In this document: positions 1 to 48,684 of the stretch, piece after piece
Position numbering within the stretch: position 1 is the stretch's first letter
Layout: the number at the start of each line of letters is the position of its first letter
Notes under the pieces: generated by a model
The model's input: only the letters and a program-made list of their open reading frames with translations
What the model was told of the DNA's origin: nothing
The model's database searches: none
Translations under genes and position numbers: made by a program
Virus record (IMG/VR): IMGVR_UViG_2923302340_000001
Direction: 5' to 3' (one strand)
Source of the DNA: a virus
Taxonomy: Duplodnaviria > Heunggongvirae > Uroviricota > Caudoviricetes
DNA: 48,684 nt

Positions 1-1435
1 CACAACAGCGCAGAAAAAAGGGAAGAATCCATTCGAAGCTGCAATGCATTCTGTCATGAAAATGACTAAGAACGGAGATCAGAAGTTACTTGGTGAGCTA
101 TTTGGCGATATGCAGGTTCAGAACTTTGTTCGTCCGATGATTCAAAACTGGAAGGAATACCAGAGAATCAAAGCAACATCTCTTGGAGCTGGAAGTGCTG
201 TTATTGACCGCGATTTTGCCAACATAACGAAAGATAATGCGGAGCGATTGAAACAATTACGTATTCAGGCTAGCAATGCATCATTAAGTTTTGGTCAGGC
301 CTTGCAACCTGCTTTGAATGCCGCGCTTAGTGTTTTGGTTCCGCTGATTACAAAAATTAGTGAATTTGTAGCTAACAACCCCAATTTTGTGTCTCAGATA
401 GTGATGGCGGCAGGTGCGTTTCTAACCATGAAAAGTGTGGTTATAGCGTGTAGGGTAGCTATGCTGGCTTTATCTGTAGCGACAAAGCTAACACCCTTCG
501 GGTGGATTCAGATGGCTATATCTGCGCTGGTTGCCGCAGGAATATTGCTCTATCAGAACTGGGATAAGATCAGAGATTATGCTGTCAGAGTTTGGCCTTC
601 TGTTAAGGAATATACAGTTAAATCGTTTGAGGCTATAAAAAACTTTATCTTAAACTTTGATCTCAATGGATGGATTATATCTATGTTTGGTAAAGCATGG
701 GATTATCTTTCCAACATAAACTGGAGTTCGGCAGGAGTAAGAATTTACAGTACATTAATTAGTGCTTTTAAATGGATGTCTCCGCTTCCGTTCTTAATTA
801 AAGCATTTAAACTTACAACAAATTACCTTTCTGGCATTAACTGGAGCGAAACAGGAAAGAAAATCATAGATACACTGGTGTCTGTTTTTATGCGTTTTTC
901 GCCAGTTGGACTATTTATAAGAGCATTCCAATCTGTAACGGCTTATTTATCTGGAATAAACTGGAGTGAGTCAGGTGCAAAAATAATTGAGACGTTAATC
1001 ACTGGGATAAAATCAAAAGCAAATGCTTTAATTAATGAAGTGAAAGGCGTTTTTTCTTCTGTACGTGAGTATTTACCGTTCTCTGACGCGAAAAAAGGTC
1101 CATTCTCACAGCTAACAAAGTCAGGTGGTGCAATAATGACTACTCTGGCATCAGGTGTTAGCAGGAATAACAGCTTACAGAATGCAATAGCAACCAAGTT
1201 CGGGCAATCAAATTTATCACCTCACGGGATATCTGCCGCCGGGACTTCTGGACCTCGCCAGAACGTTAACGCTGTGACTGGTGGAATAACCTATTCACCT
1301 GTAATCAATCTTCCGGCTGGTTCACCAAAGGAAACTGAGGCGGCAGCTAAAAGAGCATTAGATGCGGGATATTCTGATTTTGAGAAGAAATTGAGTGCTC
1401 ATATGTTCCAACAACGGAGATTAAGTTTTGGATGA
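1..1435 (+). CDS. tail tape-measure protein, C-terminal part (5' partial; continues in frame from 47327..48684 across the window boundary)
   Basis: Frame open from nt 2; hydrophobic segment and repeated ...YLSGINWSE(S/T)G... motifs typical of tape-measure C-termini; lies between tail chaperone and baseplate genes. Confidence 0.75.
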   Translation, partial: TTAQKKGKNPFEAAMHSVMKMTKNGDQKLLGELFGDMQVQNFVRPMIQNWKEYQRIKATSLGAGSAVIDRDFANITKDNAERLKQLRIQASNASLSFGQALQPALNAALSVLVPLITKISEFVANNPNFVSQIVMAAGAFLTMKSVVIACRVAMLALSVATKLTPFGWIQMAISALVAAGILLYQNWDKIRDYAVRVWPSVKEYTVKSFEAIKNFILNFDLNGWIISMFGKAWDYLSNINWSSAGVRIYSTLISAFKWMSPLPFLIKAFKLTTNYLSGINWSETGKKIIDTLVSVFMRFSPVGLFIRAFQSVTAYLSGINWSESGAKIIETLITGIKSKANALINEVKGVFSSVREYLPFSDAKKGPFSQLTKSGGAIMTTLASGVSRNNSLQNAIATKFGQSNLSPHGISAAGTSGPRQNVNAVTGGITYSPVINLPAGSPKETEAAAKRALDAGYSDFEKKLSAHMFQQRRLSFG

Positions 1436-1646
1436 TTATAGAACGGTTCAAGGGGACTCATGGGATAGTATCGCGTTAAAGTTGTATGGTAATGAGTACC
1501 TGTCTTATCTTCTTATTGATGCTAATACTGAGCACCGCTTTACGGTGCTTTTTTCTGCGGGAATTATTCTTAAAGTTCCTGATGCTCCGGTTATGCCAAT
1601 ATCAGTAAACAATTTGCCTCCGTGGAGACGCAATAGTGTTACGTAA
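1428..1646 (+). CDS. small tail protein, LysM-like (P2 gpX-like)
   Basis: 72-aa ORF overlapping tape-measure stop; size and position match gpX of P2-like tails; family by recollection. Confidence 0.45.
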   Translation: MDDYRTVQGDSWDSIALKLYGNEYLSYLLIDANTEHRFTVLFSAGIILKVPDAPVMPISVNNLPPWRRNSVT

Positions 1647-2637
1647 AACGCTTTTTGATGTTGTATATCAGAATGTAAATATTACCGCTCATATGTCACC
1701 TGATGTTTTGTCAATGTCTTATACAGATAATGAAGATGGTCAGGTCGATGATATTTCTATTATATTAAAAAATGATGATGGGAAATGGTCTGGAGACTGG
1801 ACACCTAAAAAGGGTGATTTTATTGATTTGAGCTTTAAGCCTATAAATCAAATCGTCCTTGAGTGTGGGAAATTCCAGGTGGATGGCATAACTTGCTCTG
1901 GACCACCTTCTGTTGTTGAGGTGACTGCTGTTTCTGTTCCTGTTTCATCAGGCATTAGACGTGATTTAAAAAGTAATGCATGGGAAAAAACAACTCTTAA
2001 AGATATAGCGACTTCTATAGCTAAATTAGCTAACCTTGAACTGTTGTTTCTTATTGATGGTGATAGTAATCCATATTATGCGCGTGAAGATCAAATGGAG
2101 GAAAGCGATTTAAAATTTCTCCATCGACTTTGCCAGGATGAAGGGGTGTCGTTAAAGGTCACTGATAGCCAATTAATAATATTTGCTCAAGAGATGTTTG
2201 AGCAAAAAGATCCTATCGCTACGCTTACGTTAGGTATTGATGAGATAATCAGATATAGCTTTAGCACACAATCTACAGATTTGTATAAAAGTTGCACGTG
2301 CAAATATCGCGTACCTAAAAAAAGAAAGTCGCTTTCGTATACTTGGGTAGATCCATCCGTAGAAGAAGGGGCGAATCTTAAGATAAGAAAACTGGTAGCT
2401 AATTTAGATGAAGCAAAACGTAAGGCAAAGGCTGCTTTGCGGCTTAAAAATAGATATCAAAATACCGGATCTTTAGTTTTGGTTGGAGACACCAGATTGG
2501 TAGCTGGTGTAACTATAAATCTGGACGGATTCGGTTCATTTTCTGGAAAATATCTTATATCGAAAGCTGTGCATTCAATTGGGGCTAGTGGTTATACCAC
2601 CTCGATTGATGTCCGAAGAGTAATTAATGGGTATTAA
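1636..2637 (+). CDS. tail protein D-like (P2 gpD / baseplate hub family)
   Basis: 333 aa directly after tape measure and gpX-like gene; C-terminal region resembles gpD-type tail proteins. Confidence 0.6.
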   Translation: MLRKTLFDVVYQNVNITAHMSPDVLSMSYTDNEDGQVDDISIILKNDDGKWSGDWTPKKGDFIDLSFKPINQIVLECGKFQVDGITCSGPPSVVEVTAVSVPVSSGIRRDLKSNAWEKTTLKDIATSIAKLANLELLFLIDGDSNPYYAREDQMEESDLKFLHRLCQDEGVSLKVTDSQLIIFAQEMFEQKDPIATLTLGIDEIIRYSFSTQSTDLYKSCTCKYRVPKKRKSLSYTWVDPSVEEGANLKIRKLVANLDEAKRKAKAALRLKNRYQNTGSLVLVGDTRLVAGVTINLDGFGSFSGKYLISKAVHSIGASGYTTSIDVRRVINGY

Positions 2638-2639
2638 TT

Positions 2640-3260
2640 ATGAATGATTTAGAAACATTATTACGTCAGACTATAAGAGTTGGCGTTGTTTCTGATATTG
2701 ATGATGGTGATGTTACAGCAAGAGTTACTTTCGATGATCAGGATAACGTCACTTCGGCAAAGTTATCAGTTATTGTGAAAAATACAGATAAGAATGCTGA
2801 TTACTGGATGCCAGATATTGGTGAGCAAGTTTTGTGTATCTTTCATCCCGCAGGGCCGCAACAAGGTTTTATTCTTGGTAGTTTTTATGATGAAACACAG
2901 AAGCCGCCATCTAATACTGTTAATAAACGCGTAATTAGATTTAATAACGGAACTCGTATTGAGATAGACAGAGAATCTAATTTACTCCTTGTTGATGCTG
3001 TCGGAGATGTAACCGTGAAGGCTACAGGAACCGTAACTATTGATGCTCCAGAAACCATCATTACCGGAAATGCTACAGTTGAAGGATTACTAACCTTCAA
3101 AGGTGGAATGAAAGGATCTTCTGCTGGAGGTGTTGCAGCTACAATTTCTGGGAATGTTAAGGTTGTTGGTGGTGATATAGATGTTGATGGGATTAAATCT
3201 AAAGGCCACCATCACACAGCTCAGGGGGAATACGCTCCGACAACGGAGGCTCAGGCATGA
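2640..3260 (+). CDS. baseplate assembly protein V-like (central spike)
   Basis: 206 aa with Gly/Val-rich beta-repeat C-terminus; position upstream of gpW/J/I-like genes. Confidence 0.6.
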   Translation: MNDLETLLRQTIRVGVVSDIDDGDVTARVTFDDQDNVTSAKLSVIVKNTDKNADYWMPDIGEQVLCIFHPAGPQQGFILGSFYDETQKPPSNTVNKRVIRFNNGTRIEIDRESNLLLVDAVGDVTVKATGTVTIDAPETIITGNATVEGLLTFKGGMKGSSAGGVAATISGNVKVVGGDIDVDGIKSKGHHHTAQGEYAPTTEAQA

Positions 3261-3724
3261 TTGTGGGTATGCTTGGTACAATGCCTTTTGTTGCCTCATC
3301 AATAGTAGTGAATACGTTCAACAATTTTAAAAGGACGTCAAAGCGTCGTGTAGCGCGCCATGATGTTATTGGGCTTAAACCTGTTCTGGAGGATATAGGT
3401 CCAGATCTGGATGAAGTTAGTTTTAATATGCGGTTGGATACAACACTTGGCATTGTTCCATTGGCTACGCTTTCATTACTTAGGACGATGCAATCAATTC
3501 AGGAAGTAAATCCTGTTGTAATTGGTATTCAGTATTTTGGTAATTTTATAATTACAGATATAGAGGAATCATGGACTTATTTCGGTCCAACTGGGAATCC
3601 GCGAGTGATTATCGTCGGCATTAAATTACAGGAAGTCGGACAGACCTCTCTGAAAGAAGCATTAGTTGATATTGCTGGCAATATAGAGTCAAAAACTAGA
3701 AGTGCGTTAGGTAAATTATTATGA
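3257..3724 (+). CDS. baseplate/tail protein, family not recognised
   Basis: 155-aa ORF with overlapping stop/start on both sides inside the baseplate operon. Confidence 0.3.
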   Translation: MIVGMLGTMPFVASSIVVNTFNNFKRTSKRRVARHDVIGLKPVLEDIGPDLDEVSFNMRLDTTLGIVPLATLSLLRTMQSIQEVNPVVIGIQYFGNFIITDIEESWTYFGPTGNPRVIIVGIKLQEVGQTSLKEALVDIAGNIESKTRSALGKLL

Positions 3725-4041
3725 ATAATACGTTTACCATATTATCACCTTCTTACTCGATTGATTGGTCGCCCAAAACAGTTGTAGAAGAAGTTTTGCA
3801 AAATGTCTCTACTATTATTAACACTCAGATTGGCACTGTACCATATGCCAGAAAATTAGGAGTTAATTCAAGTCTTGTTGATAGCCCCAGTCCAATTTTT
3901 ATTGCTACAGCAACACGAGAAATAATTCAAAAAATTAGTGAGTTTGAGCCTAGAGCGATTATCCATTCTGTTACTTTTGAAAGAACGGACGTTTCTGATG
4001 GTTTTATTAGGCCAAAACTTGTGATAGGAGTTAGAGAATGA
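3721..4041 (+). CDS. baseplate wedge protein (gpW/gp25-like)
   Basis: 106 aa immediately upstream of the J-like gene; size and position typical. Confidence 0.5.
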   Translation: MNNTFTILSPSYSIDWSPKTVVEEVLQNVSTIINTQIGTVPYARKLGVNSSLVDSPSPIFIATATREIIQKISEFEPRAIIHSVTFERTDVSDGFIRPKLVIGVRE

Positions 4042-5162
4042 CGTTGCCGCGTGGTGGTTTGCCAGATATTACTTTCGCAGATTCTAACCCGACTGATATA
4101 ACAACTCGTTCAATCAGGGCTTTTGAGAGTATAACAGGTGAAACATTAGCACCTGCTGATCCACGTAGATTATTCATCTTATCATTGTGTGAGATTATTA
4201 TACAGCAAAGAAAAGCTATCGATTTTTCTGCAAAACAAAACCTTCTTACATATGGTGAAGGTGAATATCTCGACCATATAGGCTATCTGACGGATACGCC
4301 TAGGCTGGAAGCTCAATCTGCCTTGACTACATTTGAGTTTAATCTGTCAACAAAATTATCGGGGATATATACAATACCTGCTGGCACTCAAGTTTCAACT
4401 GGAAATGGTGTTATTTTCCAAACAGATATTTTGTTGGAAATACCTGCTGGGAAAACAGTTGGTACAGTCTCAGGATATGCTGTTATACCTGGTTTATCTG
4501 GGAATGGCTTTTTACCAGGGCAAATAAATGAGTTGGTGACTCCGTTGCCGTATGTTTCCAGCGTAAGGAATGTAACAACATCTAATTCTGGTGCTGATAC
4601 GGAGTCAGATGATAATTATGCTGAAAGAATAAAACTGTCGCCGGAAAAACTGTCTACAGCAGGGCCGGAGGATTCTTATAAATATTGGACAAGAACAGCC
4701 AATCAGAATATAAAAGATGTGAATGTATATACACCATCGCCCGGAATTGTAGAAATCCGTTCTTTGTTAGAGAACGGAGATATACCTTCTGATGAACTAT
4801 TAGAGCAGATAAATAGCGTTCTCTCTGCAACTAATATTCGACCATTCACAGATAAAGTTCTTGTTAAGAAACCAGAGAGCATTGAATACGATATAATAAT
4901 TAAATACTGGATTAACTCATCGGACAAAAACAGAACAACTTTAATTCAAAGTGAGGTTGAGAAAGCTATTGATGAGTATAAACAATGGCAACGTTCGGTT
5001 ATGGGAAGAGATATAAATCCAGATGAAATTATTCAACGTTTAAAAAATGCTGGGGCTAAAAGATTAGAAATATCAAGTCCTGTTTTTACTGTGGTTGGAG
5101 AGACACAGGTCGCCAGAGAGAGAAATATAAATTGCCAGTATGCGGGGTTAGAGGATGGCTGA
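4038..5162 (+). CDS. baseplate protein J-like
   Basis: 374 aa; 4-nt overlaps with neighbours; conserved position before gpI-like and fibre genes. Confidence 0.65.
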   Translation: MTLPRGGLPDITFADSNPTDITTRSIRAFESITGETLAPADPRRLFILSLCEIIIQQRKAIDFSAKQNLLTYGEGEYLDHIGYLTDTPRLEAQSALTTFEFNLSTKLSGIYTIPAGTQVSTGNGVIFQTDILLEIPAGKTVGTVSGYAVIPGLSGNGFLPGQINELVTPLPYVSSVRNVTTSNSGADTESDDNYAERIKLSPEKLSTAGPEDSYKYWTRTANQNIKDVNVYTPSPGIVEIRSLLENGDIPSDELLEQINSVLSATNIRPFTDKVLVKKPESIEYDIIIKYWINSSDKNRTTLIQSEVEKAIDEYKQWQRSVMGRDINPDEIIQRLKNAGAKRLEISSPVFTVVGETQVARERNINCQYAGLEDG

Positions 5163-5736
5163 TATCTTTAATGTTAGCTTGTTGGATGTTTTACCTCCTA
5201 ACTTAGCTAGCGATCCCAACGTGATAGCTATGTCGAAAGCTATCGATGATGAACTACAAGCAATTAACAATTTAATATATAAGACAGAAATATATAGCGT
5301 TGTTGATAACCTGGATTCAGTTGTCCTCGATCATTTAGCTTGGCAATGGAATGCTGATACATGGAGGGATAGTTGGCCTGTATCGTTAAAGCGTTCTGTT
5401 TTCAAATCAATAATACGAACAAAGCGAATAAAGGGTACAAGGGCAGCGGTTGAAGATGTAGTAAATAGCTTGGGGGGAGAGGTAAACATAATAGAATGGT
5501 TTGAAACATCACCACCTGGCGAACCATATACAGCCTCAATTGTTGCTTCGATTAACTCTTTTGATGGTGCCGTTCCTTCGAAAGAGATGTTGGAAGATAC
5601 GTTAAGAAGTATCAAGAGCGCAAAGTCGGCAAGAACATTATTTACATTTTCGCAAGCAGCCAATGTTTCTGGTGGTGTCGGTATTGTTGGTGCTTGTCAG
5701 CCTGTGTCTTATATACGATTAATTGGCGAGTGTTAA
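5155..5736 (+). CDS. tail protein I-like (P2 gpI family)
   Basis: 193 aa; N-terminus ...LLDVLPPNLASDPNVIAMSKAIDDEL... resembles gpI family. Confidence 0.55.
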   Translation: MADIFNVSLLDVLPPNLASDPNVIAMSKAIDDELQAINNLIYKTEIYSVVDNLDSVVLDHLAWQWNADTWRDSWPVSLKRSVFKSIIRTKRIKGTRAAVEDVVNSLGGEVNIIEWFETSPPGEPYTASIVASINSFDGAVPSKEMLEDTLRSIKSAKSARTLFTFSQAANVSGGVGIVGACQPVSYIRLIGEC

Positions 5737-5766
5737 TTCGCAATTTGTTTATTCAAGGAATTAAGC

Positions 5767-7656
5767 GTGAGTAAATTATTATTTACGATGACTGACGCCG
5801 GGCGTCAGGAGTTGGTTAATGCCAACAAAACAGGAACAAATAAAGTTGAGATTGTTTCTGTTGGTTTAGGTGGTAGATATTATGTCACGTCAACCTCACA
5901 AACAAATATAACAAACGAAATAAAACGACTTACCACAATAGGTGGCAAAGTTGTTTCCCCTGATACAATTCATGTAACGGCGAAGGATGATAGTAAAGAT
6001 GAGTATGTTGTCCATACAATAGGATTGTATACAAATAAGGGAACGTTGTTTGCTGTATACTCGCAAGAACAAGCAATAATAAATAAAGCATCATCTACTA
6101 TTGCTTTAATATCAAGTGACATAGCAATCAAGACTCTTGATACTAAAAATATTATATTTGGTGATATTGAGTTTATTAATCCTCCCGCGACCGAAACTGT
6201 TGTTGGGGTTGCAAGATTTGCTAATGAACAAGAAATTGATGCAGGTACAGATGATTCCCTTGCTGTTTCAGCAAAGCGGCTTAAGCAAGCCATTGTGAAA
6301 CATGAGCAATCACGTAATCATCCTGATGCAACTTTAACCTCAAAAGGCTTTGTTCAACTTAGCAGCGCCACCAATAGCACGTCTGAAACGCTTGCTGCGA
6401 CGCCTAAGGCTGTTAAGGCAGCATATGACCTGGCTAACGCTAAATACACCGCACAGGACGCTACCACTGCGCGGAAAGGGATTGTTCAGCTCAGTAGTGC
6501 CACCAATAGCACGTCTGAAAAGCTAGCAGCAACACCAAAGGCTGTTAAGGAAGCGTATGATCTTGCGGCCGGAAAGGCTCCTTCCAATCACACGCATTCG
6601 TGGGATCAGATTACAAATGTGCCTGTAGCTTCACTGACAGTAAGAGGAATCACTCAGCTTAGTAGCGCCACCAATAGCACGTCTGAAAAGCTAGCAGCAA
6701 CACCAAAGGCTGTTAAGGAAGCGTATGATCTTGCGGCCGGAAAGGCTCCTTCCAATCACACGCATTCGTGGGATCAGATTACAAATGTGCCTGTAGCTTC
6801 ACTGACAGTAAGAGGAATCACTCAGCTTAGTAGCGCCACCAACAGCACGTCTGAAACTCTGGCTGCGACACCGAAAGCTGTTAAGGTGGTAATGGATGAA
6901 ACAAAAAAGAAAGCCCCCCTCAACAGTCCGGCTCTGACTGGAACGCCAACAACGCCAACAGCACCAAATGGGACTAATAATACTCAGATCGCAAGCACAG
7001 CTTTCGTTATGGCTGCGATTTCCGCACTTGTAGACTCGTCACCTGACGCACTGAATACGCTGAACGAGCTGGCCGCCGCGCTTGGTAATGATCCAAATTT
7101 TGCAACCACCATGACTAACGCGCTTGCGGGTAAGCAACCGAAGGATGCCACCCTGACGGCGCTGGCAGGACTTGCTACAGCAGCAGATAAACTCCCTTAT
7201 TTTACAGGGGCAGATCGTGCCGCGTTAACCGCACTGACAAGTGTTGGACGTGCCATTCTTAGTAAGCCCAGCACACAGGGGGTTCTTGATTACCTTGGTT
7301 TACGAGAAGCGGCAAAACGGGATGTAGGGACAGGAGCAAATCAGATACCTGATATGAGTTTATTCGCGTCAATTAATACCGTAACGGCTGCTGCGCAAAA
7401 ATTTCCGTCTGGATTAATTTTACAGTGTGGCCAGTTGAATGGTGCCCCGAATGTATCTTCAACATACGGGATGAGGTTCCCGATGACGTTCTCAAGAGTC
7501 ATTGCTGTCGTAGTTACATTGAACGTTACTGGCGCGGCAGGGCAGCCGACTGTATCGGCGACAAATGTCCAGAACACTGGATTTGATATTACAGTGTCGC
7601 CCGGTTCAGGATATGGTTCATCTGCTGATGCGTATTACATTGCAATGGGATATTAA
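5767..7656 (+). CDS. tail fibre protein (constant N-terminal part plus currently expressed C-terminal cassette)
   Basis: GTG start; 629 aa; repeated ...[26 protein letters not shown]... fibre repeats; hix-like crossover site inside the coding region at 7283..7308. Confidence 0.8.
6487..6822 (+). repeat. near-perfect tandem duplication (2 x 168 bp) inside tail-fibre gene
   Basis: 6487..6654 and 6655..6822 differ at 2 positions; flanked by diverged copies of the same 56-codon unit. Confidence 0.9.
7283..7308 (+). other. candidate recombinase crossover site (hix/gix-like) inside fibre gene
   Basis: TTCTTGATTACC TT GGTTTACGAGAA: 26 bp with imperfect dyad, close to Hin hixL consensus as recalled. 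Confidence 0.5.
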
Positions 7657-7660
7657 CGAA

Positions 7661-8080
7661 ATGTCATATTTTTATTCTGCATCGACAAACGGATTTTATT
7701 CGACTGAATTTCACGGCACCAATATTCCTGATGATGCAGTGGAAATCTCGGAATCAGAGTGGAAAACACTGATTAATTCACAGAGTGTCACAAAAATGAT
7801 TACCTGTGGTGAGGACGGTCACCCTGTCATTGTTGACCGTCCTTCTCCAACACCAGAACAATTAGCCTTAATAAATGATGAAAAGAAATCTGCACTGATA
7901 GCAGAAGCAACGAATGTAATAGCGCCGCTTCAGGATGCGGTTGATTTAGGTATGGCAACAAATGATGAAACGAAACTGTTACTGGCATGGAAAAAATATC
8001 GCGTGCTATTGATGCGTATTAATACTTCAACAGCACTCGATATTGAATGGCCTACGCCTCCGGCAGTTCAGGCCAGATGA
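7661..8080 (+). CDS. tail fibre assembly chaperone
   Basis: ATG 5 nt after fibre stop; C-terminus ...[28 protein letters not shown] typical of fibre assembly proteins (track start 7565 overlaps fibre gene). Confidence 0.7.
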
Positions 8081-8654
8081 CATCCGGCGCTGTGCTGGTA
8101 TCTGTTGCCGTCACCGCGTCAATGTAATCCAGCACAGCGTTAAGGCGGGTTGTTTCTGCCTGCGTCAGCTTTCGCCCAGCCTGTAATTTCAGTTGAATCA
8201 GACTAATGGAAGCCATTGCAGCATCAATCAGTGACTGGCGCTGTGCTTCTGCCGCTTCTACTGCGGCACCGTGTTGTGCCTCAACATCCGTCACCCATTT
8301 CTCACCATCCCATTTATCGTATGGCGTTAACGGGGCGATAGTGGTTGTATTTTCAGGATAGTCGCCCGGTGCAGTTATTTCTTTGGCGTCACCCGTTTCG
8401 GTGTTATAGACGATTTCACCACGATGGTCTGGCACATATTCCCATGAATTTAAATCCACAGAACGGCAGATTGCATAACCAGCCTTATGTATGCCGGGGG
8501 CATCTAAACAAGAATATGCCGGAATACCAACACCTACCGCAAGATATTCAGTTGATGCGGAAATATATTCCTTTGTCTCACTGTCATAGTTGTAAACGAT
8601 GATGTTTCCTTCCTGTACGGCAATAAGTTCATTATTCAATATCGCGCTATTCAT
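8052..8654 (-). CDS. tail fibre assembly chaperone, alternative cassette
   Basis: 200 aa; C-terminus ...[24 protein letters not shown]; convergent with 7661..8080. Confidence 0.7.
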
Positions 8655-9104
8655 TATGCAGCTCTCACAATATAGTTAAATGCAATATTTCTCGGACGGG
8701 TTTCACGCCCACCAGGAATTTGAAAAGCATTAGCGGTTGTAGATCCGCCTTCCTGATTAATTCCTGTTGTATAAATACCACTCACACCATTTTGCAATGC
8801 AAATACTGTTGCGGTTCCAGGCCCACCACCGGGCCCAAAATACTTAAGTTCGAACTTTTTAATATCATCACTCTGAATATTCAATAAAGCACGTCCTGTA
8901 TCAATGCCGCGTCCATCATCCCAGCCACGAATAAACTCACCGCGTAAATCAGGAAGTTTTCCTGACGGGTATGCTTTGGCAAGAGTTGGATATTTCACCT
9001 TATCAAAGGCAGCACCGTTGCATTTCAGCCAGCCCGTTGGAGGGGTTGCGGAGGGCCACGGAACAGGTACACCAACAGGCAGCGCCGAACCTTCCCCAAA
9101 CCAA
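8654..9104 (-). CDS. promoterless alternative tail-fibre C-terminal cassette B
   Basis: Shares a 232-bp direct repeat (8881..9112 vs 9367..9599) including the crossover-like site with cassette A; no ATG; motif KYPTLAKAYPSGKLPDLRGEFIRGWDDGRGID; ends ...RPRNIAFNYIVRAA. Confidence 0.45.
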
Positions 9105-9116
9105 CGTTTTTATGCA
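9091..9116 (-). other. candidate crossover site (cassette B)
   Basis: Plus strand CTTCCCCAAACC AA CGTTTTTATGCA; minus strand carries the TTGGTTT core in inverted orientation relative to 7283..7308; overlaps stop of cassette A. Confidence 0.4.
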
Positions 9117-9640
9117 GCCCTCACGATAAAGTTAAATGCAATATTTCGTGGACGGGTTTCACTCCCGCCAGTATTACCGATACTCCCTCGTGAATGAAGT
9201 GTCGGTGATGGAATCAGAGTTCCTCCGGCATCGGCAGCATCAAGCCCCCGGCCTTGCGTATATGCTCTTCTGAAGATTGTCGCCAGTTCCCATTCCTCTT
9301 TTGAATCATACCCATCGTTGGCAACAACAATATGGCGGTGTTTTTCCAGCATCCCAGTCTGAATGCTCAATAAAGCACGTCCTGCATCAATACCACGCCC
9401 GTCATCCCAGCCACGAATAAACTCACCGCGTAAATCAGGAAGTTTTCCTGACGGGTATGCTTTGGCAAGAGTTGGATATTTCACCTTATCAAAGGCAGCA
9501 CCGTTGCATTTCAGCCAGCCCGTTGGAGGGGTTGCGGAGGGCCACGGAACAGGTACACCAACAGGCAGCGCCGAACCTTCCCCCAAACCAACGTTTTTAA
9601 CTTCGTGAACTGAGCTATCTAATAGCATTTTCACTAACAT
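9110..9640 (-). CDS. alternative tail-fibre C-terminal cassette A
   Basis: 176-aa ORF; codons downstream of the crossover-like site are in the frame needed for fusion to the fibre constant part (...DYL | GLGEGSALPVGVPVPW...). Confidence 0.5.
   Translation of the reverse strand: MLVKMLLDSSVHEVKNVGLGEGSALPVGVPVPWPSATPPTGWLKCNGAAFDKVKYPTLAKAYPSGKLPDLRGEFIRGWDDGRGIDAGRALLSIQTGMLEKHRHIVVANDGYDSKEEWELATIFRRAYTQGRGLDAADAGGTLIPSPTLHSRGSIGNTGGSETRPRNIAFNFIVRAA
9578..9603 (-). other. candidate crossover site (cassette A)
   Basis: Plus strand TTCCCCCAAACC AA CGTTTTTAACTT; minus strand AAGTTAAAAACG TT GGTTTGGGGGAA; 45 bp from invertase start. Confidence 0.45.
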
Positions 9641-9647
9641 AAACGGG

Positions 9648-10217
9648 ATGCTTTTTATGCAAATTGGCTATATTCGCGTATCAACAAATGACCAGAATAC
9701 AGATTTACAACGTAATGCTCTGAACTGTGCAGGATGTGAGCTGATTTTTGAGGATAAAATCAGTGGAACGAAGTCAGCCAGACCGGGATTGAAAAAACTG
9801 CTCAGAACGTTATCAGAAGGAGACACGCTGGTTGTCTGGAAGCTGGACAGGTTGGGTAGAAGCATGAAACACCTGATCACTCTTATTGAGGAACTACGGG
9901 AAAAAGGTGTTAATTTCCGTAGTCTGACGGACAGCATTGATACATCAACCCCTATGGGGCGTTTCTTTTTTCACGTCATGGGGGCTTTAGCAGAAATGGA
10001 GCGTGAATTAATTGTTGAGAGAACATTGGCTGGACTGGCAGCAGCTCGCGCACAGGGCCGCATTGGTGGGCGCCGCCCGAAGCTGACAAAAGAACAGCAT
10101 GAGCAAATAGCAAGGCTGATTAAAAACGGTCACGAGAGGAAACAACTGGCGATCATTTACGACATTGGTATATCAACGATTTATCGCTATCACCCTGTAG
10201 GAAGTGATTCAGCTTAA
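9648..10217 (+). CDS. DNA invertase, Hin/Gin/Cin/Pin-type serine recombinase
   Basis: N-terminus (M)QIGYIRVSTNDQNTDLQRNAL, ...TLVVWKLDRLGRSMKHL..., ...GRFFFHVMGALAEMERELIVERT..., C-terminal HTH; alternative ATG at 9657. Confidence 0.9.
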   Translation: MLFMQIGYIRVSTNDQNTDLQRNALNCAGCELIFEDKISGTKSARPGLKKLLRTLSEGDTLVVWKLDRLGRSMKHLITLIEELREKGVNFRSLTDSIDTSTPMGRFFFHVMGALAEMERELIVERTLAGLAAARAQGRIGGRRPKLTKEQHEQIARLIKNGHERKQLAIIYDIGISTIYRYHPVGSDSA

Positions 10218-10420
10218 ACAGGAAGATAGTTTTTCCTGCGATGATGCCCTATCTACGCTTTACCGCAGGTTTCCGGCTGGGAATCATTGACTGGAGTTAG
10301 GCCAGTAGTATGATGCTCGCAACACGAGATCCGATTTAGATCCTTTTACTGGTGGATTATCGTTCGATTAGCGAGAGACTTCGTGCATGACCGAAAGTGT
10401 TGTGGTAGAGTTCTCTTAAA

Positions 10421-10435
10421 ACCACGTAACGTGGT
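10421..10435. promoter_or_regulatory. ACCAC-N5-GTGGT palindrome (same motif as cI-cro operators) upstream of replicon
   Basis: ACCACGTAACGTGGT, perfect 5-bp arms with 5-bp spacer. Confidence 0.35.
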
Positions 10436-10475
10436 TACGATTGTGGGTGTCTGGTTGGAAACTGACCAGATATGG

Positions 10476-10600
10476 AAACAAAAAGCCCGCAGATAAATCT
10501 GCGGGCTTCTTGCGACATCCACGGAAAACCAACAAAACAATCCATGGGCGCCTCGACAACTCCCATTATACGTTGGTTTTCCGTGGACGCAAGAGCGAAC
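10476..10600 (-). ncRNA. candidate antisense RNA (CopA-like) opposite the repA leader
   Basis: Minus-strand intrinsic terminator (GCCCGCAG-ATAAAT-CTGCGGGC then T-run, 10476..10506) and 15-bp perfect stem 10519..10533 / 10572..10586 directly upstream of repA start. Confidence 0.3.
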
Positions 10601-10602
10601 AT

Positions 10603-11451
10603 ATGGATAGACCAATGCCGTCTCTACGTTCAGCTTACGTTTGTAATTTGTCGCCGGAGTTCCAGCCTCCAAAGCACCATACGCACAAGCTGCCGCTGGT
10701 GTTATCTGATGCTTTACAGCGCATTTATGGGCGTGATCTTACGTGTGAGGTTGCGTTCTACGTTAATCAACCGTCAGAGCGGAAGCGCCGGATAAACGAG
10801 CATCGTCGTCGGGCGATTAATGCTGTGATTGCTGCGATTTTGCACCATGTAAACATCATTTCTAAGCGGGTTCTGGCCAGTGCTGAGGCGTTGGCTGATT
10901 TTTGCGGCCTGTCTACCGTATCCGAAGCTGGGAACAAATCTATAACGCGCTGTACAAGGGCGTTGTCGCAACTGAAAGCGTTAGGTTTTATTGATTATGA
11001 ACGTCGCTGGGATCGGGTGAATAAACAGTATTGGCCAGCGAAAATAGAGATTCGTGATCAACTGCTGGAAACAGTTGGTATTACTGAACAAGCATGGAGA
11101 CGTGCGGTTAGCCAGAAACTTAATTACTTCAATGCGAAGAATAGCGAACGGCTTAAAAAAGCGATAACGGAGGCTGATTATAAGCGTATTGTTATTCAGG
11201 AGCAGATGGAGAATGTATGGCGTCAGAGGAAGACGGCCAGAGAGATAAAGGCAAAACAGAAAGCAGCGGAGAGAGCTGCGCGTCTTGTTCGGGAAAAGGG
11301 AGAGGCCGAACTTCGTCATCAAATCACTAGAGAGGTTAGCCAGGAATTTGCTGATGGCATGTATCCAGGTGCTGACCTTGCATATTTACGCTCCCTCGTT
11401 GATCAGCGTTATAACAGGCTAAGAAAGACCTGGACATCACTCCAACATTAA
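10603..11451 (+). CDS. repA: replication initiator RepA, IncFII RepA1-like
   Basis: ...RRRAINAVIAAILHH...CGLSTVSEAGNKSITRCTRALSQLKALGFIDYER... resembles RepA1 of IncFII plasmids (recollection); track start 10441 is an in-frame upstream extension; ATG at 10603 or 10615. Confidence 0.7.
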   Translation: MDRPMPSLRSAYVCNLSPEFQPPKHHTHKLPLVLSDALQRIYGRDLTCEVAFYVNQPSERKRRINEHRRRAINAVIAAILHHVNIISKRVLASAEALADFCGLSTVSEAGNKSITRCTRALSQLKALGFIDYERRWDRVNKQYWPAKIEIRDQLLETVGITEQAWRRAVSQKLNYFNAKNSERLKKAITEADYKRIVIQEQMENVWRQRKTAREIKAKQKAAERAARLVREKGEAELRHQITREVSQEFADGMYPGADLAYLRSLVDQRYNRLRKTWTSLQH

Positions 11452-11486
11452 CCCACCTGAATGATGAATCCGGTTTTACCGGAGGA

Positions 11487-11700
11487 TTATCCACGTCGCA
11501 ATAAAATAGCTGTTCAAAAAACAAGCTAAATTAATTTTCTCTAAACCTGAACACAGCGAAAATATCGTCTTTACAGGCATCAACTAATCAAGTTATCCAC
11601 AGTTTTGATATGTATATGCAAATGGTTTTTTATAATAGATGCACTAAACAAATAAATGCAAAATCACTTTCTTTTATTAAAACTTTCTTTATTTAACTTA
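11487..11700. other. putative plasmid origin (oriR-like)
   Basis: DnaA-box-like TTATCCACG (11487..11495) and perfect TTATCCACA (11593..11601) followed by ~100 bp AT-rich DNA, directly downstream of repA. Confidence 0.4.
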
Positions 11701-11703
11701 CGC

Positions 11704-11895
11704 AGGCTTTGCCTGTGAATATGTTCGCCCTTGCAGCGAGCTAAAGCTCGCGCCGGTTCGAGTCGCTACGCTCAAATATACCTCCTCCGGCAGCTGCCGG
11801 AGGCATGGAGTAGCCTGATCATCCTTTTCGAAACGGCGCGTTTCGAACTATACAAAATCAATTTATATAAGGCCGAAATAAGGCCTACGGCCGGG
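11704..11895. repeat. cluster of GC-rich palindromes/hairpins
   Basis: GCGAGC-TAAA-GCTCGC (11736..11751), perfect 20-bp palindrome CCTCCGGCAGCTGCCGGAGG (11784..11803), TTCGAAAC-GGCGC-GTTTCGAA (11827..11847), GGCC..GGCC (11871..11885). Confidence 0.6.
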
Positions 11896-12082
11896 CTTTG
11901 CAGGAGGAAGGGGCGAGCATTATCAATAAACGTCGATAAATACGCACACAGTAGCCATCAGAACGCGATAAAACGTAAGAAACATCATTTCCTATTAGAC
12001 ATAGAAAACTTGTCTTATACGCAATGTAGTAAATTTCTATTGCCACATAGGAAAAGATTTCCTATCATCGTAGATATAATAA

Positions 12083-12382
12083 ATGGAGATGGTTATGGAT
12101 AAAGATACTGTTTTAAAAATGTTGAATCCGGCTTGTTTAAAAAAAGCGGATGAATGGGAATCTCCTACATGTGGAGAAGTTCGGGCAGTCATTGGCCTGA
12201 CCGGAATGAGCGGCTCGCAGTTGGCCAAAAAACTTGGCTTAAAAGATAGTCGCAATGTTCGCAACTGGCAGATGTTAAAGGAGTCCACATCCAGATCCAG
12301 CATTCCGTATGCAGCCTGGGCGCTGCTGTGTTACTTCGCTGGATTAGGGTTAATCTTCATTGATAACAAAACAGATGTTTGA
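12083..12382 (+). CDS. hypothetical protein with HTH-like segment and hydrophobic C-terminus
   Basis: 99 aa; ...GLTGMSGSQLAKKLGL... HTH-like; C-terminal ...AAWALLCYFAGLGLIF. Confidence 0.3.
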   Translation: MEMVMDKDTVLKMLNPACLKKADEWESPTCGEVRAVIGLTGMSGSQLAKKLGLKDSRNVRNWQMLKESTSRSSIPYAAWALLCYFAGLGLIFIDNKTDV

Positions 12383-12669
12383 AACATGCAAATATGAGGT
12401 TTGTTATGGAACTTGTACGCAAAACACGCAAAGAGTTCTTGGACCTGTATCGCATGGGAGCTTTCACTTGTGTTGTGGCTACCCAGGACGAAGTGACAAA
12501 AAGCTGGCGGCTTTTTGCTCTCAATAAAAAAGGGATTGCCGTTTTCATTGAAAAAGCCCGTGGTGGTATCCGCGAATGGGCTGGATTGAATTATGTGGCT
12601 GATTTTTGCGCAGCTATGGGGATTCGGCGCTGGGAAGTCCATATGCCAGGAGTAAAGTCACAAAAATAG
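12379..12669 (+). CDS. hypothetical protein
   Basis: TTG start in track; ATG alternatives at 12394 and 12406 (GAGG 7 nt upstream of 12406). Confidence 0.3.
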   Translation: MKHANMRFVMELVRKTRKEFLDLYRMGAFTCVVATQDEVTKSWRLFALNKKGIAVFIEKARGGIREWAGLNYVADFCAAMGIRRWEVHMPGVKSQK

Positions 12670-12859
12670 GGCTTTCGCGTCGAAAATGAGGCGAAACTGA
12701 AAACGAGATTTTATTAACAAATAAGCAACATAAAAAACGGTGGAAAACGCCCAGGAAAACATGATCTTTTGAGCGGATTTTTTAGATCCGACAATGAACG
12801 GTGATCCGATGGTGCCGATAACGTCCATTATGTTAAATAGCCCCGTTTTTCTTGAAATT

Positions 12860-12903
12860 ATAACCTACGGGTTATATAGTTAGTGATATAAACTACAGGT
12901 TAT
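12860..12903. promoter_or_regulatory. palindromic operator-like sites upstream of toxin-antitoxin operon
   Basis: ATAACC-TACG-GGTTAT (12860..12875) and degenerate repeat TATAAAC..GGTTATA just before the toxin start. Confidence 0.3.
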
Positions 12904-12913
12904 AGGATTGAGC

Positions 12914-13261
12914 ATGTGGACGGTACTTTTTAGCCAGCGATTTGACGACTGGCTAAATGAGCAAGAAGACGCTCTTCAGGAAAAGGTTTTGGCTGATTTG
13001 AAAAAGCTACAGGTTTACGGACCTGAGTTACCCAGGCCATATGCCGATACCGTAAAAGGTTCTCGGTACAAAAATATGAAAGAGCTTCGCGTTCAGTTTT
13101 CTGGCCGTCCGATAAGAGCCTTTTATGCGTTCGATCCGATTCGCCGGGCCATCGTTCTTTGTGCAGGAGACAAAAGTAACGATAAGCGGTTTTATGAAAA
13201 ACTGGTGCGTATAGCTGAGGATGAGTTTGCAGCACATCTGAACACACTGGAGAGCAAGTAA
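12914..13261 (+). CDS. type II toxin, RelE/HigB-like (addiction-module killer)
   Basis: ...GSRYKNMKELRVQFSGRPIRAFYAFDPIRRAIVLCAGDK...; toxin-first order; stop overlaps antitoxin ATG (TAATG). Confidence 0.55.
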   Translation: MWTVLFSQRFDDWLNEQEDALQEKVLADLKKLQVYGPELPRPYADTVKGSRYKNMKELRVQFSGRPIRAFYAFDPIRRAIVLCAGDKSNDKRFYEKLVRIAEDEFAAHLNTLESK

Positions 13262-13560
13262 TGAGAACATTAGATGAGGTGATTGCCAGCCGTTCACCTG
13301 AAAGCCAGGCGCGAATTAAAGAAATGGCAGATGAGATGATTCTTGAGGTCGGCTTGCAGATGATGCGTGAAGAACTCCAGTTATCACAAAAACAGGTTGC
13401 TGAGGCGATGGGTATAAGCCAGCCAGCAGTAACAAAGCTGGAGCAGCGCGGAAATGATTTAAAGCTGGCGACATTAAAGCGTTACGTTGAAGCTATGGGA
13501 GGCAAATTAAGCCTGGATGTTGAGCTTCCTACAGGAAAGCGAGTAGCGTTCCATGTCTAA
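13261..13560 (+). CDS. HigA-like HTH antitoxin (XRE family)
   Basis: 99 aa; HTH ...SQKQVAEAMGISQPAVTKLE... Confidence 0.55.
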   Translation: MRTLDEVIASRSPESQARIKEMADEMILEVGLQMMREELQLSQKQVAEAMGISQPAVTKLEQRGNDLKLATLKRYVEAMGGKLSLDVELPTGKRVAFHV

Positions 13561-13568
13561 CATAATGT

Positions 13569-13587
13569 AAGGCCCCATTGGGGCCTT
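13569..13587. terminator. bidirectional intrinsic terminator
   Basis: AAGGCCCC-ATT-GGGGCCTT between convergent genes. Confidence 0.5.
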
Positions 13588-13593
13588 ACTTAT

Positions 13594-13878
13594 TTACTTA
13601 CCATTTTTGCGGTTTTTTTCGGACTTCATAAGCTGGCTAACGCGCCCTGGTGTGATATTTAACATGCGGCTTACTTCAGCTTGTGATCCTACTTCCTCTA
13701 CTAGCGATGCAACATAGCGAGATTTTCCTGAGGAGGTTAATCCATTATATGTTGCTCGTACGACTTTTCCCTGAGCTTCTCTCATATCAACTAATGCCTG
13801 AGCAACCTGCTCAAAACCTTTAATTGTTACTTCTGTTAATGCTCGAATAGCATCAATTTCAGATTTTTGTTTAGCCAT
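13594..13878 (-). CDS. small HTH DNA-binding protein
   Basis: ATG at 13878 (MAKQKSEIDA...); ...SQAEVSRMLNITPGRVSQLM... HTH. Confidence 0.4.
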   Translation of the reverse strand: MAKQKSEIDAIRALTEVTIKGFEQVAQALVDMREAQGKVVRATYNGLTSSGKSRYVASLVEEVGSQAEVSRMLNITPGRVSQLMKSEKNRKNGK

Positions 13879-13925
13879 TTGGCACCTCAAATTGTTTAAA
13901 ATGTGTTAATTACAAAATTCAGCCG

Positions 13926-13944
13926 ATACCATGTTCAATGGTAT
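13926..13944. promoter_or_regulatory. palindrome ATACCAT-GTTCA-ATGGTAT upstream of 13594..13878
   Basis: 7-bp perfect arms in the promoter region of the minus-strand HTH gene. Confidence 0.3.
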
Positions 13945-14034
13945 AGCATTGCTGAAATGTCTTTTTCAAGACCTTGCCAATAAGCTAAACAAAAATGTTT
14001 AATGCTTCGCCTAAAAAAACACCAGTTACTATTA

Positions 14035-14145
14035 TTTATATAATTATAGATTTATATAAAAAGTGCTTTACATGTGGGAAAAAATTTCCTAAGGTTATAC
14101 CCGAAACCGAGCGATACCCGCCCTGGTTAAACCGGAGATAACCCG
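14035..14145 (+). promoter_or_regulatory. repeated promoter/leader cassette, copy 1
   Basis: ~110 bp nearly identical to 23415..23525 and 30666..30775: AT palindrome, TTTATATAAA, TTTACA-17 nt-TAAGGT, conserved leader ACCCGAAACCGAGCGATACCCGCCCTGGTTAAACCGGAGA, then ATG. Confidence 0.45.
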
Positions 14146-14526
14146 ATGAGCATGATTAAAATCCGCAAAAACGCTTTCCTTAAAATTCAAACTATCCTGG
14201 CTGGTTCTGTTGGCGTGATTTGCCGTTCTTCCTCAAGCCGCATCGATGACGGCTACGATGATGAGTATCGTGTGTCCTCATGCGATGAGGCTTTAACCTG
14301 GCTGAAGGAGAATCAGGAACGTGCCCAGGTATATCTGGAAACAGAGAACGGCAATCAGATGCTGCGTATTAGCGGTCGTTATGGATTTGAAACTACATTC
14401 ATGGCCTATTTTAATCAGGCTTACTTTGACAAGGAGTTGGCTTGGTACACTGATCGCATGAGCAAAAGCGAGCCAGCCCCGATTACACCGCCGAACAATA
14501 AACCATTTTTATTCCTCGTTAAGTAA
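14146..14526 (+). CDS. hypothetical protein (first gene behind cassette copy 1)
   Basis: 126 aa; no motif recognised. Confidence 0.35.
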   Translation: MSMIKIRKNAFLKIQTILAGSVGVICRSSSSRIDDGYDDEYRVSSCDEALTWLKENQERAQVYLETENGNQMLRISGRYGFETTFMAYFNQAYFDKELAWYTDRMSKSEPAPITPPNNKPFLFLVK

Positions 14527-14534
14527 ACACAATG

Positions 14535-14561
14535 CGCAAAGTGTCATTTTGACACTTTGCG
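14535..14561. promoter_or_regulatory. 27-bp palindrome CGCAAAGTGTCA-TTT-TGACACTTTGCG
   Basis: 12-bp perfect arms, between 14146..14526 and the HTH gene. Confidence 0.4.
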
Positions 14562-14589
14562 AGTGTTAATATTGTGCGAGGAGGGTGCT

Positions 14590-14862
14590 ATGACGGGTTA
14601 TGAATTGAAATTATGGCGTCGTGGGATGAACTGGACGCAGGAGCGAGCCGCCGAAGAATTTGGGATATCGTTGGCTACATATAAGCGATATGAGAAGGGG
14701 GAGCCGCCGAGGGTCATTGAGATGGCCATTCGCGTTCTGTCGTTTGACGATATGGTGAAGGATCTTTCACACCTTGATAAAGACGCGATTCTGTTAAGGC
14801 TGCAAACCCTTGTATGGGAAAAGGTTAAAGTGTCGTCAGAATTGGAACAAGGGATCAAATGA
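14590..14862 (+). CDS. XRE-family HTH protein
   Basis: AGGAGG-type RBS upstream of ATG 14590; ...WTQERAAEEFGISLATYKRYEKG... Confidence 0.45.
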   Translation: MTGYELKLWRRGMNWTQERAAEEFGISLATYKRYEKGEPPRVIEMAIRVLSFDDMVKDLSHLDKDAILLRLQTLVWEKVKVSSELEQGIK

Positions 14863-14910
14863 TCCTTTACGGATCGTTTTATGGTGGTGTAATGTAAGCG
14901 CCAGAAAGAC

Positions 14911-14936
14911 AAAAACCGCCTTGCCGGGCGGTTTTC
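14911..14936. terminator. bidirectional intrinsic terminator
   Basis: AACCGCC-TTGCCG-GGCGGTT flanked by A5 and T4. Confidence 0.55.
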
Positions 14937-15497
14937 AGTCTGAAATTTAAATCTTGCTTGGTAGGCTGGATTTAAAAAGACACCTCTTGATTGGGGCGGC
15001 TTTCTTGCGTCTAAAGATAATCAAATCTTTTTGCGCCTGCAACCCCTTTTTTACTGGTGCCCATTTCAGACTCACGCTCGCGTCGTTGTCTTTGCCACTT
15101 CGTTGGGTTCGGTGTTTTTGGGCGAAGTGGCGCGCGGGTATGCGTACAAGGGGAAAGTGTGCTGACGCAAGCCAGGAACAGCGATCTAAACTAAGTCGAG
15201 TCTGAGAAAGGCAGGAGTGCGACAACTCGCCTGTGCTCTATGAGCAGAAGAAGGTATATCAGACGACCAATGGCATGATTGTGGGCCACAGGGCGCACAC
15301 GGCGGCGAAGCATTGGAAACGATGTGGAGCTATCTGGTGGCATGAGTTCCGGTACTCGATCTCGAGCTTTTTTTGATGCTTTTGAGAAGGGGCCGGAACT
15401 CCGGTAAAGGGCACCCTGTATGGGGGGAGGGGGGGTTGTGTCTAAAGGAAGATCCAATACGATATTGCTTTACCCTTATATCTAAAAGGAGATTTCT

Positions 15498-16133
15498 ATG
15501 GGGATGCTGGTGGCGTTTATTATTAGCCTGATTTTGTGTTTCTTCGTAGTTCGTGGTGCATATCGGAAACAATGTGGCCCATCTTCTGGTAGTAAGTTCA
15601 AAGCTGTTTTAGTGAGTGGGTTTCTTGGGATTGCTACTTTTGTTGTTGTTAATACTCTTGCTGCTGTGGCCTTGATTCCAGAAGACTCCGGCACTACGGC
15701 TACTACCGGAGCTGCTTTCGATGGCGTGACCGTAGATAAGTTTAAGCAGCTATATAATGATGACCTTGAAGGTATCGCTACATCAGGAAAATCCACCTCC
15801 ACTATAAGAATTAAGTCAGTTAAACAAGGTAACAACACCGTTGAATTTGCCATCAATTCATCTGTTAACGGTCGAGCTAGAGTTGATAAGGATGGGAAGA
15901 TTTCAGAGTTATTATGGCGAGTATCTAAGCCTAGCTCTGATTCCTTGCTTTCTATGGCCGTAGCTGTTGAAGTCTTGGATGCATCAAGTGATAGAGACAC
16001 AGTGATCGCGCAGTTAGAGCAGATTGTTAAATCTGATACGCAGAAAGCTGAGTTTAAGACTAAGAGAGGCGAGTATTACGTTTCTCGTGACAAATCAGGG
16101 CACGTGTCGCTACTGATTACACCGAAATATTAA
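15498..16133 (+). CDS. membrane-anchored protein, unknown function
   Basis: AAAGGAG RBS; N-terminal hydrophobic helix LVAFIISLILCFFVV plus a second hydrophobic stretch; rest hydrophilic. Confidence 0.4.
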   Translation: MGMLVAFIISLILCFFVVRGAYRKQCGPSSGSKFKAVLVSGFLGIATFVVVNTLAAVALIPEDSGTTATTGAAFDGVTVDKFKQLYNDDLEGIATSGKSTSTIRIKSVKQGNNTVEFAINSSVNGRARVDKDGKISELLWRVSKPSSDSLLSMAVAVEVLDASSDRDTVIAQLEQIVKSDTQKAEFKTKRGEYYVSRDKSGHVSLLITPKY

Positions 16134-16144
16134 GAATTGAAGAA

Positions 16145-16169
16145 GCGCCCAAATCGGGCGCTTTGTTTT
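16145..16169. terminator. intrinsic terminator
   Basis: GCGCCC-AAATC-GGGCGC followed by TTTGTTTT. Confidence 0.5.
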
Positions 16170-17310
16170 ATGGTTTTGCACCTGCGGCCAGTTTATCCGC
16201 AGATATCTTTATCAGTTCCTGTAGTGTCCTGGCTGGTAGGTTTGCATCCAGTACGCTGAGTATGCTGTTGTGATCTGCCTGGTCGACTACTTTGCCTGTC
16301 GGTGGTAGTAGCTTGAGCTGAGGATTCAGGTTTTCGTCAAAGCTGATCAGTGCTCTGGCGTTTCTGAGCAGATCAAGAAGTAAGGCTGATATCACATCAT
16401 CTTTAGTCATTGTTGGTAGATTTAGTGCCGCTTTAGTTTTCTCCGTCGCCTTGTCAAACTCTTTGATTAGTGTCTTGCGGTAGTTTGGTTCCGTTAATAG
16501 CCGATGATGTTCTGTTGCCGTTCGGATAATCTTTGTTTCCTGATACAGTCGGTTGTATAGCATTCGCTCGTATTCTGCCTTTAACACGCTGCTGATAGCG
16601 TTAAAGGCTTCAATGTAGGCCAGCTTGATATCCTTCACGCCTGGACCGTCGATACTTTCCATGAGCAAGGTAAATCCGTCTTTTGTCATGCGATAGATTG
16701 TTATTTCGCGGTCGCTTCCTTCCAGCGGTCGTTGCTCTTTAAAGAAATGACGTGCCGCAGCTGTACGAGGAATGCGTAACGCATCGATGGCCATAACGAT
16801 GGAATTGTTTGTGGTGCTGAATGCCTGGGCTACATCGGCTGAGGTTGTGAGTGGCTCGTTGTTGCACACCTTAACGTAATACATTGGTTTGGCGTTGAGT
16901 GTATCGACAACCTCACGAGCATTGTTTGGCGAGACGGTTACGGTCGCGGCCGTTTGCGCGTTCTGGTTGAAATAGCAGTCTTCCAGCCGTTCGAATACAT
17001 CCCACGCCTGATCGGTTTCGAGCATTTTAGCGTGACGTGCAGCCCCGCGTTCGGTCCAGAGAATTAGGGAGCGGGCATTTTTACCAACTAACCCGATTGT
17101 TTCGGGTCTGTTCTTGAACTCGCGTAATTCGTTTTTTTCAATTTTAAAGTAATGCTTTCCGGCTACGAATCGCGTCGTGTTGTTCAGAAAGTTATCAGAA
17201 ATGTTTTTGATTTTCGTTCCGTATAACTGCGCCAGAAGTTCACTAGTGATAACGGGGATCTGGTTATGCAGGATAGGCTGTAGGGTGTTAACGGTCGGAA
17301 GCGTTTTCAT
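16168..17310 (-). CDS. antirepressor-like protein (KilA-N/ORF6N-type N-terminal domain plus Rha-like domain)
   Basis: 380 aa; N-terminus ...PVITSELLAQLYGTKIKNISDNFLNNTTRFVAGKHYF...; domain calls by recollection. Confidence 0.55.
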   Translation of the reverse strand: MKTLPTVNTLQPILHNQIPVITSELLAQLYGTKIKNISDNFLNNTTRFVAGKHYFKIEKNELREFKNRPETIGLVGKNARSLILWTERGAARHAKMLETDQAWDVFERLEDCYFNQNAQTAATVTVSPNNAREVVDTLNAKPMYYVKVCNNEPLTTSADVAQAFSTTNNSIVMAIDALRIPRTAAARHFFKEQRPLEGSDREITIYRMTKDGFTLLMESIDGPGVKDIKLAYIEAFNAISSVLKAEYERMLYNRLYQETKIIRTATEHHRLLTEPNYRKTLIKEFDKATEKTKAALNLPTMTKDDVISALLLDLLRNARALISFDENLNPQLKLLPPTGKVVDQADHNSILSVLDANLPARTLQELIKISADKLAAGAKP

Positions 17311-17498
17311 TTTGCACCTCCCATAACTACTTTGGTTACGAGGGAGATTTTTGCGTCAGAAACAGCGTTATCGTTGCTGGCGATGCGCATAGCTTCGCGC
17401 TCGATGATTTCAGCCAGGCGGAATTTATCGGCGTATGAGGCTTTCTTGAGAAGGATCTTTACGAGGTTGACGTAATAGTCATGGGGTAAGTTTGTCAT
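17307..17498 (-). CDS. small protein translationally coupled upstream of antirepressor
   Basis: 63 aa; ATGA overlap with 16168..17310. Confidence 0.3.
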   Translation of the reverse strand: MTNLPHDYYVNLVKILLKKASYADKFRLAEIIEREAMRIASNDNAVSDAKISLVTKVVMGGAK

Positions 17499-17662
17499 GG
17501 TGATAGTTCCCTTAAAGGTTAAGGATACTCACCACCGTCTGGTTCCAATCATTGGGTGGTGAGACGTACAGGGTTGGAACTACCGGTCACCATGGAATCC
17601 GGCGAGTCTTACGACTCCCCCGCACGCCCCACCATAATTTGGGTGTAGCAGTGCTTTACGCA

Positions 17663-17683
17663 TAAAAAAACCGCTAACGCGGT
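17663..17683 (-). terminator. candidate intrinsic terminator (minus strand)
   Basis: ACCGC-TAAC-GCGGT followed on the minus strand by T7. Confidence 0.4.
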
Positions 17684-17828
17684 ATGCGCCATGATGATTA
17701 TCGGGGTTCCAATCCCGACCGTAGATTTTGCTACGGCTCGGAAAGTGTCCACCAATGGCGCATTCATGTCAATACGGCGGGATTTTAACAGAGACAACCA
17801 CATAGCGTGGGTTTATTGGTAGGCAGAA

Positions 17829-17857
17829 ACAAAAAAACCGCCCTATTGAGGACGGTT
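17829..17857 (-). terminator. candidate intrinsic terminator (minus strand)
   Basis: AACCGCCC-TATTGA-GGACGGTT followed on the minus strand by T7GTTT. Confidence 0.4.
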
Positions 17858-18234
17858 CTTTCGTGCTGATCGGATTCGCGGTCCTTTCAGCATTACGTTG
17901 TTGTATAAATACAACCACGCAAGCACAAACAGCGATCATATTCTTACCCAACTGAATAAAATTGTCCAAATAAATTTGGTTTATTAGAGCACAAAAGCGA
18001 GTGATTTTTGTGGTGTGTATTTAAGTTGATGAAAAACAATATGTTTTTATCCCTTCATTATGAAGGGGCTGCGGTGTAACATTACGCGGGGCCTTTTCGC
18101 CGATTCGCAACCGGGCACCGACTTTCAGGAAAGGATTATCCACTTGCCGTACCACGCAGGCACAAACAGCGTGCTTGCTCTCGCGTCATTTTCGTCGGTG
18201 GGGATGCCGTGAAACGGCCTGTAAGGGCCACACA

Positions 18235-18357
18235 ATGAAAAAATACTACATGTGTATTTTTATCGTTGTTACTGGAGCTTTGTTTACGCCACATGGGGAG
18301 GGTTGGAAGATTACTGATAACGCTCTGAATGTGACGATAAACATTAGCAGCAAGTAG
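18235..18357 (+). CDS. small hydrophobic peptide (40 aa)
   Basis: MKKYYMCIFIVVTGALF...; followed by a strong terminator. Confidence 0.2.
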   Translation: MKKYYMCIFIVVTGALFTPHGEGWKITDNALNVTINISSK

Positions 18358-18362
18358 CGATT

Positions 18363-18386
18363 AGGCCCCTTCGGGGGCTTTTTTTA
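18363..18386 (+). terminator. intrinsic terminator
   Basis: AGGCCCC-TTCG-GGGGC followed by T7. Confidence 0.6.
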
Positions 18387-18395
18387 TGGCTGAAT

Positions 18396-18578
18396 TTAAA
18401 CGCTGGAGCGCATTAAGCCTTTCAGAACTGCTTCACGTACCCATTCTGGCCTGGTGGATAGCAGGGCAAATAAGCGGCCAGCTTGCAGCCGTTTGAGGTC
18501 GATTAGACGAGTTTTCAGTAACCGTGTATATTGTTGCTCGGACATAACAAATTCCCCTTGTTGTGTCGCGACGGCCAA
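18396..18578 (-). CDS. hypothetical small protein downstream of parG-like gene
   Basis: 60-aa ORF in the same orientation as the partition operon. Confidence 0.2.
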   Translation of the reverse strand: MAVATQQGEFVMSEQQYTRLLKTRLIDLKRLQAGRLFALLSTRPEWVREAVLKGLMRSSV

Positions 18579-18607
18579 CAGTTGGCGCTGGAGGCCGTCA
18601 CCTTCTC

Positions 18608-18856
18608 TTACTTCTGGTTGTATTGAGCCTTGAGTAACTCAAAAGATTTTGTCAGCACTTCTTTCAATGACATATCCATTGAGCTGGCGAACGTTTTGTA
18701 CTCGCGTTTAAATTCAGGGTCGACGTTAAACGCCATCTGTGCCCCACCTGATTTGGTTCTGGTCGGCGTTTCAGTCGGGTCGAAAACCTGCGGTTGTTCG
18801 ATTGATGGCGGTACGCCTTTGCTGTTCTTTTTCGGTGGTTTTGATGGTGCGGCCAT
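18608..18856 (-). CDS. ParG-like ribbon-helix-helix partition/centromere-binding protein
   Basis: 82 aa; basic Pro-rich N-terminus; C-terminal ...FNVDPEFKREYKTFASSMDMSLKEVLTKSFELL... RHH-like; directly downstream of ParA. Confidence 0.45.
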   Translation of the reverse strand: MAAPSKPPKKNSKGVPPSIEQPQVFDPTETPTRTKSGGAQMAFNVDPEFKREYKTFASSMDMSLKEVLTKSFELLKAQYNQK

Positions 18857-18899
18857 GTGTATCCCCTTTTATATAAATCTATAAAACTATAATTATATA

Positions 18900-19568
18900 T
18901 TACGCGGCAGTAGTCAGAGCCTCAAGCTGATTGATAATCCCCTGGATAACATCGTCTGCCTTTTTGCGTGGCGCAACGTATGAACACTCAATGAGGCTTA
19001 AGCCCTTATCCTGAGCTTTGCTCAGAGCTGGCTTGTGGGGAATGTACTTATCGACAACAAAGTATGGCGTATTAGCCAGGTACTCTTGGGCTTCGATGTA
19101 GTCAGCTTCGTTTTCAGCCGCGCCGGAAAACACCATGCAAATTTTCTTGATTGGTACACCCTTTTTAACGATGCCGTGAGCAGTGTTAACGGTGGTTTCC
19201 AGGTCATCGGTAGAGAATCGGGTTGGCAAAATAACCATATCCAGAAATTCAGATAGCTTCGGTACTGATTCAGATGCGTAGGCACCGCCATCAACGATAA
19301 CCAGGTCGTATACTTCTGATTCGATGATTTTCTGGACTTGTGATGGCGTGCCGCACGGCTGCGCCGCGATTGCAGGTTCGATATTGTTGGCCATTCTGCG
19401 TTGTACCCAACGCGTTACCGTTCCGTTAAGCACATCCATATCGATCAGGCATACATTCCAGCCAGCCTTTGCATAAGCAACTGCTAAAGCACGAGCAATG
19501 GTTGATTTGGTTACGCCGCCTTTTCCGTTGAAAATACCTACAGATATAGTCATTTGTCGAGACTCCAT
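18900..19568 (-). CDS. parA: ParA/ParF-type partition ATPase
   Basis: Deviant Walker A GIFNGKGGVTKST; 222 aa (alternative start 19553). Confidence 0.8.
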   Translation of the reverse strand: MESRQMTISVGIFNGKGGVTKSTIARALAVAYAKAGWNVCLIDMDVLNGTVTRWVQRRMANNIEPAIAAQPCGTPSQVQKIIESEVYDLVIVDGGAYASESVPKLSEFLDMVILPTRFSTDDLETTVNTAHGIVKKGVPIKKICMVFSGAAENEADYIEAQEYLANTPYFVVDKYIPHKPALSKAQDKGLSLIECSYVAPRKKADDVIQGIINQLEALTTAA

Positions 19569-19574
19569 GTGTTT

Positions 19575-19674
19575 GATTATATAATTCTATAAATCTATAT
19601 TTATAGAATGAGGTAAGCATAACCAACTTTTGAGCGGATGAAAAGCACTTTATATAATTATATAAATCTATAAT
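19575..19674. promoter_or_regulatory. partition-operon promoter with two AT-rich palindromic boxes (candidate centromere/operator)
   Basis: GATTATATAATTCTATAAATCTATATTTATAGAAT (19575..19609) and AAAAGCACTTTATATAATTATATAAATCTATAAT (19641..19674) upstream of parA. Confidence 0.4.
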
Positions 19675-19702
19675 ATGTAAGCGGGCTGGCGCCCGCTTGC
19701 AG

Positions 19703-20077
19703 TCAGAGGTCAGCTATTGTTGATATCAGTTGATTTGCTAGCTGTCGCTGTTTACGTGAGAGGGTTAGAGCAGCTTCTGAGCGGTCGCTAAGAGGGGTGT
19801 TTTCATCGAGAATCATGAGGCATACAGAAATAATAGCCCTGTTATATGCCATCAATGGCTGGCACAGCTTCGATATCGCTGGCACATCGTATTGTAAGGC
19901 CGTTTTGAGGCAGACTTTTTGTTCTGATGCCAGATGAAGGATAGATTCTATCCAGTCGATATCTTTCTCATTATCAATGAGTTGGCATAACATACACTCA
20001 ATCGCTATGTTCAACGCTTGGATTTCGATTCCAGCAGTGATCAGAGTTTCGTTTTTATTGGCTGTATGTAATTCCAT
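19703..20077 (-). CDS. hypothetical protein
   Basis: 124-aa ORF with hairpin GCGGGC-TGGC-GCCCGC just downstream. Confidence 0.3.
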   Translation of the reverse strand: MELHTANKNETLITAGIEIQALNIAIECMLCQLIDNEKDIDWIESILHLASEQKVCLKTALQYDVPAISKLCQPLMAYNRAIISVCLMILDENTPLSDRSEAALTLSRKQRQLANQLISTIADL

Positions 20078-20112
20078 GCGTAGCCTCTTTTATACTTTTT
20101 CATGTTGTCAAA

Positions 20113-20127
20113 ACCACAAAGCGTGGT
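20113..20127. promoter_or_regulatory. ACCACAAAGCGTGGT palindrome downstream of cI (operator-like; could also be a terminator hairpin)
   Basis: Same ACCAC-N5-GTGGT pattern as in the cI/cro intergenic region; followed by T-run on plus strand. Confidence 0.35.
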
Positions 20128-20169
20128 TTTTTTGAGCGTAGAAATGCACGGCTTTCGCCGTGCTGTGTA

Positions 20170-20832
20170 TCATAACCAGTTGACAACACTAACTACGCGG
20201 CCAAGAACTTTATAACGCTTAAATTCCTCGTTATTCAGATGCTTAGTGTTCATTTCAGCATCCCTTTCGGTTGACAGCATAACAGCATTGTCACCCGGTA
20301 TGACTCTACAGTGCCTCAAAACAACCAGGCCATTTCTGTCTTCAAGGGCATAGATCCCCTCATGAATCTCTGTATCGTCTGTATTAATCAGGACTTGGGA
20401 GCCAGGGGATATTGTTGGTGACATTAGCTTTAGCTCATCGTTGCTCTGGAGAACAGACAGAGACGATGGGTTGATGTTCTTGCTTCGTAGAATCTCCTGT
20501 TCTATCGCCAGCACTGGCTTTTCTCCGGCGTGCGATGCTATGTCATTTTTTATAGCTACAAGCCCAGGAATAACAGGAGCGTTAGTATTCTGGGGTGGGA
20601 ACGGGTTATCTGTTAAGCACGCGATATAAGGCGCTGATGCTTTCAGGGCGTGCGCGATTTTCTTGATGGCAGGTATAGATGGTTGTCTTAATCCGGCCTC
20701 ATAGTTCTGCAAGGTGCTTAAGCCTATTCCAGTGACTTGCTGGAGATCTCCGGCAGTCATGCCGGATTGTTTCCGTAGAGTCTGAATGCGCAGACCTATT
20801 TCTTTCTTGATGTTCTCGTCGTTGCTTTTCAT
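20170..20832 (-). CDS. CI-like repressor (N-terminal HTH, C-terminal S24/LexA-like peptidase domain)
   Basis: 220 aa; HTH ...MTAGDLQQVTGIGLSTLQNYE...; C-terminal autocleavage-type domain; divergent from cro-like gene. Confidence 0.75.
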   Translation of the reverse strand: MKSNDENIKKEIGLRIQTLRKQSGMTAGDLQQVTGIGLSTLQNYEAGLRQPSIPAIKKIAHALKASAPYIACLTDNPFPPQNTNAPVIPGLVAIKNDIASHAGEKPVLAIEQEILRSKNINPSSLSVLQSNDELKLMSPTISPGSQVLINTDDTEIHEGIYALEDRNGLVVLRHCRVIPGDNAVMLSTERDAEMNTKHLNNEEFKRYKVLGRVVSVVNWL

Positions 20833-20869
20833 TTCTCATCAATCGTGAATGGGGGGTTATTTATACATT

Positions 20870-20986
20870 ACCACATTTAGTGGTTTTCACACGGCAAGAC
20901 GAGAGCTAGACCACAAATAGAAGGTTATTTTTTGTTTTCCCATTGAAAAACTCACGATTTGTGGTTTTAATACCACATATCGTGGT
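20870..20986. promoter_or_regulatory. cI/cro divergent control region with ACCAC-N5-GTGGT operators
   Basis: Perfect sites 20870..20884 (ACCACATTTAGTGGT) and 20972..20986 (ACCACATATCGTGGT); degenerate sites 20910..20924 and 20951..20965. Confidence 0.45.
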
Positions 20987-21004
20987 TTAACTGGAGTTAG
21001 TTAA

Positions 21005-21499
21005 ATGACCTTTCAGGAGTGGGTTGATGAAAATGGAGGCCAAATTGGTGTTGCCAGAAAGTTTGGCTTTACGTCATCACTGATTGGTGCCTGGTATCGC
21101 TTCGAGAGATTCCCTCGTGCGGATAACCTGACGCTGCTGGTGGCGTATTCGGAAGGCCGGATTAATGTCCAGCAATGGGCGGCAGATTTTGCCGAACGTC
21201 AGCGCCAGCGTAGCGATGGCACATCGGTTCGGCAGAACAAGATCAAAGGGAATCTCCCTGTTAACTGCTTATCAAGGCTGAAAGCGGTTTTCTCTGAGCT
21301 GGGGATACCTGCGGAGCGTTGCAATCTACGCGGTCCGCGATTCATTGCTCGCTGGAAACACTCACACGTAACCGTTTCAGAGGTTCGTGATGCGATTGCC
21401 GTGCTGGAGTTTAAGAATAAAGATTCCAGCGATATCGAGCTGATTCATAAGGAGATTAGCAACGCCCGGCGTTCAGCACTTGGGAGGCTTGAGGAATGA
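21005..21499 (+). CDS. Cro/YdaS-like HTH regulator with C-terminal extension
   Basis: N-terminus ...GGQIGVARKFGFTSSLIGAWYRF...; first rightward gene of the switch. Confidence 0.4.
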   Translation: MTFQEWVDENGGQIGVARKFGFTSSLIGAWYRFERFPRADNLTLLVAYSEGRINVQQWAADFAERQRQRSDGTSVRQNKIKGNLPVNCLSRLKAVFSELGIPAERCNLRGPRFIARWKHSHVTVSEVRDAIAVLEFKNKDSSDIELIHKEISNARRSALGRLEE

Positions 21500-22011
21500 T
21501 GATTCTGGCCTTCTTTGGTGATAATCACCAGATTCAATCGCAGGTGGTGCACTACCTTGATCAAACGATTAAAGGATTTGTTATCGATCATATTGATAAC
21601 GATAGTAAACGTCTATCTGTAGAGCAGAAAATTGGACGTGTGCAGCGACTGGTTGCCAGCCGTAACAGACGTGACACCGTAACAGTCGTCACGGGGATAA
21701 CGGAGGTCATGGAGTACCAGATGTTGCTGCATCGTGGAGCTGTTTTCTGCGTTCTTCCTGGCATTCTGCCAGCAATTCTTGCTCGTGGTTTTGTCCCTAT
21801 TGATGAGTCGTTTTTATATGTAACTCCAAGCCGTTCCCTTCTGGATTCGGAGGCGAAGCGTCGCATTTATATGCTGCCGGACGAGGCATTTTCTGAATGT
21901 TACCGCCGTGAAATGAGGTTGGGTAAACGAGATGTGTCTGTTTCTCGTGATGGCAGGTTTTTAAGCAGCCGCACGGTGAAAAGCACCAGGAATGACGGGG
22001 GCCATCAATGA
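21496..22011 (+). CDS. hypothetical protein
   Basis: 171 aa; start overlaps upstream stop (ATGA). Confidence 0.3.
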   Translation: MMILAFFGDNHQIQSQVVHYLDQTIKGFVIDHIDNDSKRLSVEQKIGRVQRLVASRNRRDTVTVVTGITEVMEYQMLLHRGAVFCVLPGILPAILARGFVPIDESFLYVTPSRSLLDSEAKRRIYMLPDEAFSECYRREMRLGKRDVSVSRDGRFLSSRTVKSTRNDGGHQ

Positions 22012-22241
22012 GTGGTTATGTTCGCGGTGCTGCGATGCATTGCCAGAATCCCCAATTCTGGCGCTTTCTGACCAGTAAAACAGGGAAGAACATTTCAAAC
22101 AGTTCTGAGGCCTCTGTGATTCTGCGTGAGTTTTGCGGGATCTCATCCCGTAAAGAGCTGGCAAAGAACTACGCGGCCAGAAGCATGTATGTCCAGTTAA
22201 TTAACGAGTTCAACCTCTTTATCAATGGTAAGGGGCGCTGA
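22008..22241 (+). CDS. hypothetical protein
   Basis: 77 aa; overlapping stop/start with neighbours. Confidence 0.2.
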   Translation: MSGYVRGAAMHCQNPQFWRFLTSKTGKNISNSSEASVILREFCGISSRKELAKNYAARSMYVQLINEFNLFINGKGR

Positions 22242-22645
22242 TGAACGGACGTACACCAACGAAGAAAGAGAAACTTTATATACAAGCGGTGCTCACTCAC
22301 GTGGGTTGCATAGCTTGCATTATTGATGGCCGTGAAATTGATAATCCAGAGCTGTGGACGGAGCTGCATCACGATCCTGATTACGGCAGCGTTGATGAGA
22401 ATTGCCACTTCCATAGCTTTGGGTTGTGCGCACCACATCATCGCGGTGTTGTGCCTGGTGGTGGGCGTGTGCCTCCGTATATTGCCGTTCGTCACCCTCC
22501 CCTGAGTAATTGTGCTCGCTTTGTTGAGCGTTATGGCACCGATGAATTTTTGTGTGCGCAGACGTGGGAGCTGTTGCCGCAGTCAGTTAAAGACGAAATT
22601 GGGTTTGATCTTAGTCTTGGTGAAGTACCAGGGGATACCAAATGA
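22241..22645 (+). CDS. Cys/His-rich protein, possibly Ref-like/HNH-like nuclease
   Basis: ...HVGCIACIIDGR...ELHHDPDYGS...CHFHSFGLCAPHH... Confidence 0.3.
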   Translation: MNGRTPTKKEKLYIQAVLTHVGCIACIIDGREIDNPELWTELHHDPDYGSVDENCHFHSFGLCAPHHRGVVPGGGRVPPYIAVRHPPLSNCARFVERYGTDEFLCAQTWELLPQSVKDEIGFDLSLGEVPGDTK

Positions 22646-22974
22646 GATATACCGGCTTTCGCAAACCAGCGACCAGAAAAAGCAAATACGGCAATAAAAA
22701 AACGGTTGTCGATGATATCGCTTTTGATAGCAAAAAAGAGGCTGATTACTACTGCGAACTGAAGCTACTGAGAAAAGCTGGCCGCGTTGTGACGTTTCTT
22801 ATGCAGGTGCCTTTTCATCTGCCAGGTGGTGTCGTTTATAAACTTGATTTCATGGTGTTTTATGACGATGGGACGATTGATTGTGTCGACACTAAAGGTG
22901 TGCGAACAGACGTCTACATCATGAAGAAAAAGCAGGTAGAGGCGCTTTATCCCGTCACGATACGGGAGATCTGA
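22642..22974 (+). CDS. DUF1064-like phage protein
   Basis: ...KYGNKKTVVDDIAFDSKKEADYYCEL... (recollection). Confidence 0.35.
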   Translation: MRYTGFRKPATRKSKYGNKKTVVDDIAFDSKKEADYYCELKLLRKAGRVVTFLMQVPFHLPGGVVYKLDFMVFYDDGTIDCVDTKGVRTDVYIMKKKQVEALYPVTIREI

Positions 22975-22977
22975 ACA

Positions 22978-23355
22978 GTGAGACGCGATCTGGATAGCTT
23001 GTTTGAGCTATGGGCGCTGTGGGTGCGCAATGGCTGCAACGCCCGTAGCGGTTTCGCGTCGATGTTAGAAATGATGATGGTTACGCGTTGCCAGTTTACC
23101 GGAGGGGGCGGCGCACCAAATGACTCACTGGAAACCAGTATCGAGGGAGCGGTGACGGCCCTCACGGTAGTTGATGAGACTGCGGCGCTGGTTGTCCGAA
23201 TTGAATACGGGGCGTGGGAGATTCGGGGCCTCGACATAAATGCACCGCATATTGATAAAGCCCACGCCCTTTCTCTTAGTCTCAGACAGTATCGCCGGAA
23301 GCTGGCAAAAGCCAGGGCGTATGTTGTCGACTACTTGAAAAAGAGAAGAGAATGA
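22978..23355 (+). CDS. putative late-gene antiterminator (Q-like), tentative
   Basis: ...LFELWALWVRNG... weakly reminiscent of Q-type antiterminators; last gene of nin-like block. Confidence 0.3.
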   Translation: MRRDLDSLFELWALWVRNGCNARSGFASMLEMMMVTRCQFTGGGGAPNDSLETSIEGAVTALTVVDETAALVVRIEYGAWEIRGLDINAPHIDKAHALSLSLRQYRRKLAKARAYVVDYLKKRRE

Positions 23356-23414
23356 AAGTGTCATTTTGAGCTGTTTTGGTGATTTGTAGACACCGGGAAT
23401 ATCGGAAAATCTAT

Positions 23415-23525
23415 AAATATATAATTATATATTTATATAAAAAGTGCTTTACAGGTGGGAAAAAATTTCCTAAGGTTATACCCAAAACCGAGCGATACCC
23501 GCCCTGGTTAAACCGGAGAAATCTG
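23415..23525 (+). promoter_or_regulatory. repeated promoter/leader cassette, copy 2
   Basis: TATATAATTATATA (23418..23431), TTTATATAAA, TTTACAGGTGGG..., conserved leader, ATG at 23526. Confidence 0.45.
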
Positions 23526-24593
23526 ATGAATAAACAAGTAATTATTTCTGACTGGATCAACAACCCTAACAGCCTGTTGAGCACTGATACTGGCTATAGA
23601 TTACGTCATGTTAATGGCCGTATGGTCAAAAGCGATGAGCACGAAACCTTTTTCGTTGTTGAAGACGATGGACGTCTTTATGAGGATGGTCACTCTTATG
23701 AATCCCAAACAGGTTGTATCCCTGCAGAGTTGGTAGACGTAACAGAAAAGCTGCGCAAAGCATGGCTTGAACAGCAGCAGCGCGGAGATGATTACGTAAA
23801 TACCTATCAGGAGCGCCAGAACGCGCGTCTTGCCCGATATATTGCTCGTGCAGAAAAAGCCAGAAAAGAAGGTGCGGTGGCGCATAAGCGAGCGCATGAA
23901 CTGTTGGATGTGATCCCGTTAGGCCAGCCGATTTTAGTTGACCATTATAGCGCGAAAGGCCATCGCCGCCGTTTGTCTAAAGCTGATGCGTTATTCAGAA
24001 AATCGTTTGTTGAGTGTGAAAGCAGAGCATCGTACTACGAAAGCAAAGCCGCAGGTGTCGGCCGTAATGGAGTTTCGTCTGATGATCCTGATGCGCTATT
24101 TAAGTTGCTTCGTAAGCTGCAAGGCTGCATGAAGTCACACATCAAAATGAAGGCCGCAAATAAGGCTATTCGCAAATACAAAAAAGACCAATTACAGCAG
24201 CTTTCCGCATTAATTGACCTTGAGTTTACTGAAAGCGAAGCCAAAGGGTTACTCGCCGGAGATTTCTGTGGGCACATTGGCTTCCCTTCATACTCACTGA
24301 GTAACAATAATGCCGAAATCAAACGACTACAGAGCCGTATTAAGGAGCTTGAATCGGTCAAGTCTGTAACAGGAGCACAGCGCGAAGAATACGACGGCTT
24401 TTCTATGGAGATAGATCCAGAGGATAACCGTATCCTGTTTTATTTCCCTGGCAAACCAGAGGCAAACATTCGTTCGCTGCTTAAATCACGCGCCTTTAAG
24501 TGGAGTCCAACCCGTAATGCATGGGTTCGCAAGATTACTCCAAACGCCCTGGCTGATGCCCGATATCTGAAAGAATCGCTATTGAAAGCCTGA
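23526..24593 (+). CDS. DUF3560-like protein (tentative)
   Basis: ATG 23526 directly after conserved leader (track start 23376 would translate the promoter cassette); 355 aa. Confidence 0.4.
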   Translation: MNKQVIISDWINNPNSLLSTDTGYRLRHVNGRMVKSDEHETFFVVEDDGRLYEDGHSYESQTGCIPAELVDVTEKLRKAWLEQQQRGDDYVNTYQERQNARLARYIARAEKARKEGAVAHKRAHELLDVIPLGQPILVDHYSAKGHRRRLSKADALFRKSFVECESRASYYESKAAGVGRNGVSSDDPDALFKLLRKLQGCMKSHIKMKAANKAIRKYKKDQLQQLSALIDLEFTESEAKGLLAGDFCGHIGFPSYSLSNNNAEIKRLQSRIKELESVKSVTGAQREEYDGFSMEIDPEDNRILFYFPGKPEANIRSLLKSRAFKWSPTRNAWVRKITPNALADARYLKESLLKA

Positions 24594-24624
24594 CAGTAAG
24601 TCTACGGCGGGATGTCTCCCGCTG

Positions 24625-24650
24625 TATATAGAATTATATATTTATATAAA
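24625..24650. promoter_or_regulatory. AT-rich palindromic box upstream of 24671 gene
   Basis: TATATAGAATTATATA + TTTATATAAA. Confidence 0.35.
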
Positions 24651-24670
24651 TGTATAAGGACGCCTCGACA

Positions 24671-24952
24671 ATGAAACGCAAAATTATTAACCCCCAAGAT
24701 GTGATTAATTTCCTGACCGATCACCCATGTTCAAAAGTGGACGTAATCGCGGAACACATTGGTGTGTCGCAGAACTCTATGCGTTGCAGACTGAGAAGCA
24801 TGGTTGCCGAAGGACAGATAACAACCAGGAAAATAAATGGTTGCCTGTACTACTCCGCTAAACCGGAATTGCCATTTGGCATGAATCCTAACTCCATGTT
24901 GTTTAACACCTTATTAGCCAAAGTTAAGCCGTTGAGAGGGGCTGTGGCATGA
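24671..24952 (+). CDS. small DNA-binding-like protein (winged helix?)
   Basis: AAGGA 11 nt upstream of ATG 24671; ...VDVIAEHIGVSQNSMRCRLRSMVAEGQI... Confidence 0.3.
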   Translation: MKRKIINPQDVINFLTDHPCSKVDVIAEHIGVSQNSMRCRLRSMVAEGQITTRKINGCLYYSAKPELPFGMNPNSMLFNTLLAKVKPLRGAVA

Positions 24953-25314
24953 GCATCAAAACCCATACCGGAATAATCATTACCAATGATGGTGAGAAAA
25001 GAGTGAAGTTGCGCGAAACGCCGACAACCTGGTGTGTTGGTCCGAAAGAAACATATCGCAAGGAAGATGGCCGTCGTTGTGGGGCACCACTTTCCCGCCG
25101 TCGCCTCCTTTTGAGCACGATAAAACCTATCGGGCAGGTTGAGCAACCAACGACTCCGGTAACGAAGATTTCAGACAAGAGTCTGGCAAACCTGATCGCC
25201 GATGCGGACAAGGTGCTGGAGCGGAACACCCCCGTTGCAGATGAGGAATGGTGGCAGGATTTCCGAGCCGCAATGCTAGAGCTTCAGGAACGTCGTCGGG
25301 AGGAGTTGAAGTGA
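24949..25314 (+). CDS. hypothetical protein
   Basis: 121 aa; ATGA overlap with upstream gene. Confidence 0.3.
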   Translation: MSIKTHTGIIITNDGEKRVKLRETPTTWCVGPKETYRKEDGRRCGAPLSRRRLLLSTIKPIGQVEQPTTPVTKISDKSLANLIADADKVLERNTPVADEEWWQDFRAAMLELQERRREELK

Positions 25315-25502
25315 GCAAGAAAAATGCCGGATGGGTCAGGCCAATGAAGGCGAATAAACATCATTATTTTAATGAAGGTGAAGTAACCAGCATTTGCGGC
25401 CGTTGGATGTATTTTGGTGATTACCGTGAGCCAGACACTTTTGAGAGTCCTGATGATTGCGTGTCTTGTCGCCGGAAATTGAACAAGGTGGCTTCTAAAT
25501 GA
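25311..25502 (+). CDS. small Cys-containing protein (possible zinc ribbon)
   Basis: GTG start overlapping upstream stop (GTGA); C-x-x-x-W ... C-x-x-C spacing. Confidence 0.3.
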   Translation: MSKKNAGWVRPMKANKHHYFNEGEVTSICGRWMYFGDYREPDTFESPDDCVSCRRKLNKVASK

Positions 25503-26182
25503 AAGAACGTGGTGTTGTTTTTAATGACGATATGGTTAGGGCCATCCTCGAAGGAAGGAAGACGCAGACTCGCCGACCTGTAAAAAATGTCAGGGCCGAT
25601 AACTGCCTGGTTATCCGTAAACCGACAAAGAAACGCAATGGTGTCTATACCCACGTTATGGATGCACCTGAATATGGTTTATGCCCGTTCGGTAACGTTG
25701 GTGATCGCATATGGGTCCGTGAAGCGTGGGCGATATTAGGCAATGAGGATGGTTGCAGTGTGGACTGGAACGACAACCTTTGTCGTGGCGATGAGAAGAA
25801 CGCAGCAAGGATTTATCGGGCCAGTTGTGAGCAAAAACCGGGGGATTATGGCTTATGGTCGATACCCGATGATGCCGACTGGAAGCCTCACACTGTGAAT
25901 GAAAAGTTTGATGGTGGGTGGCGTCCATCAATTCACATGCCGCGCTGGGCTTCGCGTATTTTGCTGGAAATTACCGACGTGCGTGTGGAACGGCTGCATG
26001 ACATGAGCGAGGCAGATGCTAAAGCGGAAGGCGCATCTCCGGCGACGTACAAGATTACACCGCCGGAAGCGGTTTATCGCGTTGGCTTTGGTGATATCTG
26101 GCGCGGTATTTACGGGCAAGAGAACTGGCTATCTAACCCGTGGGTATGGGTAATTGAGTTTAAGCGTATTCAGGAAGCATAA
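25499..26182 (+). CDS. phage protein with ASCH/PUA-like N-terminus (tentative)
   Basis: ...MVRAILEGRKTQTRRP... Confidence 0.3.
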   Translation: MKERGVVFNDDMVRAILEGRKTQTRRPVKNVRADNCLVIRKPTKKRNGVYTHVMDAPEYGLCPFGNVGDRIWVREAWAILGNEDGCSVDWNDNLCRGDEKNAARIYRASCEQKPGDYGLWSIPDDADWKPHTVNEKFDGGWRPSIHMPRWASRILLEITDVRVERLHDMSEADAKAEGASPATYKITPPEAVYRVGFGDIWRGIYGQENWLSNPWVWVIEFKRIQEA

Positions 26183-26184
26183 CT

Positions 26185-26526
26185 ATGAACAAATCACTTA
26201 ATGCACGTTGTATTCGCCGTTGGGAAATCAAATTTAAGCCTATTTGTGATTCGAAAGTTAGTCCTCACATGCGTAAGAGTTTTTTGCGTGGGATGCGTGA
26301 ATTGGGGCTTATTACGGCTGAAAACATGGTTGAAAGCATGGCTGAGAAAAATGCCAAGTTTGACTACGACGGCAAGGACACAGGCTGGTCGCCGGAGTTT
26401 TCTAACTGGTATGAAGCGCATAGAGAAAAGTATCGTAAAGAGGCTCGTGACCATCTGGATGAAGAAGCCACAAACGATGAGATCGATAAAGAAATTGAAA
26501 CAGAGCTGGAGTCTTGGAATGACTAA
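26185..26526 (+). CDS. hypothetical protein
   Basis: 113 aa; acidic C-terminus. Confidence 0.3.
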   Translation: MNKSLNARCIRRWEIKFKPICDSKVSPHMRKSFLRGMRELGLITAENMVESMAEKNAKFDYDGKDTGWSPEFSNWYEAHREKYRKEARDHLDEEATNDEIDKEIETELESWND

Positions 26527-27211
26527 CATCACAGCAATTAATTATCAGGCGCTACGTGAGGCAGCAGAAGAAGAAATTATGCTGCGAACTGCAAGCGACA
26601 CGTCAGATAACTGGCAGGATTTAGCAACTCCAGAGGCTATGCTGGCACTACTGGATGAACGGGAAAGAAATCAGCAATACATCAAACGCCGCGACCAGGA
26701 GAACGAGGATATTGCGCTAACGGTAGGGAAGCTGAGAGTTGAGCTTGAGGAAGTAAAACAACACGCTGAAGAATTATCCGAAACCAAGGCTGTTCGTAAC
26801 CAATGGCGGCCAGATATTTGCCCAATAACCGGACGTGCATTTTTCATGTGGATTGAGCATCCAACATTGGGAAATGTGCCGACATATGGTGGCACATTAG
26901 ATAGTTACACCATTCCAACAAAGGACGGTGACGGTGAGTTTTCATGTGAGCGTTACGATCATGATTTTGGCGGTTGGGTAGAAAGCGAATGTCTTGGGTT
27001 ATATCTGATTGATGATAGAGAACAATGCAGGGTCTACGAACTGGAGGAACGCGTTAAGGAACTGGATGCTCGGGAAATATCGCTCCCGGAACGTAGCAGC
27101 ATGCTTCATCGAACAGATTTTCACGATGATTACCAAACGGTAATGGCATACAAAGTTTCTGAAGTCATCGCTGCAATCCGCGCCGCAGGCATTCGCATCA
27201 AAGGAGAGTGA
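26519..27211 (+). CDS. Ead/Ea22-like protein
   Basis: ATG 26519 overlapping upstream stop; ...DICPITGRAFFMWIEHPTLGNVPTYGGTLDSYTIP... (recollection of lambda ea22 family); track ORF 26201..27211 has an out-of-context upstream extension. Confidence 0.45.
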   Translation: MTNITAINYQALREAAEEEIMLRTASDTSDNWQDLATPEAMLALLDERERNQQYIKRRDQENEDIALTVGKLRVELEEVKQHAEELSETKAVRNQWRPDICPITGRAFFMWIEHPTLGNVPTYGGTLDSYTIPTKDGDGEFSCERYDHDFGGWVESECLGLYLIDDREQCRVYELEERVKELDAREISLPERSSMLHRTDFHDDYQTVMAYKVSEVIAAIRAAGIRIKGE

Positions 27212-27212
27212 T

Positions 27213-27587
27213 ATGACCACTATTACCAAAGAGCGACTACTGACAATCAAGCAGTGGCGCGAAACATACGGACCTGGTAGCAACGTTGTACTGCCAGCAG
27301 AAGAAGCGGAAGAACTGGCACGAATTGCTCTGGCATCGCTGGAAGCAGAACCGGTGGCATATCAGTATCGCCAGTGGGATGCAGAATATGATGAATGGGG
27401 AGAATGGGAAGATTGCGGGGAATGTGCTTTCGAATGGTTTGTTGAGGAAGAGAAATGTCAGGGGGCAGGTGTTCAGACCCGTAAGCTATATGCCGCGCCG
27501 CCAGTTTCGGTAACTCCGGGTGGTTGGATAAGCTGTAGTGAGAATCCATGCGCTTACGAGCAGTATTCAGATATTCAGAGCGGGTAA
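27213..27587 (+). CDS. hypothetical protein
   Basis: 124 aa; acidic, Trp-rich. Confidence 0.3.
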   Translation: MTTITKERLLTIKQWRETYGPGSNVVLPAEEAEELARIALASLEAEPVAYQYRQWDAEYDEWGEWEDCGECAFEWFVEEEKCQGAGVQTRKLYAAPPVSVTPGGWISCSENPCAYEQYSDIQSG

Positions 27588-27727
27588 TGAAGCACATACA
27601 ACCGAAAACATGGCAGAAACTGGACTCTATGGGAGTTAAGTTGGAGAAGATTACTCAACTTAAGCAGTGGCATATCGGCGAATATTATGGAAGTCCTGGT
27701 CGGGATGTTCGGTTGGTCAAAAGTTAA
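27587..27727 (+). CDS. unannotated 46-aa ORF
   Basis: TAATG overlap with upstream gene; MKHIQPKTWQKLDSMGVKLEKITQLKQWHIGEYYGSPGRDVRLVKS. Confidence 0.2.
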   Translation: MKHIQPKTWQKLDSMGVKLEKITQLKQWHIGEYYGSPGRDVRLVKS

Positions 27728-27871
27728 GCATTGTTTTTTTATTGATCGACTAACCACATTATGAAGGTTTTTTTATGGGGAAACCTTGTTTTAGGTGGTA
27801 ACTGGGTGTAGTGTTTCATTTAACGTAGTAAAACTGCGTTAAGCGATTACCGCGTAATTTGTTGCTTTATG

Positions 27872-27903
27872 AAGCCCTGCCTTTTCGGTGGGGCTTTTTT
27901 TTT
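27872..27903 (+). terminator. intrinsic terminator upstream of lysis genes
   Basis: AAGCCC...GGGCTT hairpin followed by T9; overlaps track ORF start 27869. Confidence 0.45.
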
Positions 27904-27916
27904 AACGAGGATTTCA

Positions 27917-28312
27917 ATGTCAGCAGAACCAATTTCCGGTACGGCCGTTGCTGCTGGTGGCCTGATGGGTGCCAGCGTTTTTGGTATTGCAACTGGTATT
28001 GATTACGGCGTTGTATTCGGGGCATTTGCTGGCGCTGTTTTCTATGTTGCTACAGCGGTGAATATTAGCCGTCTCAAGCTGATTGGCTATTTCTTTACAT
28101 CGTTCATTGTTGGAGTGATTGGAGCGCCGTTAGTTGGCTCATTTCTTGCCAAATGGACCAGCTACAACGATCGTCCTCTTGATGCGCTTGGTGCGGTTAT
28201 TGTGGCTGCATTGACAATTAAAATCCTCACGTTCGTAAACAGCCAGGATCTCGGTAGCATCTTTGGAATGCTTTCCCGCTTACGTGGAGGGGGGTCAAAT
28301 GGTAAGCAGTGA
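27917..28312 (+). CDS. holin-like membrane protein
   Basis: GAGGA RBS; Gly/Ala-rich predicted TM helices; first gene of lysis block. Confidence 0.45.
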   Translation: MSAEPISGTAVAAGGLMGASVFGIATGIDYGVVFGAFAGAVFYVATAVNISRLKLIGYFFTSFIVGVIGAPLVGSFLAKWTSYNDRPLDALGAVIVAALTIKILTFVNSQDLGSIFGMLSRLRGGGSNGKQ

Positions 28313-28595
28313 CCCGTCAGCACTGATTAATGCGGTGCTTTGCACAGTAATAGTAATGGCACTGATGCTTTATCGACGGAAAGACTCCAGGCATCGTCCA
28401 TTTGTTTCCTTTCTGGCTTATATCTACGTCATTGTATACGCCAATGTTCCCTTCCGTTATGTGTTCGGTCTTTATCAAGAATCCCACTGGCTGGTGGTTA
28501 TTGGAAATCTGATTATCTGCATCGTTGTTCTGTATTTCAGGGGCAATCTGGCGCGGATAGTTGACGCATTAGGGTTTAATCATGACCAAAGATGA
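28299..28595 (+). CDS. second small membrane protein (holin/antiholin-like)
   Basis: ATG 28299 overlaps previous gene; 2-3 hydrophobic segments. Confidence 0.4.
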   Translation: MVSSDPSALINAVLCTVIVMALMLYRRKDSRHRPFVSFLAYIYVIVYANVPFRYVFGLYQESHWLVVIGNLIICIVVLYFRGNLARIVDALGFNHDQR

Positions 28596-29124
28596 GATTT
28601 TTAACAGCGTTCTTGGAAAAGAGGGCGGCTATGTGGATCACCCTGACGACAAGGGAGGCCCAACAAAGTGGGGCATTACTCAGAACACTGCCCGTGCTCA
28701 TGGATACCGTGGCGATATGCGCGATTTAACCCGCGAACAGGCACTGGAAATCCTTGAGGCTGATTACTGGTACGGACCACGCTTTGATCAGGTGGCCGCA
28801 TTATCCTCTGATATTGCCGCAGAGCTGTGTGACACGGGGGTGAACATGGGGCCAACAGTGGCGTCAAAAATGCTTCAACGCTGGCTGAATGTGTTCAACC
28901 TGCGCGGGAAGCTGTATCCCGATTTGGATGCAGACGGACGAATCGGTCCACGTACCATTAATGCGCTACGTGCTTATCTTGGGAATCGGGGAAAAGACGG
29001 CGAACGGGTGATGCTGACGTCGCTGAACTGTACGCAGGGCGAACGCTATCTGGAGCTGGCGGAGAAGCGCGAGGCTAATGAGTCGTTTGTCTACGGCTGG
29101 ATGAAAGAGCGAGTGGTGGTATGA
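28582..29124 (+). CDS. endolysin, GH108-like muramidase with peptidoglycan-binding domain
   Basis: ...EGGYVDHPDDKGGPTKWGIT... and ...YWYGPRFDQV... Confidence 0.65.
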   Translation: MTKDEIFNSVLGKEGGYVDHPDDKGGPTKWGITQNTARAHGYRGDMRDLTREQALEILEADYWYGPRFDQVAALSSDIAAELCDTGVNMGPTVASKMLQRWLNVFNLRGKLYPDLDADGRIGPRTINALRAYLGNRGKDGERVMLTSLNCTQGERYLELAEKREANESFVYGWMKERVVV

Positions 29125-29399
29125 CTGGTTTGAAAGCCGTTTTGTCATTTATCGGCACCGTTATATTGGTTGCATTCGGTGCGTTTGGTTTTGGTCGTAT
29201 GAAGGGGCGAGAAAAGGCCGAAGATGAAGCTGAAAAGCAGCGCATTAATGAGAATGCAGCCGCCGTAAAAGCCACTGCGGAGCGGCGTATAGAAGTGACA
29301 AAAGAGGTGGGGAATGTACAGCAGAGTGTTAACCATATGGCTGATGACGATGTTGATCGCGAGCTGCGGGAGTCGTGGAAGCGTCCCGGTGGTGGTTGA
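29121..29399 (+). CDS. Rz-like i-spanin
   Basis: N-terminal TM helix, charged coiled-coil region; contains overlapping +1 ORF. Confidence 0.5.
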   Translation: MTGLKAVLSFIGTVILVAFGAFGFGRMKGREKAEDEAEKQRINENAAAVKATAERRIEVTKEVGNVQQSVNHMADDDVDRELRESWKRPGGG

Positions 29400-29523
29400 T
29401 ACCGCCTGTGATTGGGTAAAGCCCATCTACCTGACTGATCACGACATCGATGTTATGGACCGCCAGACAAAGAAAGATATTCTGGCTCATAACAGGGCAT
29501 GGGAAATCAACTGCCGAAAGTAA
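29314..29523 (+). CDS. Rz1-like o-spanin lipoprotein
   Basis: Overlaps Rz-like gene in another frame; lipobox-like LIASC. Confidence 0.5.
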   Translation: MYSRVLTIWLMTMLIASCGSRGSVPVVVDTACDWVKPIYLTDHDIDVMDRQTKKDILAHNRAWEINCRK

Positions 29524-29554
29524 TATATATTTCTATAATTATATAAATATATAG
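29522..29554. promoter_or_regulatory. AT-rich palindromic box downstream of lysis genes
   Basis: AATATATATTTCTATAATTATATAAATATATAG. Confidence 0.3.
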
Positions 29555-29600
29555 TTACAACATTCTATGCGCTTTTCTCATGGGCGCACGCATCAACCAT

Positions 29601-29681
29601 GTTTGTCTGATATGCCGCCGCGCCCAAAAATCCTGAATTTATTGGCTGGGATTTTCGTGCGCGGCGCCACACCAGACAAAC
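29601..29681. repeat. long imperfect inverted repeat (~35-bp arms)
   Basis: GTTTGTCTG...GCCGCCGCGC... paired with ...GCGCGGCGCC...CAGACAAAC, immediately upstream of the tRNA. Confidence 0.5.
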
Positions 29682-29692
29682 AAATCAAATAT

Positions 29693-29768
29693 GGCCCCTT
29701 AGCTTAGTGGTTAGAGCAGGCGACTCATAATCGCACGGTCATCGGTTCAAATCCGGTAGGGGCCACCA
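29693..29768 (+). tRNA. tRNA with anticodon CAU (Met, or lysidine-modified Ile2 type)
   Basis: 76-nt cloverleaf: acceptor stem GGCCCCU/AGGGGCC, T-loop TTCAAAT, anticodon loop CTCATAA, encoded 3' CCA. Confidence 0.85.
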
Positions 29769-30076
29769 ATTCACCCTCACACATAAAGATAAGCGCGGTG
29801 GAGTTACTTCTTCGTGCTCATCTTTATGCGTGCCTGGTGCACATTTCGGGAAGCCGTTGGTTAGTGAGTACAGGCAGGGCCTGTTATCCGCAAAGGGGTA
29901 AAAGCTGGAGCGGCACGGAACTGTAGCCGTGTTACCAAAACAGCGTTGTCGGGCGATATCCGGCACACAACAGGCAAGGGCATTAATCAGTCTGGTTAGT
30001 GCCCTTTTCGTTGTGTCTGCTGTAGAGCTGGCCAGCGTTATGACTGCCGGAGATAAGCGCCGGAGGCACAACTAAC

Positions 30077-30664
30077 ATGGAGGCAATTGCATTGTTTAAT
30101 CTGATTTATGCAGATCCCCCCTGGGAATACAAAGATAAGTGTAAGGATGGGAATCGTGGAGCTGGTTTTAAGTATCCAACGATGAAAGCTGAGGATATTG
30201 CTCGTATTCCTGTCTGGCAGCTTGCTAATCCTGAATCGTGTTTGTTGGCCATGTGGTGGGTTCCGACTCAGCCAGAAGAAGCGTTGCTGGTGGTGAAAGC
30301 ATGGGGATTCAGGCTTATGACCATGAAGGGCTTCACATGGAACAAATGTGGTAGCCGACAACCAGATAAGCTGGTGATGGGGATGGGGCATATGACTCGT
30401 GCAAACAGTGAAGATTGCTTGTTTGCGGTAAAAGGCAAATTGCCGACCCGCCTTGATGCGGGGATCATTCAGTCGTTTACATCGCCTCGTCTGGAGCATT
30501 CTCGGAAGCCTGATGTGGTTCGTGACAAGCTGGTAAGGCTGTTAGGTGATGTTCCTCGTATTGAGCTGTTTGCTCGCGGTGATTTACCTGATGGTTGGCA
30601 TGGCTGGGGCAACCAGTGCAATGGAGGTATCCAGTTGCATGATGCTCTCTGGCAAGTGGCATAG
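30077..30664 (+). CDS. DNA adenine methyltransferase, MT-A70-like
   Basis: N-terminal ...IYADPPWEYKDK... (DPPW motif). Confidence 0.65.
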   Translation: MEAIALFNLIYADPPWEYKDKCKDGNRGAGFKYPTMKAEDIARIPVWQLANPESCLLAMWWVPTQPEEALLVVKAWGFRLMTMKGFTWNKCGSRQPDKLVMGMGHMTRANSEDCLFAVKGKLPTRLDAGIIQSFTSPRLEHSRKPDVVRDKLVRLLGDVPRIELFARGDLPDGWHGWGNQCNGGIQLHDALWQVA

Positions 30665-30665
30665 A

Positions 30666-30775
30666 ATTATATAATTATAGGTTTATATAAAAAGTGCTTT
30701 ACAAGTGGGAAAAAATTTCCTAAGGTTATACCCGAAACCGAGCGATACCCGCCCTGGTTAAACCGGAGAAATCTG
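30666..30775 (+). promoter_or_regulatory. repeated promoter/leader cassette, copy 3
   Basis: ATTATATAATTATAG, TTTATATAAA, TTTACAAGTGGG..., conserved leader, ATG at 30776. Confidence 0.45.
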
Positions 30776-31045
30776 ATGAAAGTACAAGACCGTGAAGTAG
30801 TAAAAAACCTCCTGCAATACCTGACCTCAAAAAACCTGACGGGCAGCGTTGAGTTCCGTGAAGCGTTAAAACATTTCAACGTCACTACGGTTTATCGTTG
30901 GGAAAACAAACATTCTGAAAGACCGTATGTGGTGGATGTTTTTGCGCCTGATATTGAGTGCGGTTTTGAGCGTCATTCGTTCAAGGAGAAACATTCTGCT
31001 GATTTTTTTTGTGAGGTTGTATGTGCGGCAGGAGATGATGAGTGA
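30776..31045 (+). CDS. hypothetical protein (first gene behind cassette copy 3)
   Basis: 89 aa; acidic Cys-containing C-terminus. Confidence 0.3.
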   Translation: MKVQDREVVKNLLQYLTSKNLTGSVEFREALKHFNVTTVYRWENKHSERPYVVDVFAPDIECGFERHSFKEKHSADFFCEVVCAAGDDE

Positions 31046-31242
31046 TGCGTATTTCCTTCAAACGTGCGACTGAGCAGCAACGCAAAGAGTTCCTGGCTGA
31101 TGATGTAGCGGCCGTTTATGACCTCATGAAAGAGGTTGTGGAATCAGGGAACTACACGGCGGCAAAGATGCTTAAACTGCAATTCTTGCTGGGCGACCTG
31201 AAATACAAATCCGAAGTTGTCGCCGGACGACGCGAGCATTAA
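31042..31242 (+). CDS. hypothetical protein
   Basis: 66 aa; ATGA overlap. Confidence 0.3.
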   Translation: MMRISFKRATEQQRKEFLADDVAAVYDLMKEVVESGNYTAAKMLKLQFLLGDLKYKSEVVAGRREH

Positions 31243-31265
31243 ACCGTAACGATAACGAACAACGA

Positions 31266-31291
31266 GCCTCGGCAATTGCCGGGGCTTTTTT
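31266..31291 (+). terminator. intrinsic terminator
   Basis: GCCTCGGC-AATT-GCCGGGGC followed by T6. Confidence 0.6.
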
Positions 31292-31316
31292 ACATCCAGA
31301 CAAAGGAGAACATGGG

Positions 31317-31616
31317 ATGCCTTCGACAAGCACCAAAAAAGAAATGGCGGTTAGTGATGTGCTTTACGCGCTTTCGACTATATGTGACGGAGCAATGATG
31401 AGGATGAAAGTCCTCCGTGAAGCATACGGAAAAAGTCACGATGAGGCAGCTAAAGAATGCCTGAATGAGATTGTGGACTTCATTGATAGCCATCGTTCAG
31501 TTATATCGCGTCAACCGACAGCGTCGTCCATCACGATTAGCGCACCGGTTATCAATATATCAGTAACTGCGGCATGTAAATCAGCAGCGGAAGATGATCG
31601 TGCTTATGCCGAGTGA
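31317..31616 (+). CDS. hypothetical protein
   Basis: 99 aa. Confidence 0.3.
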   Translation: MPSTSTKKEMAVSDVLYALSTICDGAMMRMKVLREAYGKSHDEAAKECLNEIVDFIDSHRSVISRQPTASSITISAPVINISVTAACKSAAEDDRAYAE

Positions 31617-31806
31617 TTTGTTCTGGTTTCCGCTTCCAATAAGAGATTTGTTGGTATTTCTGGCTGGCGCTTACGTCTGGAGAAAAGCGAAAGATACCTC
31701 GTTATCTTTGAGGTTTGTCTTAGCTATATCGGTAGGAACCGCGCTGGGTACGGCGTATCTCTTGATATTACTGGAGGTATTCATTGAAAAATGGATAGTT
31801 TCATGA
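31594..31806 (+). CDS. small membrane protein
   Basis: 70 aa; two hydrophobic segments. Confidence 0.25.
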   Translation: MIVLMPSDLFWFPLPIRDLLVFLAGAYVWRKAKDTSLSLRFVLAISVGTALGTAYLLILLEVFIEKWIVS

Positions 31807-31955
31807 ATGGTCTTGGCATTTTTCTGATGGTTGTGGCTGTGTGTTTTTGTATCTCGCTGGTGGTTATTGCTGGTGTCCTGTGGCGCATCTTAGTGGCGCA
31901 GAGAGCTTTTCGGCGTAAGCGGGAGCAATTATTGATTGATAAATTTAGGCAGTAA
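31803..31955 (+). CDS. unannotated 50-aa membrane peptide
   Basis: ATGA overlap; MNGLGIFLMVVAVCFCISLVVIAGVLW... then basic tail. Confidence 0.2.
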   Translation: MNGLGIFLMVVAVCFCISLVVIAGVLWRILVAQRAFRRKREQLLIDKFRQ

Positions 31956-32041
31956 TTGGTCGATTAAAATGAGGCATAAATAAAACAATGTGTCTTTTTT
32001 AAAGGTTGTGTAACATTTGCGTTCCATTTAAGGAGGGTAAA

Positions 32042-32449
32042 ATGCGCACCGATCTAGATTATCTAAAAAAGATGCTGACTGTGTTTTTGGATTCAGAAAG
32101 CACGTTCATAACAGTAAATCAACTAAGAGATGCGGGGTTTGATATAGCCTCAGAAAAGGGCATGTTTCATTATATGCAATTGATTGAGCAAGGTTTTATC
32201 AGCAATATGAAGATGGAAACGCGTGATCCTCTGCGTCTTGGCTATGTTAATTCCTTTGCAGGAATGAGGACTGTTGATGTAGATATTAGATTGACTACAG
32301 AGGGACAGGATTTTGCCTGTGCACTAGAGAGCAAAGATGTTTTCGCTAGACTAAAAGAAATTAGCAATGAGCCATTGGCTGTTATGAAGGATGTTGGTGT
32401 AGAACTTCTCAAGTCATTGGCAAAGAAGAAGTTTGGTTTATCTGATTAG
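32042..32449 (+). CDS. hypothetical protein
   Basis: AAGGAGG 6 nt upstream of ATG 32042 (track start 32006 less likely). Confidence 0.35.
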   Translation: MRTDLDYLKKMLTVFLDSESTFITVNQLRDAGFDIASEKGMFHYMQLIEQGFISNMKMETRDPLRLGYVNSFAGMRTVDVDIRLTTEGQDFACALESKDVFARLKEISNEPLAVMKDVGVELLKSLAKKKFGLSD

Positions 32450-32477
32450 TGCAGATACCTGTTTGCTATTTATTTAT

Positions 32478-32507
32478 AAAACCACCTGCGGGTGGTTTTG
32501 TTTTTTA
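32478..32507 (+). terminator. intrinsic terminator
   Basis: AAACCACC-TGCG-GGTGGTTT followed by TGTTTTTT. Confidence 0.6.
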
Positions 32508-32740
32508 GCATTACAGCAGCTCTTGTGCTTACCAGGGGCTGCGATAATGCGCAAACCAAAGCTGCCTCATTAACTCCAGCTCGCTGTAGAGTTAATGCTG
32601 GTGGCTTTTTTATTACTGGAAGGTGGGCGACCGCCGTCAGTTGCGACCTGACGACAGTCATTCATACCCACAGGGTGCCGTGGATACAAACCGAGGCCCA
32701 CTTGCTTGCACAAGCGAGGGGATTTTAGCGGATAAACGGC

Positions 32741-33364
32741 ATGACAAAACATCTTAATGTGGTTTCTTTACCACTTTCTGTGTTGATTGGTTATGAAAAG
32801 AACGCTCGCACACACTCCGTGGAGCAGGTAGATCAGATTGTTGCCAGCATACAGGAGTACGGATGGACTAATCCGATCCTGATAGACGAGAACAATGTTG
32901 TAATTGCTGGTCATGGTCGAATTGCTGCGGCCACTCAGTTGGGGATGGATGATGTTCCCTGCATTGTTCTGGAAGGGCTAACGGAGAATCAGAAGAAGGC
33001 ATATCGTCTGGCCGACAACCGTATTCCGCTGAATGCTGGTTGGGATGAAGAGTTGTTAAGCGCGGAGCTTGCAGATCTTGCGGCCGATGATTTTGCTCTG
33101 GACTCAATTGGTTTTACTCAGCGCGAACTGGATAACTTATTGAGTGCGGCGGTCTACGATGACACAGAGGGTATGGATATCCCATTTGAGAAGGATGAGG
33201 CCAAATCAGGCGTAAAAGTTCAGTACCTGTCATTTGGAGGTCATAAAATCCCGGCAACGGATGAGGAAGCGGATCGTTTTGACTGCGCGGTGTCTCGTTA
33301 TGTTGATGATAATGGCAGCTATATCGGATTTGTATCCGCATTGCTGGCTGGGGAGGTGTGCTGA
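32741..33364 (+). CDS. ParB-like nuclease-domain protein
   Basis: ...ILIDENNVVIAGHGRIAAA...; paralogue of 36031..36621. Confidence 0.55.
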   Translation: MTKHLNVVSLPLSVLIGYEKNARTHSVEQVDQIVASIQEYGWTNPILIDENNVVIAGHGRIAAATQLGMDDVPCIVLEGLTENQKKAYRLADNRIPLNAGWDEELLSAELADLAADDFALDSIGFTQRELDNLLSAAVYDDTEGMDIPFEKDEAKSGVKVQYLSFGGHKIPATDEEADRFDCAVSRYVDDNGSYIGFVSALLAGEVC

Positions 33365-34737
33365 TGCTTCACCTGAATTACGACATAACGCACCTACGCG
33401 GCGCGGAATATAACCCGCGTTTTATCGGTGAGGATGATCTTGCGAGGCTGGCGGAAAGTGTCAGGGAGCTGGGGCTTGTGAAGCCATTGATAGTGCGCGG
33501 CGATTTGCTGGTGGCGGGACACCAAAGGACGAAGGCGCTACGTAAGTTGGGAATAACGCGTGCTGCGGTGTATGTGTTGCCCTGTGAAACGACGGTATAC
33601 GATGAAGTACGGTTTAACCAACTGCATAACGGAACGGATTTTGATAGCGGAGATGAGCGTTGCAGGGTGTCCGGTCTGGAAGATAAGCATGGTTTTGTTC
33701 AGGTATCGGCAAGCCAGATCTCAGGCAATATGCGCGCGAAAATGGCATATGTTCGAAAGAACATAGCGGAACTGGTTATCAAGTATGGTCCGTGGGGTGG
33801 TTGTGTTGCTACTCAGTCTGGCGAGGTTATTCACTGTGCTCAGTATGCATTAGCAGCGAAGATGACGCGCACACCGCTAACGGTGTTTGTGATCCCTGAT
33901 GTTGAGAAGGAAAAATACCAAAGTTATCTGAATAAAACTTATGGTGTATTTGAGTATTCTCATCTGGAGAAAACAACATACATCCAGACGTATGCGCAGC
34001 TTATGCGGTTGCGTAATGGTGGCAGCCTGAAATCAAACCTGTATGAGTCGTTGATCCTCCCGATCATTGCCAAGACGCCAAGAGGAATTGATTTTGGTTC
34101 GGGGCAGGGAGACTACGCGCGAATGCTCAGGGCAAAGGGATATAACCTGCATGATCTTGAGCTTTTTCGCCGTAAGGGCGCTGGAAACACTCTGGATAGG
34201 GCTGCAACAAACCGAATGATTGATACGCTGGTGGACGACTTAAAAACGCGAGGGCGTTACGACTACGTGATTTGCGATAGCGTTTTGAACTCGGTCGATA
34301 GTGTCGAGGCTGAATGGTCCGTTCTGACGGTTCTGAAAGGCCTGTGTAAAGCTGGTGGGTCAATATTCTTTTCTGGCCGTAGCCGTGGAGAGCTGGAGAG
34401 TGTGCTTAAACGAACGCAAGCTGCTAGCTCTATAAGCCGGCTTTATTTTATTGACCATAACGGTTTTTCTGCTTTGTACCGGAAGGGACACTGGTTTTAT
34501 CAGAAGTTCCATTCTGATGAGGAAGTGAAGCAATTGTGCCGTGAGCATAGCTTCAGAATAAAGCGGTCGGTATTTAACGGTAAGAGCTGGTATTTGCACG
34601 TTATTAACGATGATTCTCTTCGCTGGGAGAGTCTGGAGAAAGCTGTTCATTTTGAGTTTGAGTTGCCGTTGCCTGGCGGTTCAACAATCGGACGATCTGA
34701 TGATGTGCTGGCGGCTTTCCGGCCGTTGATTAAGTAG
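33358..34737 (+). CDS. fusion protein: ParB-like N-terminal domain plus class I SAM-methyltransferase-like C-terminal domain
   Basis: ...LIVRGDLLVAGHQRTKA... then GIDFGSGQGDYARML (motif I-like), ...YDYVICDSVLNS..., ...GGSIFFSG... Confidence 0.5.
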   Translation: MLMLHLNYDITHLRGAEYNPRFIGEDDLARLAESVRELGLVKPLIVRGDLLVAGHQRTKALRKLGITRAAVYVLPCETTVYDEVRFNQLHNGTDFDSGDERCRVSGLEDKHGFVQVSASQISGNMRAKMAYVRKNIAELVIKYGPWGGCVATQSGEVIHCAQYALAAKMTRTPLTVFVIPDVEKEKYQSYLNKTYGVFEYSHLEKTTYIQTYAQLMRLRNGGSLKSNLYESLILPIIAKTPRGIDFGSGQGDYARMLRAKGYNLHDLELFRRKGAGNTLDRAATNRMIDTLVDDLKTRGRYDYVICDSVLNSVDSVEAEWSVLTVLKGLCKAGGSIFFSGRSRGELESVLKRTQAASSISRLYFIDHNGFSALYRKGHWFYQKFHSDEEVKQLCREHSFRIKRSVFNGKSWYLHVINDDSLRWESLEKAVHFEFELPLPGGSTIGRSDDVLAAFRPLIK

Positions 34738-34753
34738 TGTGTAGGAGGCGCTG

Positions 34754-35473
34754 GTGGCTGACAGAATTGAGATAAAGATGGATTTTTCTTCTCAGGATAT
34801 TCAACGACAACTCCAGCGCCTTGAAGAACGCGAATTGCCATTCGCAATGGCGCTTGCGGCAACCAGAACGGCAAAGGCTTCTCAGGCTGCGATTAAGAAT
34901 GAAATTAATCGGGTATTTGACAGGCCCACGCCGTGGATTCAGAACTCTACTTACGTTTTGGCCGCAAAGAAGAGTGATCCTACAGCCATTGTGTATGCTC
35001 GTGAATGGGGAGGAACGCCAGCCCCTGTAACGTTGACTCCGCAAATCGAAGGTGGCCAACGACAGTACAAACGCTCAGAAGGGGCGCTAAGGGCTGGTGG
35101 ATATTTGCCTAACGGCTGGCAGCTTGCTCCTGGTCCCGGCGCAAAGCTGGACAAATACGGGAATATTTCGCGGGGGCAATTACAGCAGGTCTTATCTGGC
35201 CTAAGAGTTCAGCGAGATGCGCATCAAAATCGCCGTCAGGGCAAGCCTACGGAGTTTTTTGTTGTTCGACCTGGTACAAGTAACCCGCTTCAACCAGGCG
35301 TCTGGCAGCGCGTTGGGCGGCGTCCTACGTTGATCCTTACGTTCATTCAGCAACCTAACTATTCGCAGCGTCTTGATTGGCATGGCGTGGCACTGCGTGC
35401 TGGTGAGGATGCGTTTGCTGATGAAGTCACAAAGGCTATTGATGACATTCTTTCTAAGACCTTCTCTCGTTAA
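34754..35473 (+). CDS. hypothetical protein
   Basis: 239 aa; Gly/Pro/Gln-rich central region. Confidence 0.3.
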   Translation: MADRIEIKMDFSSQDIQRQLQRLEERELPFAMALAATRTAKASQAAIKNEINRVFDRPTPWIQNSTYVLAAKKSDPTAIVYAREWGGTPAPVTLTPQIEGGQRQYKRSEGALRAGGYLPNGWQLAPGPGAKLDKYGNISRGQLQQVLSGLRVQRDAHQNRRQGKPTEFFVVRPGTSNPLQPGVWQRVGRRPTLILTFIQQPNYSQRLDWHGVALRAGEDAFADEVTKAIDDILSKTFSR

Positions 35474-35774
35474 TCATCGTGTGGTTGATGGTGTTGTTAT
35501 GCAGAGTGTATTCACTGTGTTCTGTAGCGTCGCTCGCTGGCTGTCTGTGGGGGAGCACGAGCATCGTTTCATCGTCCGGCAGAATTGGGTCCTTCTGGCC
35601 AAAAGCGTTGGATGCGGGTCATTCGAACCCCGATGTTCGGCTAGCTAAACGTGAAAAAAGTTAGGTTAAAAGTTGCGGTAAAAGAAATTTACTCATCTCA
35701 TTGAAAAATATCGGGAAAACGTGATTTTTTGCTGTATTTGTGCTGGTAAAAAGAAAGTAGGAAATTTTCTTTTA

Positions 35775-35959
35775 GATCATCAAGATACGCGCAGATCTTT
35801 AACCAATGTGATGTTGTTCTGATAAAAATCGTTATAAATCATGCAAATACATCCGATCTTTTAACCAAAACACCATCGCAAGATCCTTTTTACTTATAAA
35901 AACTTAATAAAATCAGATAATTATGCTGGTTTGTGTGATTTTTTATGAGTAAAAAGATC
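35775..35959. repeat. GATC-dense AT-rich region with repeated GATCTTT(T)AACC
   Basis: 5 GATC in 185 bp (35775, 35794, 35855, 35882, 35956); GATCTTTAACC at 35794 and GATCTTTTAACC at 35855. Confidence 0.5.
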
Positions 35960-36030
35960 GTCATTTTTCTCTTTTAGTATCAATAAGTTAAACAGTTTTC
36001 TTTAACCTGTTGTGTTATGGCGGTTAAAAA

Positions 36031-36621
36031 ATGGCTCTAAAAATCGAATATTTACCAGTCGGTAAGCTGCTCAGATATGCCAAAAATTCACGGACTCATT
36101 CAGATGAGCAAGTTGAACAGTTGGTGAACAGTATCCGTGAGTTCGGTTTCACTAATCCTGTGCTGATCGATGAAAAGAATGAACTGATTGCGGGGCATGG
36201 TCGGCTTGCAGCAGCCGAAATTCTGGAAATGGATAAAGTTCCGGCGATTCGGTTGAGTAACCTTTCTGAAAAACAGAAGAAGGCTTACAGGATTGCAGAT
36301 AACAAGCTGGCCTTAAATGCTGGTTGGGATATGCAGCTTCTGGCCGAAGAAGTCAAAGAGTTAATGGATGATGATTTTGATATTGATCTGCTTGGGTTTA
36401 ATGATGCAGAGCTTGACGAAATGTTAAGCGATGAACAGCCGCAGGAAGAAGACGATAATTCTTCCCCTGTTGTTCAAATTAAGTACCTGGCTATTGATAA
36501 AGAACGTATTCCCGCGACGGATATGGAAATTGCATTGTTGCTGGATGTTTATCGTCAGTACCACGACGCGCATGAAACGCATGAGGGATTTGTTCAGTAT
36601 CTTGCTAATGGTTGCAAGTAA
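36031..36621 (+). CDS. ParB-like nuclease-domain protein (paralogue)
   Basis: ...VLIDEKNELIAGHGRLAAA...; overlaps start of terminase small subunit. Confidence 0.55.
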   Translation: MALKIEYLPVGKLLRYAKNSRTHSDEQVEQLVNSIREFGFTNPVLIDEKNELIAGHGRLAAAEILEMDKVPAIRLSNLSEKQKKAYRIADNKLALNAGWDMQLLAEEVKELMDDDFDIDLLGFNDAELDEMLSDEQPQEEDDNSSPVVQIKYLAIDKERIPATDMEIALLLDVYRQYHDAHETHEGFVQYLANGCK

Positions 36622-37172
36622 TGGCCATCGTCAGTAAGTCAGAGTTTGCCCGCCGGAAAGGTATTTCTCCGGCAATGGTTACGAAGCTCTGTCGTTCCGG
36701 TCGCATTCCAGTGCTGAAAAGCGGCAAGCTGGATTTTGATAAAGCCAGTGCGGCTTATGAAGCGAGCCGACAGGTTGGTCGTGAGGTATCTGCTGAAAAT
36801 GGAAAAAGAGGGCATGGGATATCTTCGGAACAACCAGAGTTACCCGCTGATGATGCCGGATTAGCTGGTGGTACTTCCGGTGTTGCGGTGCAATTCAACA
36901 AGGCTAAGACCGCAGAAAAAATTTATCAGGCAAAGCTGAAACGCCTTGAATTTGAAGAAAAGGAAGGCTCTCTCATCGCTAAAGATGCGGTCAGGGATGA
37001 TGCATTTCTGGCAGCTAATGAATTGCGTAGCCGCTTATTTAGTATTGCTCCAAGAGCAGCTCCCCGTTGTGAAGGCAAAACAGCCAGGGAGATCGAACGC
37101 ATTATTGAAGACGAGATTAATTTTGCGCTTCAGGCGCTCCAGGAATCCCGATTTATTAAGCAGGAAGAATAA
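36612..37172 (+). CDS. terminase small subunit (Nu1-like)
   Basis: 186 aa; N-terminal HTH-like segment; immediately upstream of large subunit. Confidence 0.5.
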   Translation: MQVMAIVSKSEFARRKGISPAMVTKLCRSGRIPVLKSGKLDFDKASAAYEASRQVGREVSAENGKRGHGISSEQPELPADDAGLAGGTSGVAVQFNKAKTAEKIYQAKLKRLEFEEKEGSLIAKDAVRDDAFLAANELRSRLFSIAPRAAPRCEGKTAREIERIIEDEINFALQALQESRFIKQEE

Positions 37173-37177
37173 ACCTC

Positions 37178-39034
37178 ATGGGCGAAACAGTATGGAGCAC
37201 CGCTTTTTTCCGTGCGCTTCGCCCTAAATCACGGCTAACTGTTTCCGAATGGGCTGATAAGTATCGTCATGTAGCGCCGGGAACGTCTCCAGAGCCAGGG
37301 CCGTGGCGTACAAGCCGAGTGCCATATTTGCGTGAACCAATGGATGTTATTGGTGACGCTGATACAGAAACAGTAGTGATGCAATGTAGCTCGCAAATTG
37401 GTAAATCCGAATTACAGCTAAATGTTATGGGTTACTTTGCAGATCAGGAGCCATCTCCTCAGTTGATGATTTATCCAACGGTAGAGGCGGCTGAGGCTTT
37501 TTCAAAGGAGCGTATTGATCCGACGTTCAAATATTCCCCTGGTTTAAAACACAAGCTGCATGAAGGGAAAGAGGGGCGCGGTGCAGCCAAAAAGTCCAGC
37601 ACGACTATACGTATGAAGCATTACGCTGGTGGATATATAGCACTTGTTGGTGCTAATTCCCCAGCAGGTCTTGCATCCAGGCCAATTCGAATACTGTTAG
37701 CTGATGAGATTGATCGTTACGGTGTGACGCAGGAGGGCGACCCACTAAAACTAGGTATTCAGCGTACTACCAACTTTCATAATCGTAAGAAAGTTTTTGT
37801 TTCTACTCCTGTTTTGGAGGAAACGAGCAAAATCCACAAGTGGTTTAAGCTCTCCGATCAGCGTTACTACCATGTTCCTTGCCCATGTTGTGGCACCATG
37901 CAGGTGATGAAATGGTCGCAAGTCAGATGGGATAAGAGCGATTCAGGTGAGGCGTTACCGGAAACGGCCAGATATGAGTGCTGTGAGTGCGGCGGGATTA
38001 TGCGCGGATCTGGTAAACCAGACGTTGATTGGTTGGCGAAGGGGGTATGGATAGCTGAACATACTGGAGTTAAAGGTATTGTTGGTTTTCATATTAACAG
38101 TCTTTACTCCCCGTGGGTTGCATTGTCAGAGCTGGTTGAAGAATTTACGGAAGCAACCAGAAACCGCGATAAAAATGGATTAATGGAGTTTATTAACCTT
38201 AAGCTGGGTGAGCCATGGAAAGAGGATGCTAAAGACGATATCGATCCTGAATACTTGTTGCAACGCAGAATAAGGTTTGAAGAGTTTTTACCAGATGATG
38301 TTTTATTGTTAAGTGCTGGTGTTGACGTACAGGACACGTATTTAGTTTGTGAATTGGTCGGTTGGGGAAAAGGTAAGGAGTCATGGGGGATAGAATATAA
38401 AATATTCCCAGGTGATCCCGCACAAGATGTTGTCTGGAAACAACTTGATGAATACTTACTCCGTAGCTGGTCATTCCGTGACGGTCGAAAATTACAGATT
38501 TCTTCCGTTTGTATTGACTCTGGTGGGCATTTTACGACAGAGGTATATCGCTTTACTAAGCCGAGAGAATCAAGGCGAATATACTCTATCAGGGGGCGTG
38601 GTGGGGTAGGTTTACCATTTATAGGAAAGCCAAGTAATAATAACCGTGTGGGTGCTATGTTGTTTAATTTGGGGGTTGATGATGGTAAAGGGACCATCAT
38701 GGCAAGAATTAAACTACATGATCCTGGTCCTGGTTATATGCATTTCCCATTAGATTCTGACAGAGGATATGATACCGAATACTTTAAAGGATTATTATCA
38801 GAGAAGAAAATATTTGAATATAAAAATGGGCAGACAAAAGAAAAGTGGGTGAAAGTCTACGAGCGTAACGAGCCTCTTGATTGCCGTAACTATGCAACTG
38901 CCGCGATGGAAATTCTGAACCCTAATTTTAACTGGCTTGCCGAACAGGAAATGCGAGGTAATGTGTATGTGCAGAACTCGTCAGGTATACGTAGAAGACG
39001 CCGTAGAGTTATAAGTAAAGGCGTAAACATATAG
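37178..39034 (+). CDS. terminase large subunit (lambda gpA-like)
   Basis: 618 aa; ...LTVSEWADKYRHVAPG... and overall architecture of gpA family. Confidence 0.85.
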   Translation: MGETVWSTAFFRALRPKSRLTVSEWADKYRHVAPGTSPEPGPWRTSRVPYLREPMDVIGDADTETVVMQCSSQIGKSELQLNVMGYFADQEPSPQLMIYPTVEAAEAFSKERIDPTFKYSPGLKHKLHEGKEGRGAAKKSSTTIRMKHYAGGYIALVGANSPAGLASRPIRILLADEIDRYGVTQEGDPLKLGIQRTTNFHNRKKVFVSTPVLEETSKIHKWFKLSDQRYYHVPCPCCGTMQVMKWSQVRWDKSDSGEALPETARYECCECGGIMRGSGKPDVDWLAKGVWIAEHTGVKGIVGFHINSLYSPWVALSELVEEFTEATRNRDKNGLMEFINLKLGEPWKEDAKDDIDPEYLLQRRIRFEEFLPDDVLLLSAGVDVQDTYLVCELVGWGKGKESWGIEYKIFPGDPAQDVVWKQLDEYLLRSWSFRDGRKLQISSVCIDSGGHFTTEVYRFTKPRESRRIYSIRGRGGVGLPFIGKPSNNNRVGAMLFNLGVDDGKGTIMARIKLHDPGPGYMHFPLDSDRGYDTEYFKGLLSEKKIFEYKNGQTKEKWVKVYERNEPLDCRNYATAAMEILNPNFNWLAEQEMRGNVYVQNSSGIRRRRRRVISKGVNI

Positions 39035-39045
39035 AGGAAATATAA

Positions 39046-39285
39046 ATGAACAATGAAGCATTTTCTCTGACTGAAGCCAGAGAGATGTTATCTGTCTGGC
39101 GGGAAGCATATCGCGCTATTGCTATTGGCGGTCAGTCATATAAATTTGGTACGCGGCAGTTAACTCGTGCGGATTTATCAGAAGTCAGAAAAGAGATGGA
39201 TTACTGGCGTAATGAAGTAGAAAGATTATCAGCAGGTATACGCCGAGGCCCACGAATTAAACGAGTGGTGATAAGAGATTTATGA
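39046..39285 (+). CDS. head-tail joining protein (gpW-like)
   Basis: 79 aa between terminase and portal; ...RRGPR... C-terminus. Confidence 0.45.
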   Translation: MNNEAFSLTEAREMLSVWREAYRAIAIGGQSYKFGTRQLTRADLSEVRKEMDYWRNEVERLSAGIRRGPRIKRVVIRDL

Positions 39286-40856
39286 ATATTCTTGATCGAG
39301 TTATTGCGCCGTTTTCACCTCAGAGGGCATTAAATCGAGCTTTGGCAAGAAAACGGTTAGAAGCACTTGAAGGTATTAATAACCTTGGATATTCACGTCA
39401 TGGTGCAAGCACTCATAAAAAATCATTAAGGGGTTGGTTTAGTAAAGCTGGTTCTCCTGATGATGATATTGTTAAAAATATAGATAAATTGCGTGAGCGT
39501 TCTCGTGATCTCTTCATGGGAAACCCGCTATCGGTTGGCGCAATAAAAACTATCAGGACAAACGTTGTTGGTTCCGGTTTAAAACTAAATGCGAACATTG
39601 ATGCCGATTTCTTGGGGATGACGCAGGAAGAAGCGCGAGCATGGGAAAAACATGTTGAGCGTGAGTTTAGATTATGGGCTGATTCTCCAAATTGTGATGC
39701 ATCAAGAATGTGTACTTTTGGACAATTGCAATCATTGGTTCAAATATCTGCGTTAACATCTGGCGATATATTTGCTGCGCTACCAGTTATTAAGCGTAAG
39801 GGTGTTATATATGATTTGTGCGTCTATTTAATTGAAGGTGATCGTGTTTGCAATCCAGAGGATCGTTTTATACCAAATCTTTACGGTGGCGTAGAGGTTG
39901 GTGAATTTAGCGAGCCTGTGGCGTACTGGGTTGCAAAACATCACCCAGCCGGGACTTCTGGTTTTGTAACCCGCAAGTGGGAACGTATTCCCGCATATGG
40001 GAGTAAAACAGGAAGAAGAAATATTCTGCATGTCATGCAGGATTTTGAAAGGCCTGGGCAACGCCGTGGCGTTCCTGTCCTTGCTCCTGTAATTGAAGCA
40101 TTGAAGCAGTTAGGACGATACACCGATGCTGAATTGGTTGCTGCGGTTGTGTCAGGGATGTTTACTGTCTTTATTAAAACAGACGCTCCTGATGGGCCAG
40201 TCGGTGAATCGGGTATCCCTCAGTACGAGCAGATCGATAACCATGATGATAACACCCAAGAAATGGGGAATGGCTCCATAGTAAGTTTGGGTGAAGGTGA
40301 GTCGATAGATACAGCAAATCCCGGGCGACCAAATACGGCATTTGATGGTTTTGTTGTCGCCATATGCCGTCAAATTGGGGCTGCTTTAGAACTCCCTTAC
40401 GAACTCTTGGTAAAGCATTTTACAGCAAGTTATAGCGCAAGCAGGGCCGCATTACTTGAAGCCTGGAAAATGTTCCGTATGCGACGTGACTGGATGGTTC
40501 AGTCATTTTGCCAACCGATCTATGAGGAATGGTTGGCCGAAGCCGTTGCTAAAGGTCGTGTTATTGCCCCTGGTTTTTTTTATGGGCCTGAATATCGCGC
40601 TGCATGGAGTGGCGCTCAATGGTATGGCCCATCACAAGGCCAATTAGATCCCCTTAAAGAAGTCAAAGCTGCAAAACTGCGTGTTGAGGAAACATTCTCT
40701 ACCCGTGAAAAGGAAGCGGCTGAAATGTCAGGTCTTAACTGGGAAGAAACCGCACAAATCTGTGGCAGAGAAGAGAATGCTCGCCGTGAGTTGGGGCTTA
40801 TTACACCTCCTGTTTCTGAGGTAAATGAACAAAATATGGAGACTGATGATGCCTAA
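39282..40856 (+). CDS. portal protein (lambda gpB family)
   Basis: 524 aa; conserved position; ...YSASRAALLEAWKMF... resembles lambda-type portals. Confidence 0.8.
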   Translation: MNILDRVIAPFSPQRALNRALARKRLEALEGINNLGYSRHGASTHKKSLRGWFSKAGSPDDDIVKNIDKLRERSRDLFMGNPLSVGAIKTIRTNVVGSGLKLNANIDADFLGMTQEEARAWEKHVEREFRLWADSPNCDASRMCTFGQLQSLVQISALTSGDIFAALPVIKRKGVIYDLCVYLIEGDRVCNPEDRFIPNLYGGVEVGEFSEPVAYWVAKHHPAGTSGFVTRKWERIPAYGSKTGRRNILHVMQDFERPGQRRGVPVLAPVIEALKQLGRYTDAELVAAVVSGMFTVFIKTDAPDGPVGESGIPQYEQIDNHDDNTQEMGNGSIVSLGEGESIDTANPGRPNTAFDGFVVAICRQIGAALELPYELLVKHFTASYSASRAALLEAWKMFRMRRDWMVQSFCQPIYEEWLAEAVAKGRVIAPGFFYGPEYRAAWSGAQWYGPSQGQLDPLKEVKAAKLRVEETFSTREKEAAEMSGLNWEETAQICGREENARRELGLITPPVSEVNEQNMETDDA

Positions 40857-41913
40857 TTGGTGGGAAATAAAAAATAGCACGGGTGAAGATGACTCTCCGG
40901 CTGAACTTTTAATTTACGGGTATATTGGTGAATTTGATGAGGTTTCTTCTTCTGACATAGTTAATAAATTAAAGGATATTTCATCAAATACTATCAGCAT
41001 AAAAATTAATAGTTATGGTGGTTCTGTTTTTACTGCTCAAGCTATTCTTTCATCATTAAAGCGTCATAAGGCTAATATTACTGTTTATATTGATGGTATT
41101 GCTGCATCGGCTGCAACCATTATTGCAATGGCAGGTGATAAAGTTGTTATCCCATCTAATGCTATGATGATGATCCATAATCCGTGGACATTTGCTGCTG
41201 GTGATGCGGATGAACTACGTGATATTGCTGAGATGATGGATAAGGTACGAGATAGTATTTTATCTGCATATAAGGAGAAAACAGGGCTTTCTGAGGATAA
41301 ATTAATTGAACTAATGGATCAGGAAACATGGCTAAATGCAGAAGAGGCTGTAGAGCTTGGATTTGCTGACGAAGTTGAAAAACCAATGCGCTTATCCGCT
41401 TCTATAAAGGAAGGGATGCTTTCGCTCAATGGAATAACTTTTGAAGCATCAAGGTTTTCAAAATTACCTGATTTGCTCGCAAAGTTGCCACAAAATAAAA
41501 ATGAATTATCTACTGAATTAAATGAACAAAATGAGGACGATGTTGTGACTCTTGATGAATTAAAAAATAAACATCCAGAATTATACAATCAGGTTTTTAA
41601 TGCTGGTAAAGACGAGGGGGTTAAATCAGAACGCGAGCGCATTGAAACAATCGAGAATAGCGTAATTCCAGGTCATGACGACCTGGTTAAGAATGCAAAA
41701 TTCAAAACGGGAATTTCTGCGGCTGAACTTGCTTTGGAAATTATGAATGCAGAGCGAGCGCGTAACAAAAACTTTCTTAATCAACGGCAAGAAGACGCAA
41801 ATGAGGTGAATAATTCAGTTGATGTTAATCAACCAGAAAACAACGGCGATAAACAAGCTGAAGTAGTAAAAAATGTTATTGGGTCAGTATTTAAAAATCG
41901 CGATAAAAATTAA
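40825..41913 (+). CDS. head maturation protease (ClpP/S49-like) with scaffold-like C-terminal part
   Basis: ...INSYGGSVFTAQAI...IDGIAASAATIIAMAGDKVV... Confidence 0.7.
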   Translation: MNKIWRLMMPNWWEIKNSTGEDDSPAELLIYGYIGEFDEVSSSDIVNKLKDISSNTISIKINSYGGSVFTAQAILSSLKRHKANITVYIDGIAASAATIIAMAGDKVVIPSNAMMMIHNPWTFAAGDADELRDIAEMMDKVRDSILSAYKEKTGLSEDKLIELMDQETWLNAEEAVELGFADEVEKPMRLSASIKEGMLSLNGITFEASRFSKLPDLLAKLPQNKNELSTELNEQNEDDVVTLDELKNKHPELYNQVFNAGKDEGVKSERERIETIENSVIPGHDDLVKNAKFKTGISAAELALEIMNAERARNKNFLNQRQEDANEVNNSVDVNQPENNGDKQAEVVKNVIGSVFKNRDKN

Positions 41914-41922
41914 GGTGAGTTT

Positions 41923-42306
41923 ATGCGAGAGTCTTTTTCATTTGAACCAGATAATCTGATTATTTCTGGTGGTATGCCAGCAATTACAACAAGTATTAAA
42001 CTTGCCAGCGGTAAAGTAAATCGAGGTGAGTTGCTTGCTTTTGTCAGTATTGATCAGACAACAAATGTTGTCACTGTGGCACCAATAAATCTCTCTGGTG
42101 AGGGGGTGGCAAAAGAACCGTATTGTATCGCTCAACACAGTATTGATGCGACTGATTCAGCGCAAGTTGGAACAGCATGGCTGACCGGAATGTTCAATGC
42201 ACACGCAGTTATCCTTCCTGAATCAGCAAAGATTGCCGATGTATATCTGGCTTGTCGGAAGGTTGGGATATTCCTTAATACCGCACAACAAAATCCATCT
42301 GCATAA
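41923..42306 (+). CDS. head decoration protein (gpD-like), tentative
   Basis: 127 aa between protease and major capsid genes. Confidence 0.35.
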   Translation: MRESFSFEPDNLIISGGMPAITTSIKLASGKVNRGELLAFVSIDQTTNVVTVAPINLSGEGVAKEPYCIAQHSIDATDSAQVGTAWLTGMFNAHAVILPESAKIADVYLACRKVGIFLNTAQQNPSA

Positions 42307-42326
42307 TATAAAGAGGTCGTATTTTT

Positions 42327-43370
42327 ATGCCGAATATTGATATTTTTGAACGACGTACAATGCTTGAGCCTGTTATTCAGAATTTCAAGGCTCGTCGTTT
42401 TCTTCTTCGTACCTTTTTTCCTGGTGTTCAGACCTTTAATACAAAGAAAGTTGATCTGGATTTTGTTCGCGGTGGCCGTACTATGGCTCCGTTTGTTGGT
42501 AAAGGTTTTGGCTCAAAAACCGTTGAGCGACGCGGCTTTGTAACGAGAACTCTGGAGCCACCACTTGTTGCACCTGATTTGGTAACAACAGCCGAGCTGC
42601 TTTTAAACAGGCTTCCGGGTGAGAATATTTACAACGCAAAATCGCCAGCAGAACGAGCCGCCGAGCAATTAGGTAAAGATTTGCTTGAGCTTGATGAAAT
42701 GGTTAACCGCCGTGAAGAATGGATGTGTGCACAAGTCTTGTTTACGGGGCAGGTTGATATTGTTGGTGAAGGAGTGGATGACACAGTTTATTTTTGGCCT
42801 GAAGAGGAAGGAGATAAACCATATCTTGAACTGACAGGTGATGATTTATGGAGTGCAGCAAACTCAGATCCGTTAGTAAATGTTCGCAACTGGAAACGTC
42901 GGGTATCACTAACTTCAGGTTTTACACCTCGTGTTGCCGTAATGGGCGCAAAAGTTGTTGATGCTTTCGTTAAAAATGAAGCAGTAACTAAATATCTTGA
43001 TAATCGCCGAAAAGAGCTTGGGTATATTGAGCCTAAGGAGTTAGAAGAAGGCGTAACTCATTATGGCAATCTTGAAGGTGTCGATTTTTATGGTTACGAC
43101 GAACTTATTCGCAATGATAAAACAGGAAAACCAGAACCATTAGTACCGGAAGATAAGATCCTCTTTGGCTCTCCTGGTCGAGGAACGATGCTGTATGGTG
43201 CTGTAGAGCTTGTAGATGACGCCGAAAAGACTCTAACGATTGTTGAGTCACCACGAGTTCCAGACACCTGGGTAACTCGTAAGCCGGCTGGCCGTTATGT
43301 TGCCATGAAGTCATCTCCACTGCCTAATCCTGGTGTGGCTGATGCCTATCTGGTGGCTAAGGTGGTTTAA
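42327..43370 (+). CDS. major capsid protein (lambda gpE-like)
   Basis: 347 aa; N-terminal ...RRFLLRTFFPG..., ...RTLEPP... resemble gpE family. Confidence 0.8.
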   Translation: MPNIDIFERRTMLEPVIQNFKARRFLLRTFFPGVQTFNTKKVDLDFVRGGRTMAPFVGKGFGSKTVERRGFVTRTLEPPLVAPDLVTTAELLLNRLPGENIYNAKSPAERAAEQLGKDLLELDEMVNRREEWMCAQVLFTGQVDIVGEGVDDTVYFWPEEEGDKPYLELTGDDLWSAANSDPLVNVRNWKRRVSLTSGFTPRVAVMGAKVVDAFVKNEAVTKYLDNRRKELGYIEPKELEEGVTHYGNLEGVDFYGYDELIRNDKTGKPEPLVPEDKILFGSPGRGTMLYGAVELVDDAEKTLTIVESPRVPDTWVTRKPAGRYVAMKSSPLPNPGVADAYLVAKVV

Positions 43371-43763
43371 ATGGCCAGACTGATTAAAAACATTGATACG
43401 ATAAGCCACGGCTCGCTAAAAGCGGGCCGTTTGCTTAATGGGCTAATGGATAACTCCAGAATTGCCGAACTGATTGCGTCAGGACATGCTATTGCCACCG
43501 AAGAGGATGGTGATTTGGCATCGGCTGGGGGCTATGATGCTGCTAAGTTAGCTTTTGAGCATGGATACGCATCTGCTGTTAATGATGCTGTGGACGCGGG
43601 GTTGATTACGCGAACGGAGGCGGGTAGCTGTGTATTCGAGGTTGAGTTTGAGGATGATGGCGGCAATGAGGAAACGGTTGCTGATGATTCATCTGAATCT
43701 GTAGCTACTTCTGATACCAGTAATGCGAAAAAATCAACGCAAAAAAAAGGTAATAAGAAGTAA
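43371..43763 (+). CDS. hypothetical protein with acidic C-terminus
   Basis: 130 aa; directly after capsid gene. Confidence 0.25.
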   Translation: MARLIKNIDTISHGSLKAGRLLNGLMDNSRIAELIASGHAIATEEDGDLASAGGYDAAKLAFEHGYASAVNDAVDAGLITRTEAGSCVFEVEFEDDGGNEETVADDSSESVATSDTSNAKKSTQKKGNKK

Positions 43764-44107
43764 TGAACTCCTTCAAAGAGGTTATAGCGCAAGATATTTC
43801 TGCAATATTCCTCAATGAAAAAGAGTTTGCCGATACATATAACATAGACGGCAAGGATATCCTTGCCGTTATTGATACAGACCTTATTCATGAGCGGAAT
43901 AAACGCTCATATGCTGAGTTTGCAGAGGGAATAAATCAGGGGCAAATAATATTATTTGTTTCAAGAAAAGATTTTCCTGTTCTCCCTGTCAAAGACCAGT
44001 CAATGAAAATTAACGGTAAAAATTATATTGTTAATGAAGTATCAGATAATGTTGGTGTATTGGAAATAACTCTCACTGTTAATACTAACAGAGGAATGCC
44101 GATTTGA
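43763..44107 (+). CDS. hypothetical head-tail connector/completion protein
   Basis: 114 aa; position between head and sheath genes. Confidence 0.3.
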   Translation: MNSFKEVIAQDISAIFLNEKEFADTYNIDGKDILAVIDTDLIHERNKRSYAEFAEGINQGQIILFVSRKDFPVLPVKDQSMKINGKNYIVNEVSDNVGVLEITLTVNTNRGMPI

Positions 44108-44589
44108 TTAATCTTTTGATAGATGCAATAAAAAATCGGTTGGAACATGAGGTTTTCCATGATTTATTAGTGCAGGGACCTCCTTATGATGAAACAGACA
44201 GCGATATTAAATTGTTTGTTCCAACAATATTTAAAGGGTACTTGCCTCCTAAATCACAACCATCTCCAGATAAACCGCCAGAATTTCCTCATGTGATTAT
44301 CAGGCCCACGGAAGGAGGAATGCAGCCTGAAACGAATGAAGTTAAGGTTAAGTTTCTTCTAGGTGGTTTTTGTGAGGACCATACTGGATATGAATGGGTA
44401 ATGGCTCTTCTTGAAAGGATGATGTTTCATTTTCAGGAGAAGCCTTTACTTGAAGAGAAATTTCTCTTTCAGGGCGATATCAGATGGCGAATGTTTGATG
44501 ATCAACCGTATCCATATTGGATAACGGAAGCAACTGGAACGTGGATAGTATTAAAGCCTCAGAATATTCAGTCTCAGGAGTTTATCTAA
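44104..44589 (+). CDS. hypothetical tail completion/neck protein
   Basis: 161 aa; position only. Confidence 0.3.
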   Translation: MINLLIDAIKNRLEHEVFHDLLVQGPPYDETDSDIKLFVPTIFKGYLPPKSQPSPDKPPEFPHVIIRPTEGGMQPETNEVKVKFLLGGFCEDHTGYEWVMALLERMMFHFQEKPLLEEKFLFQGDIRWRMFDDQPYPYWITEATGTWIVLKPQNIQSQEFI

Positions 44590-44880
44590 ATGGCTAATAA
44601 GAAAAGTAGTAAAGAAGATATAGAAAAGAAGGAAGATGTTGCTCAAACATTTGTATATATAGGACCAACAATCCCTCAACTCTCAATTTTGAAGCGTAAA
44701 CTATTTAAGAATGGCTTATCTCCAGAGTGTAAAAAATTAATATCACATATTCCTGGTGCAAAGTGTTTGTTTGTGGCAACCAGTGATTTTGCAGATGCAG
44801 AGAAAAGACTTTCTGATAAAACCAGTGTCGAGTATGTAATGTACTCTAGAGTTTCTTCTTCTATCATGGAGATTAAATAA
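44590..44880 (+). CDS. hypothetical protein
   Basis: 96 aa; position only. Confidence 0.25.
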   Translation: MANKKSSKEDIEKKEDVAQTFVYIGPTIPQLSILKRKLFKNGLSPECKKLISHIPGAKCLFVATSDFADAEKRLSDKTSVEYVMYSRVSSSIMEIK

Positions 44881-46343
44881 TGGGATATCGCCACGGTACT
44901 TATATATCTGAACTGGCTACATCTATAACTCCTCCAGTGCAAGTTAGTGCTGGGTTGATTGTCGCATTTGGTACGGCTCCTGTTAATCAGTTAGAAGATC
45001 CAGCCTCAGCGGTAAATAAACCTATCATTGCTTATACATACGCAGAGGCCGTATCTAAAATAGGATATAGCACAAACTTCGAGAAATATACTTTAAGCGA
45101 AGTAATTAAAGTCGCATTTGGAATATATGGTGTTGCGCCAGTTGTATTTATCAATGTGCTTGTTCCAGCAAAACATAAGAAAGACGTTACTGATGAGTTA
45201 GTAAAACTTTCTGGCGGGAAAGGTACGCTCTCTAACGATGGTGTCTTATATAAATCTGTTGTTGTGAAAAAAGCAGATGGTGATTCGCCTGGGTTAACGC
45301 TTGATACCGATTATGTGCTGGCGCTGGATGATAATGGCTATACGGTCATTACAGCTATTAGCGGAGGAAAAATTACCGAAAAAGACGCTACTCTTAAGGT
45401 TAGTTATACGCATCTTGATCCCGGTGCCGTAACTAAAAATGACATTATCGGTGGTGTGGATTCCAACACTAAAGCCAATACAGGGCTTGAGTTACTGTCA
45501 GATGTGTATCCCCGCTTCAAGTTAGTTCCTGGACAAGTGATTGCACCTGGATTTAGTTCTGATAGTGAAGTTGGTCAGCTAATGGCGGCTAAAGCCGCGC
45601 TGATTAGTGAATTGTTCAAAGCAGAAGCTATAACGGATGCGCCGACCGATAAATCTACTATCAGTGATTACTCGGCTGTTCCTGAATGGAAACAGAACAA
45701 TAATCACATGGCCGCTAACCAAACAGTGTGCTGGCCGATGGTGAAACTTGGTGACAATATTTACCATCACTCAACCCATTTAGCGGCCGCAACATGCTTG
45801 CTGGATAGTCAGTATGGTGATATTCCATCACGTTCTCCGTCAAATATAAAACTACAGATGGACGGTGCTGTACGTAAAGATGGCAGTGAAGTATGGCTTA
45901 ACATTAGCCAGGCAAACTACTTAAATGGACAGGGGATTGTAACAAGCCTTAATTTTGATGGTTGGAAATCATGGGGAAACCGTAATGCTATTTATCCAAC
46001 ATCTACAGACCCCAAAGACGCATTTCGTGTTTGCCGACGTATGTTTAACTGGGTGGGTAATACGTTAATTCTTTCGCATTGGTCAAAAATAGACAATCCT
46101 GCAAACCGTCGATTAATTGAATCGATTGTTACAAGTGCGAATATTTGGCTTAACGGCCTCACAGGTAATCAGGATATTGCAGGTGGTGTTGTTACCTTTG
46201 ATCAGTCTGAAAACACGATTACGTCATTAATGGACGGGATTGTTAAATTCCATGTAAAAATGACACCATTCTCACCTGCCAGAGATATTGAGTTCGTCAT
46301 GGAATATAATCCTGATTATCTGCTGAACTTGTTTTCTGAATAA
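44880..46343 (+). CDS. tail sheath protein
   Basis: 487 aa; sheath-like N-terminus MGYRHGTYISE...; followed by tube gene. Confidence 0.8.
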   Translation: MGYRHGTYISELATSITPPVQVSAGLIVAFGTAPVNQLEDPASAVNKPIIAYTYAEAVSKIGYSTNFEKYTLSEVIKVAFGIYGVAPVVFINVLVPAKHKKDVTDELVKLSGGKGTLSNDGVLYKSVVVKKADGDSPGLTLDTDYVLALDDNGYTVITAISGGKITEKDATLKVSYTHLDPGAVTKNDIIGGVDSNTKANTGLELLSDVYPRFKLVPGQVIAPGFSSDSEVGQLMAAKAALISELFKAEAITDAPTDKSTISDYSAVPEWKQNNNHMAANQTVCWPMVKLGDNIYHHSTHLAAATCLLDSQYGDIPSRSPSNIKLQMDGAVRKDGSEVWLNISQANYLNGQGIVTSLNFDGWKSWGNRNAIYPTSTDPKDAFRVCRRMFNWVGNTLILSHWSKIDNPANRRLIESIVTSANIWLNGLTGNQDIAGGVVTFDQSENTITSLMDGIVKFHVKMTPFSPARDIEFVMEYNPDYLLNLFSE

Positions 46344-46359
46344 ATAATAGGAGGTTGCT

Positions 46360-46881
46360 TTGAGCAATCAAATTCCTGAGAGACTTATTAACTTTACAGT
46401 ATACGGTGAGGGAAACCGTATTATCGGTGTTGCTGACGCAAAGCTGCCATCAATTGAGATGATGACAGAAACTGTTAGTGGTGCAGGTATCGCTGGAGAG
46501 CTTGAGAGCGGAACGCTGGGGCATTTCAAACCAATGACTGTCTCTCTTAAATGGCGAACTCTGACCTCTGCTGGTACAAAATTATTTCTATCCTCATCGC
46601 ATCAGGTAGATTTTCGCGGTAGCCAGCAGGTTTATGATGCAGGAACAGGAAAATATAAAACGGTTCCTATTCGGGCTTCAATGAAGCTAAATCCTAAAAA
46701 ACTGGATTTAGGTTCGCTACAGGTGGCAAAGGCTACTGATTCAGAGAATGAATTTGAAGTTCTCTATATCAAATTATTTATTGATGGGAAAGAAGTCCTG
46801 GAAATTGATAAGTTGAACTTTATTTGTATCTTTGATGGTGAAGATATATTAAAAAGCGTTCGTGATGATTTAGGTTTATAA
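46360..46881 (+). CDS. tail tube protein
   Basis: 173 aa directly after sheath. Confidence 0.75.
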   Translation: MSNQIPERLINFTVYGEGNRIIGVADAKLPSIEMMTETVSGAGIAGELESGTLGHFKPMTVSLKWRTLTSAGTKLFLSSSHQVDFRGSQQVYDAGTGKYKTVPIRASMKLNPKKLDLGSLQVAKATDSENEFEVLYIKLFIDGKEVLEIDKLNFICIFDGEDILKSVRDDLGL

Positions 46882-46890
46882 GGTGACAAA

Positions 46891-47172
46891 ATGGAAACCG
46901 TTAAATTAAGTAAAGAATATCGTTTTGAAGACTTTGAGCCGGTGACTGAACTCAACCTTGATTTAGACAACCTAAAAGGCAGTGATATTTTAGAGGTATC
47001 GGACTTACTGCAATCTCAAGGGCATGTTTCAGTTCAAACATCACTTGATAATAAAGTCCATGCAGCCTTGGCTGCTCGCTGTATTGGTCGTCCAATAGAG
47101 TATCTGAATGGATTACCAGCGAAAGACTTTGTTAAAGTTTGTCAAAAGGTACAGAATTTTTTGCTCTCGTAG
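46891..47172 (+). CDS. tail assembly chaperone (gpE/G-like)
   Basis: 93 aa between tube and tape measure; slippery T TTT TTG near 3' end. Confidence 0.55.
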   Translation: METVKLSKEYRFEDFEPVTELNLDLDNLKGSDILEVSDLLQSQGHVSVQTSLDNKVHAALAARCIGRPIEYLNGLPAKDFVKVCQKVQNFLLS

Positions 47173-47321
47173 GTTTTGATGAGCAAAAACCTATTGATAA
47201 GCAAATAATGAGGGCCGCGAGTTCTCTATCTCAATCATCTCAATCAACACCTATATCCTACTGGCTTTCGCTTCGGTTGAGGCGAATCGTCGCATGGATT
47301 GACGTGTTTAATGAGGATTAA
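46891..47321 (+). CDS. tail assembly chaperone, predicted -1 frameshift fusion product
   Basis: Heptamer T TTT TTG at 47157..47163; the -1 frame stays open to 47321, ending 6 nt before tape-measure ATG. Confidence 0.45.
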
Positions 47322-47326
47322 TACTA

Positions 47327-48684
47327 ATGGCCAGCAATAAGAACTTTAAGCTGGCTTTTGAAATTGGCGGCAAAGTTGCCGCCTCTCTCCCCAAAAGTTT
47401 TACTACAGCTAATCAGGCTGTTGCTAAATTAAATGCCGAGCTTGCTGGATTAACGAAAGAACATGGGGAAATTCAAAAGCTACAATCTGTAAAAGTAAAG
47501 GTTGGACAGACTGCCCTCGAATATCATAAAGCTGCCGCTCGCGTTGAAGAGTTACAGAAGCAAATAAAAAACACGGCCAATCCAACCAGAGCGATGCTTC
47601 GTGACTTTGAGAAGGCAAAAACACATTCATCGAATTTACGAGCATCACTACGTTCTCAGCGTGAAGAACTGGCCGCTTTAAAGTCTGCCTATCAGGGAGC
47701 TGATACATCTGCCAGAGCTTTGGCCTCAAGAGAGAAAGAGCTTAAAGCCAGCATTGATCGTAATCGTGAGGCTCAGGCCCGTAGCGTTGAGCAGGTTAAC
47801 CGCTACAGAACGGCTTTGGCTTTAGCCAGAGCAAATGTTCAGCAAGTGAAAAAACAGCAGGAGGAACTTAACCGGGCATTAGAAAAACAACGTATTGATA
47901 AAATTAACAGCTATAAAAATGCGTTGGCTGAAGCACGGAAAAATGTTCTTGCAGTAAAACGTGCTCAGGAGGAGTTAAACCGCGCGTTGGAAAGGCAGCG
48001 TGAATTGAAGCGAGAGCATCTTGGTGAGGCAAAGAGTCAACTTGTAAGGACAGGATTACAAACTGGTGCTGTAGCGGCTGGTGCATTTGCTGCTGCTTAT
48101 AATGCAGCAAATTTTAATCGTGAAAACAAAATGATTGGTCTTACGGCAGATATGAAGCCGGAGGAAGTTCAGGCGATGGGGCAAGCGATGCTTGTTACCG
48201 GGGCGGCTACCAACCAGTTTGCATCTGATATTCAGGCCGCTCAGGGTTTTCTTGTCGCTGCTGGGCAGGATTATAAAGAGGCTCAGGCGAATCTACTAAC
48301 TATTGGGCGAACAGCTACAGCTACTGGCTCTGATATCCTCGATGTCTCGAAAGCATCATTTACATTAAGTGACTCATTGAAGATTGATCCATCTCAAATG
48401 AAGTCTGCAATGGGGATTCTGGTTCAGGCAGGGAAAGAGGGAAACTTTGAATTTAAAGATATGGCCAAAAATCTTCCTGTGCTTGGTGCTCAGTTCCAGG
48501 CATTAAAAATGGGAGGTAAAGAAGCCGCCGCGACGATGGGGGCAGCTTTGCAGATAGCTCGCAAAGGTGCTGCAACTTCGGATGAGGCTGCTAATAATAT
48601 GAACAACTTTTTGGCGAAAATACTTTCCCCTGAAACACTAAAAAAAGCAAAGAAAAATTTCGGTGTAGATTTATATAAAATTGT
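47327..48684 (+). CDS. tail tape-measure protein, N-terminal part (3' partial; continues at nt 1)
   Basis: ATG 47327; coiled-coil-rich N-terminus and Ala/Gly-rich region; last codon GT- completed by nt 1 (c) giving an in-frame join with 2..1435. Confidence 0.8.
   Translation, partial: MASNKNFKLAFEIGGKVAASLPKSFTTANQAVAKLNAELAGLTKEHGEIQKLQSVKVKVGQTALEYHKAAARVEELQKQIKNTANPTRAMLRDFEKAKTHSSNLRASLRSQREELAALKSAYQGADTSARALASREKELKASIDRNREAQARSVEQVNRYRTALALARANVQQVKKQQEELNRALEKQRIDKINSYKNALAEARKNVLAVKRAQEELNRALERQRELKREHLGEAKSQLVRTGLQTGAVAAGAFAAAYNAANFNRENKMIGLTADMKPEEVQAMGQAMLVTGAATNQFASDIQAAQGFLVAAGQDYKEAQANLLTIGRTATATGSDILDVSKASFTLSDSLKIDPSQMKSAMGILVQAGKEGNFEFKDMAKNLPVLGAQFQALKMGGKEAAATMGAALQIARKGAATSDEAANNMNNFLAKILSPETLKKAKKNFGVDLYKI

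Follow-up and report, generated by a model that had tools for sequence, protein, structure and literature searches.

We analysed a 48,684-nt stretch of viral DNA, here called the window. It encodes a full virion and lysis set: terminase small subunit (TerS), terminase large subunit (TerL), portal, protease, capsid protein, connectors, sheath, tube, chaperone, tape measure, baseplate, fibre, holins and endolysin. Plasmid functions are also encoded, namely an IncFII-family RepA, ParA and a toxin-antitoxin pair. An earlier note on this DNA had listed complete virion, lysis, immunity, replication and partition functions, and Pfam, PHROG or Rfam matches were found for all of them. Pfam searches of ORFs and gene calls returned no integrase, transposase or protelomerase. 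The sole recombinase is the Hin/Gin-type invertase of the tail-fibre switch, which bears out the note's statement that no integrase is present. The tail genes are as follows.

44880–46343, plus strand: tail sheath (phrog_23, E = 6e-94; R-pyocin sheath 3j9q, E = 6e-15)
46360–46881, plus strand: tail tube (PF04985, E = 4e-44)
46891–47172, plus strand: tail assembly chaperone (PF10109)
47327–48684, plus strand: tape-measure gene, 5' part (amino acids 1–452 and the first two bases of codon 453), adjoining window positions 1–1435 in all relatives
1–1435, plus strand: tape-measure gene, 3' part (third base of codon 453 to the stop), with PF10145 across the join
1428–5736, plus strand: baseplate genes for tail X, gpD-type hub, gpV spike, GpU-family protein, gpW/gp25, gpJ and gpI (Pfam)

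The two parts of the tape-measure gene lie at opposite ends of the window. From the ATG at 47327 the frame is open to 48684 (1358 nt, or 452 codons plus 'gt'); nucleotide 1 ('c') completes GTC, and the frame then stays open to the TGA at 1433–1435. The joined ORF spans 2793 nt (930 aa) and has no internal stops, and the other two frames across the join have many. A Pfam search placed PF10145 (phage minor tail/tape measure) at amino acids 288–488 (E = 1.5e-20), with the join at amino acid 453 inside the domain. In relatives the tape-measure gene is unbroken and has precisely this length, 2793 nt.

We built a 3000-nt junction construct from the last 1500 nt and the first 1500 nt of the window. 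It aligned as one ungapped 3000-nt block to the circular E. coli plasmid pTD225C4_47 (NZ_CP035864.1; 99.93%). Yersinia phage vB_YpM_39 (99.17%) and three IMG/VR contigs (98.9–99.2%) likewise aligned over the 3000 nt without gaps. A fourth IMG/VR contig aligned up to the contig's end. The earlier proposal of a split codon within a tape measure of ~930 aa thus agrees with the joined ORF, the domain across the join and the ungapped alignments. The window ends bear no terminal direct repeat of 10–399 nt, which means that the assembly neither overlaps itself nor lacks a base. Around the full circle, the window is collinear with both complete relatives, pTD225C4_47 and vB_YpM_39 (coverage 85% and 87%). 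The source record, GenBank CP028194.1, is 48,684 bp long with coordinates identical to those of the window, to which it is 100% identical over a stretch of 21,143 nt. Because length and coordinates coincide, there is no DNA beyond either end: the record stops where the window stops and does not run on into unrelated sequence. The circle was opened inside codon 453, which explains the halves at opposite ends. These data support the earlier reading of a complete circular replicon linearised in its tape-measure gene.

The baseplate genes matched PF05489, PF05954, PF04717 with PF18715, PF06995, PF04965, PF04865 and PF09684. By reading the sequence we located a slippery heptamer, TTTTTTG, near 47150; the −1 frame beyond it is open, and a −1 frameshift there would extend the chaperone to 47321. 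Sheath, FII-type tube, chaperone, gpD hub, V spike, W/gp25, J and I together make up a contractile tail of the P2/Mu type, and their Mu-like order agrees with the tail assignment of the earlier note. The head and packaging genes lie upstream of the sheath.

35617–35628, unstranded: candidate cos site GGTCATTCGAAC, ~400 nt upstream of a ParB-like gene, TerS and TerL
36612–37172, plus strand: terminase small subunit (phrog_57, E = 7e-42)
37178–39034, plus strand: terminase large subunit (GpA_ATPase, PF05876/PF20454 pair, E = 7e-76; GpA_nuclease, E = 1e-84)
39046–43370, plus strand: head module with DUF6148 protein, lambda-family portal, ClpP-type prohead protease, gpD-like decoration candidate and gpE-type major capsid protein (Pfam)
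43371–44880, plus strand: four small head-tail connector/neck genes (phrog_5541; phrog_2551/82, head closure; phrog_2581; phrog_4089)

Head proteins matched PF05136 (E = 7e-101), PF00574 (E = 4e-32) and PF03864 (E = 1e-55). The decoration candidate matched PF02924 at E = 0.002 (18.7 bits, below the 29.1-bit cutoff). The closest solved structures were 8k38 ('Portal protein B', E = 3e-41) and 7vi9 (E = 5e-17), both of which we take to be lambda entries. A terminase of the gpA type, a portal of the lambda family and a capsid protein of the gpE type make this a lambda-type head and packaging module, in line with the lambda-like head described earlier. In window coordinates, vB_YpM_39 and vB_YpM_44, both virion-derived genomes, have their record ends at 35616|35617 and 35628|35629, 12 nt apart, which is suggestive of a cohesive-end site at 35617–35628. 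The earlier description of the element as mosaic holds at the level of protein families and fails for a recent hybrid. X29-like phages of Vibrio and phages of Firmicutes have the TerL-to-sheath module with equal spacing, so the pairing of head and tail is an old, conserved virion type and not a lambda × P2 hybrid peculiar to this element.

Downstream of the baseplate genes lies a host-range switch.

5767–10217, unstranded: tail-fibre host-range switch, whole (Pfam matches, gene calls)
5767–7656, plus strand: fibre gene
7613–8080, plus strand: fibre assembly gene
8052–8654, minus strand: alternative fibre assembly gene
8654–9082 and 9110–9640, minus strand: two alternative fibre C-terminal cassettes
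9657–10217, plus strand: Hin/Gin-type serine invertase, 186–189 aa (Resolvase and HTH_7, E = 1e-51)
7285–7310, 9085–9110 and 9572–9597, unstranded: candidate 26-bp crossover sites, one in the fibre gene and two at cassette starts

The site within the fibre gene is TTCTTGATTACCTTGGTTTACGAGAA, and two AAACCAACGTTT cores are oppositely oriented. We assigned these sites using what we take to be the hix/gix consensus. An invertase beside inverted fibre tips and candidate inverted sites points to an invertible host-range segment of the Hin/Gin/Cin type.

Functions for replication, partition and stability were located at the following positions.

10466–10600, minus strand: candidate antisense RNA to the repA leader (folding: long hairpin, then GC stem and U-run terminator)
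10603–11451, plus strand: plasmid replication initiator RepA, IncFII RepA family (PF02387, E = 2e-43; 149 bits against a cutoff of 22.9)
12908–13560, plus strand: toxin-antitoxin pair, Gp49/HigB-like toxin (PF05973, E = 6e-23) and HTH antitoxin (PF01381)
18087–18385, plus strand: ryfA-family RNA with a 40-aa hydrophobic ORF (RF00126, 135 bits against a gathering score of 80)
18608–19680, minus strand: partition locus, whole (ParA ATPase, downstream gene and repeats)
18900–19553, minus strand: ParA ATPase (PF01656, PF10609, PF09140)
18608–18856, minus strand: 82-aa gene downstream of parA, with no family match
18869–18897 and 19569–19680, minus strand: AT-rich repeats TTATATAA(A/T)TCTATAAA (repeat family D1)

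The RepA homologue is named 'plasmid replication initiator RepA' by PGAP. The antisense strand of the repA leader folds with a minimum free energy of −68.7 kcal/mol (z = −9.0), and this region had no Rfam match to CopA even at E ≤ 1. These data suggest that RepA may be under antisense-RNA control. The AT-rich repeats may be the centromere and the 82-aa protein its binding partner. In a phage relative the toxin-antitoxin homologue is annotated 'higB2'. The 40-aa ORF and a terminator were read from the sequence within the ryfA-family RNA, and the ORF is a candidate type I toxin.

The immunity, lysis and tRNA genes complete the map.

16168–17737, minus strand: P1-immI-like secondary immunity locus, whole (Rfam and Pfam)
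17664–17737, minus strand: isrK RNA (from the RF01394/RF01695 pair of Rfam matches)
17552–17639, minus strand: C4 antisense RNA (from the same pair)
17307–17498, minus strand: 63-aa ORF
16168–17310, minus strand: ORF6N and Rha antirepressor-like protein (PF10543 and PF09669)
20170–20832, minus strand: CI-like repressor with N-terminal HTH_3 (PF01381, E = 5e-11)
20870–20986, unstranded: candidate operators ACCAC-N5-GTGGT, two in the cI/early intergenic region; others at 10421, 17797 and 20113
27869–29399, plus strand: lysis cassette with two holins, GH108 endolysin with peptidoglycan-binding domain, and a 92-aa ORF (PF16931, PF05449, PF05838 with PF09374)
29693–29768, plus strand: tRNA-Met (CAT) (ARAGORN, Rfam)

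The repressor gene and the early operon, which begins at 21005, are divergent. A Pfam search of the repressor gave no Peptidase_S24 match, which makes the induction route uncertain. Both RNA matches in the immI-like locus (RF01695, 84 bits; RF01394, 70 bits) were above the gathering score. ACCAC-N5-GTGGT with at most one mismatch occurs eight times (0.68 expected; 0 of 100 shuffles reached 8). Perfect palindromes lie in the early promoter region, upstream of repA (10421) and beside the parA operon (20113), and a copy with one mismatch precedes the C4/antirepressor operon (17797). The four perfect sites are kept at equivalent positions in the genomes of two relatives (three genomes in total). 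These data suggest that the sites are repressor operators.

We found a near-identical structural module in 71 of 5,426 complete E. coli genomes (~1.3%, reference strain ATCC 25922 included), at 90 places on plasmids and one on a chromosome. The tail region is carried by 58 plasmid records (~47–52 kb) and five phage records. Relatives at 95–99% identity have been deposited as phages with a propagation host, which is indirect evidence that the element may make infectious virions.

Our data suggest that the window is almost certainly the complete, circular, plasmid-borne genome of a temperate myovirus of E. coli (CP028194.1), opened arbitrarily within tape-measure codon 453. It would be a phage-plasmid in the sense of Pfeifer et al. 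2021 (PMC7969092), that is, an extrachromosomal temperate phage. A record of window length, seamless ends, the 90 plasmid places against one chromosomal place among relatives and the lack of an integrase all argue for a replicon of its own, not an integrated one. The note's extrachromosomal prophage thus stands. An integrated prophage, or one unit cut exactly from a larger replicon (a cointegrate or dimer), would fit the single chromosomal place among 91 and the 94,204-bp relative NZ_CP032086.1, which holds two copies; a record one unit long could in principle be a monomer trimmed from a multimer. We consider this extremely unlikely, as the source contig equals the window in length (48,684 bp), the window has no host genes and no att-like terminal repeats, its ends join in frame with no overlap, and neither integrase nor transposase is encoded.

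It is also very improbable that the window is virion DNA and not a plasmid maintained in cells, be it a linear genome, circularly permuted or with terminal redundancy, or a circle that an assembler made from virion reads. The near-identical vB_YpM_39, vB_YpM_41 and vB_YpM_44 were deposited as phages, and sequence alone does not separate a plasmid from a circle of virion DNA. Against this, the source is a CP-series record within a bacterial assembly (GCA_003030245.1), and an E. coli flgM sequence is cited as coming from the accession next to it, CP028192. RepA, ParA and a toxin-antitoxin pair are encoded, and 70 complete E. coli genomes hold relatives as plasmid records of their own. The type of terminase (gpA) and the 12 nt between the phage record ends favour cos ends close to 35.6 kb over a permuted genome. 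Two known kinds of phage-plasmid were rejected. For a P1-like element, there was no tyrosine recombinase match among ORFs of at least 250 aa or called genes, and the genome is 48.7 kb against the ~90-kb P1 set. Megablast against the phage collection matched only five records, all non-P1, and the only P1-like part of the window is the C4/antirepressor locus. An N15-like linear phage-plasmid was rejected on the lack of a protelomerase and the circular map; the only ORFs of at least 600 aa are TerL, the fibre and the tape measure.

As a circular phage-plasmid, the element would replicate in lysogeny through RepA, probably throttled by the antisense RNA against the repA leader. Segregation would depend on ParA and the small downstream protein acting on the AT-rich repeats, with stabilisation by the Gp49/HigB-type pair and perhaps also the ryfA-type toxin. 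The repressor would hold off the early operon at its operators, and induction may proceed through the antirepressor under C4-type antisense RNA, as in P1 immI. After induction, the DNA would be cut at cos near 35617–35628 and packaged by the gpA-type terminase. The invertase would switch the fibre tip among three alternatives.

The 48.7-kb 'plasmid' of this E. coli assembly is to be annotated and counted as a phage-plasmid carrying a complete temperate phage, and the start of its record has no biological meaning. The earlier reading is correct but ordinary: the element belongs to a well-sampled, already sequenced group and leaves the current understanding of phage-plasmids unchanged. How common the group is in E. 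coli, and the recovery of its members as phages on Yersinia pestis, bear on host range, transduction and plasmid typing. It is conceivable, if rather unlikely, that this enterobacterial lineage is a phage-plasmid group still undescribed as such, in which an IncFII-family replicon is combined with a virion module of the X29 type and an antirepressor switch of the P1-immI type, and whose immunity repressor may also directly govern plasmid functions. If true, copy number and segregation of the plasmid would be coupled through one protein to the choice between lysis and lysogeny.

The closest known systems include phage-like plasmids of E. coli of ~48 kb, such as pTD225C4_47 and the 48,488-bp plasmid of ATCC 25922 (NZ_CP009073.1). 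They agree with the window in size, circular map and gene order, have a structural half 98.5–99.9% identical to that of the window, and share RepA, ParA, the CI-like repressor, the lysis cassette and the invertase. Alleles of their accessory half are mixed differently (the best relative covers 70% of 5000–29900 at 96–97%), with differences at the fibre tip and cassettes (7210–10250), 13550–14036, 15448–16187, 25292–27312 and 31928–32508. Yersinia phages vB_YpM_39, vB_YpM_41 and vB_YpM_44 (OR545053-55; complete circular phage genome records, propagation host Y. pestis EV76) align with 87% of the window at 95–99% around the whole circle. They share RepA (98.6% aa), TerL (99.8% aa), tRNA-Met and the toxin-antitoxin pair, whereas their fibre tips and some accessory genes are unlike those of the window. 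Their records open beside the terminase genes and the window opens in the tape-measure gene.

The next-nearest virion module is that of Vibrio phages X29, phi 2, Rostov 7 and vB_VpaM_XM1 (TerL 63–65% aa, sheath 50–53% aa, equal TerL-sheath spacing). This group has no DNA-level megablast similarity to the window and lacks an IncFII-type RepA; among the phages searched, only the three Yersinia phages match RepA. Lambda-like features are the gpA-family terminase, lambda-family portal and gpE-family capsid. Two more may be shared: a decoration candidate with a weak gpD match, and probable packaging from a cos site that precedes the terminase genes. Unlike lambda, whose tail is flexible, the window encodes a contractile tail, a ClpP-type protease and plasmid maintenance, and no integrase. 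The gene orders of Mu, P2 and P1 used here are general knowledge. Unlike all three, the window has an IncFII-family replicon; it lacks the transposase of Mu, the P2 integrase, and a Cre-type tyrosine recombinase or other P1 hallmark, and is half the size of P1. Shared with this group is the order of the tail genes (sheath, tube, frameshifted chaperone, tape measure, X, D, V, W, J, I, fibre, Tfa), after which an inverted alternative fibre set lies beside a Gin/Cin-type invertase. As in P1/P7 immI, a C4 antisense RNA lies upstream of the antirepressor.

The ORF that starts with the ATG at 47327 stayed open for 1358 nt to the last base of the window, where only gt remained of its final codon. The c at window base 1 completed this codon to GTC, and the same frame continued from base 2 to a TGA at 1433-1435. 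The joined tape-measure ORF was 2793 nt long (930 aa) and had no internal stop, and the remaining two frames across the join were stop-rich. PF10145 (phage minor tail / tape measure) matched aa 288-488 (E = 1.5e-20); because the join lies at aa 453, a single domain straddles it. The window ends did not share any direct repeat of 10-399 nt. In the annotations of both the plasmid pTD225C4_47 (NZ_CP035864.1; 47,458 bp, circular) and the Yersinia phage vB_YpM_39 (OR545053.1; 49,027 bp, circular), the tape-measure gene is unbroken and exactly 2793 nt long. A junction construct that joined the last 1500 nt of the window to its first 1500 nt aligned as one ungapped 3000-nt block to pTD225C4_47 (99.93%) and vB_YpM_39 (99.17%). 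It also aligned to three IMG/VR contigs (98.9-99.2%), and to a fourth until the contig end. Over its full circumference the window was collinear with the two relatives (85% of it covered by the plasmid, 87% by the phage), and its positions 48684 and 1 corresponded to plasmid positions 33716 and 33717.

We found the 380-aa ORF6N/Rha protein of the window on NCBI record CP028194.1 (assembly GCA_003030245.1), which is 48,684 bp long. The range 6168-27310 shares one coordinate system with the window, and these 21,143 nt were 100% identical. The same size and coordinates, together with this identity, indicate that the window is the entire record, so no unrelated DNA lies beyond its ends. The neighbouring accession CP028192 has been cited as the origin of an E. 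coli flgM sequence. An earlier note had claimed that the tape-measure gene is split across the window ends and that the window is a complete circular replicon linearised within this gene. The joined ORF, its spanning domain and the ungapped alignments confirm the former claim; the seamless join, the full-circle collinearity and the match to a whole record bear out the latter. We conclude that this is a complete circular phage-plasmid and that its record was cut open within the tape-measure gene.

Megablast of the window 3' end returned 58 plasmid records of 47-52 kb, nearly all from E. coli, and 5 phage records. Of 5,426 complete E. coli genomes, 71 carried the 12.7-kb structural module, and 90 of its 91 places there were plasmid records and one was a chromosome; its hosts include ATCC 25922 (48,488-bp plasmid). 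No record identical to the window was found in the collections searched. The accessory half (5000-29900) was at most 70% covered, at 96-97% identity, which makes the window a further combination of alleles in a group that is already known. One record, NZ_CP032086.1 (94,204 bp), carries two copies of the tail region and is possibly a dimer or cointegrate.

Phage-plasmids as a class have been described (PMC7969092). We found no publication that names or characterises this group of them, so there is modest scope for descriptive work. We rejected pSLy3 as its name-giver because it belongs to the ~100-kb SSU5 supergroup, the "plasmid-like" Yersinia phage HQ103 because it is an unrelated 32-kb peduovirus, and the ETEC paper as a description of the group because it covers P1 and SSU5 types. 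The paper on the vB_EcoM-613R2 and vB_EcoM-473R2 deposits mentions a ParB gene and makes no statement of a plasmid prophage. The group is not named in the Pfeifer community descriptions, and the 2024 supplements do not contain these accessions. The window is a member of a well-sampled group, already in GenBank as plasmids and as phages, and nothing in it is surprising to a specialist.

The earlier note had also reported that no integrase is present, and three lines of evidence agreed with this. Each ORF of at least 250 aa was assigned to another family, independent gene calls with Pfam across 6168-27310 detected no integrase, transposase or protelomerase, and the only recombinase in the PGAP annotation of NZ_CP035864.1 is a "recombinase family protein", the DNA invertase described below. 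RepA was assigned to the IncFII RepA family (E = 2e-43) and, among 50,697 phage records, occurred only in three Yersinia phages. The antisense strand of the repA leader folded at −68.7 kcal/mol (z = −9.0) into a long hairpin with a 20-bp stem, followed by a GC-rich terminator hairpin and a U-run. We infer a candidate CopA-like copy-number control RNA here; the Rfam CopA family had no match in the leader. The predicted maintenance features were as follows:

10466-10600 (-), candidate CopA-like RNA
Partition: ParA ATPase and an 82-aa downstream gene, with AT-rich repeats on the flanks
Toxin-antitoxin: Gp49/HigB-like toxin adjoining an HTH antitoxin
18087-18385 (+), full-length ryfA-family RNA (Rfam, 135 bits, above gathering score)

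The ryfA-family RNA, which has a strong terminator at its end, contains the coding sequence of a 40-aa hydrophobic peptide (MKKYYMCIFIVVTGALF...) and is possibly a type I toxin locus with a plasmid stability function. A P1 Ref-family nuclease, RecA-dependent, is encoded in the early region (22241-22645).

A 220-aa CI-like HTH repressor is encoded divergently from the early operon, and the protein gave no match to an S24 peptidase domain. The 15-bp palindrome ACCAC-N5-GTGGT was enriched in the window (8 matches vs 0.68 expected). The four perfect copies were positionally conserved in both the plasmid and the phage relative, and these four and one imperfect copy were confined to regulatory gaps:

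10421, perfect, upstream of repA
17797, imperfect, in front of the isrK/C4/antirepressor operon
20113, perfect, beside the parA operon
20870 and 20972, perfect, in the cI/early intergenic region

These candidate operators suggest that one repressor may govern both lytic and plasmid functions. Within 16168-17737 (-), Rfam detected C4 antisense RNA and isrK RNA above gathering score, directly upstream of a 63-aa ORF and the ORF6N+Rha antirepressor-like gene. The layout is the same as in P1/P7 immI, although this phage is not P1, and the region is predicted from its sequence to be an immI-type secondary immunity locus.

The invertase (Resolvase and HTH_7 domains, 186-189 aa) adjoins genes for fibre assembly and fibre tips that lie in the opposite orientation. 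Candidate Hin/Gin-like crossover sites were located by motif and by eye, and no long inverted repeats flanked the fibre segment:

5767-10217, genes of the putative fibre switch
7285-7310, 9085-9110 and 9572-9597, candidate crossover sites
8654-9082 (-) and 9110-9640 (-), alternative tail-collar C-terminal cassettes

The site in the fibre gene falls within the LDYLGLRE codons (about aa 507), and the other two, in opposite orientation, head the two cassettes. These cassettes have a 243-nt repeat in common (94% identity) and a single alternative assembly gene for both; the fibre in its present orientation has a Gp53-like C-terminal domain. By this arrangement, 5767-10217 is a predicted three-site invertible fibre switch. 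Lysis genes comprise two holins and a GH108 endolysin. Downstream of this cassette is a tRNA-Met (CAT) at 29693-29768, which the Yersinia phage relative shares.

The head and packaging module contained the following:

TerS, phrog_57
TerL, both gpA domains (E about 1e-76 and 1e-84)
DUF6148 protein
Portal, lambda-family (E = 7e-101)
Protease, ClpP-type
gpD-like protein, weak, sub-threshold match
Capsid protein, gpE-family (E = 1e-55)

The closest solved structures were the 533-aa "Portal protein B" 8k38 for the portal (E = 3e-41) and the 341-aa major capsid protein 7vi9 for the capsid protein (E = 5e-17), both of which we take to be lambda proteins. The vB_YpM_39 record starts at window 35617 and finishes at 35616, and that of vB_YpM_44 starts at 35629 and finishes at 35628. 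The two records are thus offset by 12 nt, GGTCATTCGAAC (window 35617-35628), and the ParB-like gene, TerS and TerL follow ~400 nt downstream. Because such an offset is expected if the two records were cut open at different nicks, GGTCATTCGAAC is a candidate 12-nt cohesive end of a cos site, in agreement with the gpA-type terminase. If so, the break in the tape-measure gene would be unrelated to the physical phage ends. Close to the packaging genes are three ParB_N-domain proteins (32741-34737 and 36031-36621), one fused to a methyltransferase domain. PADLOC gave these three only methyltransferase-type matches, two of them to the N-terminal part only of its type II methyltransferase model, and gave no match for the remaining accessory genes. 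A separate MT-A70 methyltransferase is located at 30077-30664.

The tail genes were as follows:

Sheath, phrog_23 (E = 6e-94), closest structure R-pyocin sheath
Tube, FII-type
Tail chaperone, gpE-type, ending just 3' of a TTTTTTG run
Tape measure, then tail X, gpD hub, V spike, GpU-family protein, W/gp25, J and I
Fibre, carrying four fibre repeats, and proteins for fibre assembly

The TTTTTTG slippery run lies near the end of the chaperone gene, and the -1 frame is open to 47321 (window 47140-47321), which corresponds to the frameshift conserved in the chaperone genes of P2-type tails. The tail genes follow the Mu order (sheath, tube, chaperone, tape measure, X, D, V, W, J, I and fibre), and their families are those common to P2 and Mu. 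The label "mosaic" given to this virion is right at the family level, but it does not denote a recent or unusual hybrid. The next-nearest TerL proteins (63-65% aa identity) were from the Vibrio phages X29, phi 2, Rostov 7 and XM1, followed at about 40-46% by those of Acinetobacter, Exiguobacterium, Paenibacillus, Faecalibacterium and Fusobacterium phages. The next-nearest sheaths came from these phages again (50-53%, then about 40-46%), and the TerL-to-sheath distance in the X29-type and the more distant phages was the same as in the window. The same nearest phages for both proteins and the equal spacing indicate that the lambda-family head and contractile tail travel together, and this pairing, which recurs in Vibrio X29 and the other phages, is an old, widespread virion type.

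What the first reader, a model, noticed from the sequence alone, without database searches (positions are those of the whole stretch)
7283..10217. Multi-site Hin/Gin-type tail-fibre inversion switch with two stacked alternative cassettes
A hix-like 26-bp site inside the fibre gene (7283..7308) and inverted partners at 9091..9116 and 9578..9603 share the core TTGGTTT. Two alternative fibre C-termini (9110..9640, 8654..9104) lie head-to-tail on the minus strand, each beginning with the same 232-bp repeat, plus an alternative chaperone (8052..8654) and an adjacent invertase. Fusion at the central TT of site 1 and site A gives an in-frame fibre (...DYL|GLGEGSALPVGVPVPW...). Three sites allow nested inversions (host-range switching), more complex than the two-site Mu G segment. 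Known biology, but the layout is worth documenting.
Basis: partly seen in the sequence, partly recalled or inferred. Interest (0 to 1): 0.55.

Follow-up and report, generated by a model that had tools for sequence, protein, structure and literature searches.

The report
Three-site invertible phage tail-fibre switch
A 48-kb E. coli phage-plasmid carries a small version of the known p15B "Min"-type DNA-inversion system, which swaps the tip of its tail fibre among three alternatives; it is a real but ordinary example, and one of the alternatives is knocked out of frame in this record by a missing base.

Summary
Three 26-bp crossover sites (7283-7308, 9091-9116, 9578-9603) score 26-35 bits against a matrix built from cix, gix and Min-like sites. 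The next best window hit scores 4.4 and the best of 200 shuffles 13.7.

The rest of the layout is also present:
- a fibre gene with Sc and Sv parts, and its chaperone U
- an inverted chaperone U'
- two stacked promoterless collar-type fibre tips that share a ~235-bp 5' repeat
- a Din-family serine invertase (82% PinE, 76% Gin, 75% Cin, 97% the invertase of L002/L006, the latter with a multi-cassette inversion region)

One detail is wrong. Only the outer cassette (site 9578) fuses in frame, giving a 669-aa fibre. The inner site has C4 where two sibling assemblies have C5, so its fusion truncates at 535 aa.

Sibling contigs encoding the identical invertase carry the predicted site1×siteA hybrid junction (L014, L024). 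A B-type hybrid junction is also seen (L020). Several short-read contigs end exactly at the predicted crossover bases, so the sites are used.

IncY plasmids carry up to seven such sites, and p15B Min is the published precedent. Verdict: a new member of a known kind, of modest interest.

The parts
5767..7656 (+). Tail-fibre gene S as currently assembled (629 aa). The constant part Sc runs 5767-7295 and the variable tip Sv (Gp53-like_C) runs 7296-7656.
   Evidence: ORF. Pfam Phage_fiber_2 x4 and Gp53-like_C. The exact protein is AVS50194.1 / WP_107236352.1.
7283..7308 (+). Crossover site 1, inside S: TTCTTGATTACC TT GGTTTACGAGAA. The central TT is at 7295-7296.
   Evidence: Matrix score 29.0 bits against a shuffle maximum of 13.7. 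Sibling contig L025 ends exactly after the central dinucleotide.
7661..8080 (+). U: tail-fibre assembly chaperone for Sv (139 aa).
   Evidence: Pfam Caudo_TAP, E = 2e-30.
8052..8654 (-). U': TfaE-like tail-fibre assembly chaperone (200 aa), silent in this orientation. It overlaps U tail to tail by 29 bp.
   Evidence: Pfam Caudo_TAP, E = 3e-32. 86% identical to e14 TfaE. 85% identical to the chaperone that follows an expressed outer-type fibre in prophage L029.
8654..9102 (-). Inner promoterless fibre-tip cassette Sv' (Collar domain). It is out of frame with the crossover point in this record.
   Evidence: Translation. Pfam Collar. Isoform model.
9091..9116 (-). Crossover site A (central AA at 9103-9104). 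Its right half contains the stop codon of the outer cassette.
   Evidence: Matrix score 25.7 bits. Hybrid site1/siteA junctions in L014 and L024.
9094..9097 (.). C4 homopolymer inside site A. It is C5 in siblings L023 (the only difference in 7.7 kb of that assembly) and L012. This is a 1-nt deletion or a sequencing error.
9110..9589 (-). Outer promoterless fibre-tip cassette Sv'' (Collar domain, 159 aa plus stop). The mechanical ORF runs on to ATG 9640.
   Evidence: 98% aa identity to the C-terminus of an expressed 507-aa prophage fibre with the same junction.
9578..9603 (-). Crossover site B (central AA at 9590-9591), 53 bp upstream of the invertase start codon.
   Evidence: Matrix score 34.9 bits. 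B-type hybrid junction in L020. Contigs L018 and L019 begin at the predicted divergence base.
8869..9103 (.). 5' repeat of the inner cassette. It is the direct-repeat partner of 9355-9590.
   Evidence: Family D1. Blast of the segments.
9355..9590 (.). 5' repeat of the outer cassette.
9657..10217 (+). Din-family serine DNA invertase (186 aa).
   Evidence: Pfam Resolvase + HTH_7. Mu Gin structures 4m6f/3uj3, E = 6e-91. 97% identical to the invertase of L002/L006, 82% to PinE, 76% to Gin, 75% to Cin.
9675..9746 (+). Stretch homologous to the annotated 72-bp P1 Cin recombinational enhancer (gene nt 19-90). Putative Fis-dependent enhancer.
   Evidence: P1 annotation. 59/72 identical to P1, 57/72 to Mu, 68/72 to e14. 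Synonymous sites are more conserved here than in the rest of the gene in 4 of 5 comparisons.

Best explanation
The region is a three-site, Min/Pin-type (Din-family) site-specific inversion system. It changes the receptor-binding tip of the tail fibre of a ~48-kb phage-plasmid (CP028194.1).

Mechanism. The serine invertase (9657-10217) pairs site 1, inside the fibre gene, with either inverted partner, site A or site B. This is presumably helped by Fis bound at an enhancer in the first ~90 bp of the invertase gene. The enzyme exchanges strands at the central TT/AA dinucleotide.

With X = 7296-9103 and Y = 9104-9590, four arrangements are reachable:
- XY, as sequenced: Sc-Sv fibre of 629 aa with chaperone U.
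- X'Y, from site 1 x site A: Sc fused to the inner collar tip, with chaperone U'.
- Y'X', from site 1 x site B: Sc fused to the outer collar tip (669 aa), then the untranslated inner cassette, then U'.
- Y'X, from a further A x B inversion.

The single TfaE-like chaperone U' serves both stacked collar tips, as in the multi-cassette IncY (p15B-like) plasmids.

In this particular record a missing C in site A puts the inner tip out of frame, so X'Y would give a truncated 535-aa fibre.

What is shown: the parts, the sites, the reading frames, and the recombinant junctions in siblings. What is inferred: Fis dependence, the host-range consequences, and activity in this very strain.
For: Sites and statistics.

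Invertase identity and catalytic residues.

Enhancer homology and synonymous-site constraint.

Frames of the modelled isoforms.

Recombination products in sequences encoding the 100%-identical invertase protein:
- L014 (GCA_005280595.1) and L024 (ENA metagenome, 99.9% identical to the window's X segment) carry gttttgccgc-TTCTCGTAAACC-AA-CGTTTTTATGCA-gccctcacga. This is the inner half of site 1 joined to the outer half of site A, with X inverted relative to Y.
- L020 has Sv lying directly against the invertase flank through a B-type hybrid site.
- L024 and L017, from the same metagenome, share a terminal 55-mer at site A, which marks a branch node in the assembly graph.
- Logan contig L025 ends at ...TAAACCAA, exactly at the crossover.
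- L018 and L019 start at CCCAAACC, the predicted point where the parental and recombinant sequences diverge.

The layout is independently assembled: L012 (47.8-kb contig) and L023 show the same stacked arrangement.

The outer tip is functional elsewhere: a 507-aa P2-like prophage fibre has a C-terminus 98% identical with the identical junction ...VLDYLGLGEGSALP..., followed by a chaperone 85% identical to U'.

Precedent: IncY plasmid L006 has 7 sites and 5 stacked cassettes with one chaperone, and the internal sites have the same form, TTCYCCYAAACC-AA-CGTTTTTATGCC. The p15B Sc/SvP protein is among the homologues (P0060).
Against: - No read-level data exist for this strain, so inversion in CP028194.1 itself is not shown.
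- The exact predicted fusion proteins (669 and 659 aa) are absent from the 15-billion-protein collection.
- The window-allele hybrid junction gave no hit in viral, JGI-metagenome or GTDB-representative contigs.
- No contig shows the outer cassette of this plasmid lineage fused to Sc. L020 is too short to tell whether its plasmid has two or three sites.
- The deletion in site A also shifts the outer three bases of that half-site, which could lower recombination at A in this record.
- The two G-N13-C Fis-like cores are 49 bp apart start to start. Fis binding is untested, and conservation of the enhancer stretch is partly explained by the conserved catalytic motif it encodes.
- Contig-end arguments depend on assembler behaviour.
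Confidence: 0.85

Rival explanations
1. Frozen relic. The module was imported by recombination from a P1-like or e14-like element and no longer switches in this plasmid. The sites and the silent cassettes are decaying, and the frameshift in site A is the first visible sign.
For: - There is a 1-nt deletion inside site A and the inner cassette's reading frame.
- Some relatives on the same backbone have no invertase module at all (L001).
- No isoform of this exact plasmid other than XY was found as a complete protein.
Against: - The invertase ORF is intact, and the identical protein occurs in siblings that do show recombinant junctions.
- The outer cassette, U' and sites 1 and B are intact.
- The 99.9-100% identical X segment occurs in the X'Y state in a metagenome (L024), and Logan contig L025 ends exactly at the crossover.
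Confidence: 0.08
2. Assembly artefact. The two stacked cassettes come from mis-joining reads of a mixed population, or from collapse or expansion of the ~235-bp repeat. The true molecule would then have one silent cassette, as in Mu or e14.
For: The repeats are 94-96% identical. The region is invertible and so heterogeneous in reads. The homopolymer discrepancy hints at long-read indel error.
Against: - The same inner-to-outer junction is contiguous in an independent short-read assembly (L023 spans window 7303-9400 with zero mismatches), and the layout recurs in the 47.8-kb contig L012.
- Stacked cassettes with the same site form are common in IncY plasmids.
Confidence: 0.03
3. The extra cassette is only a partial tandem duplication with no separate function, so the element behaves as an ordinary two-site switch that uses sites 1 and B only.
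For: The two cassettes share their 5' ~235 bp and their last ~60 bp (families D1 and D2).
Against: - The two tips are only 61% identical in protein and differ in the middle of the variable part.
- Each tip type has separate, well-conserved relatives. The outer type occurs in ~370 E. coli genomes next to tfaE.
- Site A is demonstrably used: hybrid junctions occur in L014 and L024.
Confidence: 0.04

Closest known systems
Min multiple-inversion system of plasmid p15B and its relatives on IncY / P1-like phage-plasmids (e.g. NZ_AP022163.1, locus L006)
   Same: - More than two crossover sites.
- 5'-truncated collar-type Sv cassettes stacked head to tail. Each is preceded by a site whose outer half carries the stop codon of the previous cassette (TTCYCCYAAACC-AA-CGTTTTTATGCx).
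- One TfaE-like chaperone at the end of the stack.
- The invertase is 97% identical to that of L002/L006, and site B lies just upstream of the invertase gene.
- The p15B Sc/SvP fibre is a homologue (P0060).
   Different: - Only three sites and two stacked cassettes, giving 4 arrangements, against 7 sites in L006.
- The system sits on an unrelated ~48-kb backbone with an IncFII-type RepA and a P2/Mu-like tail, next to repA, rather than on a P1-like genome.
- The expressed partner is a Gp53-like_C tip with its own chaperone U.
P segment and Pin invertase of the cryptic prophage e14 (E. coli K-12: stfP-tfaP / tfaE-stfE / pinE)
   Same: - Same gene order: fibre, chaperone, inverted chaperone, inverted collar-type tip, invertase.
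- PinE is 82% identical to the invertase, TfaE 86% identical to U', and StfE 53-58% identical to the two cassettes.
- The sites are of the same form (CTCTCGAAAACC-TT-GGTTTGGGAGAA and TTCTCCCAAACC-AA-CGTTTATGAAAA).
   Different: e14 has two sites and one silent cassette, and it is a defective prophage.
G segment / Gin of phage Mu and C segment / Cin of phage P1
   Same: - Din-family serine invertases, 76% and 75% identical to this one.
- 26-bp gix and cix sites with the same half-site consensus.
- The enhancer lies in the 5' part of the invertase gene, as annotated in P1.
- Switching between S-U and S'-U' changes host range (established knowledge).
   Different: - Two sites and two states only.
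- The Sv parts are far longer and unrelated in sequence to the collar tips.
- In P1 the site next to cin lies at the 3' end of the gene, whereas here, as in Mu, it lies upstream of the 5' end.
R64-type shufflon (Rci)
   Same: Several invertible segments that swap the C-termini of one adhesin-like protein (pilV).
   Different: Rci is a tyrosine recombinase acting on asymmetric sfx sites. Here the enzyme is a serine recombinase (Pfam Resolvase), so this element is not a member.

Membership tests
Din (Hin/Gin/Cin/Pin/Min) serine DNA-invertase systems | A small serine recombinase with an N-terminal catalytic domain carrying the nucleophilic Ser (YxRVSTxxQ) and a C-terminal HTH. | tested here: met
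   Pfam Resolvase 1e-51 and HTH_7 1e-12. Aligns end to end with the Mu Gin structures 4m6f/3uj3 at E = 6e-91. GYIRVSTNDQ is conserved with Cin, Gin and Pin.
Din (Hin/Gin/Cin/Pin/Min) serine DNA-invertase systems | 26-bp crossover sites made of two imperfect 12-bp inverted half-sites around a 2-bp core. Partner sites lie in inverted orientation and have identical cores. | tested here: met
   Site 1 has core TT on the + strand; sites A and B have core AA, which is TT on the - strand. Half-sites match TTMTCNNAAACC. Matrix scores are 25.7-34.9 bits against 13.7 for the best shuffle. The half-site of site A is shifted by a 1-nt deletion.
Din (Hin/Gin/Cin/Pin/Min) serine DNA-invertase systems | A cis-acting Fis-dependent recombinational enhancer, typically within the 5' coding part of the invertase gene. 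| tested here: inconclusive
   Gene nt 19-90 are 59/72 identical to the annotated P1 enhancer and 68/72 to e14 pin. Synonymous positions there are more conserved than in the rest of the gene (p = 0.02, 0.10, 0.0005, 0.8, 0.008 in five comparisons). G-N13-C cores lie at nt 22 and 71. Fis binding and enhancer function cannot be tested with these tools.
Din (Hin/Gin/Cin/Pin/Min) serine DNA-invertase systems | The DNA between the sites actually inverts, with exchange at the core dinucleotide. | tested here: met
   This was shown for siblings, not for this molecule. Exact site1/siteA hybrid junctions occur in L014 and L024, and a B-type hybrid occurs in L020. L010 and L011 are in the flipped state. 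Contig ends fall at the crossover bases.
p15B Min-type multiple (overlapping) inversion regions | More than two crossover sites, so that invertible segments overlap or nest. | tested here: met
   There are three sites, one in one orientation and two in the other, giving four arrangements.
p15B Min-type multiple (overlapping) inversion regions | Several promoterless 3' fibre-gene cassettes stacked head to tail. Each begins at a crossover site, and all share the constant 5' gene part and a chaperone. | tested here: met
   Two Collar cassettes lie on the - strand at 8654-9102 and 9110-9589. Site A overlaps the stop codon of the outer cassette, and a single U' follows the stack. The organisation is the same as in L006 and L007.
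p15B Min-type multiple (overlapping) inversion regions | The invertase is orthologous to Min of p15B. | not tested
   The enzyme is 97% identical to the invertase of L002 and of the multi-cassette plasmid L006 (WP_001165547.1). A paper reports invertases 98.5% identical to Min on P1-like plasmids (PMC6906374).
R64-type shufflon | Tyrosine recombinase Rci acting on sfx sites. | tested here: not met
   The recombinase is of the serine (Resolvase) type.

The most novel reading that the evidence does not exclude
The C4/C5 run lies inside crossover site A and at the very start of the inner cassette's reading frame. It could be a genuine slipped-strand (homopolymer) switch layered on the inversion switch. 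One tract would then control both whether the inner fibre tip can be translated and how well site A recombines, giving a two-tier phase-variation device. Separately, the whole invertase-plus-cassette module may move as a unit between P1-like IncY plasmids and this unrelated phage-plasmid backbone.
Probability: 0.08. Interest if true: 0.5.

Novelty: new member of a known kind. Interest (0 to 1): 0.3.

Why it matters
The region documents that the multi-cassette Min-type design is not confined to P1/p15B-like plasmids. It also occurs, in a minimal three-site form, on a different family of ~48-kb phage-plasmids that includes isolated infective phages such as Yersinia phage vB_YpM_39.

There are three practical consequences:
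- Annotation pipelines call the silent cassettes as separate "phage tail protein" genes and miss the alternative fibres.
- Short-read assemblies of these plasmids break at the sites.
- Host-range predictions from one assembly see only one of up to three receptor-binding tips.

The single-base difference in site A also shows how easily one alternative is lost, or mis-sequenced. None of this changes current understanding of serine-invertase switches.

Tried and rejected
- Predicted isoforms as whole proteins. A homology search with the modelled 669-aa Sc+outer fusion gave only mosaic relatives. Exact look-ups of the 669-aa and the repaired 659-aa fusions were negative. This is probably because short-read assemblies break in the fibre repeats and at the sites.
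- Exact-pattern scans for the window-allele hybrid junction GCTTCTCGTAAACCAACGTTTTTA gave 0 hits in IMG/VR, JGI metagenomes and GTDB representatives. Those collections hold few E. coli strains.
- No record in the phage, plasmid or complete E. coli genome collections covers 80% or more of 5700-10300 or of 6900-10300, so the window's own record is not in those sets.
- Sandmeier 1992, Johnson 2015 and the P1 genome paper are not held. The Min precedent therefore rests on citations in held papers and on the IncY loci analysed here.
- I considered the pSLy3 phage-plasmid group as the backbone family and rejected it, because that group belongs to the SSU5 supergroup.
- The simple sigma-70 scan found no convincing invertase promoter between site B and the start codon.
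- NCBIfam gave no equivalog-level name for any of the six proteins.
- No fourth site exists between U and U' or elsewhere in the window.

Full report
**What the window is.** The window is the complete 48,684-bp plasmid CP028194.1 of assembly GCA_003030245.1. It is a phage-plasmid with P2/Mu-like baseplate and tail genes and an IncFII-type repA just downstream of the region of interest. Its backbone is ~97% identical to many 46-52-kb E. coli plasmids. Over the constant part of its fibre gene it is ~93% identical to isolated phages such as Yersinia phage vB_YpM_39. Some relatives have no invertase module, for example NZ_CP020497.1. Others carry a two-site module at the same position (L010, L011, L028).

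**Checking the observation.**
- The fibre gene S (5767-7656, 629 aa) has four Phage_fiber_2 repeats and a Gp53-like_C tip.
- U (7661-8080) and U' (8052-8654, minus strand) are Caudo_TAP chaperones.
- Two Collar-domain cassettes lie head to tail on the minus strand (8654-9102 and 9110-9589).
- A Resolvase+HTH_7 protein follows at 9657-10217.
- The cassettes share a 5' direct repeat, 8869-9111 against 9355-9597 at 94% ungapped, and also their last ~60 bp.

The three 26-bp sites are site 1 TTCTTGATTACC-TT-GGTTTACGAGAA, site B (rc) AAGTTAAAAACG-TT-GGTTTGGGGGAA and site A (rc) TGCATAAAAACG-TT-GGTTTGGGGAAG. For comparison, the P1 sites are TTATCCAATACC-TT-GGTTTAAGAGAA and CAATCCTAAACC-TT-GGTTTAAGAGAA, and the Mu site is TTATCCAAAACC-TC-GGTTTACAGGAA, taken from the annotated records.

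A position weight matrix built from 13 sites of other elements scores the window sites 34.9, 29.0 and 25.7 bits. The next best position in the window scores 4.4, and the best of 200 shuffles 13.7. The training sites are partly homologous modules. The score therefore shows membership of this site family rather than independent discovery, but chance is excluded.

**The one error.** Site A has a run of four C (9094-9097), where site B and every homologous site examined in other elements have a full 12-nt half-site. The inner cassette's frame therefore reads *KRWFGEGSALP, while the outer reads VKNVGLGEGSALP.

I modelled the inversions with exchange at the central dinucleotide:
- Site 1 x site B gives an in-frame 669-aa fibre (...VLDYL|GLGEGSALPVGVPVPW...).
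- Site 1 x site A gives ...DYLGLGKVRRCLL... and stops at 535 aa.
- Adding one C restores a 659-aa fibre.

Two sibling assemblies have C5. One is L023 (GCA_012305205.1). Across its two contigs, 7.7 kb in total, this indel is the only difference from the window. The other is L012. The C4 is therefore either a private deletion or a homopolymer sequencing error, and I cannot tell which.

**What the enzyme and the cis elements are.** The invertase aligns end to end with the Mu Gin crystal structures (E = 6e-91) and keeps the catalytic serine motif. Its identities are 97% to the invertase of IncY plasmids L002 and L006 (L006 has the multi-cassette inversion region), 82% to e14 PinE, 76% to Gin and 75% to Cin.

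The P1 record annotates the Cin enhancer at gene nt 19-90. The homologous stretch here (9675-9746) is 59/72 identical to P1, 57/72 to Mu and 68/72 to e14. That stretch also encodes the conserved catalytic motif, so I compared synonymous positions. Codons 7-30 show fewer synonymous changes than the rest of the first 140 codons in four of five comparisons (p = 0.02, 0.10, 0.0005, 0.8, 0.008). This fits an overlapping DNA-level constraint. Fis binding itself is untested.

I had no reads, but public contigs encoding the 100%-identical invertase protein provide a substitute.
- L014 (GCA_005280595.1) and L024 (ENA metagenome ERZ28616196, 99.9% identical to the window's X segment) contain gttttgccgc-TTCTCGTAAACC-AA-CGTTTTTATGCA-gccctcacga. 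This is the inner half of site 1 joined at the core to the outer half of site A. The segment 7296-9103 is inverted relative to the outer cassette and the invertase. It is exactly the predicted site 1 x site A product.
- In the same metagenome, the contig carrying the invertase and the outer cassette (L009/L017) stops at window 9098 and shares its terminal 55-mer with L024. That is what a branch node looks like when two arrangements coexist.
- Logan contig L025 ends at ...TAAACCAA, precisely after the central dinucleotide of site 1.
- L018 and L019 begin at CCCAAACC, the first base shared by the parental and recombinant versions of site B in their allele. In each case the other end of the terminal k-mer is unique sequence. 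A repeat alone should therefore not stop the contig there, which points to heterogeneity. This argument depends on assembler behaviour and is weaker than the contiguous junctions.
- L020 shows an Sv cassette lying directly against the invertase flank through a B-type hybrid site.
- L010 and L011, on the same backbone, are in the flipped state with the collar tip fused to Sc.

I found no contig in which this lineage's outer cassette is fused to Sc. The exact predicted fusion proteins and the junction pattern were also absent from the searched collections.

**Is the outer cassette a working tip?** Its variable part occurs at 90-97% DNA identity in ~370 complete E. coli genomes, always next to a tfaE-type gene. 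In one P2-like prophage (L029) a complete 507-aa fibre ends with 159 residues that are 98% identical to the outer cassette. The junction is identical...[25 protein letters not shown]..., and it is followed by a chaperone 85% identical to U'. The predicted site 1 x site B product thus has a natural expressed counterpart, and U' is the expected partner for both collar tips. The two tips are 61% identical to each other, so they are distinct specificities rather than a trivial duplication.

**Mechanism.** Let X = 7296-9103 and Y = 9104-9590. Site 1 is inverted relative to sites A and B, so four arrangements are reachable:
- XY, the arrangement as sequenced.
- X'Y, from site 1 x site A.
- Y'X', from site 1 x site B.
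- Y'X, from a later A x B inversion once A has been flipped.

In Y'X' the outer tip is translated and stops at the TAA inside site A. The inner cassette is then an untranslated spacer, and U' follows. In Y'X the outer tip would be followed by U instead of U', which is probably a non-productive pairing (inference). Sites A and B are direct repeats in the sequenced state. Din invertases disfavour deletion between direct repeats (established knowledge of the family), but homologous recombination across the ~235-bp repeats could delete or add cassettes. That would account for relatives with one, two or five stacked cassettes.

**Comparison with known systems.** The closest known design is the Min region of p15B and its relatives on IncY P1-like plasmids. 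L006 has seven sites, five stacked collar cassettes and one chaperone. Its internal sites have the same form as site A, with the previous cassette's stop codon inside the site. The p15B Sc/SvP protein appears among the fibre homologues (P0060). [quoted passage not shown] The e14 P segment has the same gene order and close proteins but only two sites. Mu G and P1 C are the textbook two-site versions. The R64 shufflon is excluded because it uses a tyrosine recombinase.

**Verdict.** This is a genuine three-site Din-family tail-fibre inversion switch whose sites are used in sibling plasmids. It is a new member of a known kind, sitting on a backbone where this multi-cassette form has not, to my knowledge, been described. 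One cassette is disabled in this record by a single-base homopolymer difference. Interest is modest.

Noticed in passing
window 6486-6886: A 168-bp tandem repeat, 2.4 copies at 95% match, lies inside the constant part of the fibre gene and encodes exact 56-aa duplications. Siblings carrying the identical invertase protein have shorter fibres: 529 aa in L022, a clean 300-nt repeat-mediated deletion, and 558 aa in L012. Fibre length therefore varies by repeat copy number.
   Followed up: partly
window ~14036-14149, 23418-23529, 30667-30779: A ~113-bp dispersed repeat occurs three times in the plasmid at 94-96% identity. It appeared as secondary blast hits of sibling contigs. Its nature is unknown.
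   Followed up: no
window 8052-8080; also L002 4014-4042 and e14 L027 3518-3546: The two convergent chaperone genes U and U' overlap tail to tail by 29 bp. The overlap is conserved in e14 (tfaP/tfaE) and in IncY plasmids, so the same DNA encodes both C-termini on opposite strands.
   Followed up: no
L010 9300-9854, L011 7818-8372, L001 (no invertase), against window 9657-10217: Plasmids with a ~96-97% identical backbone carry, at the same position between the fibre gene and repA, invertases only 65-68% identical to this one, or no invertase module at all. The whole fibre-tip/invertase block is therefore exchanged as a unit within this phage-plasmid family.
   Followed up: partly
window 9591-9656: No sigma-70-like promoter passed the scan between site B and the invertase start codon. 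Transcription of the invertase may come from inside the invertible DNA or from a weak promoter overlapping site B, and so might depend on orientation.
   Followed up: no
window 13551-14035 against L012, L014, L016: Siblings lack or replace ~485 bp of the window here. Their alignments jump from window 13550 to 14036, next to one copy of the dispersed repeat. This may be a small indel or mobile segment.
   Followed up: no

Follow-up and report, generated by a model that had tools for sequence, protein, structure and literature searches.

Why should an alternative tail fibre tip, with its own codons intact, lie one nucleotide out of frame with its own crossover site? The question is raised by an invertible fibre locus in the complete 48,684-bp Escherichia coli plasmid CP028194.1 (GCA_003030245.1), which is the whole stretch of DNA that we analysed and which is called the window below. 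Two alternative tips are arranged there as cassettes A and B, each with a crossover site that carries a short run of cytosines. By direct reading the run is CCCCC in site A (9580-9584) and CCCC in site B (9094-9097; G4 on the coding strand). We consider that the four-base run (C4) is a one-base loss private to this record and not a designed feature.

Plasmid CP028194.1 is a member of a very common family of phage-plasmids of 47-50 kb, which carry an IncFII-type RepA, ParA/ParB, a P2-like baseplate with contractile tail, and head genes. Relatives with about 97% identity were found in E. coli, E. albertii, E. fergusonii and Klebsiella, and the three 'Yersinia phages' vB_YpM_39, vB_YpM_41 and vB_YpM_44 are likewise relatives. 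The origin of the record splits the tape-measure gene (window 1-1435 and 47000-48684), and therefore ORF scans of the linear window miss this gene; its C-terminal part lies at 2-1435, and the protein of the relatives has 930 aa. In the region 5' of repA (10603-11451) we identified a hairpin (10479-10512) and a perfect 16-nt inverted repeat (10518-10533 / 10572-10587), with an A/C run at about 10536 in the loop of the repeat, the length of which varies among relatives. The hairpin and inverted repeat at 10479-10587 may be a replication-control element. A gene pair encoding a Gp49/HigB-like toxin and an HTH antitoxin (12908-13560) adjoins the replication region and is kept in the relatives.

The tail fibre gene (5767-7656, plus strand) is a 629-aa ORF with Pfam Phage_fiber_2 repeats and a Gp53-like_C domain. 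Its constant part Sc (5767-7296) and the currently expressed variable tip Sv (7297-7656) meet at the core of crossover site F. The Sv tip is followed by the gene of its tail fibre assembly chaperone (7613-8080, plus strand; 155 aa; Pfam Caudo_TAP, E = 2.6e-30). The full 629-aa protein was found by exact look-up in the protein collection from this record only. The tandem units of 132/168 nt at 6343-6902 correspond to the Phage_fiber_2 repeats, and in a sister contig (L079, 1290-2879) the fibre has 529 aa, 100 aa shorter; the difference in length is due either to true polymorphism in repeat number or to repeats that collapsed in the short-read assembly.

On the minus strand there is a second chaperone gene, tfa' (8052-8654; Caudo_TAP, E = 3.3e-32), oriented like cassettes A and B, with a start codon that overlaps the stop of cassette B in TAATG. 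The identical 200-aa tfa' protein occurs in five further assemblies. Cassette B (8654-9094, minus strand) encodes an alternative tip with a Collar domain, which reads EGSALPVG...SDDIKKFELKYF...IVRAA-stop. Its codons (EGSALPVGVPVPW...IVRAA-stop) are internally intact, and they are one base out of frame relative to the crossover site of the cassette itself. In other E. coli elements the same tip is expressed as an in-frame fusion ...LGLGEGSALPVG... (P0025). Cassette A (9110-9640, minus strand) is also a Collar-domain tip and is annotated as a 176-aa ORF with ATG at 9640; the codons that run from GAA (9580) to the stop (9110-9112) are in frame with site A.

Beside the segment lies the gene of a serine DNA invertase of the Din family (Min/Cin/Gin/Pin/Hin; 9657-10217, plus strand), with Pfam Resolvase (E = 1.1e-51) and HTH_7 (E = 9.5e-13) domains. 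It is 97% identical to its counterpart in a P1-like plasmid with three tandem cassettes. Its best matches among solved structures are two PDB chains named 'DNA-invertase', 4m6f and 3uj3 (E of about 1e-90), which we take to be Mu Gin. A Fis-dependent recombinational enhancer (sis), which in such systems usually sits in the 5' part of the invertase gene, is likely present in cis, because the invertase gene is so similar to its P1-like homologues.

A scan with half-sites gave three crossover sites. Site F (7283-7308, minus strand; TTCTTGATTACC TT GGTTTACGAGAA, core TT at 7295-7296) has 0 mismatches, lies in the fibre ORF between DYLGL and RE, and is inverted relative to the other two. Site A (9578-9603; TTCCCCCAAACC AA CGTTTTTAACTT, core AA at 9590-9591) also has 0 mismatches and adjoins the invertase gene. 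The internal site B (9091-9116; (C)TTCCCCAAACC AA CGTTTTTATGCA, core AA at 9103-9104) has 2 mismatches at outer positions; its right half holds the TAA stop of cassette A, and its left half is one base short, so that the outer TTC is displaced. All three sites fit the 26-bp consensus given for Mu, P1, e14, p15B and S. boydii (PMC4134206, Table 3). The half-site GGTTTGGGGGAA, which is that of site A, is also found in the Phi2 site of E. coli EC958 (...AACGTT GGTTTGGGGGAA) and was shown to recombine in that prophage (PMC4134206, Table 3).

Site B works as a crossover site; the evidence was seen in a sister plasmid and not in this isolate. A metagenome scaffold from such a plasmid (L081, 1660-1724) carries the F x B recombinant junction: in the hybrid GCCGCTTCTCGTAAACC-AA-CGTTTTTATGCAGCCC the left half comes from F and the right half from B, with the join at the core, as F x B inversion is expected to produce. 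A second scaffold of the same sample (L009) is identical to window 13640-9098 and breaks off exactly at ...AACGTTGGTTT, which is where the inverted isomer branches from the parental one. Another sister contig (L082) terminates at window 7295, within the core of site F. The contig ends at crossover branch points, together with the F/B hybrid, indicate that mixed inversion isomers exist in natural samples, and the human-associated metagenome ERZ28616196 is among the sources of this evidence. The picture drawn in the preliminary description, with cassettes A and B each having a crossover site that can fuse it to the constant fibre part, is right, and the F x B junction in L081 is independent evidence that site B is used for inversion in a sister plasmid.

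These features place the locus among known systems. A small serine recombinase (Resolvase catalytic domain plus C-terminal HTH; such enzymes have about 185-195 aa) stands beside the segment, with inverted 26-bp sites that have matching cores, as in Din-family switches. There are three sites for three tips (Sv, A and B), and the same tandem cassettes are present in two further sequences (L007 and L001) and in many IMG/VR contigs, as in the Min type. The locus is a three-site Min/Cin/Gin-type serine-invertase switch, which is a known kind of system.

The Min multiple-inversion system of p15B was reportedly studied by Sandmeier et al. in 1990-1994. Like Min of p15B and of P1/p15B-like IncY plasmids, the present locus has a serine invertase beside the segment and more than two 26-bp crossover sites. 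Like the p15B/P1-like regions, it has tandem Collar cassettes in which the preceding stop lies in the right half of the site (as in L007 and L001), and tips fused in frame as ...GLGEGS..., in this record for F x A. It differs from them in its host, which is not a P1-like element but an IncFII-RepA phage-plasmid of 48.7 kb whose baseplate and tail module are P2-like, in the Sv tip, which is of the SfII/SfV Gp53-like_C type, and in having one internal site that is one base short. In addition, it has three crossover sites, whereas p15B has six. Min is the Din-family invertase of the p15B multiple-inversion system according to Iida et al. (1990), as cited in PMC6906374. The two-site switches Cin/P1 C segment, Gin/Mu G, Pin/e14 P and EC958 Phi1/Phi2/Phi4 (PMC4134206) share with our locus the 26-bp sites of 12-bp half-sites and 2-bp core, the position of the sites at the constant/variable fibre junction and the mirror-image tip-plus-chaperone modules. 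Unlike these two-tip switches, our locus has a second, nested site, which leads to a third tip that shares its chaperone gene with cassette B.

Through this switch Sc, which ends at site F, can be joined to one of three tips: Sv, cassette A through site A, or cassette B through site B. Strands are exchanged at the central TT/AA dinucleotide, and the C tract is situated between this core and the cassette codons. From this geometry we infer that the tract invariably travels with cassette B, so that site-specific recombination cannot repair the gap. A GLGEGS... fusion needs a tract of five, and it is four in this record.

The gap itself is clear. The preliminary description had reported five cytosines in copy A and four in copy B, with the copies otherwise identical near the site, and direct reading bears this out: copies 8916-9112 (197 nt) and 9402-9599 (198 nt) are identical except for the one-base gap, and both tracts are followed by AAACCAACGTTT (9098-9109 and 9585-9596). 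The repeat length of 232 bp given there was approximate only, as repeat search aligned copy B (8869-9111) with 9355-9597 over 243 nt at 94% identity, around the exact core of 197/198 nt. Read on the minus strand, site A gives GGT TTG GGG GAA GGT TCG (GLGEGS), in frame with the constant part (...DYLGL), while site B reads GGT TTG GGG AAG GTT CGG, which continues as GLGKVRRCLLVYLFRGPPQPLQRAG-stop. Minus-strand translation also agrees with the earlier reading of the fusion at site B as GLGKVRRCLLVYLFRGPPQPLQRAG-stop and with the statement that the cassette B codons are in another frame; these codons are otherwise intact. The translation means that F x A fusion is in frame (DYLGL-GEGSALPVG...) and F x B fusion in this record gives GLGKVRR... 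and a stop, whereas the F x B junction with C5, as in sister contig L080, is in frame. With C4, the TAA of cassette A and the ORF of cassette B share a frame (GCA TAA AAA CGT TGG TTT GGG GAA; 9080-9112, minus strand).

Because of the missing base, the deposited annotation treats cassette B as a separate 'phage tail protein' of 142 aa that starts with CTG at 9082 (AVS50197.1), and this product was found in a single contig among about 15 billion proteins. Exact look-up of the 114-aa ORF of cassette B with a GTG start gave no record. Six constructed fusions (Sc of the 629-aa or 529-aa fibre joined to A, in-frame B or truncated B) were likewise absent from the protein collection.

For a single indel no chance statistic is applicable, and the significance comes from comparison with homologues. 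The most informative sequence is L080 (DAAZHX010000130.1, GCA_012305205.1), an independent short-read contig that spans the same junction of the cassette A stop, site B and cassette B. Aligned to window 9400-7303, it is identical at 2098 of 2098 positions and has one extra G in the tract (C5), and its gene product is in frame and starts MHKNVGLGEGSALPVG... (P0026). As L080 is otherwise identical and carries C5, comparison with homologues leaves C4 private to the present record.

Sister contigs together cover about 8.9 kb (4752-13640), without further difference from the window outside the fibre tandem repeats. Besides L080 they comprise contigs of a human-associated metagenome, of two Logan runs and of a further TPA assembly; these contigs are 100% identical outside the tandem repeats and break within the A/B repeat, so they are uninformative on the tract. 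A 336-aa accessory ORF, looked up to see whether GCA_012305205.1 holds this plasmid over its whole length, was not on record, and the look-up of baseplate V protein for more of sister contig ERR2232747_11 returned only other members of the common family.

We scanned for the G-run with up to two additional bases and counted those homologous sites at which EGSxLPxG follows. A five-base run was present at 277 sites (143 in IMG/VR, 130 in metagenomes and 4 in species-representative genomes), and a four-base run at two sites only, both in IMG/VR (contigs L056 and L067); a six-base run in true cassette context was not found in the IMG/VR, metagenome and genome sites. L056 (900-1470) and L067 (1040-2620) have several further homopolymer frameshifts in adjacent cassettes, and are thus assemblies rich in errors or else cassette arrays in decay. 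About 2% of complete homologous cassettes in de-duplicated public contigs (4 of about 200) are broken by internal lesions. The junction-specific pattern had no match in the scan of metagenome contigs. A search of complete E. coli RefSeq genomes, PLSDB plasmids and GenBank phages gave none that contains the A+B tandem at a coverage of at least 80%.

The tandem order of a cassette, a stop inside the next site, and the next cassette is a common one, present in P1-like plasmids as well as in many contigs of IMG/VR. The five bases between GGTTT and AAGG in those tandems are GGGGG, AGGAG, GGGAG or AGGGG; the run length is always five and always gives GLGEGS. Many functional homologous sites interrupt the run (TTTAGGAGAAGG, TTTGGGAGAAGG, TTTAGGGGAAGG), which means that the length is conserved and the homopolymer is not. 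The P1-like plasmid NZ_LR130557.1 (L007, 2700-4300) has three Collar cassettes in tandem, each provided with a crossover site, and two of the three are nearly identical; RefSeq labels the middle cassette as a pseudogene 'missing N-terminus', although it is simply a silent cassette.

What then produced the private base loss? Among the three readings first proposed for it, sequencing error and a decaying or mutated cassette both stay viable, and slippage-based phase variation is not supported. On balance we incline to a consensus error of the deposited assembly in this repeated, invertible stretch, because the lineage is near-clonal over about 8.9 kb and a lone difference in homopolymer length is typical of such error. 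The discrepancy is confined to homopolymer length and is contradicted by the independent assembly L080. In addition, the tract sits in a 197-bp exact repeat, 5 nt from the inversion breakpoint, so that mixed isomers and repeats would make consensus calling least reliable just there. That invertible tail-fibre regions are prone to assembly discrepancies is documented: in EC958, one such region of 2.8 kb accounted for 2 substitutions and 20 indels between the 454 and the PacBio assembly (PMC4134206, Table 2).

Several points speak against such an artefact. The record is not error-prone in general: it has zero indels relative to two relatives of 97-99% identity over about 23 kb of structural genes, and the non-triplet indels elsewhere relative to the same two are intergenic or at ORF edges. 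The tract is 15 nt from the repeat edge, and uniquely anchored reads would be expected for polishing. Furthermore, a silent cassette of a plasmid-prophage is under no selection, and a real deletion in it would persist. Only two assemblies cross the exact junction, and they are divided between C4 and C5. A literature search on the accession and its neighbours, made for the sequencing platform, found CP028192 cited only as a BLAST subject.

It is possible, though we hold it less probable than a consensus error, that C4 is a genuine recent one-base deletion made by replication slippage in the G5/C5 run, and that cassette B is a null allele. The assembly is otherwise clean; as deposited, the orientation leaves cassette B silent, and no selection acts on tail genes while the element is carried as a plasmid. 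The broken cassettes in public contigs (about 2%) show that disabled silent cassettes occur or are commonly reported, but these are equally indistinguishable from sequencing errors. The sister plasmid identity, with a lone indel and zero substitutions over about 8.9 kb, makes such an event a priori rare, and the remainder of cassette B is intact, without sign of progressive decay.

If the deletion were real, the F x B fibre would end 23 out-of-frame codons beyond the junction GLG, and virions of this isomer would have no receptor-binding tip and presumably would not adsorb. The effect on host range would be local and small, as it concerns one of three fibre isomers. The displaced conserved outer GAA of the half-site might weaken invertase binding. 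Repair could come by gene conversion, or by a RecA-mediated deletion that uses the 197 bp shared identically with cassette A. A stronger form of this reading, which we regard as very improbable, takes C4 as a real, heritable and reversible OFF state, with B as an archival cassette and with inversion, homologous recombination and frame-shifting jointly setting the host range. Cassette B could then be re-activated by conversion or deletion against the C5-bearing cassette A, or by low-level -1 slippage on U_UUG_GGG.

Even more improbable is the proposal that the C tract is a phase-variable contingency homopolymer, in which frequent C4/C5 slippage would toggle cassette B as a second layer over inversion. 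The homopolymer difference does toggle the reading frame, as at the contingency loci of Neisseria and Haemophilus, and the four-base state also occurs in two other, non-identical contigs (L056 and L067). But those two carry other frameshifts, functional homologues interrupt the run, and no six-base variant was found in the site scan. Known contingency tracts usually have 7-8 nt or more, and a run of 4-5 nt is far below them. Length polymorphism was absent from the 130 metagenome and 4 genome sites. The earlier suggestion of a slippage-prone tract that adds phase variation is thus not supported, with five bases at 130/130 metagenome, 143/145 IMG/VR and 4/4 genome sites. Unlike the Neisseria and Haemophilus loci, our locus has a short run of 4-5 nt whose homopolymer is not conserved and which is without public length polymorphism, and it does not qualify as a homopolymer contingency locus.

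We find it hardly credible, and the least so of these readings, that C4 is compensated in translation by a -1 slip on U_UUG_GGG or by read-through of the cassette A TAA. The heptamer formally fits X_XXY_YYZ, and a -1 slip there would restore exactly ...GLGEGS; read-through with C4 would yield an A-B tandem tip, and the frame relations for it are present in the same string of codons extended by GGT (GCA TAA AAA CGT TGG TTT GGG GAA GGT). However, the shared frame of A and B follows directly from the canonical +1 offset minus one base, and UAA-A is an efficient terminator. U_UUG_GGG is not known to be an efficient slippery site. Downstream of the slip site, the fold of a 104-nt stretch is no better than that of shuffled sequences (z = -0.34), and the identical downstream sequence follows the in-frame site A. 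The arrangement is unconserved: the run has five bases at 277 sites and four at 2, and in the sister plasmid the tract is C5. Programmed frameshifting was rejected, the 104-nt fold giving no stimulatory structure and the arrangement being without conservation. Mutation induced by the recombinase at the crossover, as for Cin, was set aside as well, the tract lying 5-9 nt from the core, whereas the localized conversion by Cin described by Iida and Hiestand-Nauer in 1986 is said to affect the 2-bp core.

C4 is therefore an ordinary discrepancy of one base, private to this record, in a system of a known kind. It matters mainly as a caveat for annotation: homopolymer differences within repeated, invertible phage regions should be checked against the reads before biology is built on them. 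As a by-product, public contigs give direct evidence of an active three-site Min-like switch in a widespread family of 48-kb E. coli phage-plasmids.

Follow-up and report, generated by a model that had tools for sequence, protein, structure and literature searches.

What is a plasmid-type initiator gene doing in the genome of a tailed phage? The question arises from a 48,684-nucleotide stretch of viral DNA, called the window below and always meant at its full length, in which an initial annotation had placed an IncFII RepA1-like replicon. We find that the replicon is real and ordinary in kind, and that its arrangement is already known. In our reading, to which we give a probability of about 80%, the locus would maintain a circular phage-plasmid, by theta-type replication that depends on an initiator of the IncFII/IncL-M RepA superfamily and is antisense-controlled in the manner proposed below. 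The initiator gene is laid out as follows.

10603..11451, plus strand: repA, 282 aa (278 aa from a second-Met start at 10615)
10591-10595, plus strand: SD-like AAGAG serving the 10603 ATG of repA

The open frame around repA spans 10441..11451, and its start is ambiguous. Relatives' proteins align from the second Met of the window's protein, while the 326-aa RefSeq models of relatives begin at an ATG corresponding to position 10472, which in the window is out of frame and lies 5' of 1-nt indels. The homology on which the initial annotation rested was borne out by searches against plasmid Rep families. RepA matches Pfam PF02387 (IncFII_repA) with an E value of 1e-43 and 150.2 bits (cut-off 22.9) over profile positions 2-272 of 275, and NCBIfam NF040977 (RepA_IncFII_LM) with 231.1 bits (cut-off 70). 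Judged by these profile matches, the window's RepA is a member of the IncFII/IncL-M RepA superfamily, and its ORF is intact and kept across lineages. A PDB sequence search with RepA gave no meaningful match and a one-genome-per-species scan found no RepA relatives; in phage records the protein is labeled hypothetical, and the matching PHROG family is of unknown function.

Directly 3' of repA lie the elements of a candidate origin.

11470..11482, no strand assigned: small CCGG..CCGG hairpin directly 3' of the repA stop
11487..11495, plus strand: TTATCCACG, a one-mismatch DnaA-box look-alike, with unrelated sequence at this place in relatives
11593..11601, plus strand: DnaA box TTATCCACA, the repA-proximal edge of the origin, 142 nt past the repA stop
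11602..11700, no strand assigned: origin core, with three ATGCA boxes (11616, 11639, 11656) and an AT-rich unwinding stretch
11702..11890, no strand assigned: GC-rich hairpin cluster (11702-14, 11735-50, 11784-11803, 11827-47 and others)

Two DnaA boxes had been annotated here, and one of them holds. The perfect box at 11593 is the sole exact copy of its sequence on either strand of the 48.7 kb, with about 0.4 copies expected by calculation, and relatives whose RepA is as little as 58% identical keep it at the same distance from the repA stop. It is retained in the diverged loci L004, L005, L006, L014, L016 and L017, and appears as the variants TTATTCACA in L013 and TTATCCACT in L021. The unconserved second box, at 11487, is probably a non-functional chance match, as the window holds 13 one-mismatch matches against 13.5 expected. 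The AT-rich stretch reported after the box is plainly there: GC content drops to 21% in 11600-11699, between flanks of 45-55%. Within the core, the blocks TATGCAAATGGTT, GATGCA and ATGCAA-ATCAC are kept in all relatives, including L021, which comes from a conjugative plasmid, and this conservation makes the three ATGCA boxes candidate RepA sites. The origin elements together are conserved down to 58-62% RepA identity, the relative on a type IV secretion plasmid contig included. The small hairpin next to the repA stop covaries in relatives (CCGG/CCGG to CCAG/CTGG). In the GC-rich cluster, whose single-strand fold reaches z scores of -4.2 (plus strand) and -3.3 (minus strand), compensatory changes preserve pairing of the first two hairpins in all relatives; the cluster is a candidate single-strand priming signal.

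Could the same origin also, or even mainly, serve lytic growth, with one initiator for both lifestyles and the antisense brake overridden on induction? No other recognizable initiator, helicase, loader or polymerase is present among the early genes: the ORFs in 21005-27587 yield only PHROGs of unknown function, a Ref nuclease, DUF1064, DUF3560 with a partial ‘primase’ PHROG match, and Ead/Ea22. However, several of these early proteins are uncharacterized and could form an unrecognized lytic replicon. In P1, the best-studied case, the plasmid and lytic replicons are separate, and RepA proteins of the IncFII type work in cis and at low copy, a poor fit to burst replication. We therefore regard a lytic role for this origin as possible but doubtful, and return to the reading of the locus as a maintenance replicon.

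The region upstream of repA holds several candidate control elements.

10287..10314, plus strand: candidate repA mRNA promoter TTGACT-16-TATGAT, 10 of 12 consensus matches, predicted start at about 10321
10328..10342, no strand assigned: pair of GATC (Dam) sites, 11 nt apart, directly 3' of the candidate promoter
10403..10411, plus strand: TGnTAGAGT, an extended -10-like element
10420..10436, no strand assigned: palindrome AACCACGTAACGTGGTT, a candidate 5' mRNA hairpin or operator

The site at 10287..10314 would act as the repA promoter; by eye, the same layout recurs as TTGACT-16-TATCAT in L005 and L013 and as TTGACG-16-TAGAAT in L004. The GATC pair, in the form GATCC-N6/7-GATC(C/T)TT, is kept in all aligned relatives, and one might speculate that it confers Dam/SeqA sensitivity. 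The extended -10-like element, possibly a second repA promoter, is retained as TG-n-TAGAGT in seven of eight aligned relatives despite diverged flanks, L016 having TAAAGT. The inverted repeat of the palindrome persists with altered letters in the 60% group of relatives (CTAC..GTAG), and its minus-strand form was flagged as terminator-like by the promoter/terminator scan. Further along lies a conserved SD-ATG that shares the reading frame of repA in the window; in relatives it begins an ORF of 13 or 46 codons in another frame, overlapping the start of repA.

Between these elements and repA we predict a small antisense RNA and its target.

10474..10560, minus strand: predicted countertranscript of about 85 nt, with a single-stranded 5' tail, stem-loop I, and terminator stem-loop II with a U tract
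10514-10552, minus strand: stem-loop I, from fold prediction and pairing counts
10478-10513, minus strand: terminator stem-loop II
10565..10592, minus strand: predicted countertranscript promoter, with -10 TATAAT at 10570..10565, -35 TTGCGT at 10592..10587 and a 16-nt spacer
10518..10587, plus strand: repA leader hairpin (the target), with a 16-bp outer stem, an inner stem (10544-48/10562-66) and the apical loop CGCCUCGACAACU at 10549-10561

The predicted RNA has a fold energy of -41.2 kcal/mol (z = -6.5), and its architecture folds in all 10 relatives, the 60% group included. Stem-loop I pairs in 162 of 162 cells (100%) across six sequences, with two compensatory pairs, and six pairs of stem-loop II are changed on both sides. 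The leader hairpin likewise folds in every relative; in the 60% group its outer stem is entirely different and its apical loop identical, and overall 95% of cells pair, with compensatory change in two pairs (five cells). This covariation comes from only about four to five independent lineages, and the shuffle controls for pairing are modest for the countertranscript (10/500) and the leader hairpin (6/500). The counts derive from per-sequence folds and within-group pairs, used in place of RNAalifold on a 10-sequence MAFFT alignment, which missed the long hairpin because two lineages are unalignable there.

Are these hairpins the trace of a regulatory RNA, or could they act in the mRNA or DNA only, as mRNA stabilizers, an attenuator or a RepA operator, with TATAAT a mere loop sequence? 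The plus-strand hairpin itself covaries, and the palindrome at 10420-10436 could be an operator. The -35 of the proposed promoter is weak, with three of six consensus matches, which is why the promoter scan missed it. An Rfam scan of 10200-12100 at E <= 1 found no family match for the RNA, with CopA and the repBA pseudoknot among the families covered; Thr leader, trpB motif and CsrC terminator look-alikes were rejected, being of the hairpin-plus-terminator type and far below gathering scores. Against this, the minus-strand TATAAT is perfect and unchanged in all 10 sequences, despite its place inside a hairpin loop whose stems are wholly rewritten between lineages, and TTGC(G/A)T lies 16-18 nt upstream of it in both groups of relatives. 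The U tract of the terminator is on the minus strand only, and several G-U pairs of stem-loop I become A-C mismatches on the opposite strand, so that the stem-loop pairs fully on the minus strand only. Moreover, antisense control is the rule in the RepA superfamily, with CopA and the repBA pseudoknot detected in relatives. We thus consider it unlikely that no countertranscript is made.

For an antisense RNA, a model in which about 115 nt span the whole long hairpin was dropped because the invariant TATAAT was found inside the loop. Both the 5' end of the shorter RNA and the RNA itself are predictions from the DNA. The window's leader showed neither an attenuator terminator nor a clear leader peptide, and when the surroundings of the repA start were inspected by eye for sequence that could form a pseudoknot with the apical loop, only 6-nt matches that are not conserved turned up. 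Comparison with relatives suggests that the control cassette is a different one. A bolder version would have an uncatalogued antisense type with its promoter in the target's loop, a cassette that occurs only in this phage-plasmid family within the plasmid collection searched, a RepA and origin common to the conjugative plasmid, and RepA-ori as sole initiator for both maintenance and lytic growth; taken whole, we hold this as a tentative proposal, more probably wrong than right.

How close is this replicon to the classical IncFII type? The initial annotation was right as to the superfamily, with the PF02387 and NF040977 matches, and wrong if IncFII is meant strictly. Like the R1/R100-type locus (L007), the window has a PF02387 RepA with the central motif CGLST-S-AG--SITR-TRAL, an origin directly 3' of repA in which a single TTATCCACA box is followed by AT-rich DNA (in L007 the box lies about 180 nt past repA1), and, by prediction, a small leader countertranscript. 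The short ORF that in relatives overlaps the repA start from the conserved SD-ATG is also tap-like. However, RepA is only 26% identical to canonical RepA1 overall (40% over 97 aa), and against TIGR03474 (incFII_RepA) it scores 78.7 bits, below the 446.9-bit cut-off. The CopA model (Rfam RF00042) has no match in 10200-12100 at E <= 1, with L007 as positive control scoring 85.6 bits, and no conserved ORF for copB (RepA2) lies between repA and its upstream gene, which is cargo: an invertase in the window and transferases in relatives. By alignment and blastn, the origin and hairpin cluster share no similarity with the canonical oriR region beyond the DnaA box. In contrast to that of R1/R100, the predicted RNA of the window begins within the loop of its target hairpin, with its 5' tail free. 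The two family members examined are without a replicon type in PLSDB. With three defining features already contradicting it, a classical IncFII replicon with CopB, CopA, tap and RepA1 is very improbable.

Another likeness is to the I-complex/IncL-M type, which has a repBA or repYZ leader peptide, RNAI and an activating pseudoknot, and is represented here by L021. Its RepA matches NF040977 and is 61-62% identical to that of the window, and the locus shares the DnaA box, the three ATGCA boxes, the AT-rich DNA and the same GC hairpins. Unlike the window, L021 lies on a type IV secretion plasmid contig, and the Rfam repBA-type pseudoknot (PK-repBA, RF01089) scores 49.3 bits in its leader (gathering score 45). 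This model has no match in the window, where neither a conserved pseudoknot partner nor a separate leader peptide was found.

Candidate stability modules lie downstream of the origin.

12811..12838, plus strand: Xer/dif-like site GGTGCCGATAA-CGTCCA-TTATGTTAAAT, candidate multimer resolution site
12908-13261, plus strand: HigB-like toxin (Pfam Gp49, 5.7e-23)
13261-13560, plus strand: HTH antitoxin (HTH_3, 4e-10)
18608..19672, minus strand: partition cassette of ParA, an 82-aa partner and 8-bp repeat arrays
18900-19568, minus strand: ParA (CbiA/ParA/MipZ matches)
18608-18856, minus strand: the 82-aa partner downstream of ParA, recognized by size and position
18869-18899, 19569-19607 and 19650-19672: 8-bp TATA-type repeat arrays flanking parA

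The Xer/dif-like site has two mismatches to the dif-type pattern, which gave no match in 100 shuffles; across 13 related loci, those of the 60% group among them, its arms do not change and the spacer alone varies. The HigBA-like pair expected after the origin is present, and RefSeq names its members RelE/ParE family toxin and HTH protein. In the cassette annotated as ParA/ParG-like, the ParA half stands. The 82-aa partner has no Pfam or NCBIfam match, so the ParG assignment is unsupported and the label reflects size and position only. The reported absence of an integrase holds: Pfam detects none in the non-structural ORFs or in the several tail ORFs scanned, and RefSeq annotates none in a closed plasmid of 97.5% identity; the only recombinase found is the Hin/Gin-type invertase at 9648-10217.

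If the element is a phage-plasmid, then it should be found on plasmids and carry a phage. Of 5,426 complete E. coli genomes, 70 (1.3%) carry the replicon, and all 81 of its places in those genomes are on plasmids, with none on chromosomes. A PLSDB search located it on 61 non-mobilizable plasmids; at least 80% of the 1.7-kb query region is present in 59 of them, and elements with a 96-99% identical replicon have been deposited as closed circular plasmids. Further hosts are E. albertii, E. fergusonii, Klebsiella aerogenes and Salmonella; among the E. coli carriers is strain Seattle 1946, which we take to be ATCC 25922 and which has a 48,488-bp member. Three Yersinia phage records (host Y. pestis EV76) cover 82-83% of the window's first half at 97% identity; with the second half, one alignment covers 54% at 99% identity. 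The same molecule encodes a complete virion and lysis set (terminase, portal, protease, capsid, sheath, tube, tape measure, baseplate, fibres, holin and endolysin), and the 48.7-kb, contractile-tailed phage has a large terminase 63-65% identical to those of the Vibrio phages X29, phi 2 and Rostov 7. Together, the exclusively plasmid locations, the 97-99% identical phage genome records and the lack of an integrase uphold the phage-plasmid lifestyle proposed in the initial annotation. That an inactive relic replicon sits in an integrating or defective prophage has next to no likelihood: we found nothing in its support, none of the 81 places is chromosomal, repA is intact and conserved, and there is no integrase.

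The replicon type was also said to be more typical of conjugative plasmids, and this is what we see: 3,713 of the best-scoring 5,000 records of homologous initiators are on conjugative plasmids. Only 4 of 50,697 phage records have a detectable homologue of the window's RepA. Like P1/P7, D6, SSU5/pHCM2/pSLy3 and N15, the element is a tailed temperate phage that persists as a plasmid, lacks an integrase and brings its own initiator, partition system and addiction module. Some members of the P1 and pMT1 groups are typed IncFII in a published table (PMC11652158). The window's phage differs from these established enterobacterial phage-plasmids, and it is outside the ten typed groups, none of which fits an enterobacterial myovirus of about 48 kb (PMC12977533). 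The plasmids pSLy3 and pTZ20_1P were rejected as relatives, as they are SSU5-like and P1-like, respectively, and therefore unrelated to the window's element. Our literature searches found no description of this phage-plasmid lineage or of its control region.

Collectively, these observations are consistent with a working model of how the replicon may function. The repA mRNA would start about 280 nt upstream of the gene, from the promoter at 10287-10314, and its leader would fold into the hairpin at 10518-10587, displaying the conserved loop. A constitutive countertranscript of about 85 nt, running from the TATAAT within the hairpin to the terminator at 10478-10513, would pair with the loop and 5' arm and lower RepA synthesis, thereby setting copy number and incompatibility. 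RepA and host DnaA would open the AT-rich stretch, upon which the host replisome is loaded, possibly with priming at the GC hairpin cluster. Stable inheritance would come from the Xer site at 12811-12838, the HigBA-like pair and the ParA cassette, with no need for an integrase.

The case leaves the view of how such replicons work unchanged. It concerns a common element, found in 1.3% of complete E. coli genomes yet outside the ten groups of the current typing tool, for which a defined replicon provides a typing marker and testable control elements. The module would let a 48.7-kb tailed phage persist as an independent plasmid in E. coli and related bacteria, and it offers an example of a replication module common to a conjugative plasmid and a phage.

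The window is the entire circularly permuted genome of a temperate phage with a contractile tail. Portal, protease, capsid, sheath, tube, tape measure and baseplate genes are all present, as are the following:

9648-10217, a Hin-type invertase adjoining the tail-fibre region
20170-20832, minus strand, a CI-like repressor
27869-29124, holin and endolysin
37178-39034, the large terminase

The initial annotation had reported no integrase, and we likewise found none; nor did we recognise a second replication module among the early genes of the window. RepA-ori may also serve lytic growth. The replicon occurs in 70 of 5,426 complete E. coli genomes, with 81 of 81 places on plasmids and 0 on a chromosome. 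At 96-99% identity, its 1.7-kb region matches 61 non-mobilizable plasmids, whose hosts are E. coli, E. albertii, E. fergusonii, Klebsiella aerogenes and Salmonella (those listed mostly 46-50 kb, with outliers of 32 and 94 kb). Three Yersinia phage genomes (vB_YpM_39, 41 and 44) match the region just as closely, and they cover 82-83% of the window's first half at 97% identity; the second half gives a single alignment (54% covered, 99% identity).

Between the tail-fibre assembly gene and repA is a slot for variable cargo. In the window (8052-10217) it holds the Hin-type invertase together with alternative segments for fibre and assembly, and in relatives (L001 4087-5780; L004 7893-8981; L006 7993-8952) LPS glycosyl- or acyltransferases. 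Directly upstream of the terminase genes lie three proteins with ParB N-terminal domains (32741-34737 and 36031-36621), one fused to a methyltransferase domain and all distinct from the ParA cassette. The large terminases of Vibrio phages X29, phi 2, Rostov 7 and vB_VpaM_XM1 share 63-65% identity with that of the window, and thus the nearest deposited phage relatives of the head genes are from Vibrio.

The ORF at 10603..11451 (282 aa), first described as IncFII RepA1-like, is a real RepA: its match to Pfam IncFII_repA (1e-43) spans almost the entire profile, and it scores 231 bits against NCBIfam NF040977 RepA_IncFII_LM (cut-off 70). RefSeq already names the protein "plasmid replication initiator RepA". 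Family membership stands, but the strict IncFII RepA1 label does not, as the protein reaches 78.7 bits against the strict incFII_RepA model, far under its cut-off of 446.9. Compared with L007, a canonical IncFII locus (R1/R100-type, repA2-repA1), it is 40% identical over 97 central residues and 26% overall.

It is uncertain where RepA starts (10603 vs 10615). The alignment of relatives' RepA begins at Met 10615; the 10603 ATG is served by AAG(A/G)GCGAAC, a conserved Shine-Dalgarno-like block, and in the window shares the repA frame. Among relatives with RepA 80-85% identical, the equivalent ATG opens an out-of-frame ORF of 13 or 46 codons that overlaps the repA start. RefSeq RepA models of 326 aa (e.g. 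L001 6173-7153) begin further upstream. Because the equivalent window ATG (10472) does not share the repA frame and 1-nt indels occur in relatives downstream of this model start, the N-terminal extension is probably an annotation artefact. In the diverged lineage with RepA about 60% identical to the window's (L004 9516-10004; also L006, L016 and L017), a 162-aa ORF lies between the leader hairpin and repA, overlapping the start of repA by ATGA. This ORF is similar to RepA's N-terminal winged-helix half (NF040977 4e-11, below cut-off) and may be a truncated paralogue acting as leader or regulator.

Alignment of eight diverged loci revealed one conserved layout 3' of repA:

after the repA stop codon, a small hairpin, covarying among the aligned loci
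11593-11601, a perfect DnaA box, then GTTT
conserved origin blocks TATGCAAATGGTT, GATGCA and ATGCAA-ATCAC, with ATGCA boxes at 11616, 11639 and 11656
after the AT-rich run, conserved AACTTACGCAG, then GC-rich hairpins, which in the window form a cluster of about five at 11702-11890

The AT-rich stretch had been proposed earlier, and GC indeed falls to 21% at 11600-11699. Two DnaA boxes had also been proposed. That at 11593-11601 is the sole exact copy in the window and recurs at this position in relatives with as little as 58-62% RepA identity. The second, at 11487-11495, is probably noise: one-mismatch matches are no more frequent than chance predicts (13 found, 13.5 expected), and the sequence at that position in relatives is unrelated. 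The GC-rich stems vary by compensatory substitutions (e.g. CAGGC/GCCTG, CAGAC/GTCTG, CAGC/GCTG), which preserve the first two hairpins in all relatives, and the cluster folds better than shuffled sequence (z = -4.2 and -3.3, two strands). We infer that the ATGCA boxes are candidate RepA binding sites and the GC-rich hairpins a candidate priming signal. The canonical IncFII locus shares the order repA, DnaA box, AT-rich DNA, but its origin, including the region downstream of oriR, has no DNA similarity to the window beyond the DnaA box. L021, a conjugative-plasmid relative, has the same origin layout as the window.

In 10200-12100, no Rfam match to CopA or the repBA pseudoknot was found. This result is informative because the same search scores 85.6 bits for CopA in L007 and 49.3 bits for the repBA pseudoknot in L021. 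The region upstream of repA contains:

10287-10314, a conserved sigma-70-like promoter candidate (10/12 matches)
10328-10342, a conserved GATC pair
10403-10411, a conserved TGnTAGAGT element
10518-10587, a long hairpin in the fold of the repA leader
10570..10565, minus strand, a perfect TATAAT, invariant in 10/10 sequences
10513..10478, minus strand, a 16-bp hairpin and U tract, 45-90 nt downstream of the TATAAT

TTGC(G/A)T lies 16-18 nt upstream of the TATAAT, and the U-tract hairpin has six pairs altered on both sides. The predicted minus-strand RNA of ~85 nt (fold -41 kcal/mol, z = -6.5) begins with a short unpaired 5' tail, followed by stem-loop I and then the U-tract hairpin as terminator, a fold that is the same in all ten relatives. 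In the close group 162/162 cells are standard pairs, and several G-U pairs would become A-C mismatches if read on the other strand. As for the leader hairpin, its outer stem is wholly different in sequence in the 60% group, while the inner stem and the apical loop GCCUCGACAACUCC have been kept there too; within the 80-100% group 95% of cells are paired, with compensatory change at two pairs. The 5' tail of the putative countertranscript would pair with this apical loop. Evidence for a countertranscript is consistent but thin, drawn from about 4-5 independent lineages with modest shuffle controls. For the route from pairing to a block of RepA synthesis, neither a conserved pseudoknot partner nor an attenuator was found. 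In PLSDB, the control region is confined to those 61 non-mobilizable plasmids that carry the replicon region. L021 (9869-9989 and 10852-11200) has a leader that matches the repBA pseudoknot and an origin layout like the window's, so RepA and origin have apparently been exchanged separately from the control cassette.

Of the stability functions reported initially, the HigBA-like toxin-antitoxin is a HigB-like/HTH pair as described. The ParA gene of the ParA/ParG-like cassette is also present, with an 82-aa partner and flanking 8-bp repeats, but no family match was obtained for the partner. A dif/cer-like Xer site, GGTGCCGATAA-CGTCCA-TTATGTTAAAT (12811-12838), lies between origin and toxin gene, with 2 mismatches to the pattern where none is expected by chance. 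Across 13 related loci, the 60% group among them, both arms are invariant and the 6-nt spacer alone varies. The site would supply a multimer-resolution function otherwise missing from the element. Several direct and inverted copies of TTTC(C)TAT (11990-12075) surround a promoter-like site (12040-12068) preceding a 95-aa HTH-like ORF (12095-12382) and an 87-aa ORF (12406-12669), both conserved in relatives; the repeat region may be an autoregulated operator.

RepA has at least 5,000 homologous records in PLSDB, mostly conjugative plasmids; nearly all of those listed fall short of 60% identity and align to less than half of the protein. The clade at ≥58% identity is small. Members inspected at 59-85% lie on contigs of ~22-62 kb, with repA directly 3' of myovirus tail-fibre genes, or of an invertase gene where the contig begins there, and upstream of a toxin-antitoxin pair, Rha, ParA and a CI-like repressor. 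The L021 RepA, 61-62% identical to the window's, adjoins a type IV secretion system, which places it on a conjugative plasmid. The next relative inspected (36% identical) belongs to a plasmid that carries type IV secretion genes and is mobilizable by MOB-suite typing. The module is thus common to conjugative plasmids and the window's phage family. Of 50,697 phage records searched, four carry any RepA homologue: those of the three Yersinia phages and a weak Vibrio match.

No description of this phage-plasmid family was found in the literature searched. It is absent from the eight groups tabulated in one study (PMC11652158) and from the ten types of another (PMC12977533), and OR545054 is cited in one paper, as a similarity match only (PMC13552960). 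Phage-plasmids with plasmid-type initiators are well established, some of them typed IncFII (PMC11652158). The finding of a phage-plasmid replicon is real and not surprising in principle. The original reading was largely right, but "IncFII RepA1" was too specific and one of its two DnaA boxes is probably noise. A 48,488-bp family member is carried by E. coli strain Seattle 1946 (NZ_CP101926.1), which we take to be ATCC 25922, the susceptibility-testing control strain; if so, it would be a convenient experimental host. It is the control cassette of this replicon that deserves an experiment.

Follow-up and report, generated by a model that had tools for sequence, protein, structure and literature searches.

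Control of a plasmid replication gene by a phage immunity repressor is already known for N15 and its relative phiKO2. In both elements the primary immunity repressor CB binds three OR operators and also two OL operators, the latter overlapping the promoter of repA; CB represses repA and lowers the copy number of the prophage, and Cro does not bind OL (PMC4997575, PMC4488713). A second type of control is found in IncFII plasmids. The repA gene of plasmid R1 is governed by a constitutive outer promoter, by an inner promoter (PrepA) that is repressed by CopB, and by CopA; transcription of repA is limited there by a trans-acting protein, whose dyad is situated past the outer promoter and before the antisense gene (PMC5717011). 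We describe here a phage-plasmid that belongs to neither the N15 nor the R1 system by homology and shares the logic of both. Two further phages are relevant for the comparison, namely lambda, whose CI operators are taken up below, and P1. In P1, the operators of the repressor C1 are dispersed and include those at immI and at the lytic replicon repL, while the plasmid replicon, which consists of repA with iterons, is not known to be controlled by C1. The P1 repressor is neither an HTH_3 nor a lambda-type protein, and its operators are asymmetric.

The stretch of DNA analysed here (the window, 48,684 nucleotides in length) is a 48.7-kb myovirus-type phage-plasmid that combines an IncFII/L-M-type RepA and an antisense-RNA control region with a c4-icd-ant module like that of P1 and with a cI/PR switch. 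A BLAST comparison with phage and plasmid collections places the window in an Escherichia plasmid family (46-52 kb, non-mobilizable), whose members include the 48.5-kb plasmid of E. coli ATCC 25922, one Klebsiella aerogenes plasmid and the three Yersinia pestis myophages vB_YpM_39/41/44. Further hosts of the family are Salmonella, Citrobacter, Klebsiella and Yokenella, and it also comprises Yersinia phages. Three Salmonella plasmids are diverged relatives, with an identity of 74% across the repA region and 69% across the immunity region. Of 5,426 complete E. coli genomes, 70 carry the replicon, each time on a plasmid. The annotation of a relative lists a complete contractile-tail phage gene set and an invertible tail-fibre segment, and in addition repA, a ParA-type partition gene, a RelE/ParE toxin-antitoxin pair, an HTH repressor and an antirepressor of the ORF6N/Rha type. 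On these grounds the window is a phage-plasmid. Wider searches did not extend this circle: PLSDB contained no close non-phage relative, a profile of the RepA alignment and the conserved terminator sequence gave no matches in genome contigs, and scans of metagenomes and viral sequences returned nothing outside the already known lineages. In the literature we found no paper describing this phage-plasmid family, and no link between the family and the HQ103 paper was established. For the comparisons below, the repA leaders of 35 loci were collapsed into 17 distinct sequences, which fall into three lineages: E (Escherichia-type), S (Salmonella-type) and C (Citrobacter, Yokenella and other Salmonella). 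The features of the two regions under consideration are listed in Table 1.

Table 1. Coordinates of the features of the repA control region, the cI immunity region and the antirepressor operon within the window.
Feature	Position	Strand	Remarks
Outer repA promoter, TTGACT-16-TATGAT	10287-10314	+	10/12 match; PWM 12.9 (99.999th percentile); predicted start near 10321
Operator-like palindrome ACCACGTAACGTGGT	10421-10435		12/12 extended consensus; arms and flanks invariant in three lineages
Conserved core and flanks of the repA palindrome	10416-10437		TTAAAACCACG-N4-GTGGTTA
Leader hairpin HP-b	10447-10473	+	Structure conserved, sequence not; 5 of 28 columns invariant
Predicted CopA-like antisense RNA, ~80 nt	10476-10558	-	Stem-loop I, terminator hairpin (10482-10513) and U-run
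Long leader hairpin of the sense strand, presumed antisense target	10514-10592	+	Invariant loop; 2-3 pairs kept via double-sided changes
repA initiator gene, IncFII/IncL-M family	10603-11451	+	Alternative start common to all lineages at 10615
Probable origin downstream of repA	11487-11700		DnaA boxes TTATCCACG (11487-11495) and TTATCCACA (11593-11601), then AT-rich stretch
Operator-like site at the antirepressor operon	17797-17811		9/10; - strand reads CCCACGCTATGTGGT; 24 nt between its end and the downstream TTGACA of the isrK-C4-icd-ant operon
Operator copy between cI stop codon and orf124 start	20113-20127		Other 12/12 consensus match
cI-type repressor gene, 220 aa	20170-20832	-	N-terminal HTH_3 (E = 4.6e-11)
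O3 ACCACATTTAGTGGT	20870-20884		38 bp upstream of the cI start codon
O2 CTCACGATTTGTGGT	20951-20965		Occupies the PR spacer; two mismatches (CTCAC...GTGGT); 21 bp from O1, centre to centre
O1 ACCACATATCGTGGT	20972-20986		At the start of the rightward promoter PR; arms kept, spacer changed in other lineages

The palindrome at 10421-10435 had drawn attention as a possible operator of the CI-type repressor in front of repA, and the sequence found there is indeed an exact ACCAC-N5-GTGGT. The window contains four exact copies of this motif (at 10421, 20113, 20870 and 20972), compared with 0.07 expected, the latter being the mean of 100 dinucleotide-preserving shuffles of which 0 reached four copies; its frequency is therefore not that of chance. 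All copies carry A/T flanks. When the flanking bases common to all sites are added, the extended consensus AACCAC-N5-GTGGTT has 12 specified positions and is matched at 12/12 only at 10420 and 20112 (0.01 expected), and at 11/12 or better by five sites (0.16 expected). Scaled from the shuffle expectation, the chance of an exact copy within the ~320-bp control region of repA is ~5e-4. Near-matches at 9/10 do occur in coding DNA (for example at 5932, 32770 and 1902), which would speak for a chance occurrence of the copy at repA, without function. Given that only 0.07 exact copies are expected per window (0.01 with flanks), and that lineages whose DNA is only 74% identical retain the site at the same position with altered spacers, we regard such an occurrence as extremely unlikely.

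With respect to the arrangement of the sites the original prediction was right in part. The copy downstream of cI is exact (20113), and the distance to repA, given as ~170 bp, amounts to 168 bp from the end of the palindrome to the first in-frame ATG at 10603 (10615 for the ATG that all lineages share). The four copies claimed for the cI/cro intergenic region are actually two exact copies, one copy with two mismatches and one half-site. Nor does the palindrome lie upstream of the replicon: it is located within the replicon module, downstream of the conserved promoter, with the promoter elements ~107-134 bp upstream and the predicted start of this strong promoter ~100 bp upstream. The interval between hin and repA contains no second copy of the motif at 10/12 or better, and the repA site is hence single.

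We consider the immunity region first, as it supplies the standard to which the repA site is compared. The promoter PR (TTGAAA at 20943, a spacer of 17 bp and TTTAAT at 20966, i.e. 20943-20971) scores 9.4 with a simple sigma-70 matrix, corresponding to the 99.991th percentile; a stricter promoter tool did not call it, the cause being the T at position 2 of the -10 element. In addition to O1, O2 and O3, a conserved half-site is found at ~20909 in the cI/PR intergenic region. The putative operators at cI/PR follow the layout of lambdoid operators. The likeness to lambda CI includes the 5-N5-5 inverted repeats, a repressor of the helix-turn-helix dimer type, and three operators over the divergent cI/PR region, two of them 21 bp apart; extra operator sites at a distance are likewise reminiscent of lambda OL and OR. 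However, lambda is integrated into the chromosome and has no plasmid replication gene, whereas the distant site of the window lies within a plasmid replicon. The first gene of the PR operon encodes a 164-aa protein without a recognised family. The early operon includes genes for a Ref nuclease, a DUF1064 resolvase-like protein, and a DUF3560 protein with a partial match to a 'primase' PHROG.

At the site between cI and orf124 the arms are invariant, with the spacers AAAGC, AAATC, GAAAC, GTAAC, GATTC and GCAAC, and the flanks have diverged. The site at the antirepressor operon has a counterpart in the Citrobacter-type lineage, where a 9/10 site is located at the same distance of 24 nt from the -35 element of the operon and the intervening sequence is different; in the Salmonella-type lineage the site is absent. 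With its 24-nt spacing kept across diverged sequence in two lineages, the site suggests an action of CI on the antirepressor operon as well, comparable to that of C1 at immI in P1. The C-terminal domain of CI bears a faint likeness to Peptidase_S24 (E = 0.028, below threshold), and by eye the protein is without the catalytic Ser and Lys; for both reasons induction likely proceeds through the antirepressor. The predicted operator copies, dispersed as they are, are maintained at regulatory positions. The window resembles P1 in having one immunity repressor with many scattered putative operators, a c4-icd-ant-type module with an operator-like site upstream, and replication functions that are probably under immunity control. 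It differs from P1 in that the C1-controlled replicon is the separate repL, whereas the only recognisable initiator of the window is the plasmid-type RepA.

Dispersed palindromes on a plasmid may also serve partition. N15 has dispersed centromere palindromes, and the par genes are in the broader vicinity of the copy at 20113, so that the ACCAC-N5-GTGGT palindromes could be centromere sites for a ParB-like protein of the plasmid. We consider this very unlikely. The par locus has its own repeat arrays of 8 bp, which differ from the motif and are located directly upstream of parA (19569-19674) and of an 82-aa gene (18869-18899); with each of the two genes preceded by its own repeats, the partition proteins are unlikely to be the binders of the palindromes. 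Furthermore, orf124, which follows the site at 20113, is parted from parA by an inverted-repeat hairpin (19676-19701), and three copies of the motif overlap PR and cI promoter elements in a classical operator layout.

We now turn to the replicon. The outer promoter is the only strong and conserved promoter on the + strand; lineages E, S and C all retain it, as TATCAT. Where variants differ in their upstream neighbours, homology begins exactly at CATTGACT, at the -35 element of the outer promoter, and the DNA before it is unrelated. The outer promoter therefore constitutes the edge of the replicon module, and since the mosaic boundaries fall at its -35 element, the palindrome travels with the replicon and not with the neighbouring invertase gene. 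This bears on the proposal that the palindrome is a hix/gix-like recombination site for the DNA invertase encoded upstream (9648-10217). The invertase gene is only 200 bp away and the left flank TCTCTTAAAACC resembles a hix half-site, which reads TTCTTGAAAACC. Yet hix half-sites (12 bp) flank a core of 2 bp (AAACC-NN-GGTTT), whereas the half-site cores are 9 bp apart here; the only matches to the core pattern in the window, with one mismatch each, are at 9098 and 9585, and none is found at 10421. Homology among the relatives starts only past the invertase gene, and variants with unrelated upstream DNA keep the site. The probability of a recombination site is thus very small. Both this reading and that of a centromere were rejected, the former for its core spacing and the latter because of the separate par repeats.

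The initiator matches PF02387 (E = 1e-43) and NF040977 (RepA_IncFII_LM, 231 bits with a cut-off of 70), and scores 78.7 bits against the strict IncFII equivalog TIGR03474, for which the cut-off is 446.9. By these profile matches RepA is a distant member of the IncFII family. The next-best other plasmid RepA among the matches listed (a spread sample) is 37% identical and is encoded by a plasmid of the ordinary resistance type that lacks the motif. A comparison with plain plasmids that share the replicon and have no cI was considered and set aside, as the nearest listed RepA has only this degree of identity and the motif is absent. The position of the probable origin matches that of the IncFII oriR, which lies downstream of repA. 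Neither among the 24 other ORFs scanned nor in the annotation of a relative did we find another replication initiator, helicase or loader. Because no other recognisable protein of this kind was found, RepA may also serve lytic replication and hence need relief from lysogenic repression. A natural derivative of 32 kb, pCREC-544_3 with the accession NZ_CP024829, is without cI and retains the replicon with an unchanged palindrome. Replication does not need CI, which is compatible with a negative regulator and lends it no positive support. As a test of selection on the palindrome, the derivative is uninformative.

The leader of repA consists of a run of successive hairpins. The hairpin HP-b, directly downstream of the palindrome, folds with -12.4 to -15.6 kcal/mol on the + strand in six variants, although lineages E, S and C have wholly different sequences there, compared with -6.0 to -7.0 kcal/mol on the - strand, where it is weak because G.U pairs become A.C. 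The stability of HP-b on the + strand only implies that a sense RNA crosses 10447-10473 and, consequently, that a repA promoter is located at or upstream of the palindrome, so that a protein bound at 10421-10435 would obstruct transcription of repA. On the opposite strand, a promoter (TTGCGT-16-TATAAT, -10 at 10570-10565) with a score of 10.8 (99.997th percentile) precedes the putative antisense RNA. The predicted RNA folds into two stem-loops with z = -6.8 (z = -10.8 for a longer version), and its terminator stem shows a compensatory change from A-U to G-C. Searches with Rfam, at gathering and at relaxed thresholds, found neither CopA nor any other replication-control family in the window.

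The region shares with R1 and R100 the family of RepA as well as the order of its elements, i.e. a constitutive-looking outer promoter, a dyad of the repressor-binding type, a predicted antisense gene, repA, and a probable origin with DnaA boxes. There are also differences. R1 has copB, whereas no copB-like gene was found between the outer promoter and repA of the window; the interval contains no conserved or family-matched ORF, only unconserved ORFs of at most 37 aa and a mini-ORF of 10 aa. (The mini-ORF, at 10387-10419, ends at the palindrome and was rejected as a candidate: its start codon is shifted but still present in one lineage and lost, as ATT, in another.) Unlike the CopB dyad of R1, the dyad of the window matches phage immunity operators. 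Lastly, and again unlike R1, the predicted antisense RNA is without an Rfam match to CopA and an inner promoter comparable to PrepA is not convincing. The candidate for the latter consists of the arm GTGGT followed directly by TACGAT (TATGAT in most relatives), in the same register as O2 and the -10 element of PR. Other lineages have TATGAA or TAAGAA in place of this hexamer, lineages E and S have a poor -35 element, and the PWM scores are 4.1-6.3 except in the Salmonella-type lineage, which scores 1.0. In view of these low scores and the lack of conservation in the Salmonella-type lineage the candidate was not accepted, and we treat an inner promoter adjoining the palindrome as no more than possible.

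The pattern of conservation across 16 distinct leader sequences is that of a phylogenetic footprint. Between the promoter and the antisense terminator 51 of the 92 columns are invariant (55%). The longest invariant run is TTAAAACCACG, comprised of the left arm and its flank, and GTGGTTA ties for the third longest. No change is seen in the arms and flanks of the repA site across the three lineages, and its position in the leader is fixed to the base; its spacers, in contrast, are GTAAC, GTTGT or GATGT depending on the lineage, with none of the 3 central positions invariant. The same combination of fixed arms and free spacer is found at each operator of the immunity region in every lineage. Of the 13 CI homologues found, none is named N15 CB, and the contigs of five belong to the family of the window. 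The homologues of the other lineages are 61-67% identical overall, with residues 1-75, including the helix-turn-helix, almost invariant, which fits the invariant half-sites at every operator. We note that a search for covariation of repressor specificity with the repA site has no power here, as all lineages share the same helix-turn-helix and half-sites despite this overall divergence of CI.

A conserved inverted repeat in a leader could also be a structural element. The palindrome would then form a small hairpin of the leader RNA, or would weakly terminate leftward (antisense-strand) transcription as a back-up, and its likeness to the operators would be a coincidence. The arms pair at -7.0 to -8.2 kcal/mol, the stem is kept while the loop varies, the leader is itself a series of hairpins, and a terminator-like hairpin with a T-run is flagged on the - strand (10439-10425). 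Against this, the neighbouring hairpins vary by compensation (HP-b, the terminator stem and the long hairpin, the last with 2-3 double changes), whereas over the same divergence the stem of the palindrome is without any compensatory change. A hairpin moreover does not require ACCAC/GTGGT together with AA/TT flanks, that is, the 12/12 consensus of the immunity operators, for which 0.01 copies are expected per genome. The flagged pairing at 10439-10425 uses a spacer specific to Escherichia and is lost in the other lineages, and a back-up would be set beside a main antisense terminator that is very strong. As an intrinsic terminator the palindrome was rejected, the stem being weak (-7 to -8 kcal/mol) and the terminator call resting on the lineage-specific spacer. 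We consider a structural role with coincidental operator likeness distinctly unlikely. Since the arms are invariant while the neighbouring hairpins change by compensation, and since a hairpin has no reason to carry an exact 12/12 operator consensus, the comparison points to recognition of the palindrome by a sequence-specific protein rather than to a function as a hairpin.

The most likely function of the palindrome is the control of repA by CI, to which we assign a probability of roughly 0.58. The palindrome would be an extra CI operator within the transcribed control region of an IncFII-type repA that is regulated by antisense RNA. In the plasmid-prophage state, a CI dimer on 10421-10435 would lower the transcription of repA. 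Because the site is ~100 bp past the start of the strong promoter, it would do so as a roadblock or by occlusion of a weak inner promoter, and not by classical occlusion: bound CI would stop the polymerase that comes from the outer promoter, with the operator at ~+100 to +114 relative to the start near 10321, and a weak candidate inner promoter next to the operator may be occluded as well. Fine control of copy number would then fall to the antisense RNA. Once CI is inactivated, probably via the c4-icd-ant antirepressor, repA would be derepressed and the same origin would amplify the genome for lytic growth. We infer from the sequence comparison that CI is the binder, that its binding represses repA, and that induction relieves this repression.

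As regards the original prediction, the operator reading of the palindrome is well supported in silico, every computational test that might have spoken against it having come out in its favour; the part that did not stand is the placement upstream of the replicon. The site also does not overlap the strong, conserved promoter. Several points are counted against control by CI, among them the weakness and inconsistency of the candidate inner promoter. A position ~100 bp past the promoter start is less usual for a phage repressor, there is one site and no cooperative pair, and pairing of the invariant arms would give a modest hairpin in RNA.

The single site, off the strong promoter, may instead indicate that a protein of the same family binds it for another purpose. 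This could be a Cro-like lytic repressor that shuts down plasmid-mode replication in the course of lytic growth, since in lambdoid switches the repressor and Cro usually share their operators. Alternatively, the site could be a distant anchor or sink for CI, acting through looping over 10 kb to the immunity region or through titration against copy number; the perfect consensus probably confers a high affinity, as an anchor would have. However, a position fixed to the base in the repA leader of all lineages argues for a local role, and a looping anchor is already available nearer to the immunity region in the form of the auxiliary site at 20113. As to Cro, the proteins of phiKO2 and PY54 do not bind the operators at repA (PMC4997575, PMC4488713). 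We therefore hold a purpose other than the control of repA by CI to be unlikely.

The best precedent for control of repA by CI is, by analogy, the binding of N15/phiKO2 CB to its OL operators, and, given that the palindrome has the sequence of its binding sites, the lysogeny repressor of the window probably also limits plasmid copying. In both cases, the operators of the primary immunity repressor are found at the switch region as well as at the plasmid replication gene, and we would add to this likeness a repressor seemingly without self-cleavage residues and an antirepressor module in the genome. The differences are considerable. In N15 two adjacent operators overlap the predicted repA promoter and adjoin cB, whereas the window has one operator, ~10 kb from cI. 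The RepA of N15 is a large protein of a family other than that of IncFII RepA. N15 is linear with telomeres, whereas the element in the window is circular and of the myovirus type, and neither the operator sequence nor the repressor family of N15 is related to that of the window. The relation between the two is one of analogy of logic and not of membership.

A more far-reaching version can be stated, namely that the phage immunity repressor has replaced CopB in an IncFII-type, antisense-controlled replicon. The switch between lysis and lysogeny, the antirepressor operon and the replication initiator would then all be under one CI that acts at dispersed operators of high affinity, in the last case through a roadblock in the transcribed leader instead of promoter occlusion, and the same origin would be low-copy in lysogeny and a lytic replicon once CI is removed. 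We put this version forward tentatively, and as a whole would sooner doubt than accept it.

Phage-plasmids have to reconcile the stable low copy number of a plasmid with the runaway copying of a virus. Immunity-repressor control of a plasmid repA would here, if true, be found on a replicon type different from that of N15, and immunity control of replication would have arisen independently on a replicon quite unlike that of N15. The family would also provide a simple and testable model of the coupling between copy number, superinfection immunity and induction, made up of a single operator, a single repressor and a single antisense RNA. In R1, excess CopB blocks establishment (PMC5717011). If CI controls repA, a resident prophage is likewise predicted to block an incoming relative at the replication step.

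A first group of observations concerns the repressor and its sites in the immunity region. The C-terminal domain of CI (20170-20832) matches Peptidase_S24 with an E-value of only 0.028, and inspection of the C-terminal half by eye places LMSPTI and GRVV at the positions held by the catalytic Ser and Lys in cleavable repressors. On these sequence features, the faint score and the two motifs suggest a non-cleavable repressor that would be induced via the antirepressor. The interval between O3 (20870-20884) and O2 (20951-20965) holds a half-site at about 20909-20925 (AACCAC, then GAAGGT-like bases); conserved in every lineage, it may constitute a weak fourth operator. A hairpin directly follows the cI stop codon, with a T-run present in the other lineages; a perfect-consensus operator (20113-20127), whose surroundings yielded no convincing promoter, is located between this hairpin and orf124.

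An operator-like sequence (17797-17811, 9/10 match) also accompanies the isrK-C4-icd-ant operon, which resembles immI of P1. The TTGACA -35 element of the operon follows 24 nt after the end of the site, and equivalents of the site in two related loci are L032:11779-11793 and L040:13287-13301. The distance of 24 nt recurs in a second lineage despite different intervening bases; a TGn-extended -10 element (TGTTAAAAT here, TGGTAGATT in the other lineage) follows the site at a distance of 9-11 nt. The Salmonella-type lineage lacks a corresponding site. In the neighboring partition region, arrays of the 8-bp repeats TTATATAA, TTCTATAA and ATCTATAA (19569-19674 and 18869-18899) immediately precede parA and the 82-aa gene next after it, and probably represent type Ib centromere/operator sites. 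Between the partition genes and the immI module there is a match to the ryfA RNA family, whose loci often encode small toxins.

Features of the repA leader and of the partition and immunity regions
Feature	Coordinates	Strand	Remarks
Mini-ORF MTESVVVEFS*	10387-10419		10 codons; stop 1 nt upstream of the operator
Predicted CopA-like antisense RNA	10476-10592	minus	near-consensus promoter TTGCGT-16-TATAAT
ryfA-family RNA match	18087-18385	+	135 bits; between partition genes and immI module
orf124	19703-20077		phrog_7632, function unknown

Two Dam sites (GATCC...GATCC, GATC at 10328-10331 and 10339-10342) are spaced 11 bp apart at the head of the predicted repA leader, inside its opening 25 nt. 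Both are kept in all three lineages, with variable bases in between, and the pair might couple repA transcription to the methylation state after replication. Further downstream, the mini-ORF is probably not translated, because its ATG reads ATT in the Citrobacter-type lineage; in the Salmonella-type lineage the ATG is shifted by one codon. The promoter of the predicted antisense RNA is embedded within the invariant loop of a sense-strand hairpin, and the RNA itself has no match among Rfam families.

The replicon is also found next to differing modules. The invertase gene (9648-10236) is unlike that of the closest relatives, matching P1-like and P2-like phages at 80-87%, and homology of 98% begins only at 10236, which shows that the tail-fibre/invertase module meets the replicon at a recombination joint. 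A related locus from a Logan assembly (L039, SRR10151556) has a junction with the tail-tube gene in place of the -35 element of the outer repA promoter; the locus is a deletion derivative or else a product of misassembly. Should the junction be real, repA transcription must start elsewhere. A natural derivative of 32 kb, pCREC-544_3 (L031, NZ_CP024829), is devoid of cI, the partition genes, the early operon and the lysis genes, and retains the structural genes, the ant module and the replicon, in which the palindrome is intact. This plasmid could be a naturally occurring case in which to test copy number in the absence of CI.

Follow-up and report, generated by a model that had tools for sequence, protein, structure and literature searches.

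The stretch of DNA analyzed here, referred to as the window, is 48.7 kb long and is a complete or near-complete phage-plasmid. Tail-fibre genes and, directly adjacent, a DNA invertase gene lie upstream of the interval under study, and the gene for an initiator of the IncFII/L-M family, repA, lies downstream of it (Table 1). Approximately 60 near-identical plasmids of 46 to 52 kb, all non-mobilizable, came from Escherichia, Klebsiella, and Salmonella hosts and include the 48.5-kb plasmid of E. coli ATCC 25922 (NZ_CP009073). Three 49-kb phages isolated on Yersinia pestis (EV76-CN) also matched the window. The repA leader was found in 70 of 5,426 complete E. coli genomes (~1.3%), always on a plasmid, and a RepA-peptide scan of genome contigs gave no confirmed match. 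A 'pSLy3-group' label for the window was dropped, since the literature places pSLy3 in the ~100-kb SSU5 supergroup. Our literature search for this replicon or its RNA found no description of either.

The initiator matched Pfam PF02387 (E = 1.9e-43, 149 bits; cutoff 22.9) and NCBIfam NF040977 RepA_IncFII_LM (231 bits; cutoff 70), and scored below the narrow IncFII equivalog TIGR03474 (78.8 bits versus a cutoff of 446.9). A candidate repA promoter matches the consensus at 10 of 12 positions, and its hexamers, TTGACT and TAT(G/C)AT, are kept in Salmonella and other relatives. The predicted repA mRNA leader would be about 290 nt long (~10321 to 10614), with an untranslated stretch at 10321-10602. 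A perfect DnaA box, the single consensus match, lies 142 nt past the repA stop, and this region downstream of repA is likely the origin. The ORF list and domain searches revealed no copB in the window. Among 13 leader variants scanned, none carried a leader ORF that combines a conserved start with a stop at the repA start; an upstream frame that terminates in ATGA occurs only in the L012 and L019 variants and lacks a conserved initiation codon.

At Rfam gathering scores, the whole window yielded a P1-type C4 antisense RNA, isrK, and a ryfA-like RNA, in addition to which it encodes a tRNA-Met, and there was no match to CopA or another counter-transcript family. A more permissive search of both strands of 10200-10900 (E <= 10) likewise found no CopA, PK-repBA, PK-repZ, or other counter-transcript family; sub-threshold matches to Thr_leader, trpB, and CsrC were dismissed as mere resemblance to a hairpin plus terminator. 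The nearest RepA relatives outside the family, L016 (62% identity) and L005 (37%), did match PK-repBA (49.3 and 60.4 bits; cutoff 45), and their CopA matches were sub-threshold (34.3 and 27.9 bits; cutoff 60).

Table 1. Observed and predicted features of the repA control region (window coordinates).
Feature	Coordinates	Strand	Remarks
Tail-fibre genes			Upstream of the control interval
DNA invertase gene	9648-10217		Directly upstream of the control interval
Candidate repA promoter	10287..10314	+	TTGACT-16-TATGAT; 10/12 consensus matches
Predicted antisense (counter-transcript) RNA	10477..10560	-	~80-85 nt; promoter and terminator
SL2 (intrinsic terminator)	10478..10513	-	16-bp hairpin, GC core GCCCGCAG/CTGCGGGC, U-run
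Large stem-loop of the repA mRNA leader	10509..10593	+	6 + 16 bp; conserved apical hairpin 10544-10548/10561-10565
SL1	10514..10552	-	Helices GGCG/UGUC and CCAUGGA/UCCGUGG; apical loop 13-18 nt (window 10526-10540)
Hypervariable, indel-rich spot	10524..10543		SL1 apical loop; in the mRNA, distal 5' arm and adjoining unpaired stretch
Candidate antisense promoter, -10 TATAAT	10570..10565	-	6/6 matches; 16-nt spacer; inside the loop of the inverted repeat
Predicted alternative hairpin	10571..10617	+	CGUUGGUUUUCCGUG (10571-10585) pairs with UAUGGA (10602-10607) and AGACCAAUG (10609-10617)
Candidate antisense promoter, -35 TTGCGT	10592..10587	-	3/6 matches (TTG)
repA (IncFII/L-M family initiator)	10615..11451	+	Start ATG 10615 (278 aa) or ATG 10603 (282 aa)
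Perfect DnaA box	11593..11601	+	TTATCCACA; 142 nt past the repA stop; single consensus match

The original prediction had placed an intrinsic terminator on the minus strand about 100 nt upstream of the repA start, and both the element and its position were borne out. Read directly, minus strand 10506..10477 is GCCCGCAG-ATTTAT-CTGCGGGC followed by TTTTTGTTT, at a distance of 97 to 110 nt from the candidate ATGs at 10603 and 10615. The GC core of the hairpin comprises 8 bp, which A/U pairs lengthen to 16 bp, and the tail reads UUUUUGUUU on the minus strand and UUCUUGCG on the plus strand. A generic terminator scan did not list a minus-strand terminator at 10506..10477, which we read as a tool artefact because the extension of the stem uses part of the T-run. 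The perfect stem described between this terminator and repA was also present, with the 38 nt between its arms as described, and measured 16 bp (10518-10533/10572-10587) rather than 15; another 6 bp (10509-10514 with 10588-10593) lengthen it. The window contains no other perfect inverted repeat with separated arms that reaches 16 bp.

Both strands of this region fold far better than expected from their composition. The minus-strand 125-mer reached -68.5 kcal/mol, compared with -34.7 ± 3.7 kcal/mol for shuffled sequences (z = -9.2; 0 of 200 as good), and the plus-strand leader gave z = -7.1. Terminator and stem recurred, with compensatory changes, in every relative found. The terminator and inverted repeat are therefore genuine and no chance feature.

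Leaders were gathered from plasmids, IMG/VR contigs, metagenomes, and assemblies, and comprised 15 distinct alleles in five sequence types: an E. coli type (11 alleles), two Salmonella types (L002 and L003), L012, and L019. Four candidates from a 21-mer metagenome scan (L021, L031, L032, and L033) were discarded as chance matches or unrelated loci. Identity to the diverged types was 66-74% in the upstream leader, 66-77% in repA, and 66-72% in the region 10603-10700. Between these lies a 126-nt block, 10477-10602, two parts of which are 92-100% identical to the diverged types, separated by a short segment with 45-77% identity. When 8 upstream nt are included (134-nt block), all differences among the 11 E. 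coli-type alleles fall within the hypervariable spot, where they consist of substitutions and of 1-5-nt indels resembling slippage in (CAA)n and A-runs. A strongly constrained island with one hypervariable spot is what an antisense control region that carries a specificity loop would be expected to show. Recent recombination could account in part for how unusually conserved the block is.

An antisense promoter had been expected near 10590..10640. That expectation did not hold: minus-strand candidates upstream of the stem are weak and differ between types (TAGAGA-17-TATGTT in the window, 8/12 matches; ATTACA-18-TATCAT in L012 and L019, 9/12), and the Salmonella types have none. A relaxed minus-strand scan of 10463-10762 in the five sequence types instead returned TTGCGT-16-TATAAT as the only conserved promoter-like site, with both hexamers invariant in 15 of 15 alleles. 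The 16-nt spacing of these hexamers would make the 3' arm of the inverted repeat the promoter spacer. A scan of the window at standard thresholds did not report this site. The pattern TTGNNN-16..18-TATAAT occurs twice in the window on both strands (97 kb), versus 2.3 times in shuffled sequences, and one of the two copies is the one found here, 60 nt upstream of the terminator and on the same strand. In L016, a minus-strand TTGAAA-16-TATAAT sits at the equivalent position, 51 nt from the start codon (45 nt in the window), and the -10 of the window aligns with the conserved ATTATA block in the Rfam PK-repBA alignment of L016 and L005. The invariance of the promoter hexamers could also come from a constraint on RNA structure rather than from promoter function. 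On balance, the antisense RNA probably starts inside the hairpin, at ~10560.

The existence of a copy-control antisense RNA in this interval appears highly probable from the combination of initiator family, terminator direction, facing candidate promoter, and conservation. The original prediction of a CopA-like countertranscript thus stands as far as counter-transcript control is concerned; its CopA-like character does not, given that no CopA-family match was found. The predicted 5' end, inferred from the -10, would fall at 10557-10561, and the 3' end would lie in the U-run. Since the candidate -10 lies within the loop, an RNA that starts near 10560 would leave out the 3' arm and include the complement of the 5' arm alone. 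On this reading, the 15/16-bp stem is probably not part of the antisense RNA and is instead a structure of the repA mRNA.

A fold common to 15 of 15 alleles gives the predicted antisense RNA a 5' tail of ~8 nt, a first stem-loop (SL1), and the terminator hairpin (SL2), and the RNAalifold consensus independently gave both hairpins. On the alignment, 99.1% of cells pair in this fold, versus 44-53% with the partners slid. Covariation was seen in SL1 (one pair changing from G-C to A-U or G-U, and U-G to U-A) and in the terminator (a compensatory A-U to G-C in L012 and L019); with the mRNA stem counted as well, it comprises few independent events (2-3 doubly changed pairs, about five sequence types). 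Several SL1 pairs are G-U and would be C-A mismatches on the plus strand, which marks SL1 as a minus-strand-specific helix. Individual strand signals are mixed, with a U-G pair in L003 favouring the plus strand and a C-A (plus-strand) pair in L019 favouring the minus strand. Three natural variants (L009, L048, and L051) insert bases in the 5' arm of the large plus-strand stem and leave SL1 unchanged, which argues for SL1, rather than the 16-bp stem, as the structure intrinsic to the antisense RNA. In IncFII plasmids, the loop sequence of the counter-transcript is the likely incompatibility determinant; the hypervariable SL1 loop is likely the specificity (incompatibility) determinant here.

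The same observations bear on the reading that the antisense RNA is longer (~115-125 nt), starting downstream of 10590 and carrying the whole stem-loop plus terminator, with a CopA-like loop-loop contact. The exceptional fold of the minus-strand 125-mer is what such an RNA would show, and because all 22 pairs of the large stem are Watson-Crick in the window, the stem can form on either strand; one stem position in L019 is C-A on the plus strand and G-U on the minus strand, and the weak 8/12 and 9/12 sites could serve as its promoters. However, none of the promoter-like sites upstream of the stem is shared by all types, L002 and L003 (Salmonella) lack such a site altogether, and the region 10603-10700 has the low identity given above. 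The strong conserved TATAAT inside the loop, the variants that bulge the 5' arm of the stem while sparing SL1 of the shorter RNA, and the missing CopA match in Rfam also count against it. We consider the longer RNA unlikely.

In our view, the 16-bp stem most plausibly forms in the mRNA, where we propose that it serves as an 'anti-sequestor' with the 5' arm as antisense target. On the alignment, 98.2% of cells in this stem are paired, with G-C replaced by A-U in four sequences and A-U by U-A in two. The 3' arm of the mRNA stem matches the part of the antisense RNA that reads GUUGGUUUUCCGUGGA, because both complement the 5' arm. The high stability of the stem (about -30 kcal/mol) requires either kinetically feasible strand invasion or co-transcriptional binding. 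Three complementary segments are single-stranded in each of the two RNAs: the hypervariable stretch (SL1 loop; mRNA 10534-10543), the 5' tail of the antisense RNA with the conserved apical loop (10549-10560), and the two terminator-hairpin loops.

Folding with the antisense-covered part of the mRNA made unavailable predicted an alternative hairpin that buries both candidate AUGs in every sequence type, and the unpaired probability of AUG 10615 fell from ~0.9-1.0 to ~0 under this constraint. The predicted target of the antisense RNA itself ends at ~10560, 40-55 nt before the AUGs, and does not overlap the start region. Partners in the start region differ by type (AGACCAAUG, CCAGCG, UUCAAC, and UUCAACG), and all are complementary to CGUUGG(U/A). 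In each of five sequences tested, which represent three divergent start-region sequences, the alternative hairpin outperformed 99-99.9% of shuffled start regions (2-20 of 2,000 as good), and the Salmonella, L012, and L019 types retain it despite their different start-region sequences. These are thermodynamic predictions on short fragments, and because MAFFT left the divergent start regions out of register, the hairpin was assessed sequence by sequence. The induced hairpin extends to 10617, within the start of the coding sequence, and CCGUCUCUACG follows it. No plus-strand hairpin before repA is followed by a U-run. Transcription attenuation was rejected on this ground, and translational repression would therefore be expected.

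Structures of the leader could also act without any regulatory antisense RNA, as cis elements of the mRNA that serve stability, translation, or protein binding, with the terminator stopping stray transcription that returns through repA. The strong plus-strand fold agrees with this reading, and the covariation in the large stem is compatible with an element that works in the mRNA only. It would, however, leave unexplained why a conserved perfect TATAAT with a TTG at 16 nt is aimed at the terminator, why hypervariability is confined to the apical loop of a minus-strand hairpin, and why SL1 contains G-U pairs that could form on the minus strand alone. Antisense control is, moreover, established for this initiator family, and Rfam control elements were detected in the nearest relatives. 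We regard a purely mRNA-based explanation as quite improbable.

Symmetric changes in both arms are also expected of a palindromic binding site, so the inverted repeat might act at the DNA level, as an operator or origin-associated site that a dimeric protein binds (RepA autoregulation would be one example). This is very improbable: the arms are separated by 38 bp, with a candidate promoter -10 between them; insertions of 1-5 nt in natural alleles affect a single arm; substitutions of the G-U type are tolerated; and the likely origin with its DnaA box is downstream of repA. That the interval encodes an N-terminal extension of RepA (325/326 aa), as the frame open back to 10441 and the 326-aa PGAP call in ATCC 25922 would have it, is scarcely credible given the allele-dependent reading frames and the inconsistent annotation described next.

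Indels in the hypervariable spot are not multiples of three, which puts the supposed extension in different frames among the alleles, and upstream of repA the in-frame open stretch is anywhere between 72 nt (in L003) and 207 nt long, with 105 nt in L002. PGAP calls RepA at 325/326 aa in many public records, and the lengths assigned among near-identical plasmids are 278, 282, or 326 aa. Homologues of 277 aa begin at an ATG aligned with window 10615-10618, and the Pfam and NCBIfam profiles begin at ~10627-10642 (Pfam at residue 63 of the ORF from 10441; NCBIfam at residue 10 of the ORF from 10615). The extension through the leader was rejected because its frame is inconsistent among alleles and it is not conserved; RepA therefore starts at ATG 10615 or ATG 10603. 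Public annotation often runs through the antisense-RNA locus as a 326-aa 'RepA', the start of which is very likely wrong.

Taken together, the interval 10477-10602 is probably the copy-number control module of an IncFII/L-M-type replicon on a ~48-kb phage-plasmid. In this model, a constitutive minus-strand promoter (TTGCGT-16-TATAAT, 10592..10565) would drive an untranslated RNA of ~80-85 nt that is fully complementary to the repA mRNA leader at 10477-10560. In the free mRNA, the 5' arm (10509-10533) would pair with the 3' arm (10572-10593), leaving the start region with AUG 10603 or 10615 open. The antisense RNA would nucleate on the unpaired hypervariable stretch (10534-10543) and the apical loop (10549-10560) and then capture the 5' arm, and the freed 3' arm would pair with 10602-10617 and bury the start codons. 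Rising copy number would thus raise the antisense dosage and lower RepA translation, and the hypervariable SL1 loop would set which relatives cross-react, i.e., their incompatibility. We give the model as a whole, from the sequence comparisons and folding predictions above, a probability of roughly 60%. Taken by itself, the step in which the antisense RNA works through induced burial of the start codon stands at about even odds.

A broader evolutionary reading is more tentative. The replicon may have exchanged control by leader peptide and pseudoknot for a translational 'pre-emptor' switch in which the antisense RNA mimics the 3' arm, its promoter lies in the same stem, and a slippage-prone (CAA)n/A-run loop evolves far more quickly than the rest of the plasmid, which would allow related phage-plasmids to evade one another's copy control. 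If the 'pre-emptor' reading is true, loop diversification would let related phage-plasmids escape incompatibility or superinfection interference. Neither annotated nor part of any Rfam family, the predicted RNA nonetheless lies on a phage-plasmid carried by ~1.3% of complete E. coli genomes. The hypervariable loop offers a ready marker for typing these phage-plasmids and predicting their compatibility. Practical value lies both in such typing and in the correction of RepA annotation in a common E. coli phage-plasmid family.

That antisense RNAs control IncFII-type initiators is textbook knowledge, and a counter-transcript is therefore expected here. The leader of an IncFII-family repA with a candidate counter-transcript that would end at an intrinsic terminator has the CopA-type arrangement. 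As with CopA/CopT of R1 (IncFII; RF00042), the initiator belongs to the Pfam family PF02387, and CopA is likewise a small (~85-90 nt), constitutive counter-transcript with two stem-loops, in the repA leader ~50-140 nt upstream of the start. Unlike CopA, the window has no match to the RF00042 covariance model even at E <= 10, and it has neither a tap-like leader peptide coupled to repA nor copB, the upstream gene being the DNA invertase; the R1 mechanism consequently does not transfer. The putative recognition loop here also differs: it comprises 13-18 nt, is borne by a short stem, and is not part of the terminator hairpin. The candidate promoter is inside the mRNA's own stem-loop, and antisense binding is predicted to sequester the start codon instead of blocking leader-peptide translation.

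Plasmids of the I-complex provided a second comparison (IncB pMU720 and ColIb-P9; Rfam RF01089 PK-repBA and RF01087 PK-repZ), and their type of control system is the one that the outgroup relatives L016 and L005 carry. Like the RNAI of these plasmids, the predicted RNA has an antisense -10 (ATTATA on the plus strand) at a similar distance from the repA start with a 16-nt spacer, and an A-run plus hairpin forms the antisense terminator in the same relative place. In contrast to them, the window has no PK-repBA or PK-repZ match. Stem-loop I with its UUGGCG loop is reduced here to an 8-bp GC core with the loop AUAAAU (plus strand 10485-10506), and 10588-10617 holds no CGCC partner near the repA ribosome-binding site, so an I-complex-type pseudoknot (GGCG/CGCC) was rejected; L016 has both the UUGGCG loop and a CGCC near the ribosome-binding site. 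The window also lacks a repB-like leader ORF, which in L016 ends at 1504 and overlaps the repA GTG at 1501, and ~37 extra nt in the window carry the new hairpin SL1. If the predicted wiring (no leader peptide, no pseudoknot, start-codon burial, and a nested promoter) is true, it would be a third regulatory solution within one initiator family.

The functionally closest described case, a likeness that holds at the level of prediction, is RNAI of the staphylococcal RepA_N replicon pSK41, an RNA of ~83 nt with a 5' tail and two stem-loops whose complementary segment in the leader lies far upstream of the start region; its binding is proposed to trigger formation of a hairpin that sequesters the ribosome-binding site, with no termination of transcription (PMC5703833). 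The initiators come from unrelated families and the hosts from unrelated phyla, and the sequences show no similarity, which makes this an analogy of mechanism only; unlike in pSK41, the candidate antisense promoter here is embedded in the anti-sequestor stem. In attenuation by pT181 RNAI and pIP501 RNAIII, a 5' element pairs with a middle element unless it is occupied by the antisense RNA, in which case the middle element pairs with a 3' element (PMC5703833). The predicted switch has the same three-element wiring as this pre-emptor arrangement and departs from it in that the induced hairpin, with no U-run behind it, would cover start codons instead. Since these replicons are unrelated, the resemblance to pSK41 and pT181 is convergent, and the wiring predicted for this phage-plasmid would have converged on a logic described in Gram-positive plasmids.

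Across the hypervariable spot that coincides with the SL1 apical loop of the predicted antisense RNA (10524-10543), alleles were separated by units like CAA, by the length of an A-run and by a GGAAA duplication, a pattern suggesting that the variation arose by replication slippage. Identity of the control block (10477-10602) to the Salmonella types (L002 and L003) and two other diverged leader types (L012 and L019) was 92-100%, whereas that of the initiator gene it would control was only 66-77%. A control block better conserved than its initiator is unusual among antisense control regions; this conservation may result from overlapping constraints or from recombination.

The length of RepA was inconsistent in the public records of near-identical plasmids (window 10472-10617; L001 and L046-L057), being given as 278, 282 or 325/326 aa. 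The start codon of the 325/326-aa form corresponds to the ATG at window position 10472; this form spans the predicted antisense RNA gene and is in frame solely where the hot-spot indel of the allele shifts the frame.

Leaders differed in other relatives. The two Citrobacter-type loci (L017 and L018, RepA ~60% identical) had the leader replaced by an ORF of 162 aa at 1016-1504, overlapping the repA start; the L017 copy weakly matched IncFII_repA, and this hit may mean that part of the initiator was duplicated. L016, a read-archive assembly with a RepA 62% identical, had a complete I-complex-type control region with two HTH genes upstream of it. Upstream of the leader, the window carries an invertible tail-fibre cassette adjoining a Cin/Gin/Hin-type invertase, and segment KYPTLAKAYPSGKLPDLRGEFIRGWDDGRGID is common to two minus-strand ORFs of this cassette. 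Some relatives lack the invertase, and in these a tail-fibre assembly gene directly abuts the leader.

Features of the window and of relative L016 (window coordinates unless stated)
Feature	Coordinates	Strand	Description
L016 control region	1337-1504 (L016)		PK-repBA match; UUGGCG loop; leader ORF with stop overlapping repA GTG
Tail-fibre cassette	8052-10217		Invertible
Cassette ORFs	8654-8998, 9110-9640	minus	Share KYPTLAKAYPSGKLPDLRGEFIRGWDDGRGID
DnaA box	11593-11601		Perfect TTATCCACA; within 630-nt non-coding stretch 3' of repA
C4 antisense RNA	17552-17639	minus	Rfam match at gathering level
isrK	17664-17737	minus	Rfam match at gathering level
ryfA	18087-18385	plus	Rfam match at gathering level
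AT-rich palindromes	19574-19665, 23412-23437, 24634-24657, 29524-29553, 30661-30688		Based on TATAATTATA
Inverted repeat	29600-29633 / 29649-29682		34 nt, 85% complementary
tRNA-Met	29693-29768		Anticodon CAT

Downstream of repA, the site of the DnaA box is probably the replication origin. AT-rich palindromes recur at five places and may be copies of a phage promoter or operator motif; one of them adjoins the window's sole TTGNNN-17-TATAAT other than the predicted antisense promoter (19630, plus strand). The tRNA-Met gene is preceded by an inverted repeat. Finally, the stretch 17552-18385 comprises a c4 immunity region of the P1/P7 style and, after it, a ryfA-like RNA of a kind normally found in chromosomes.
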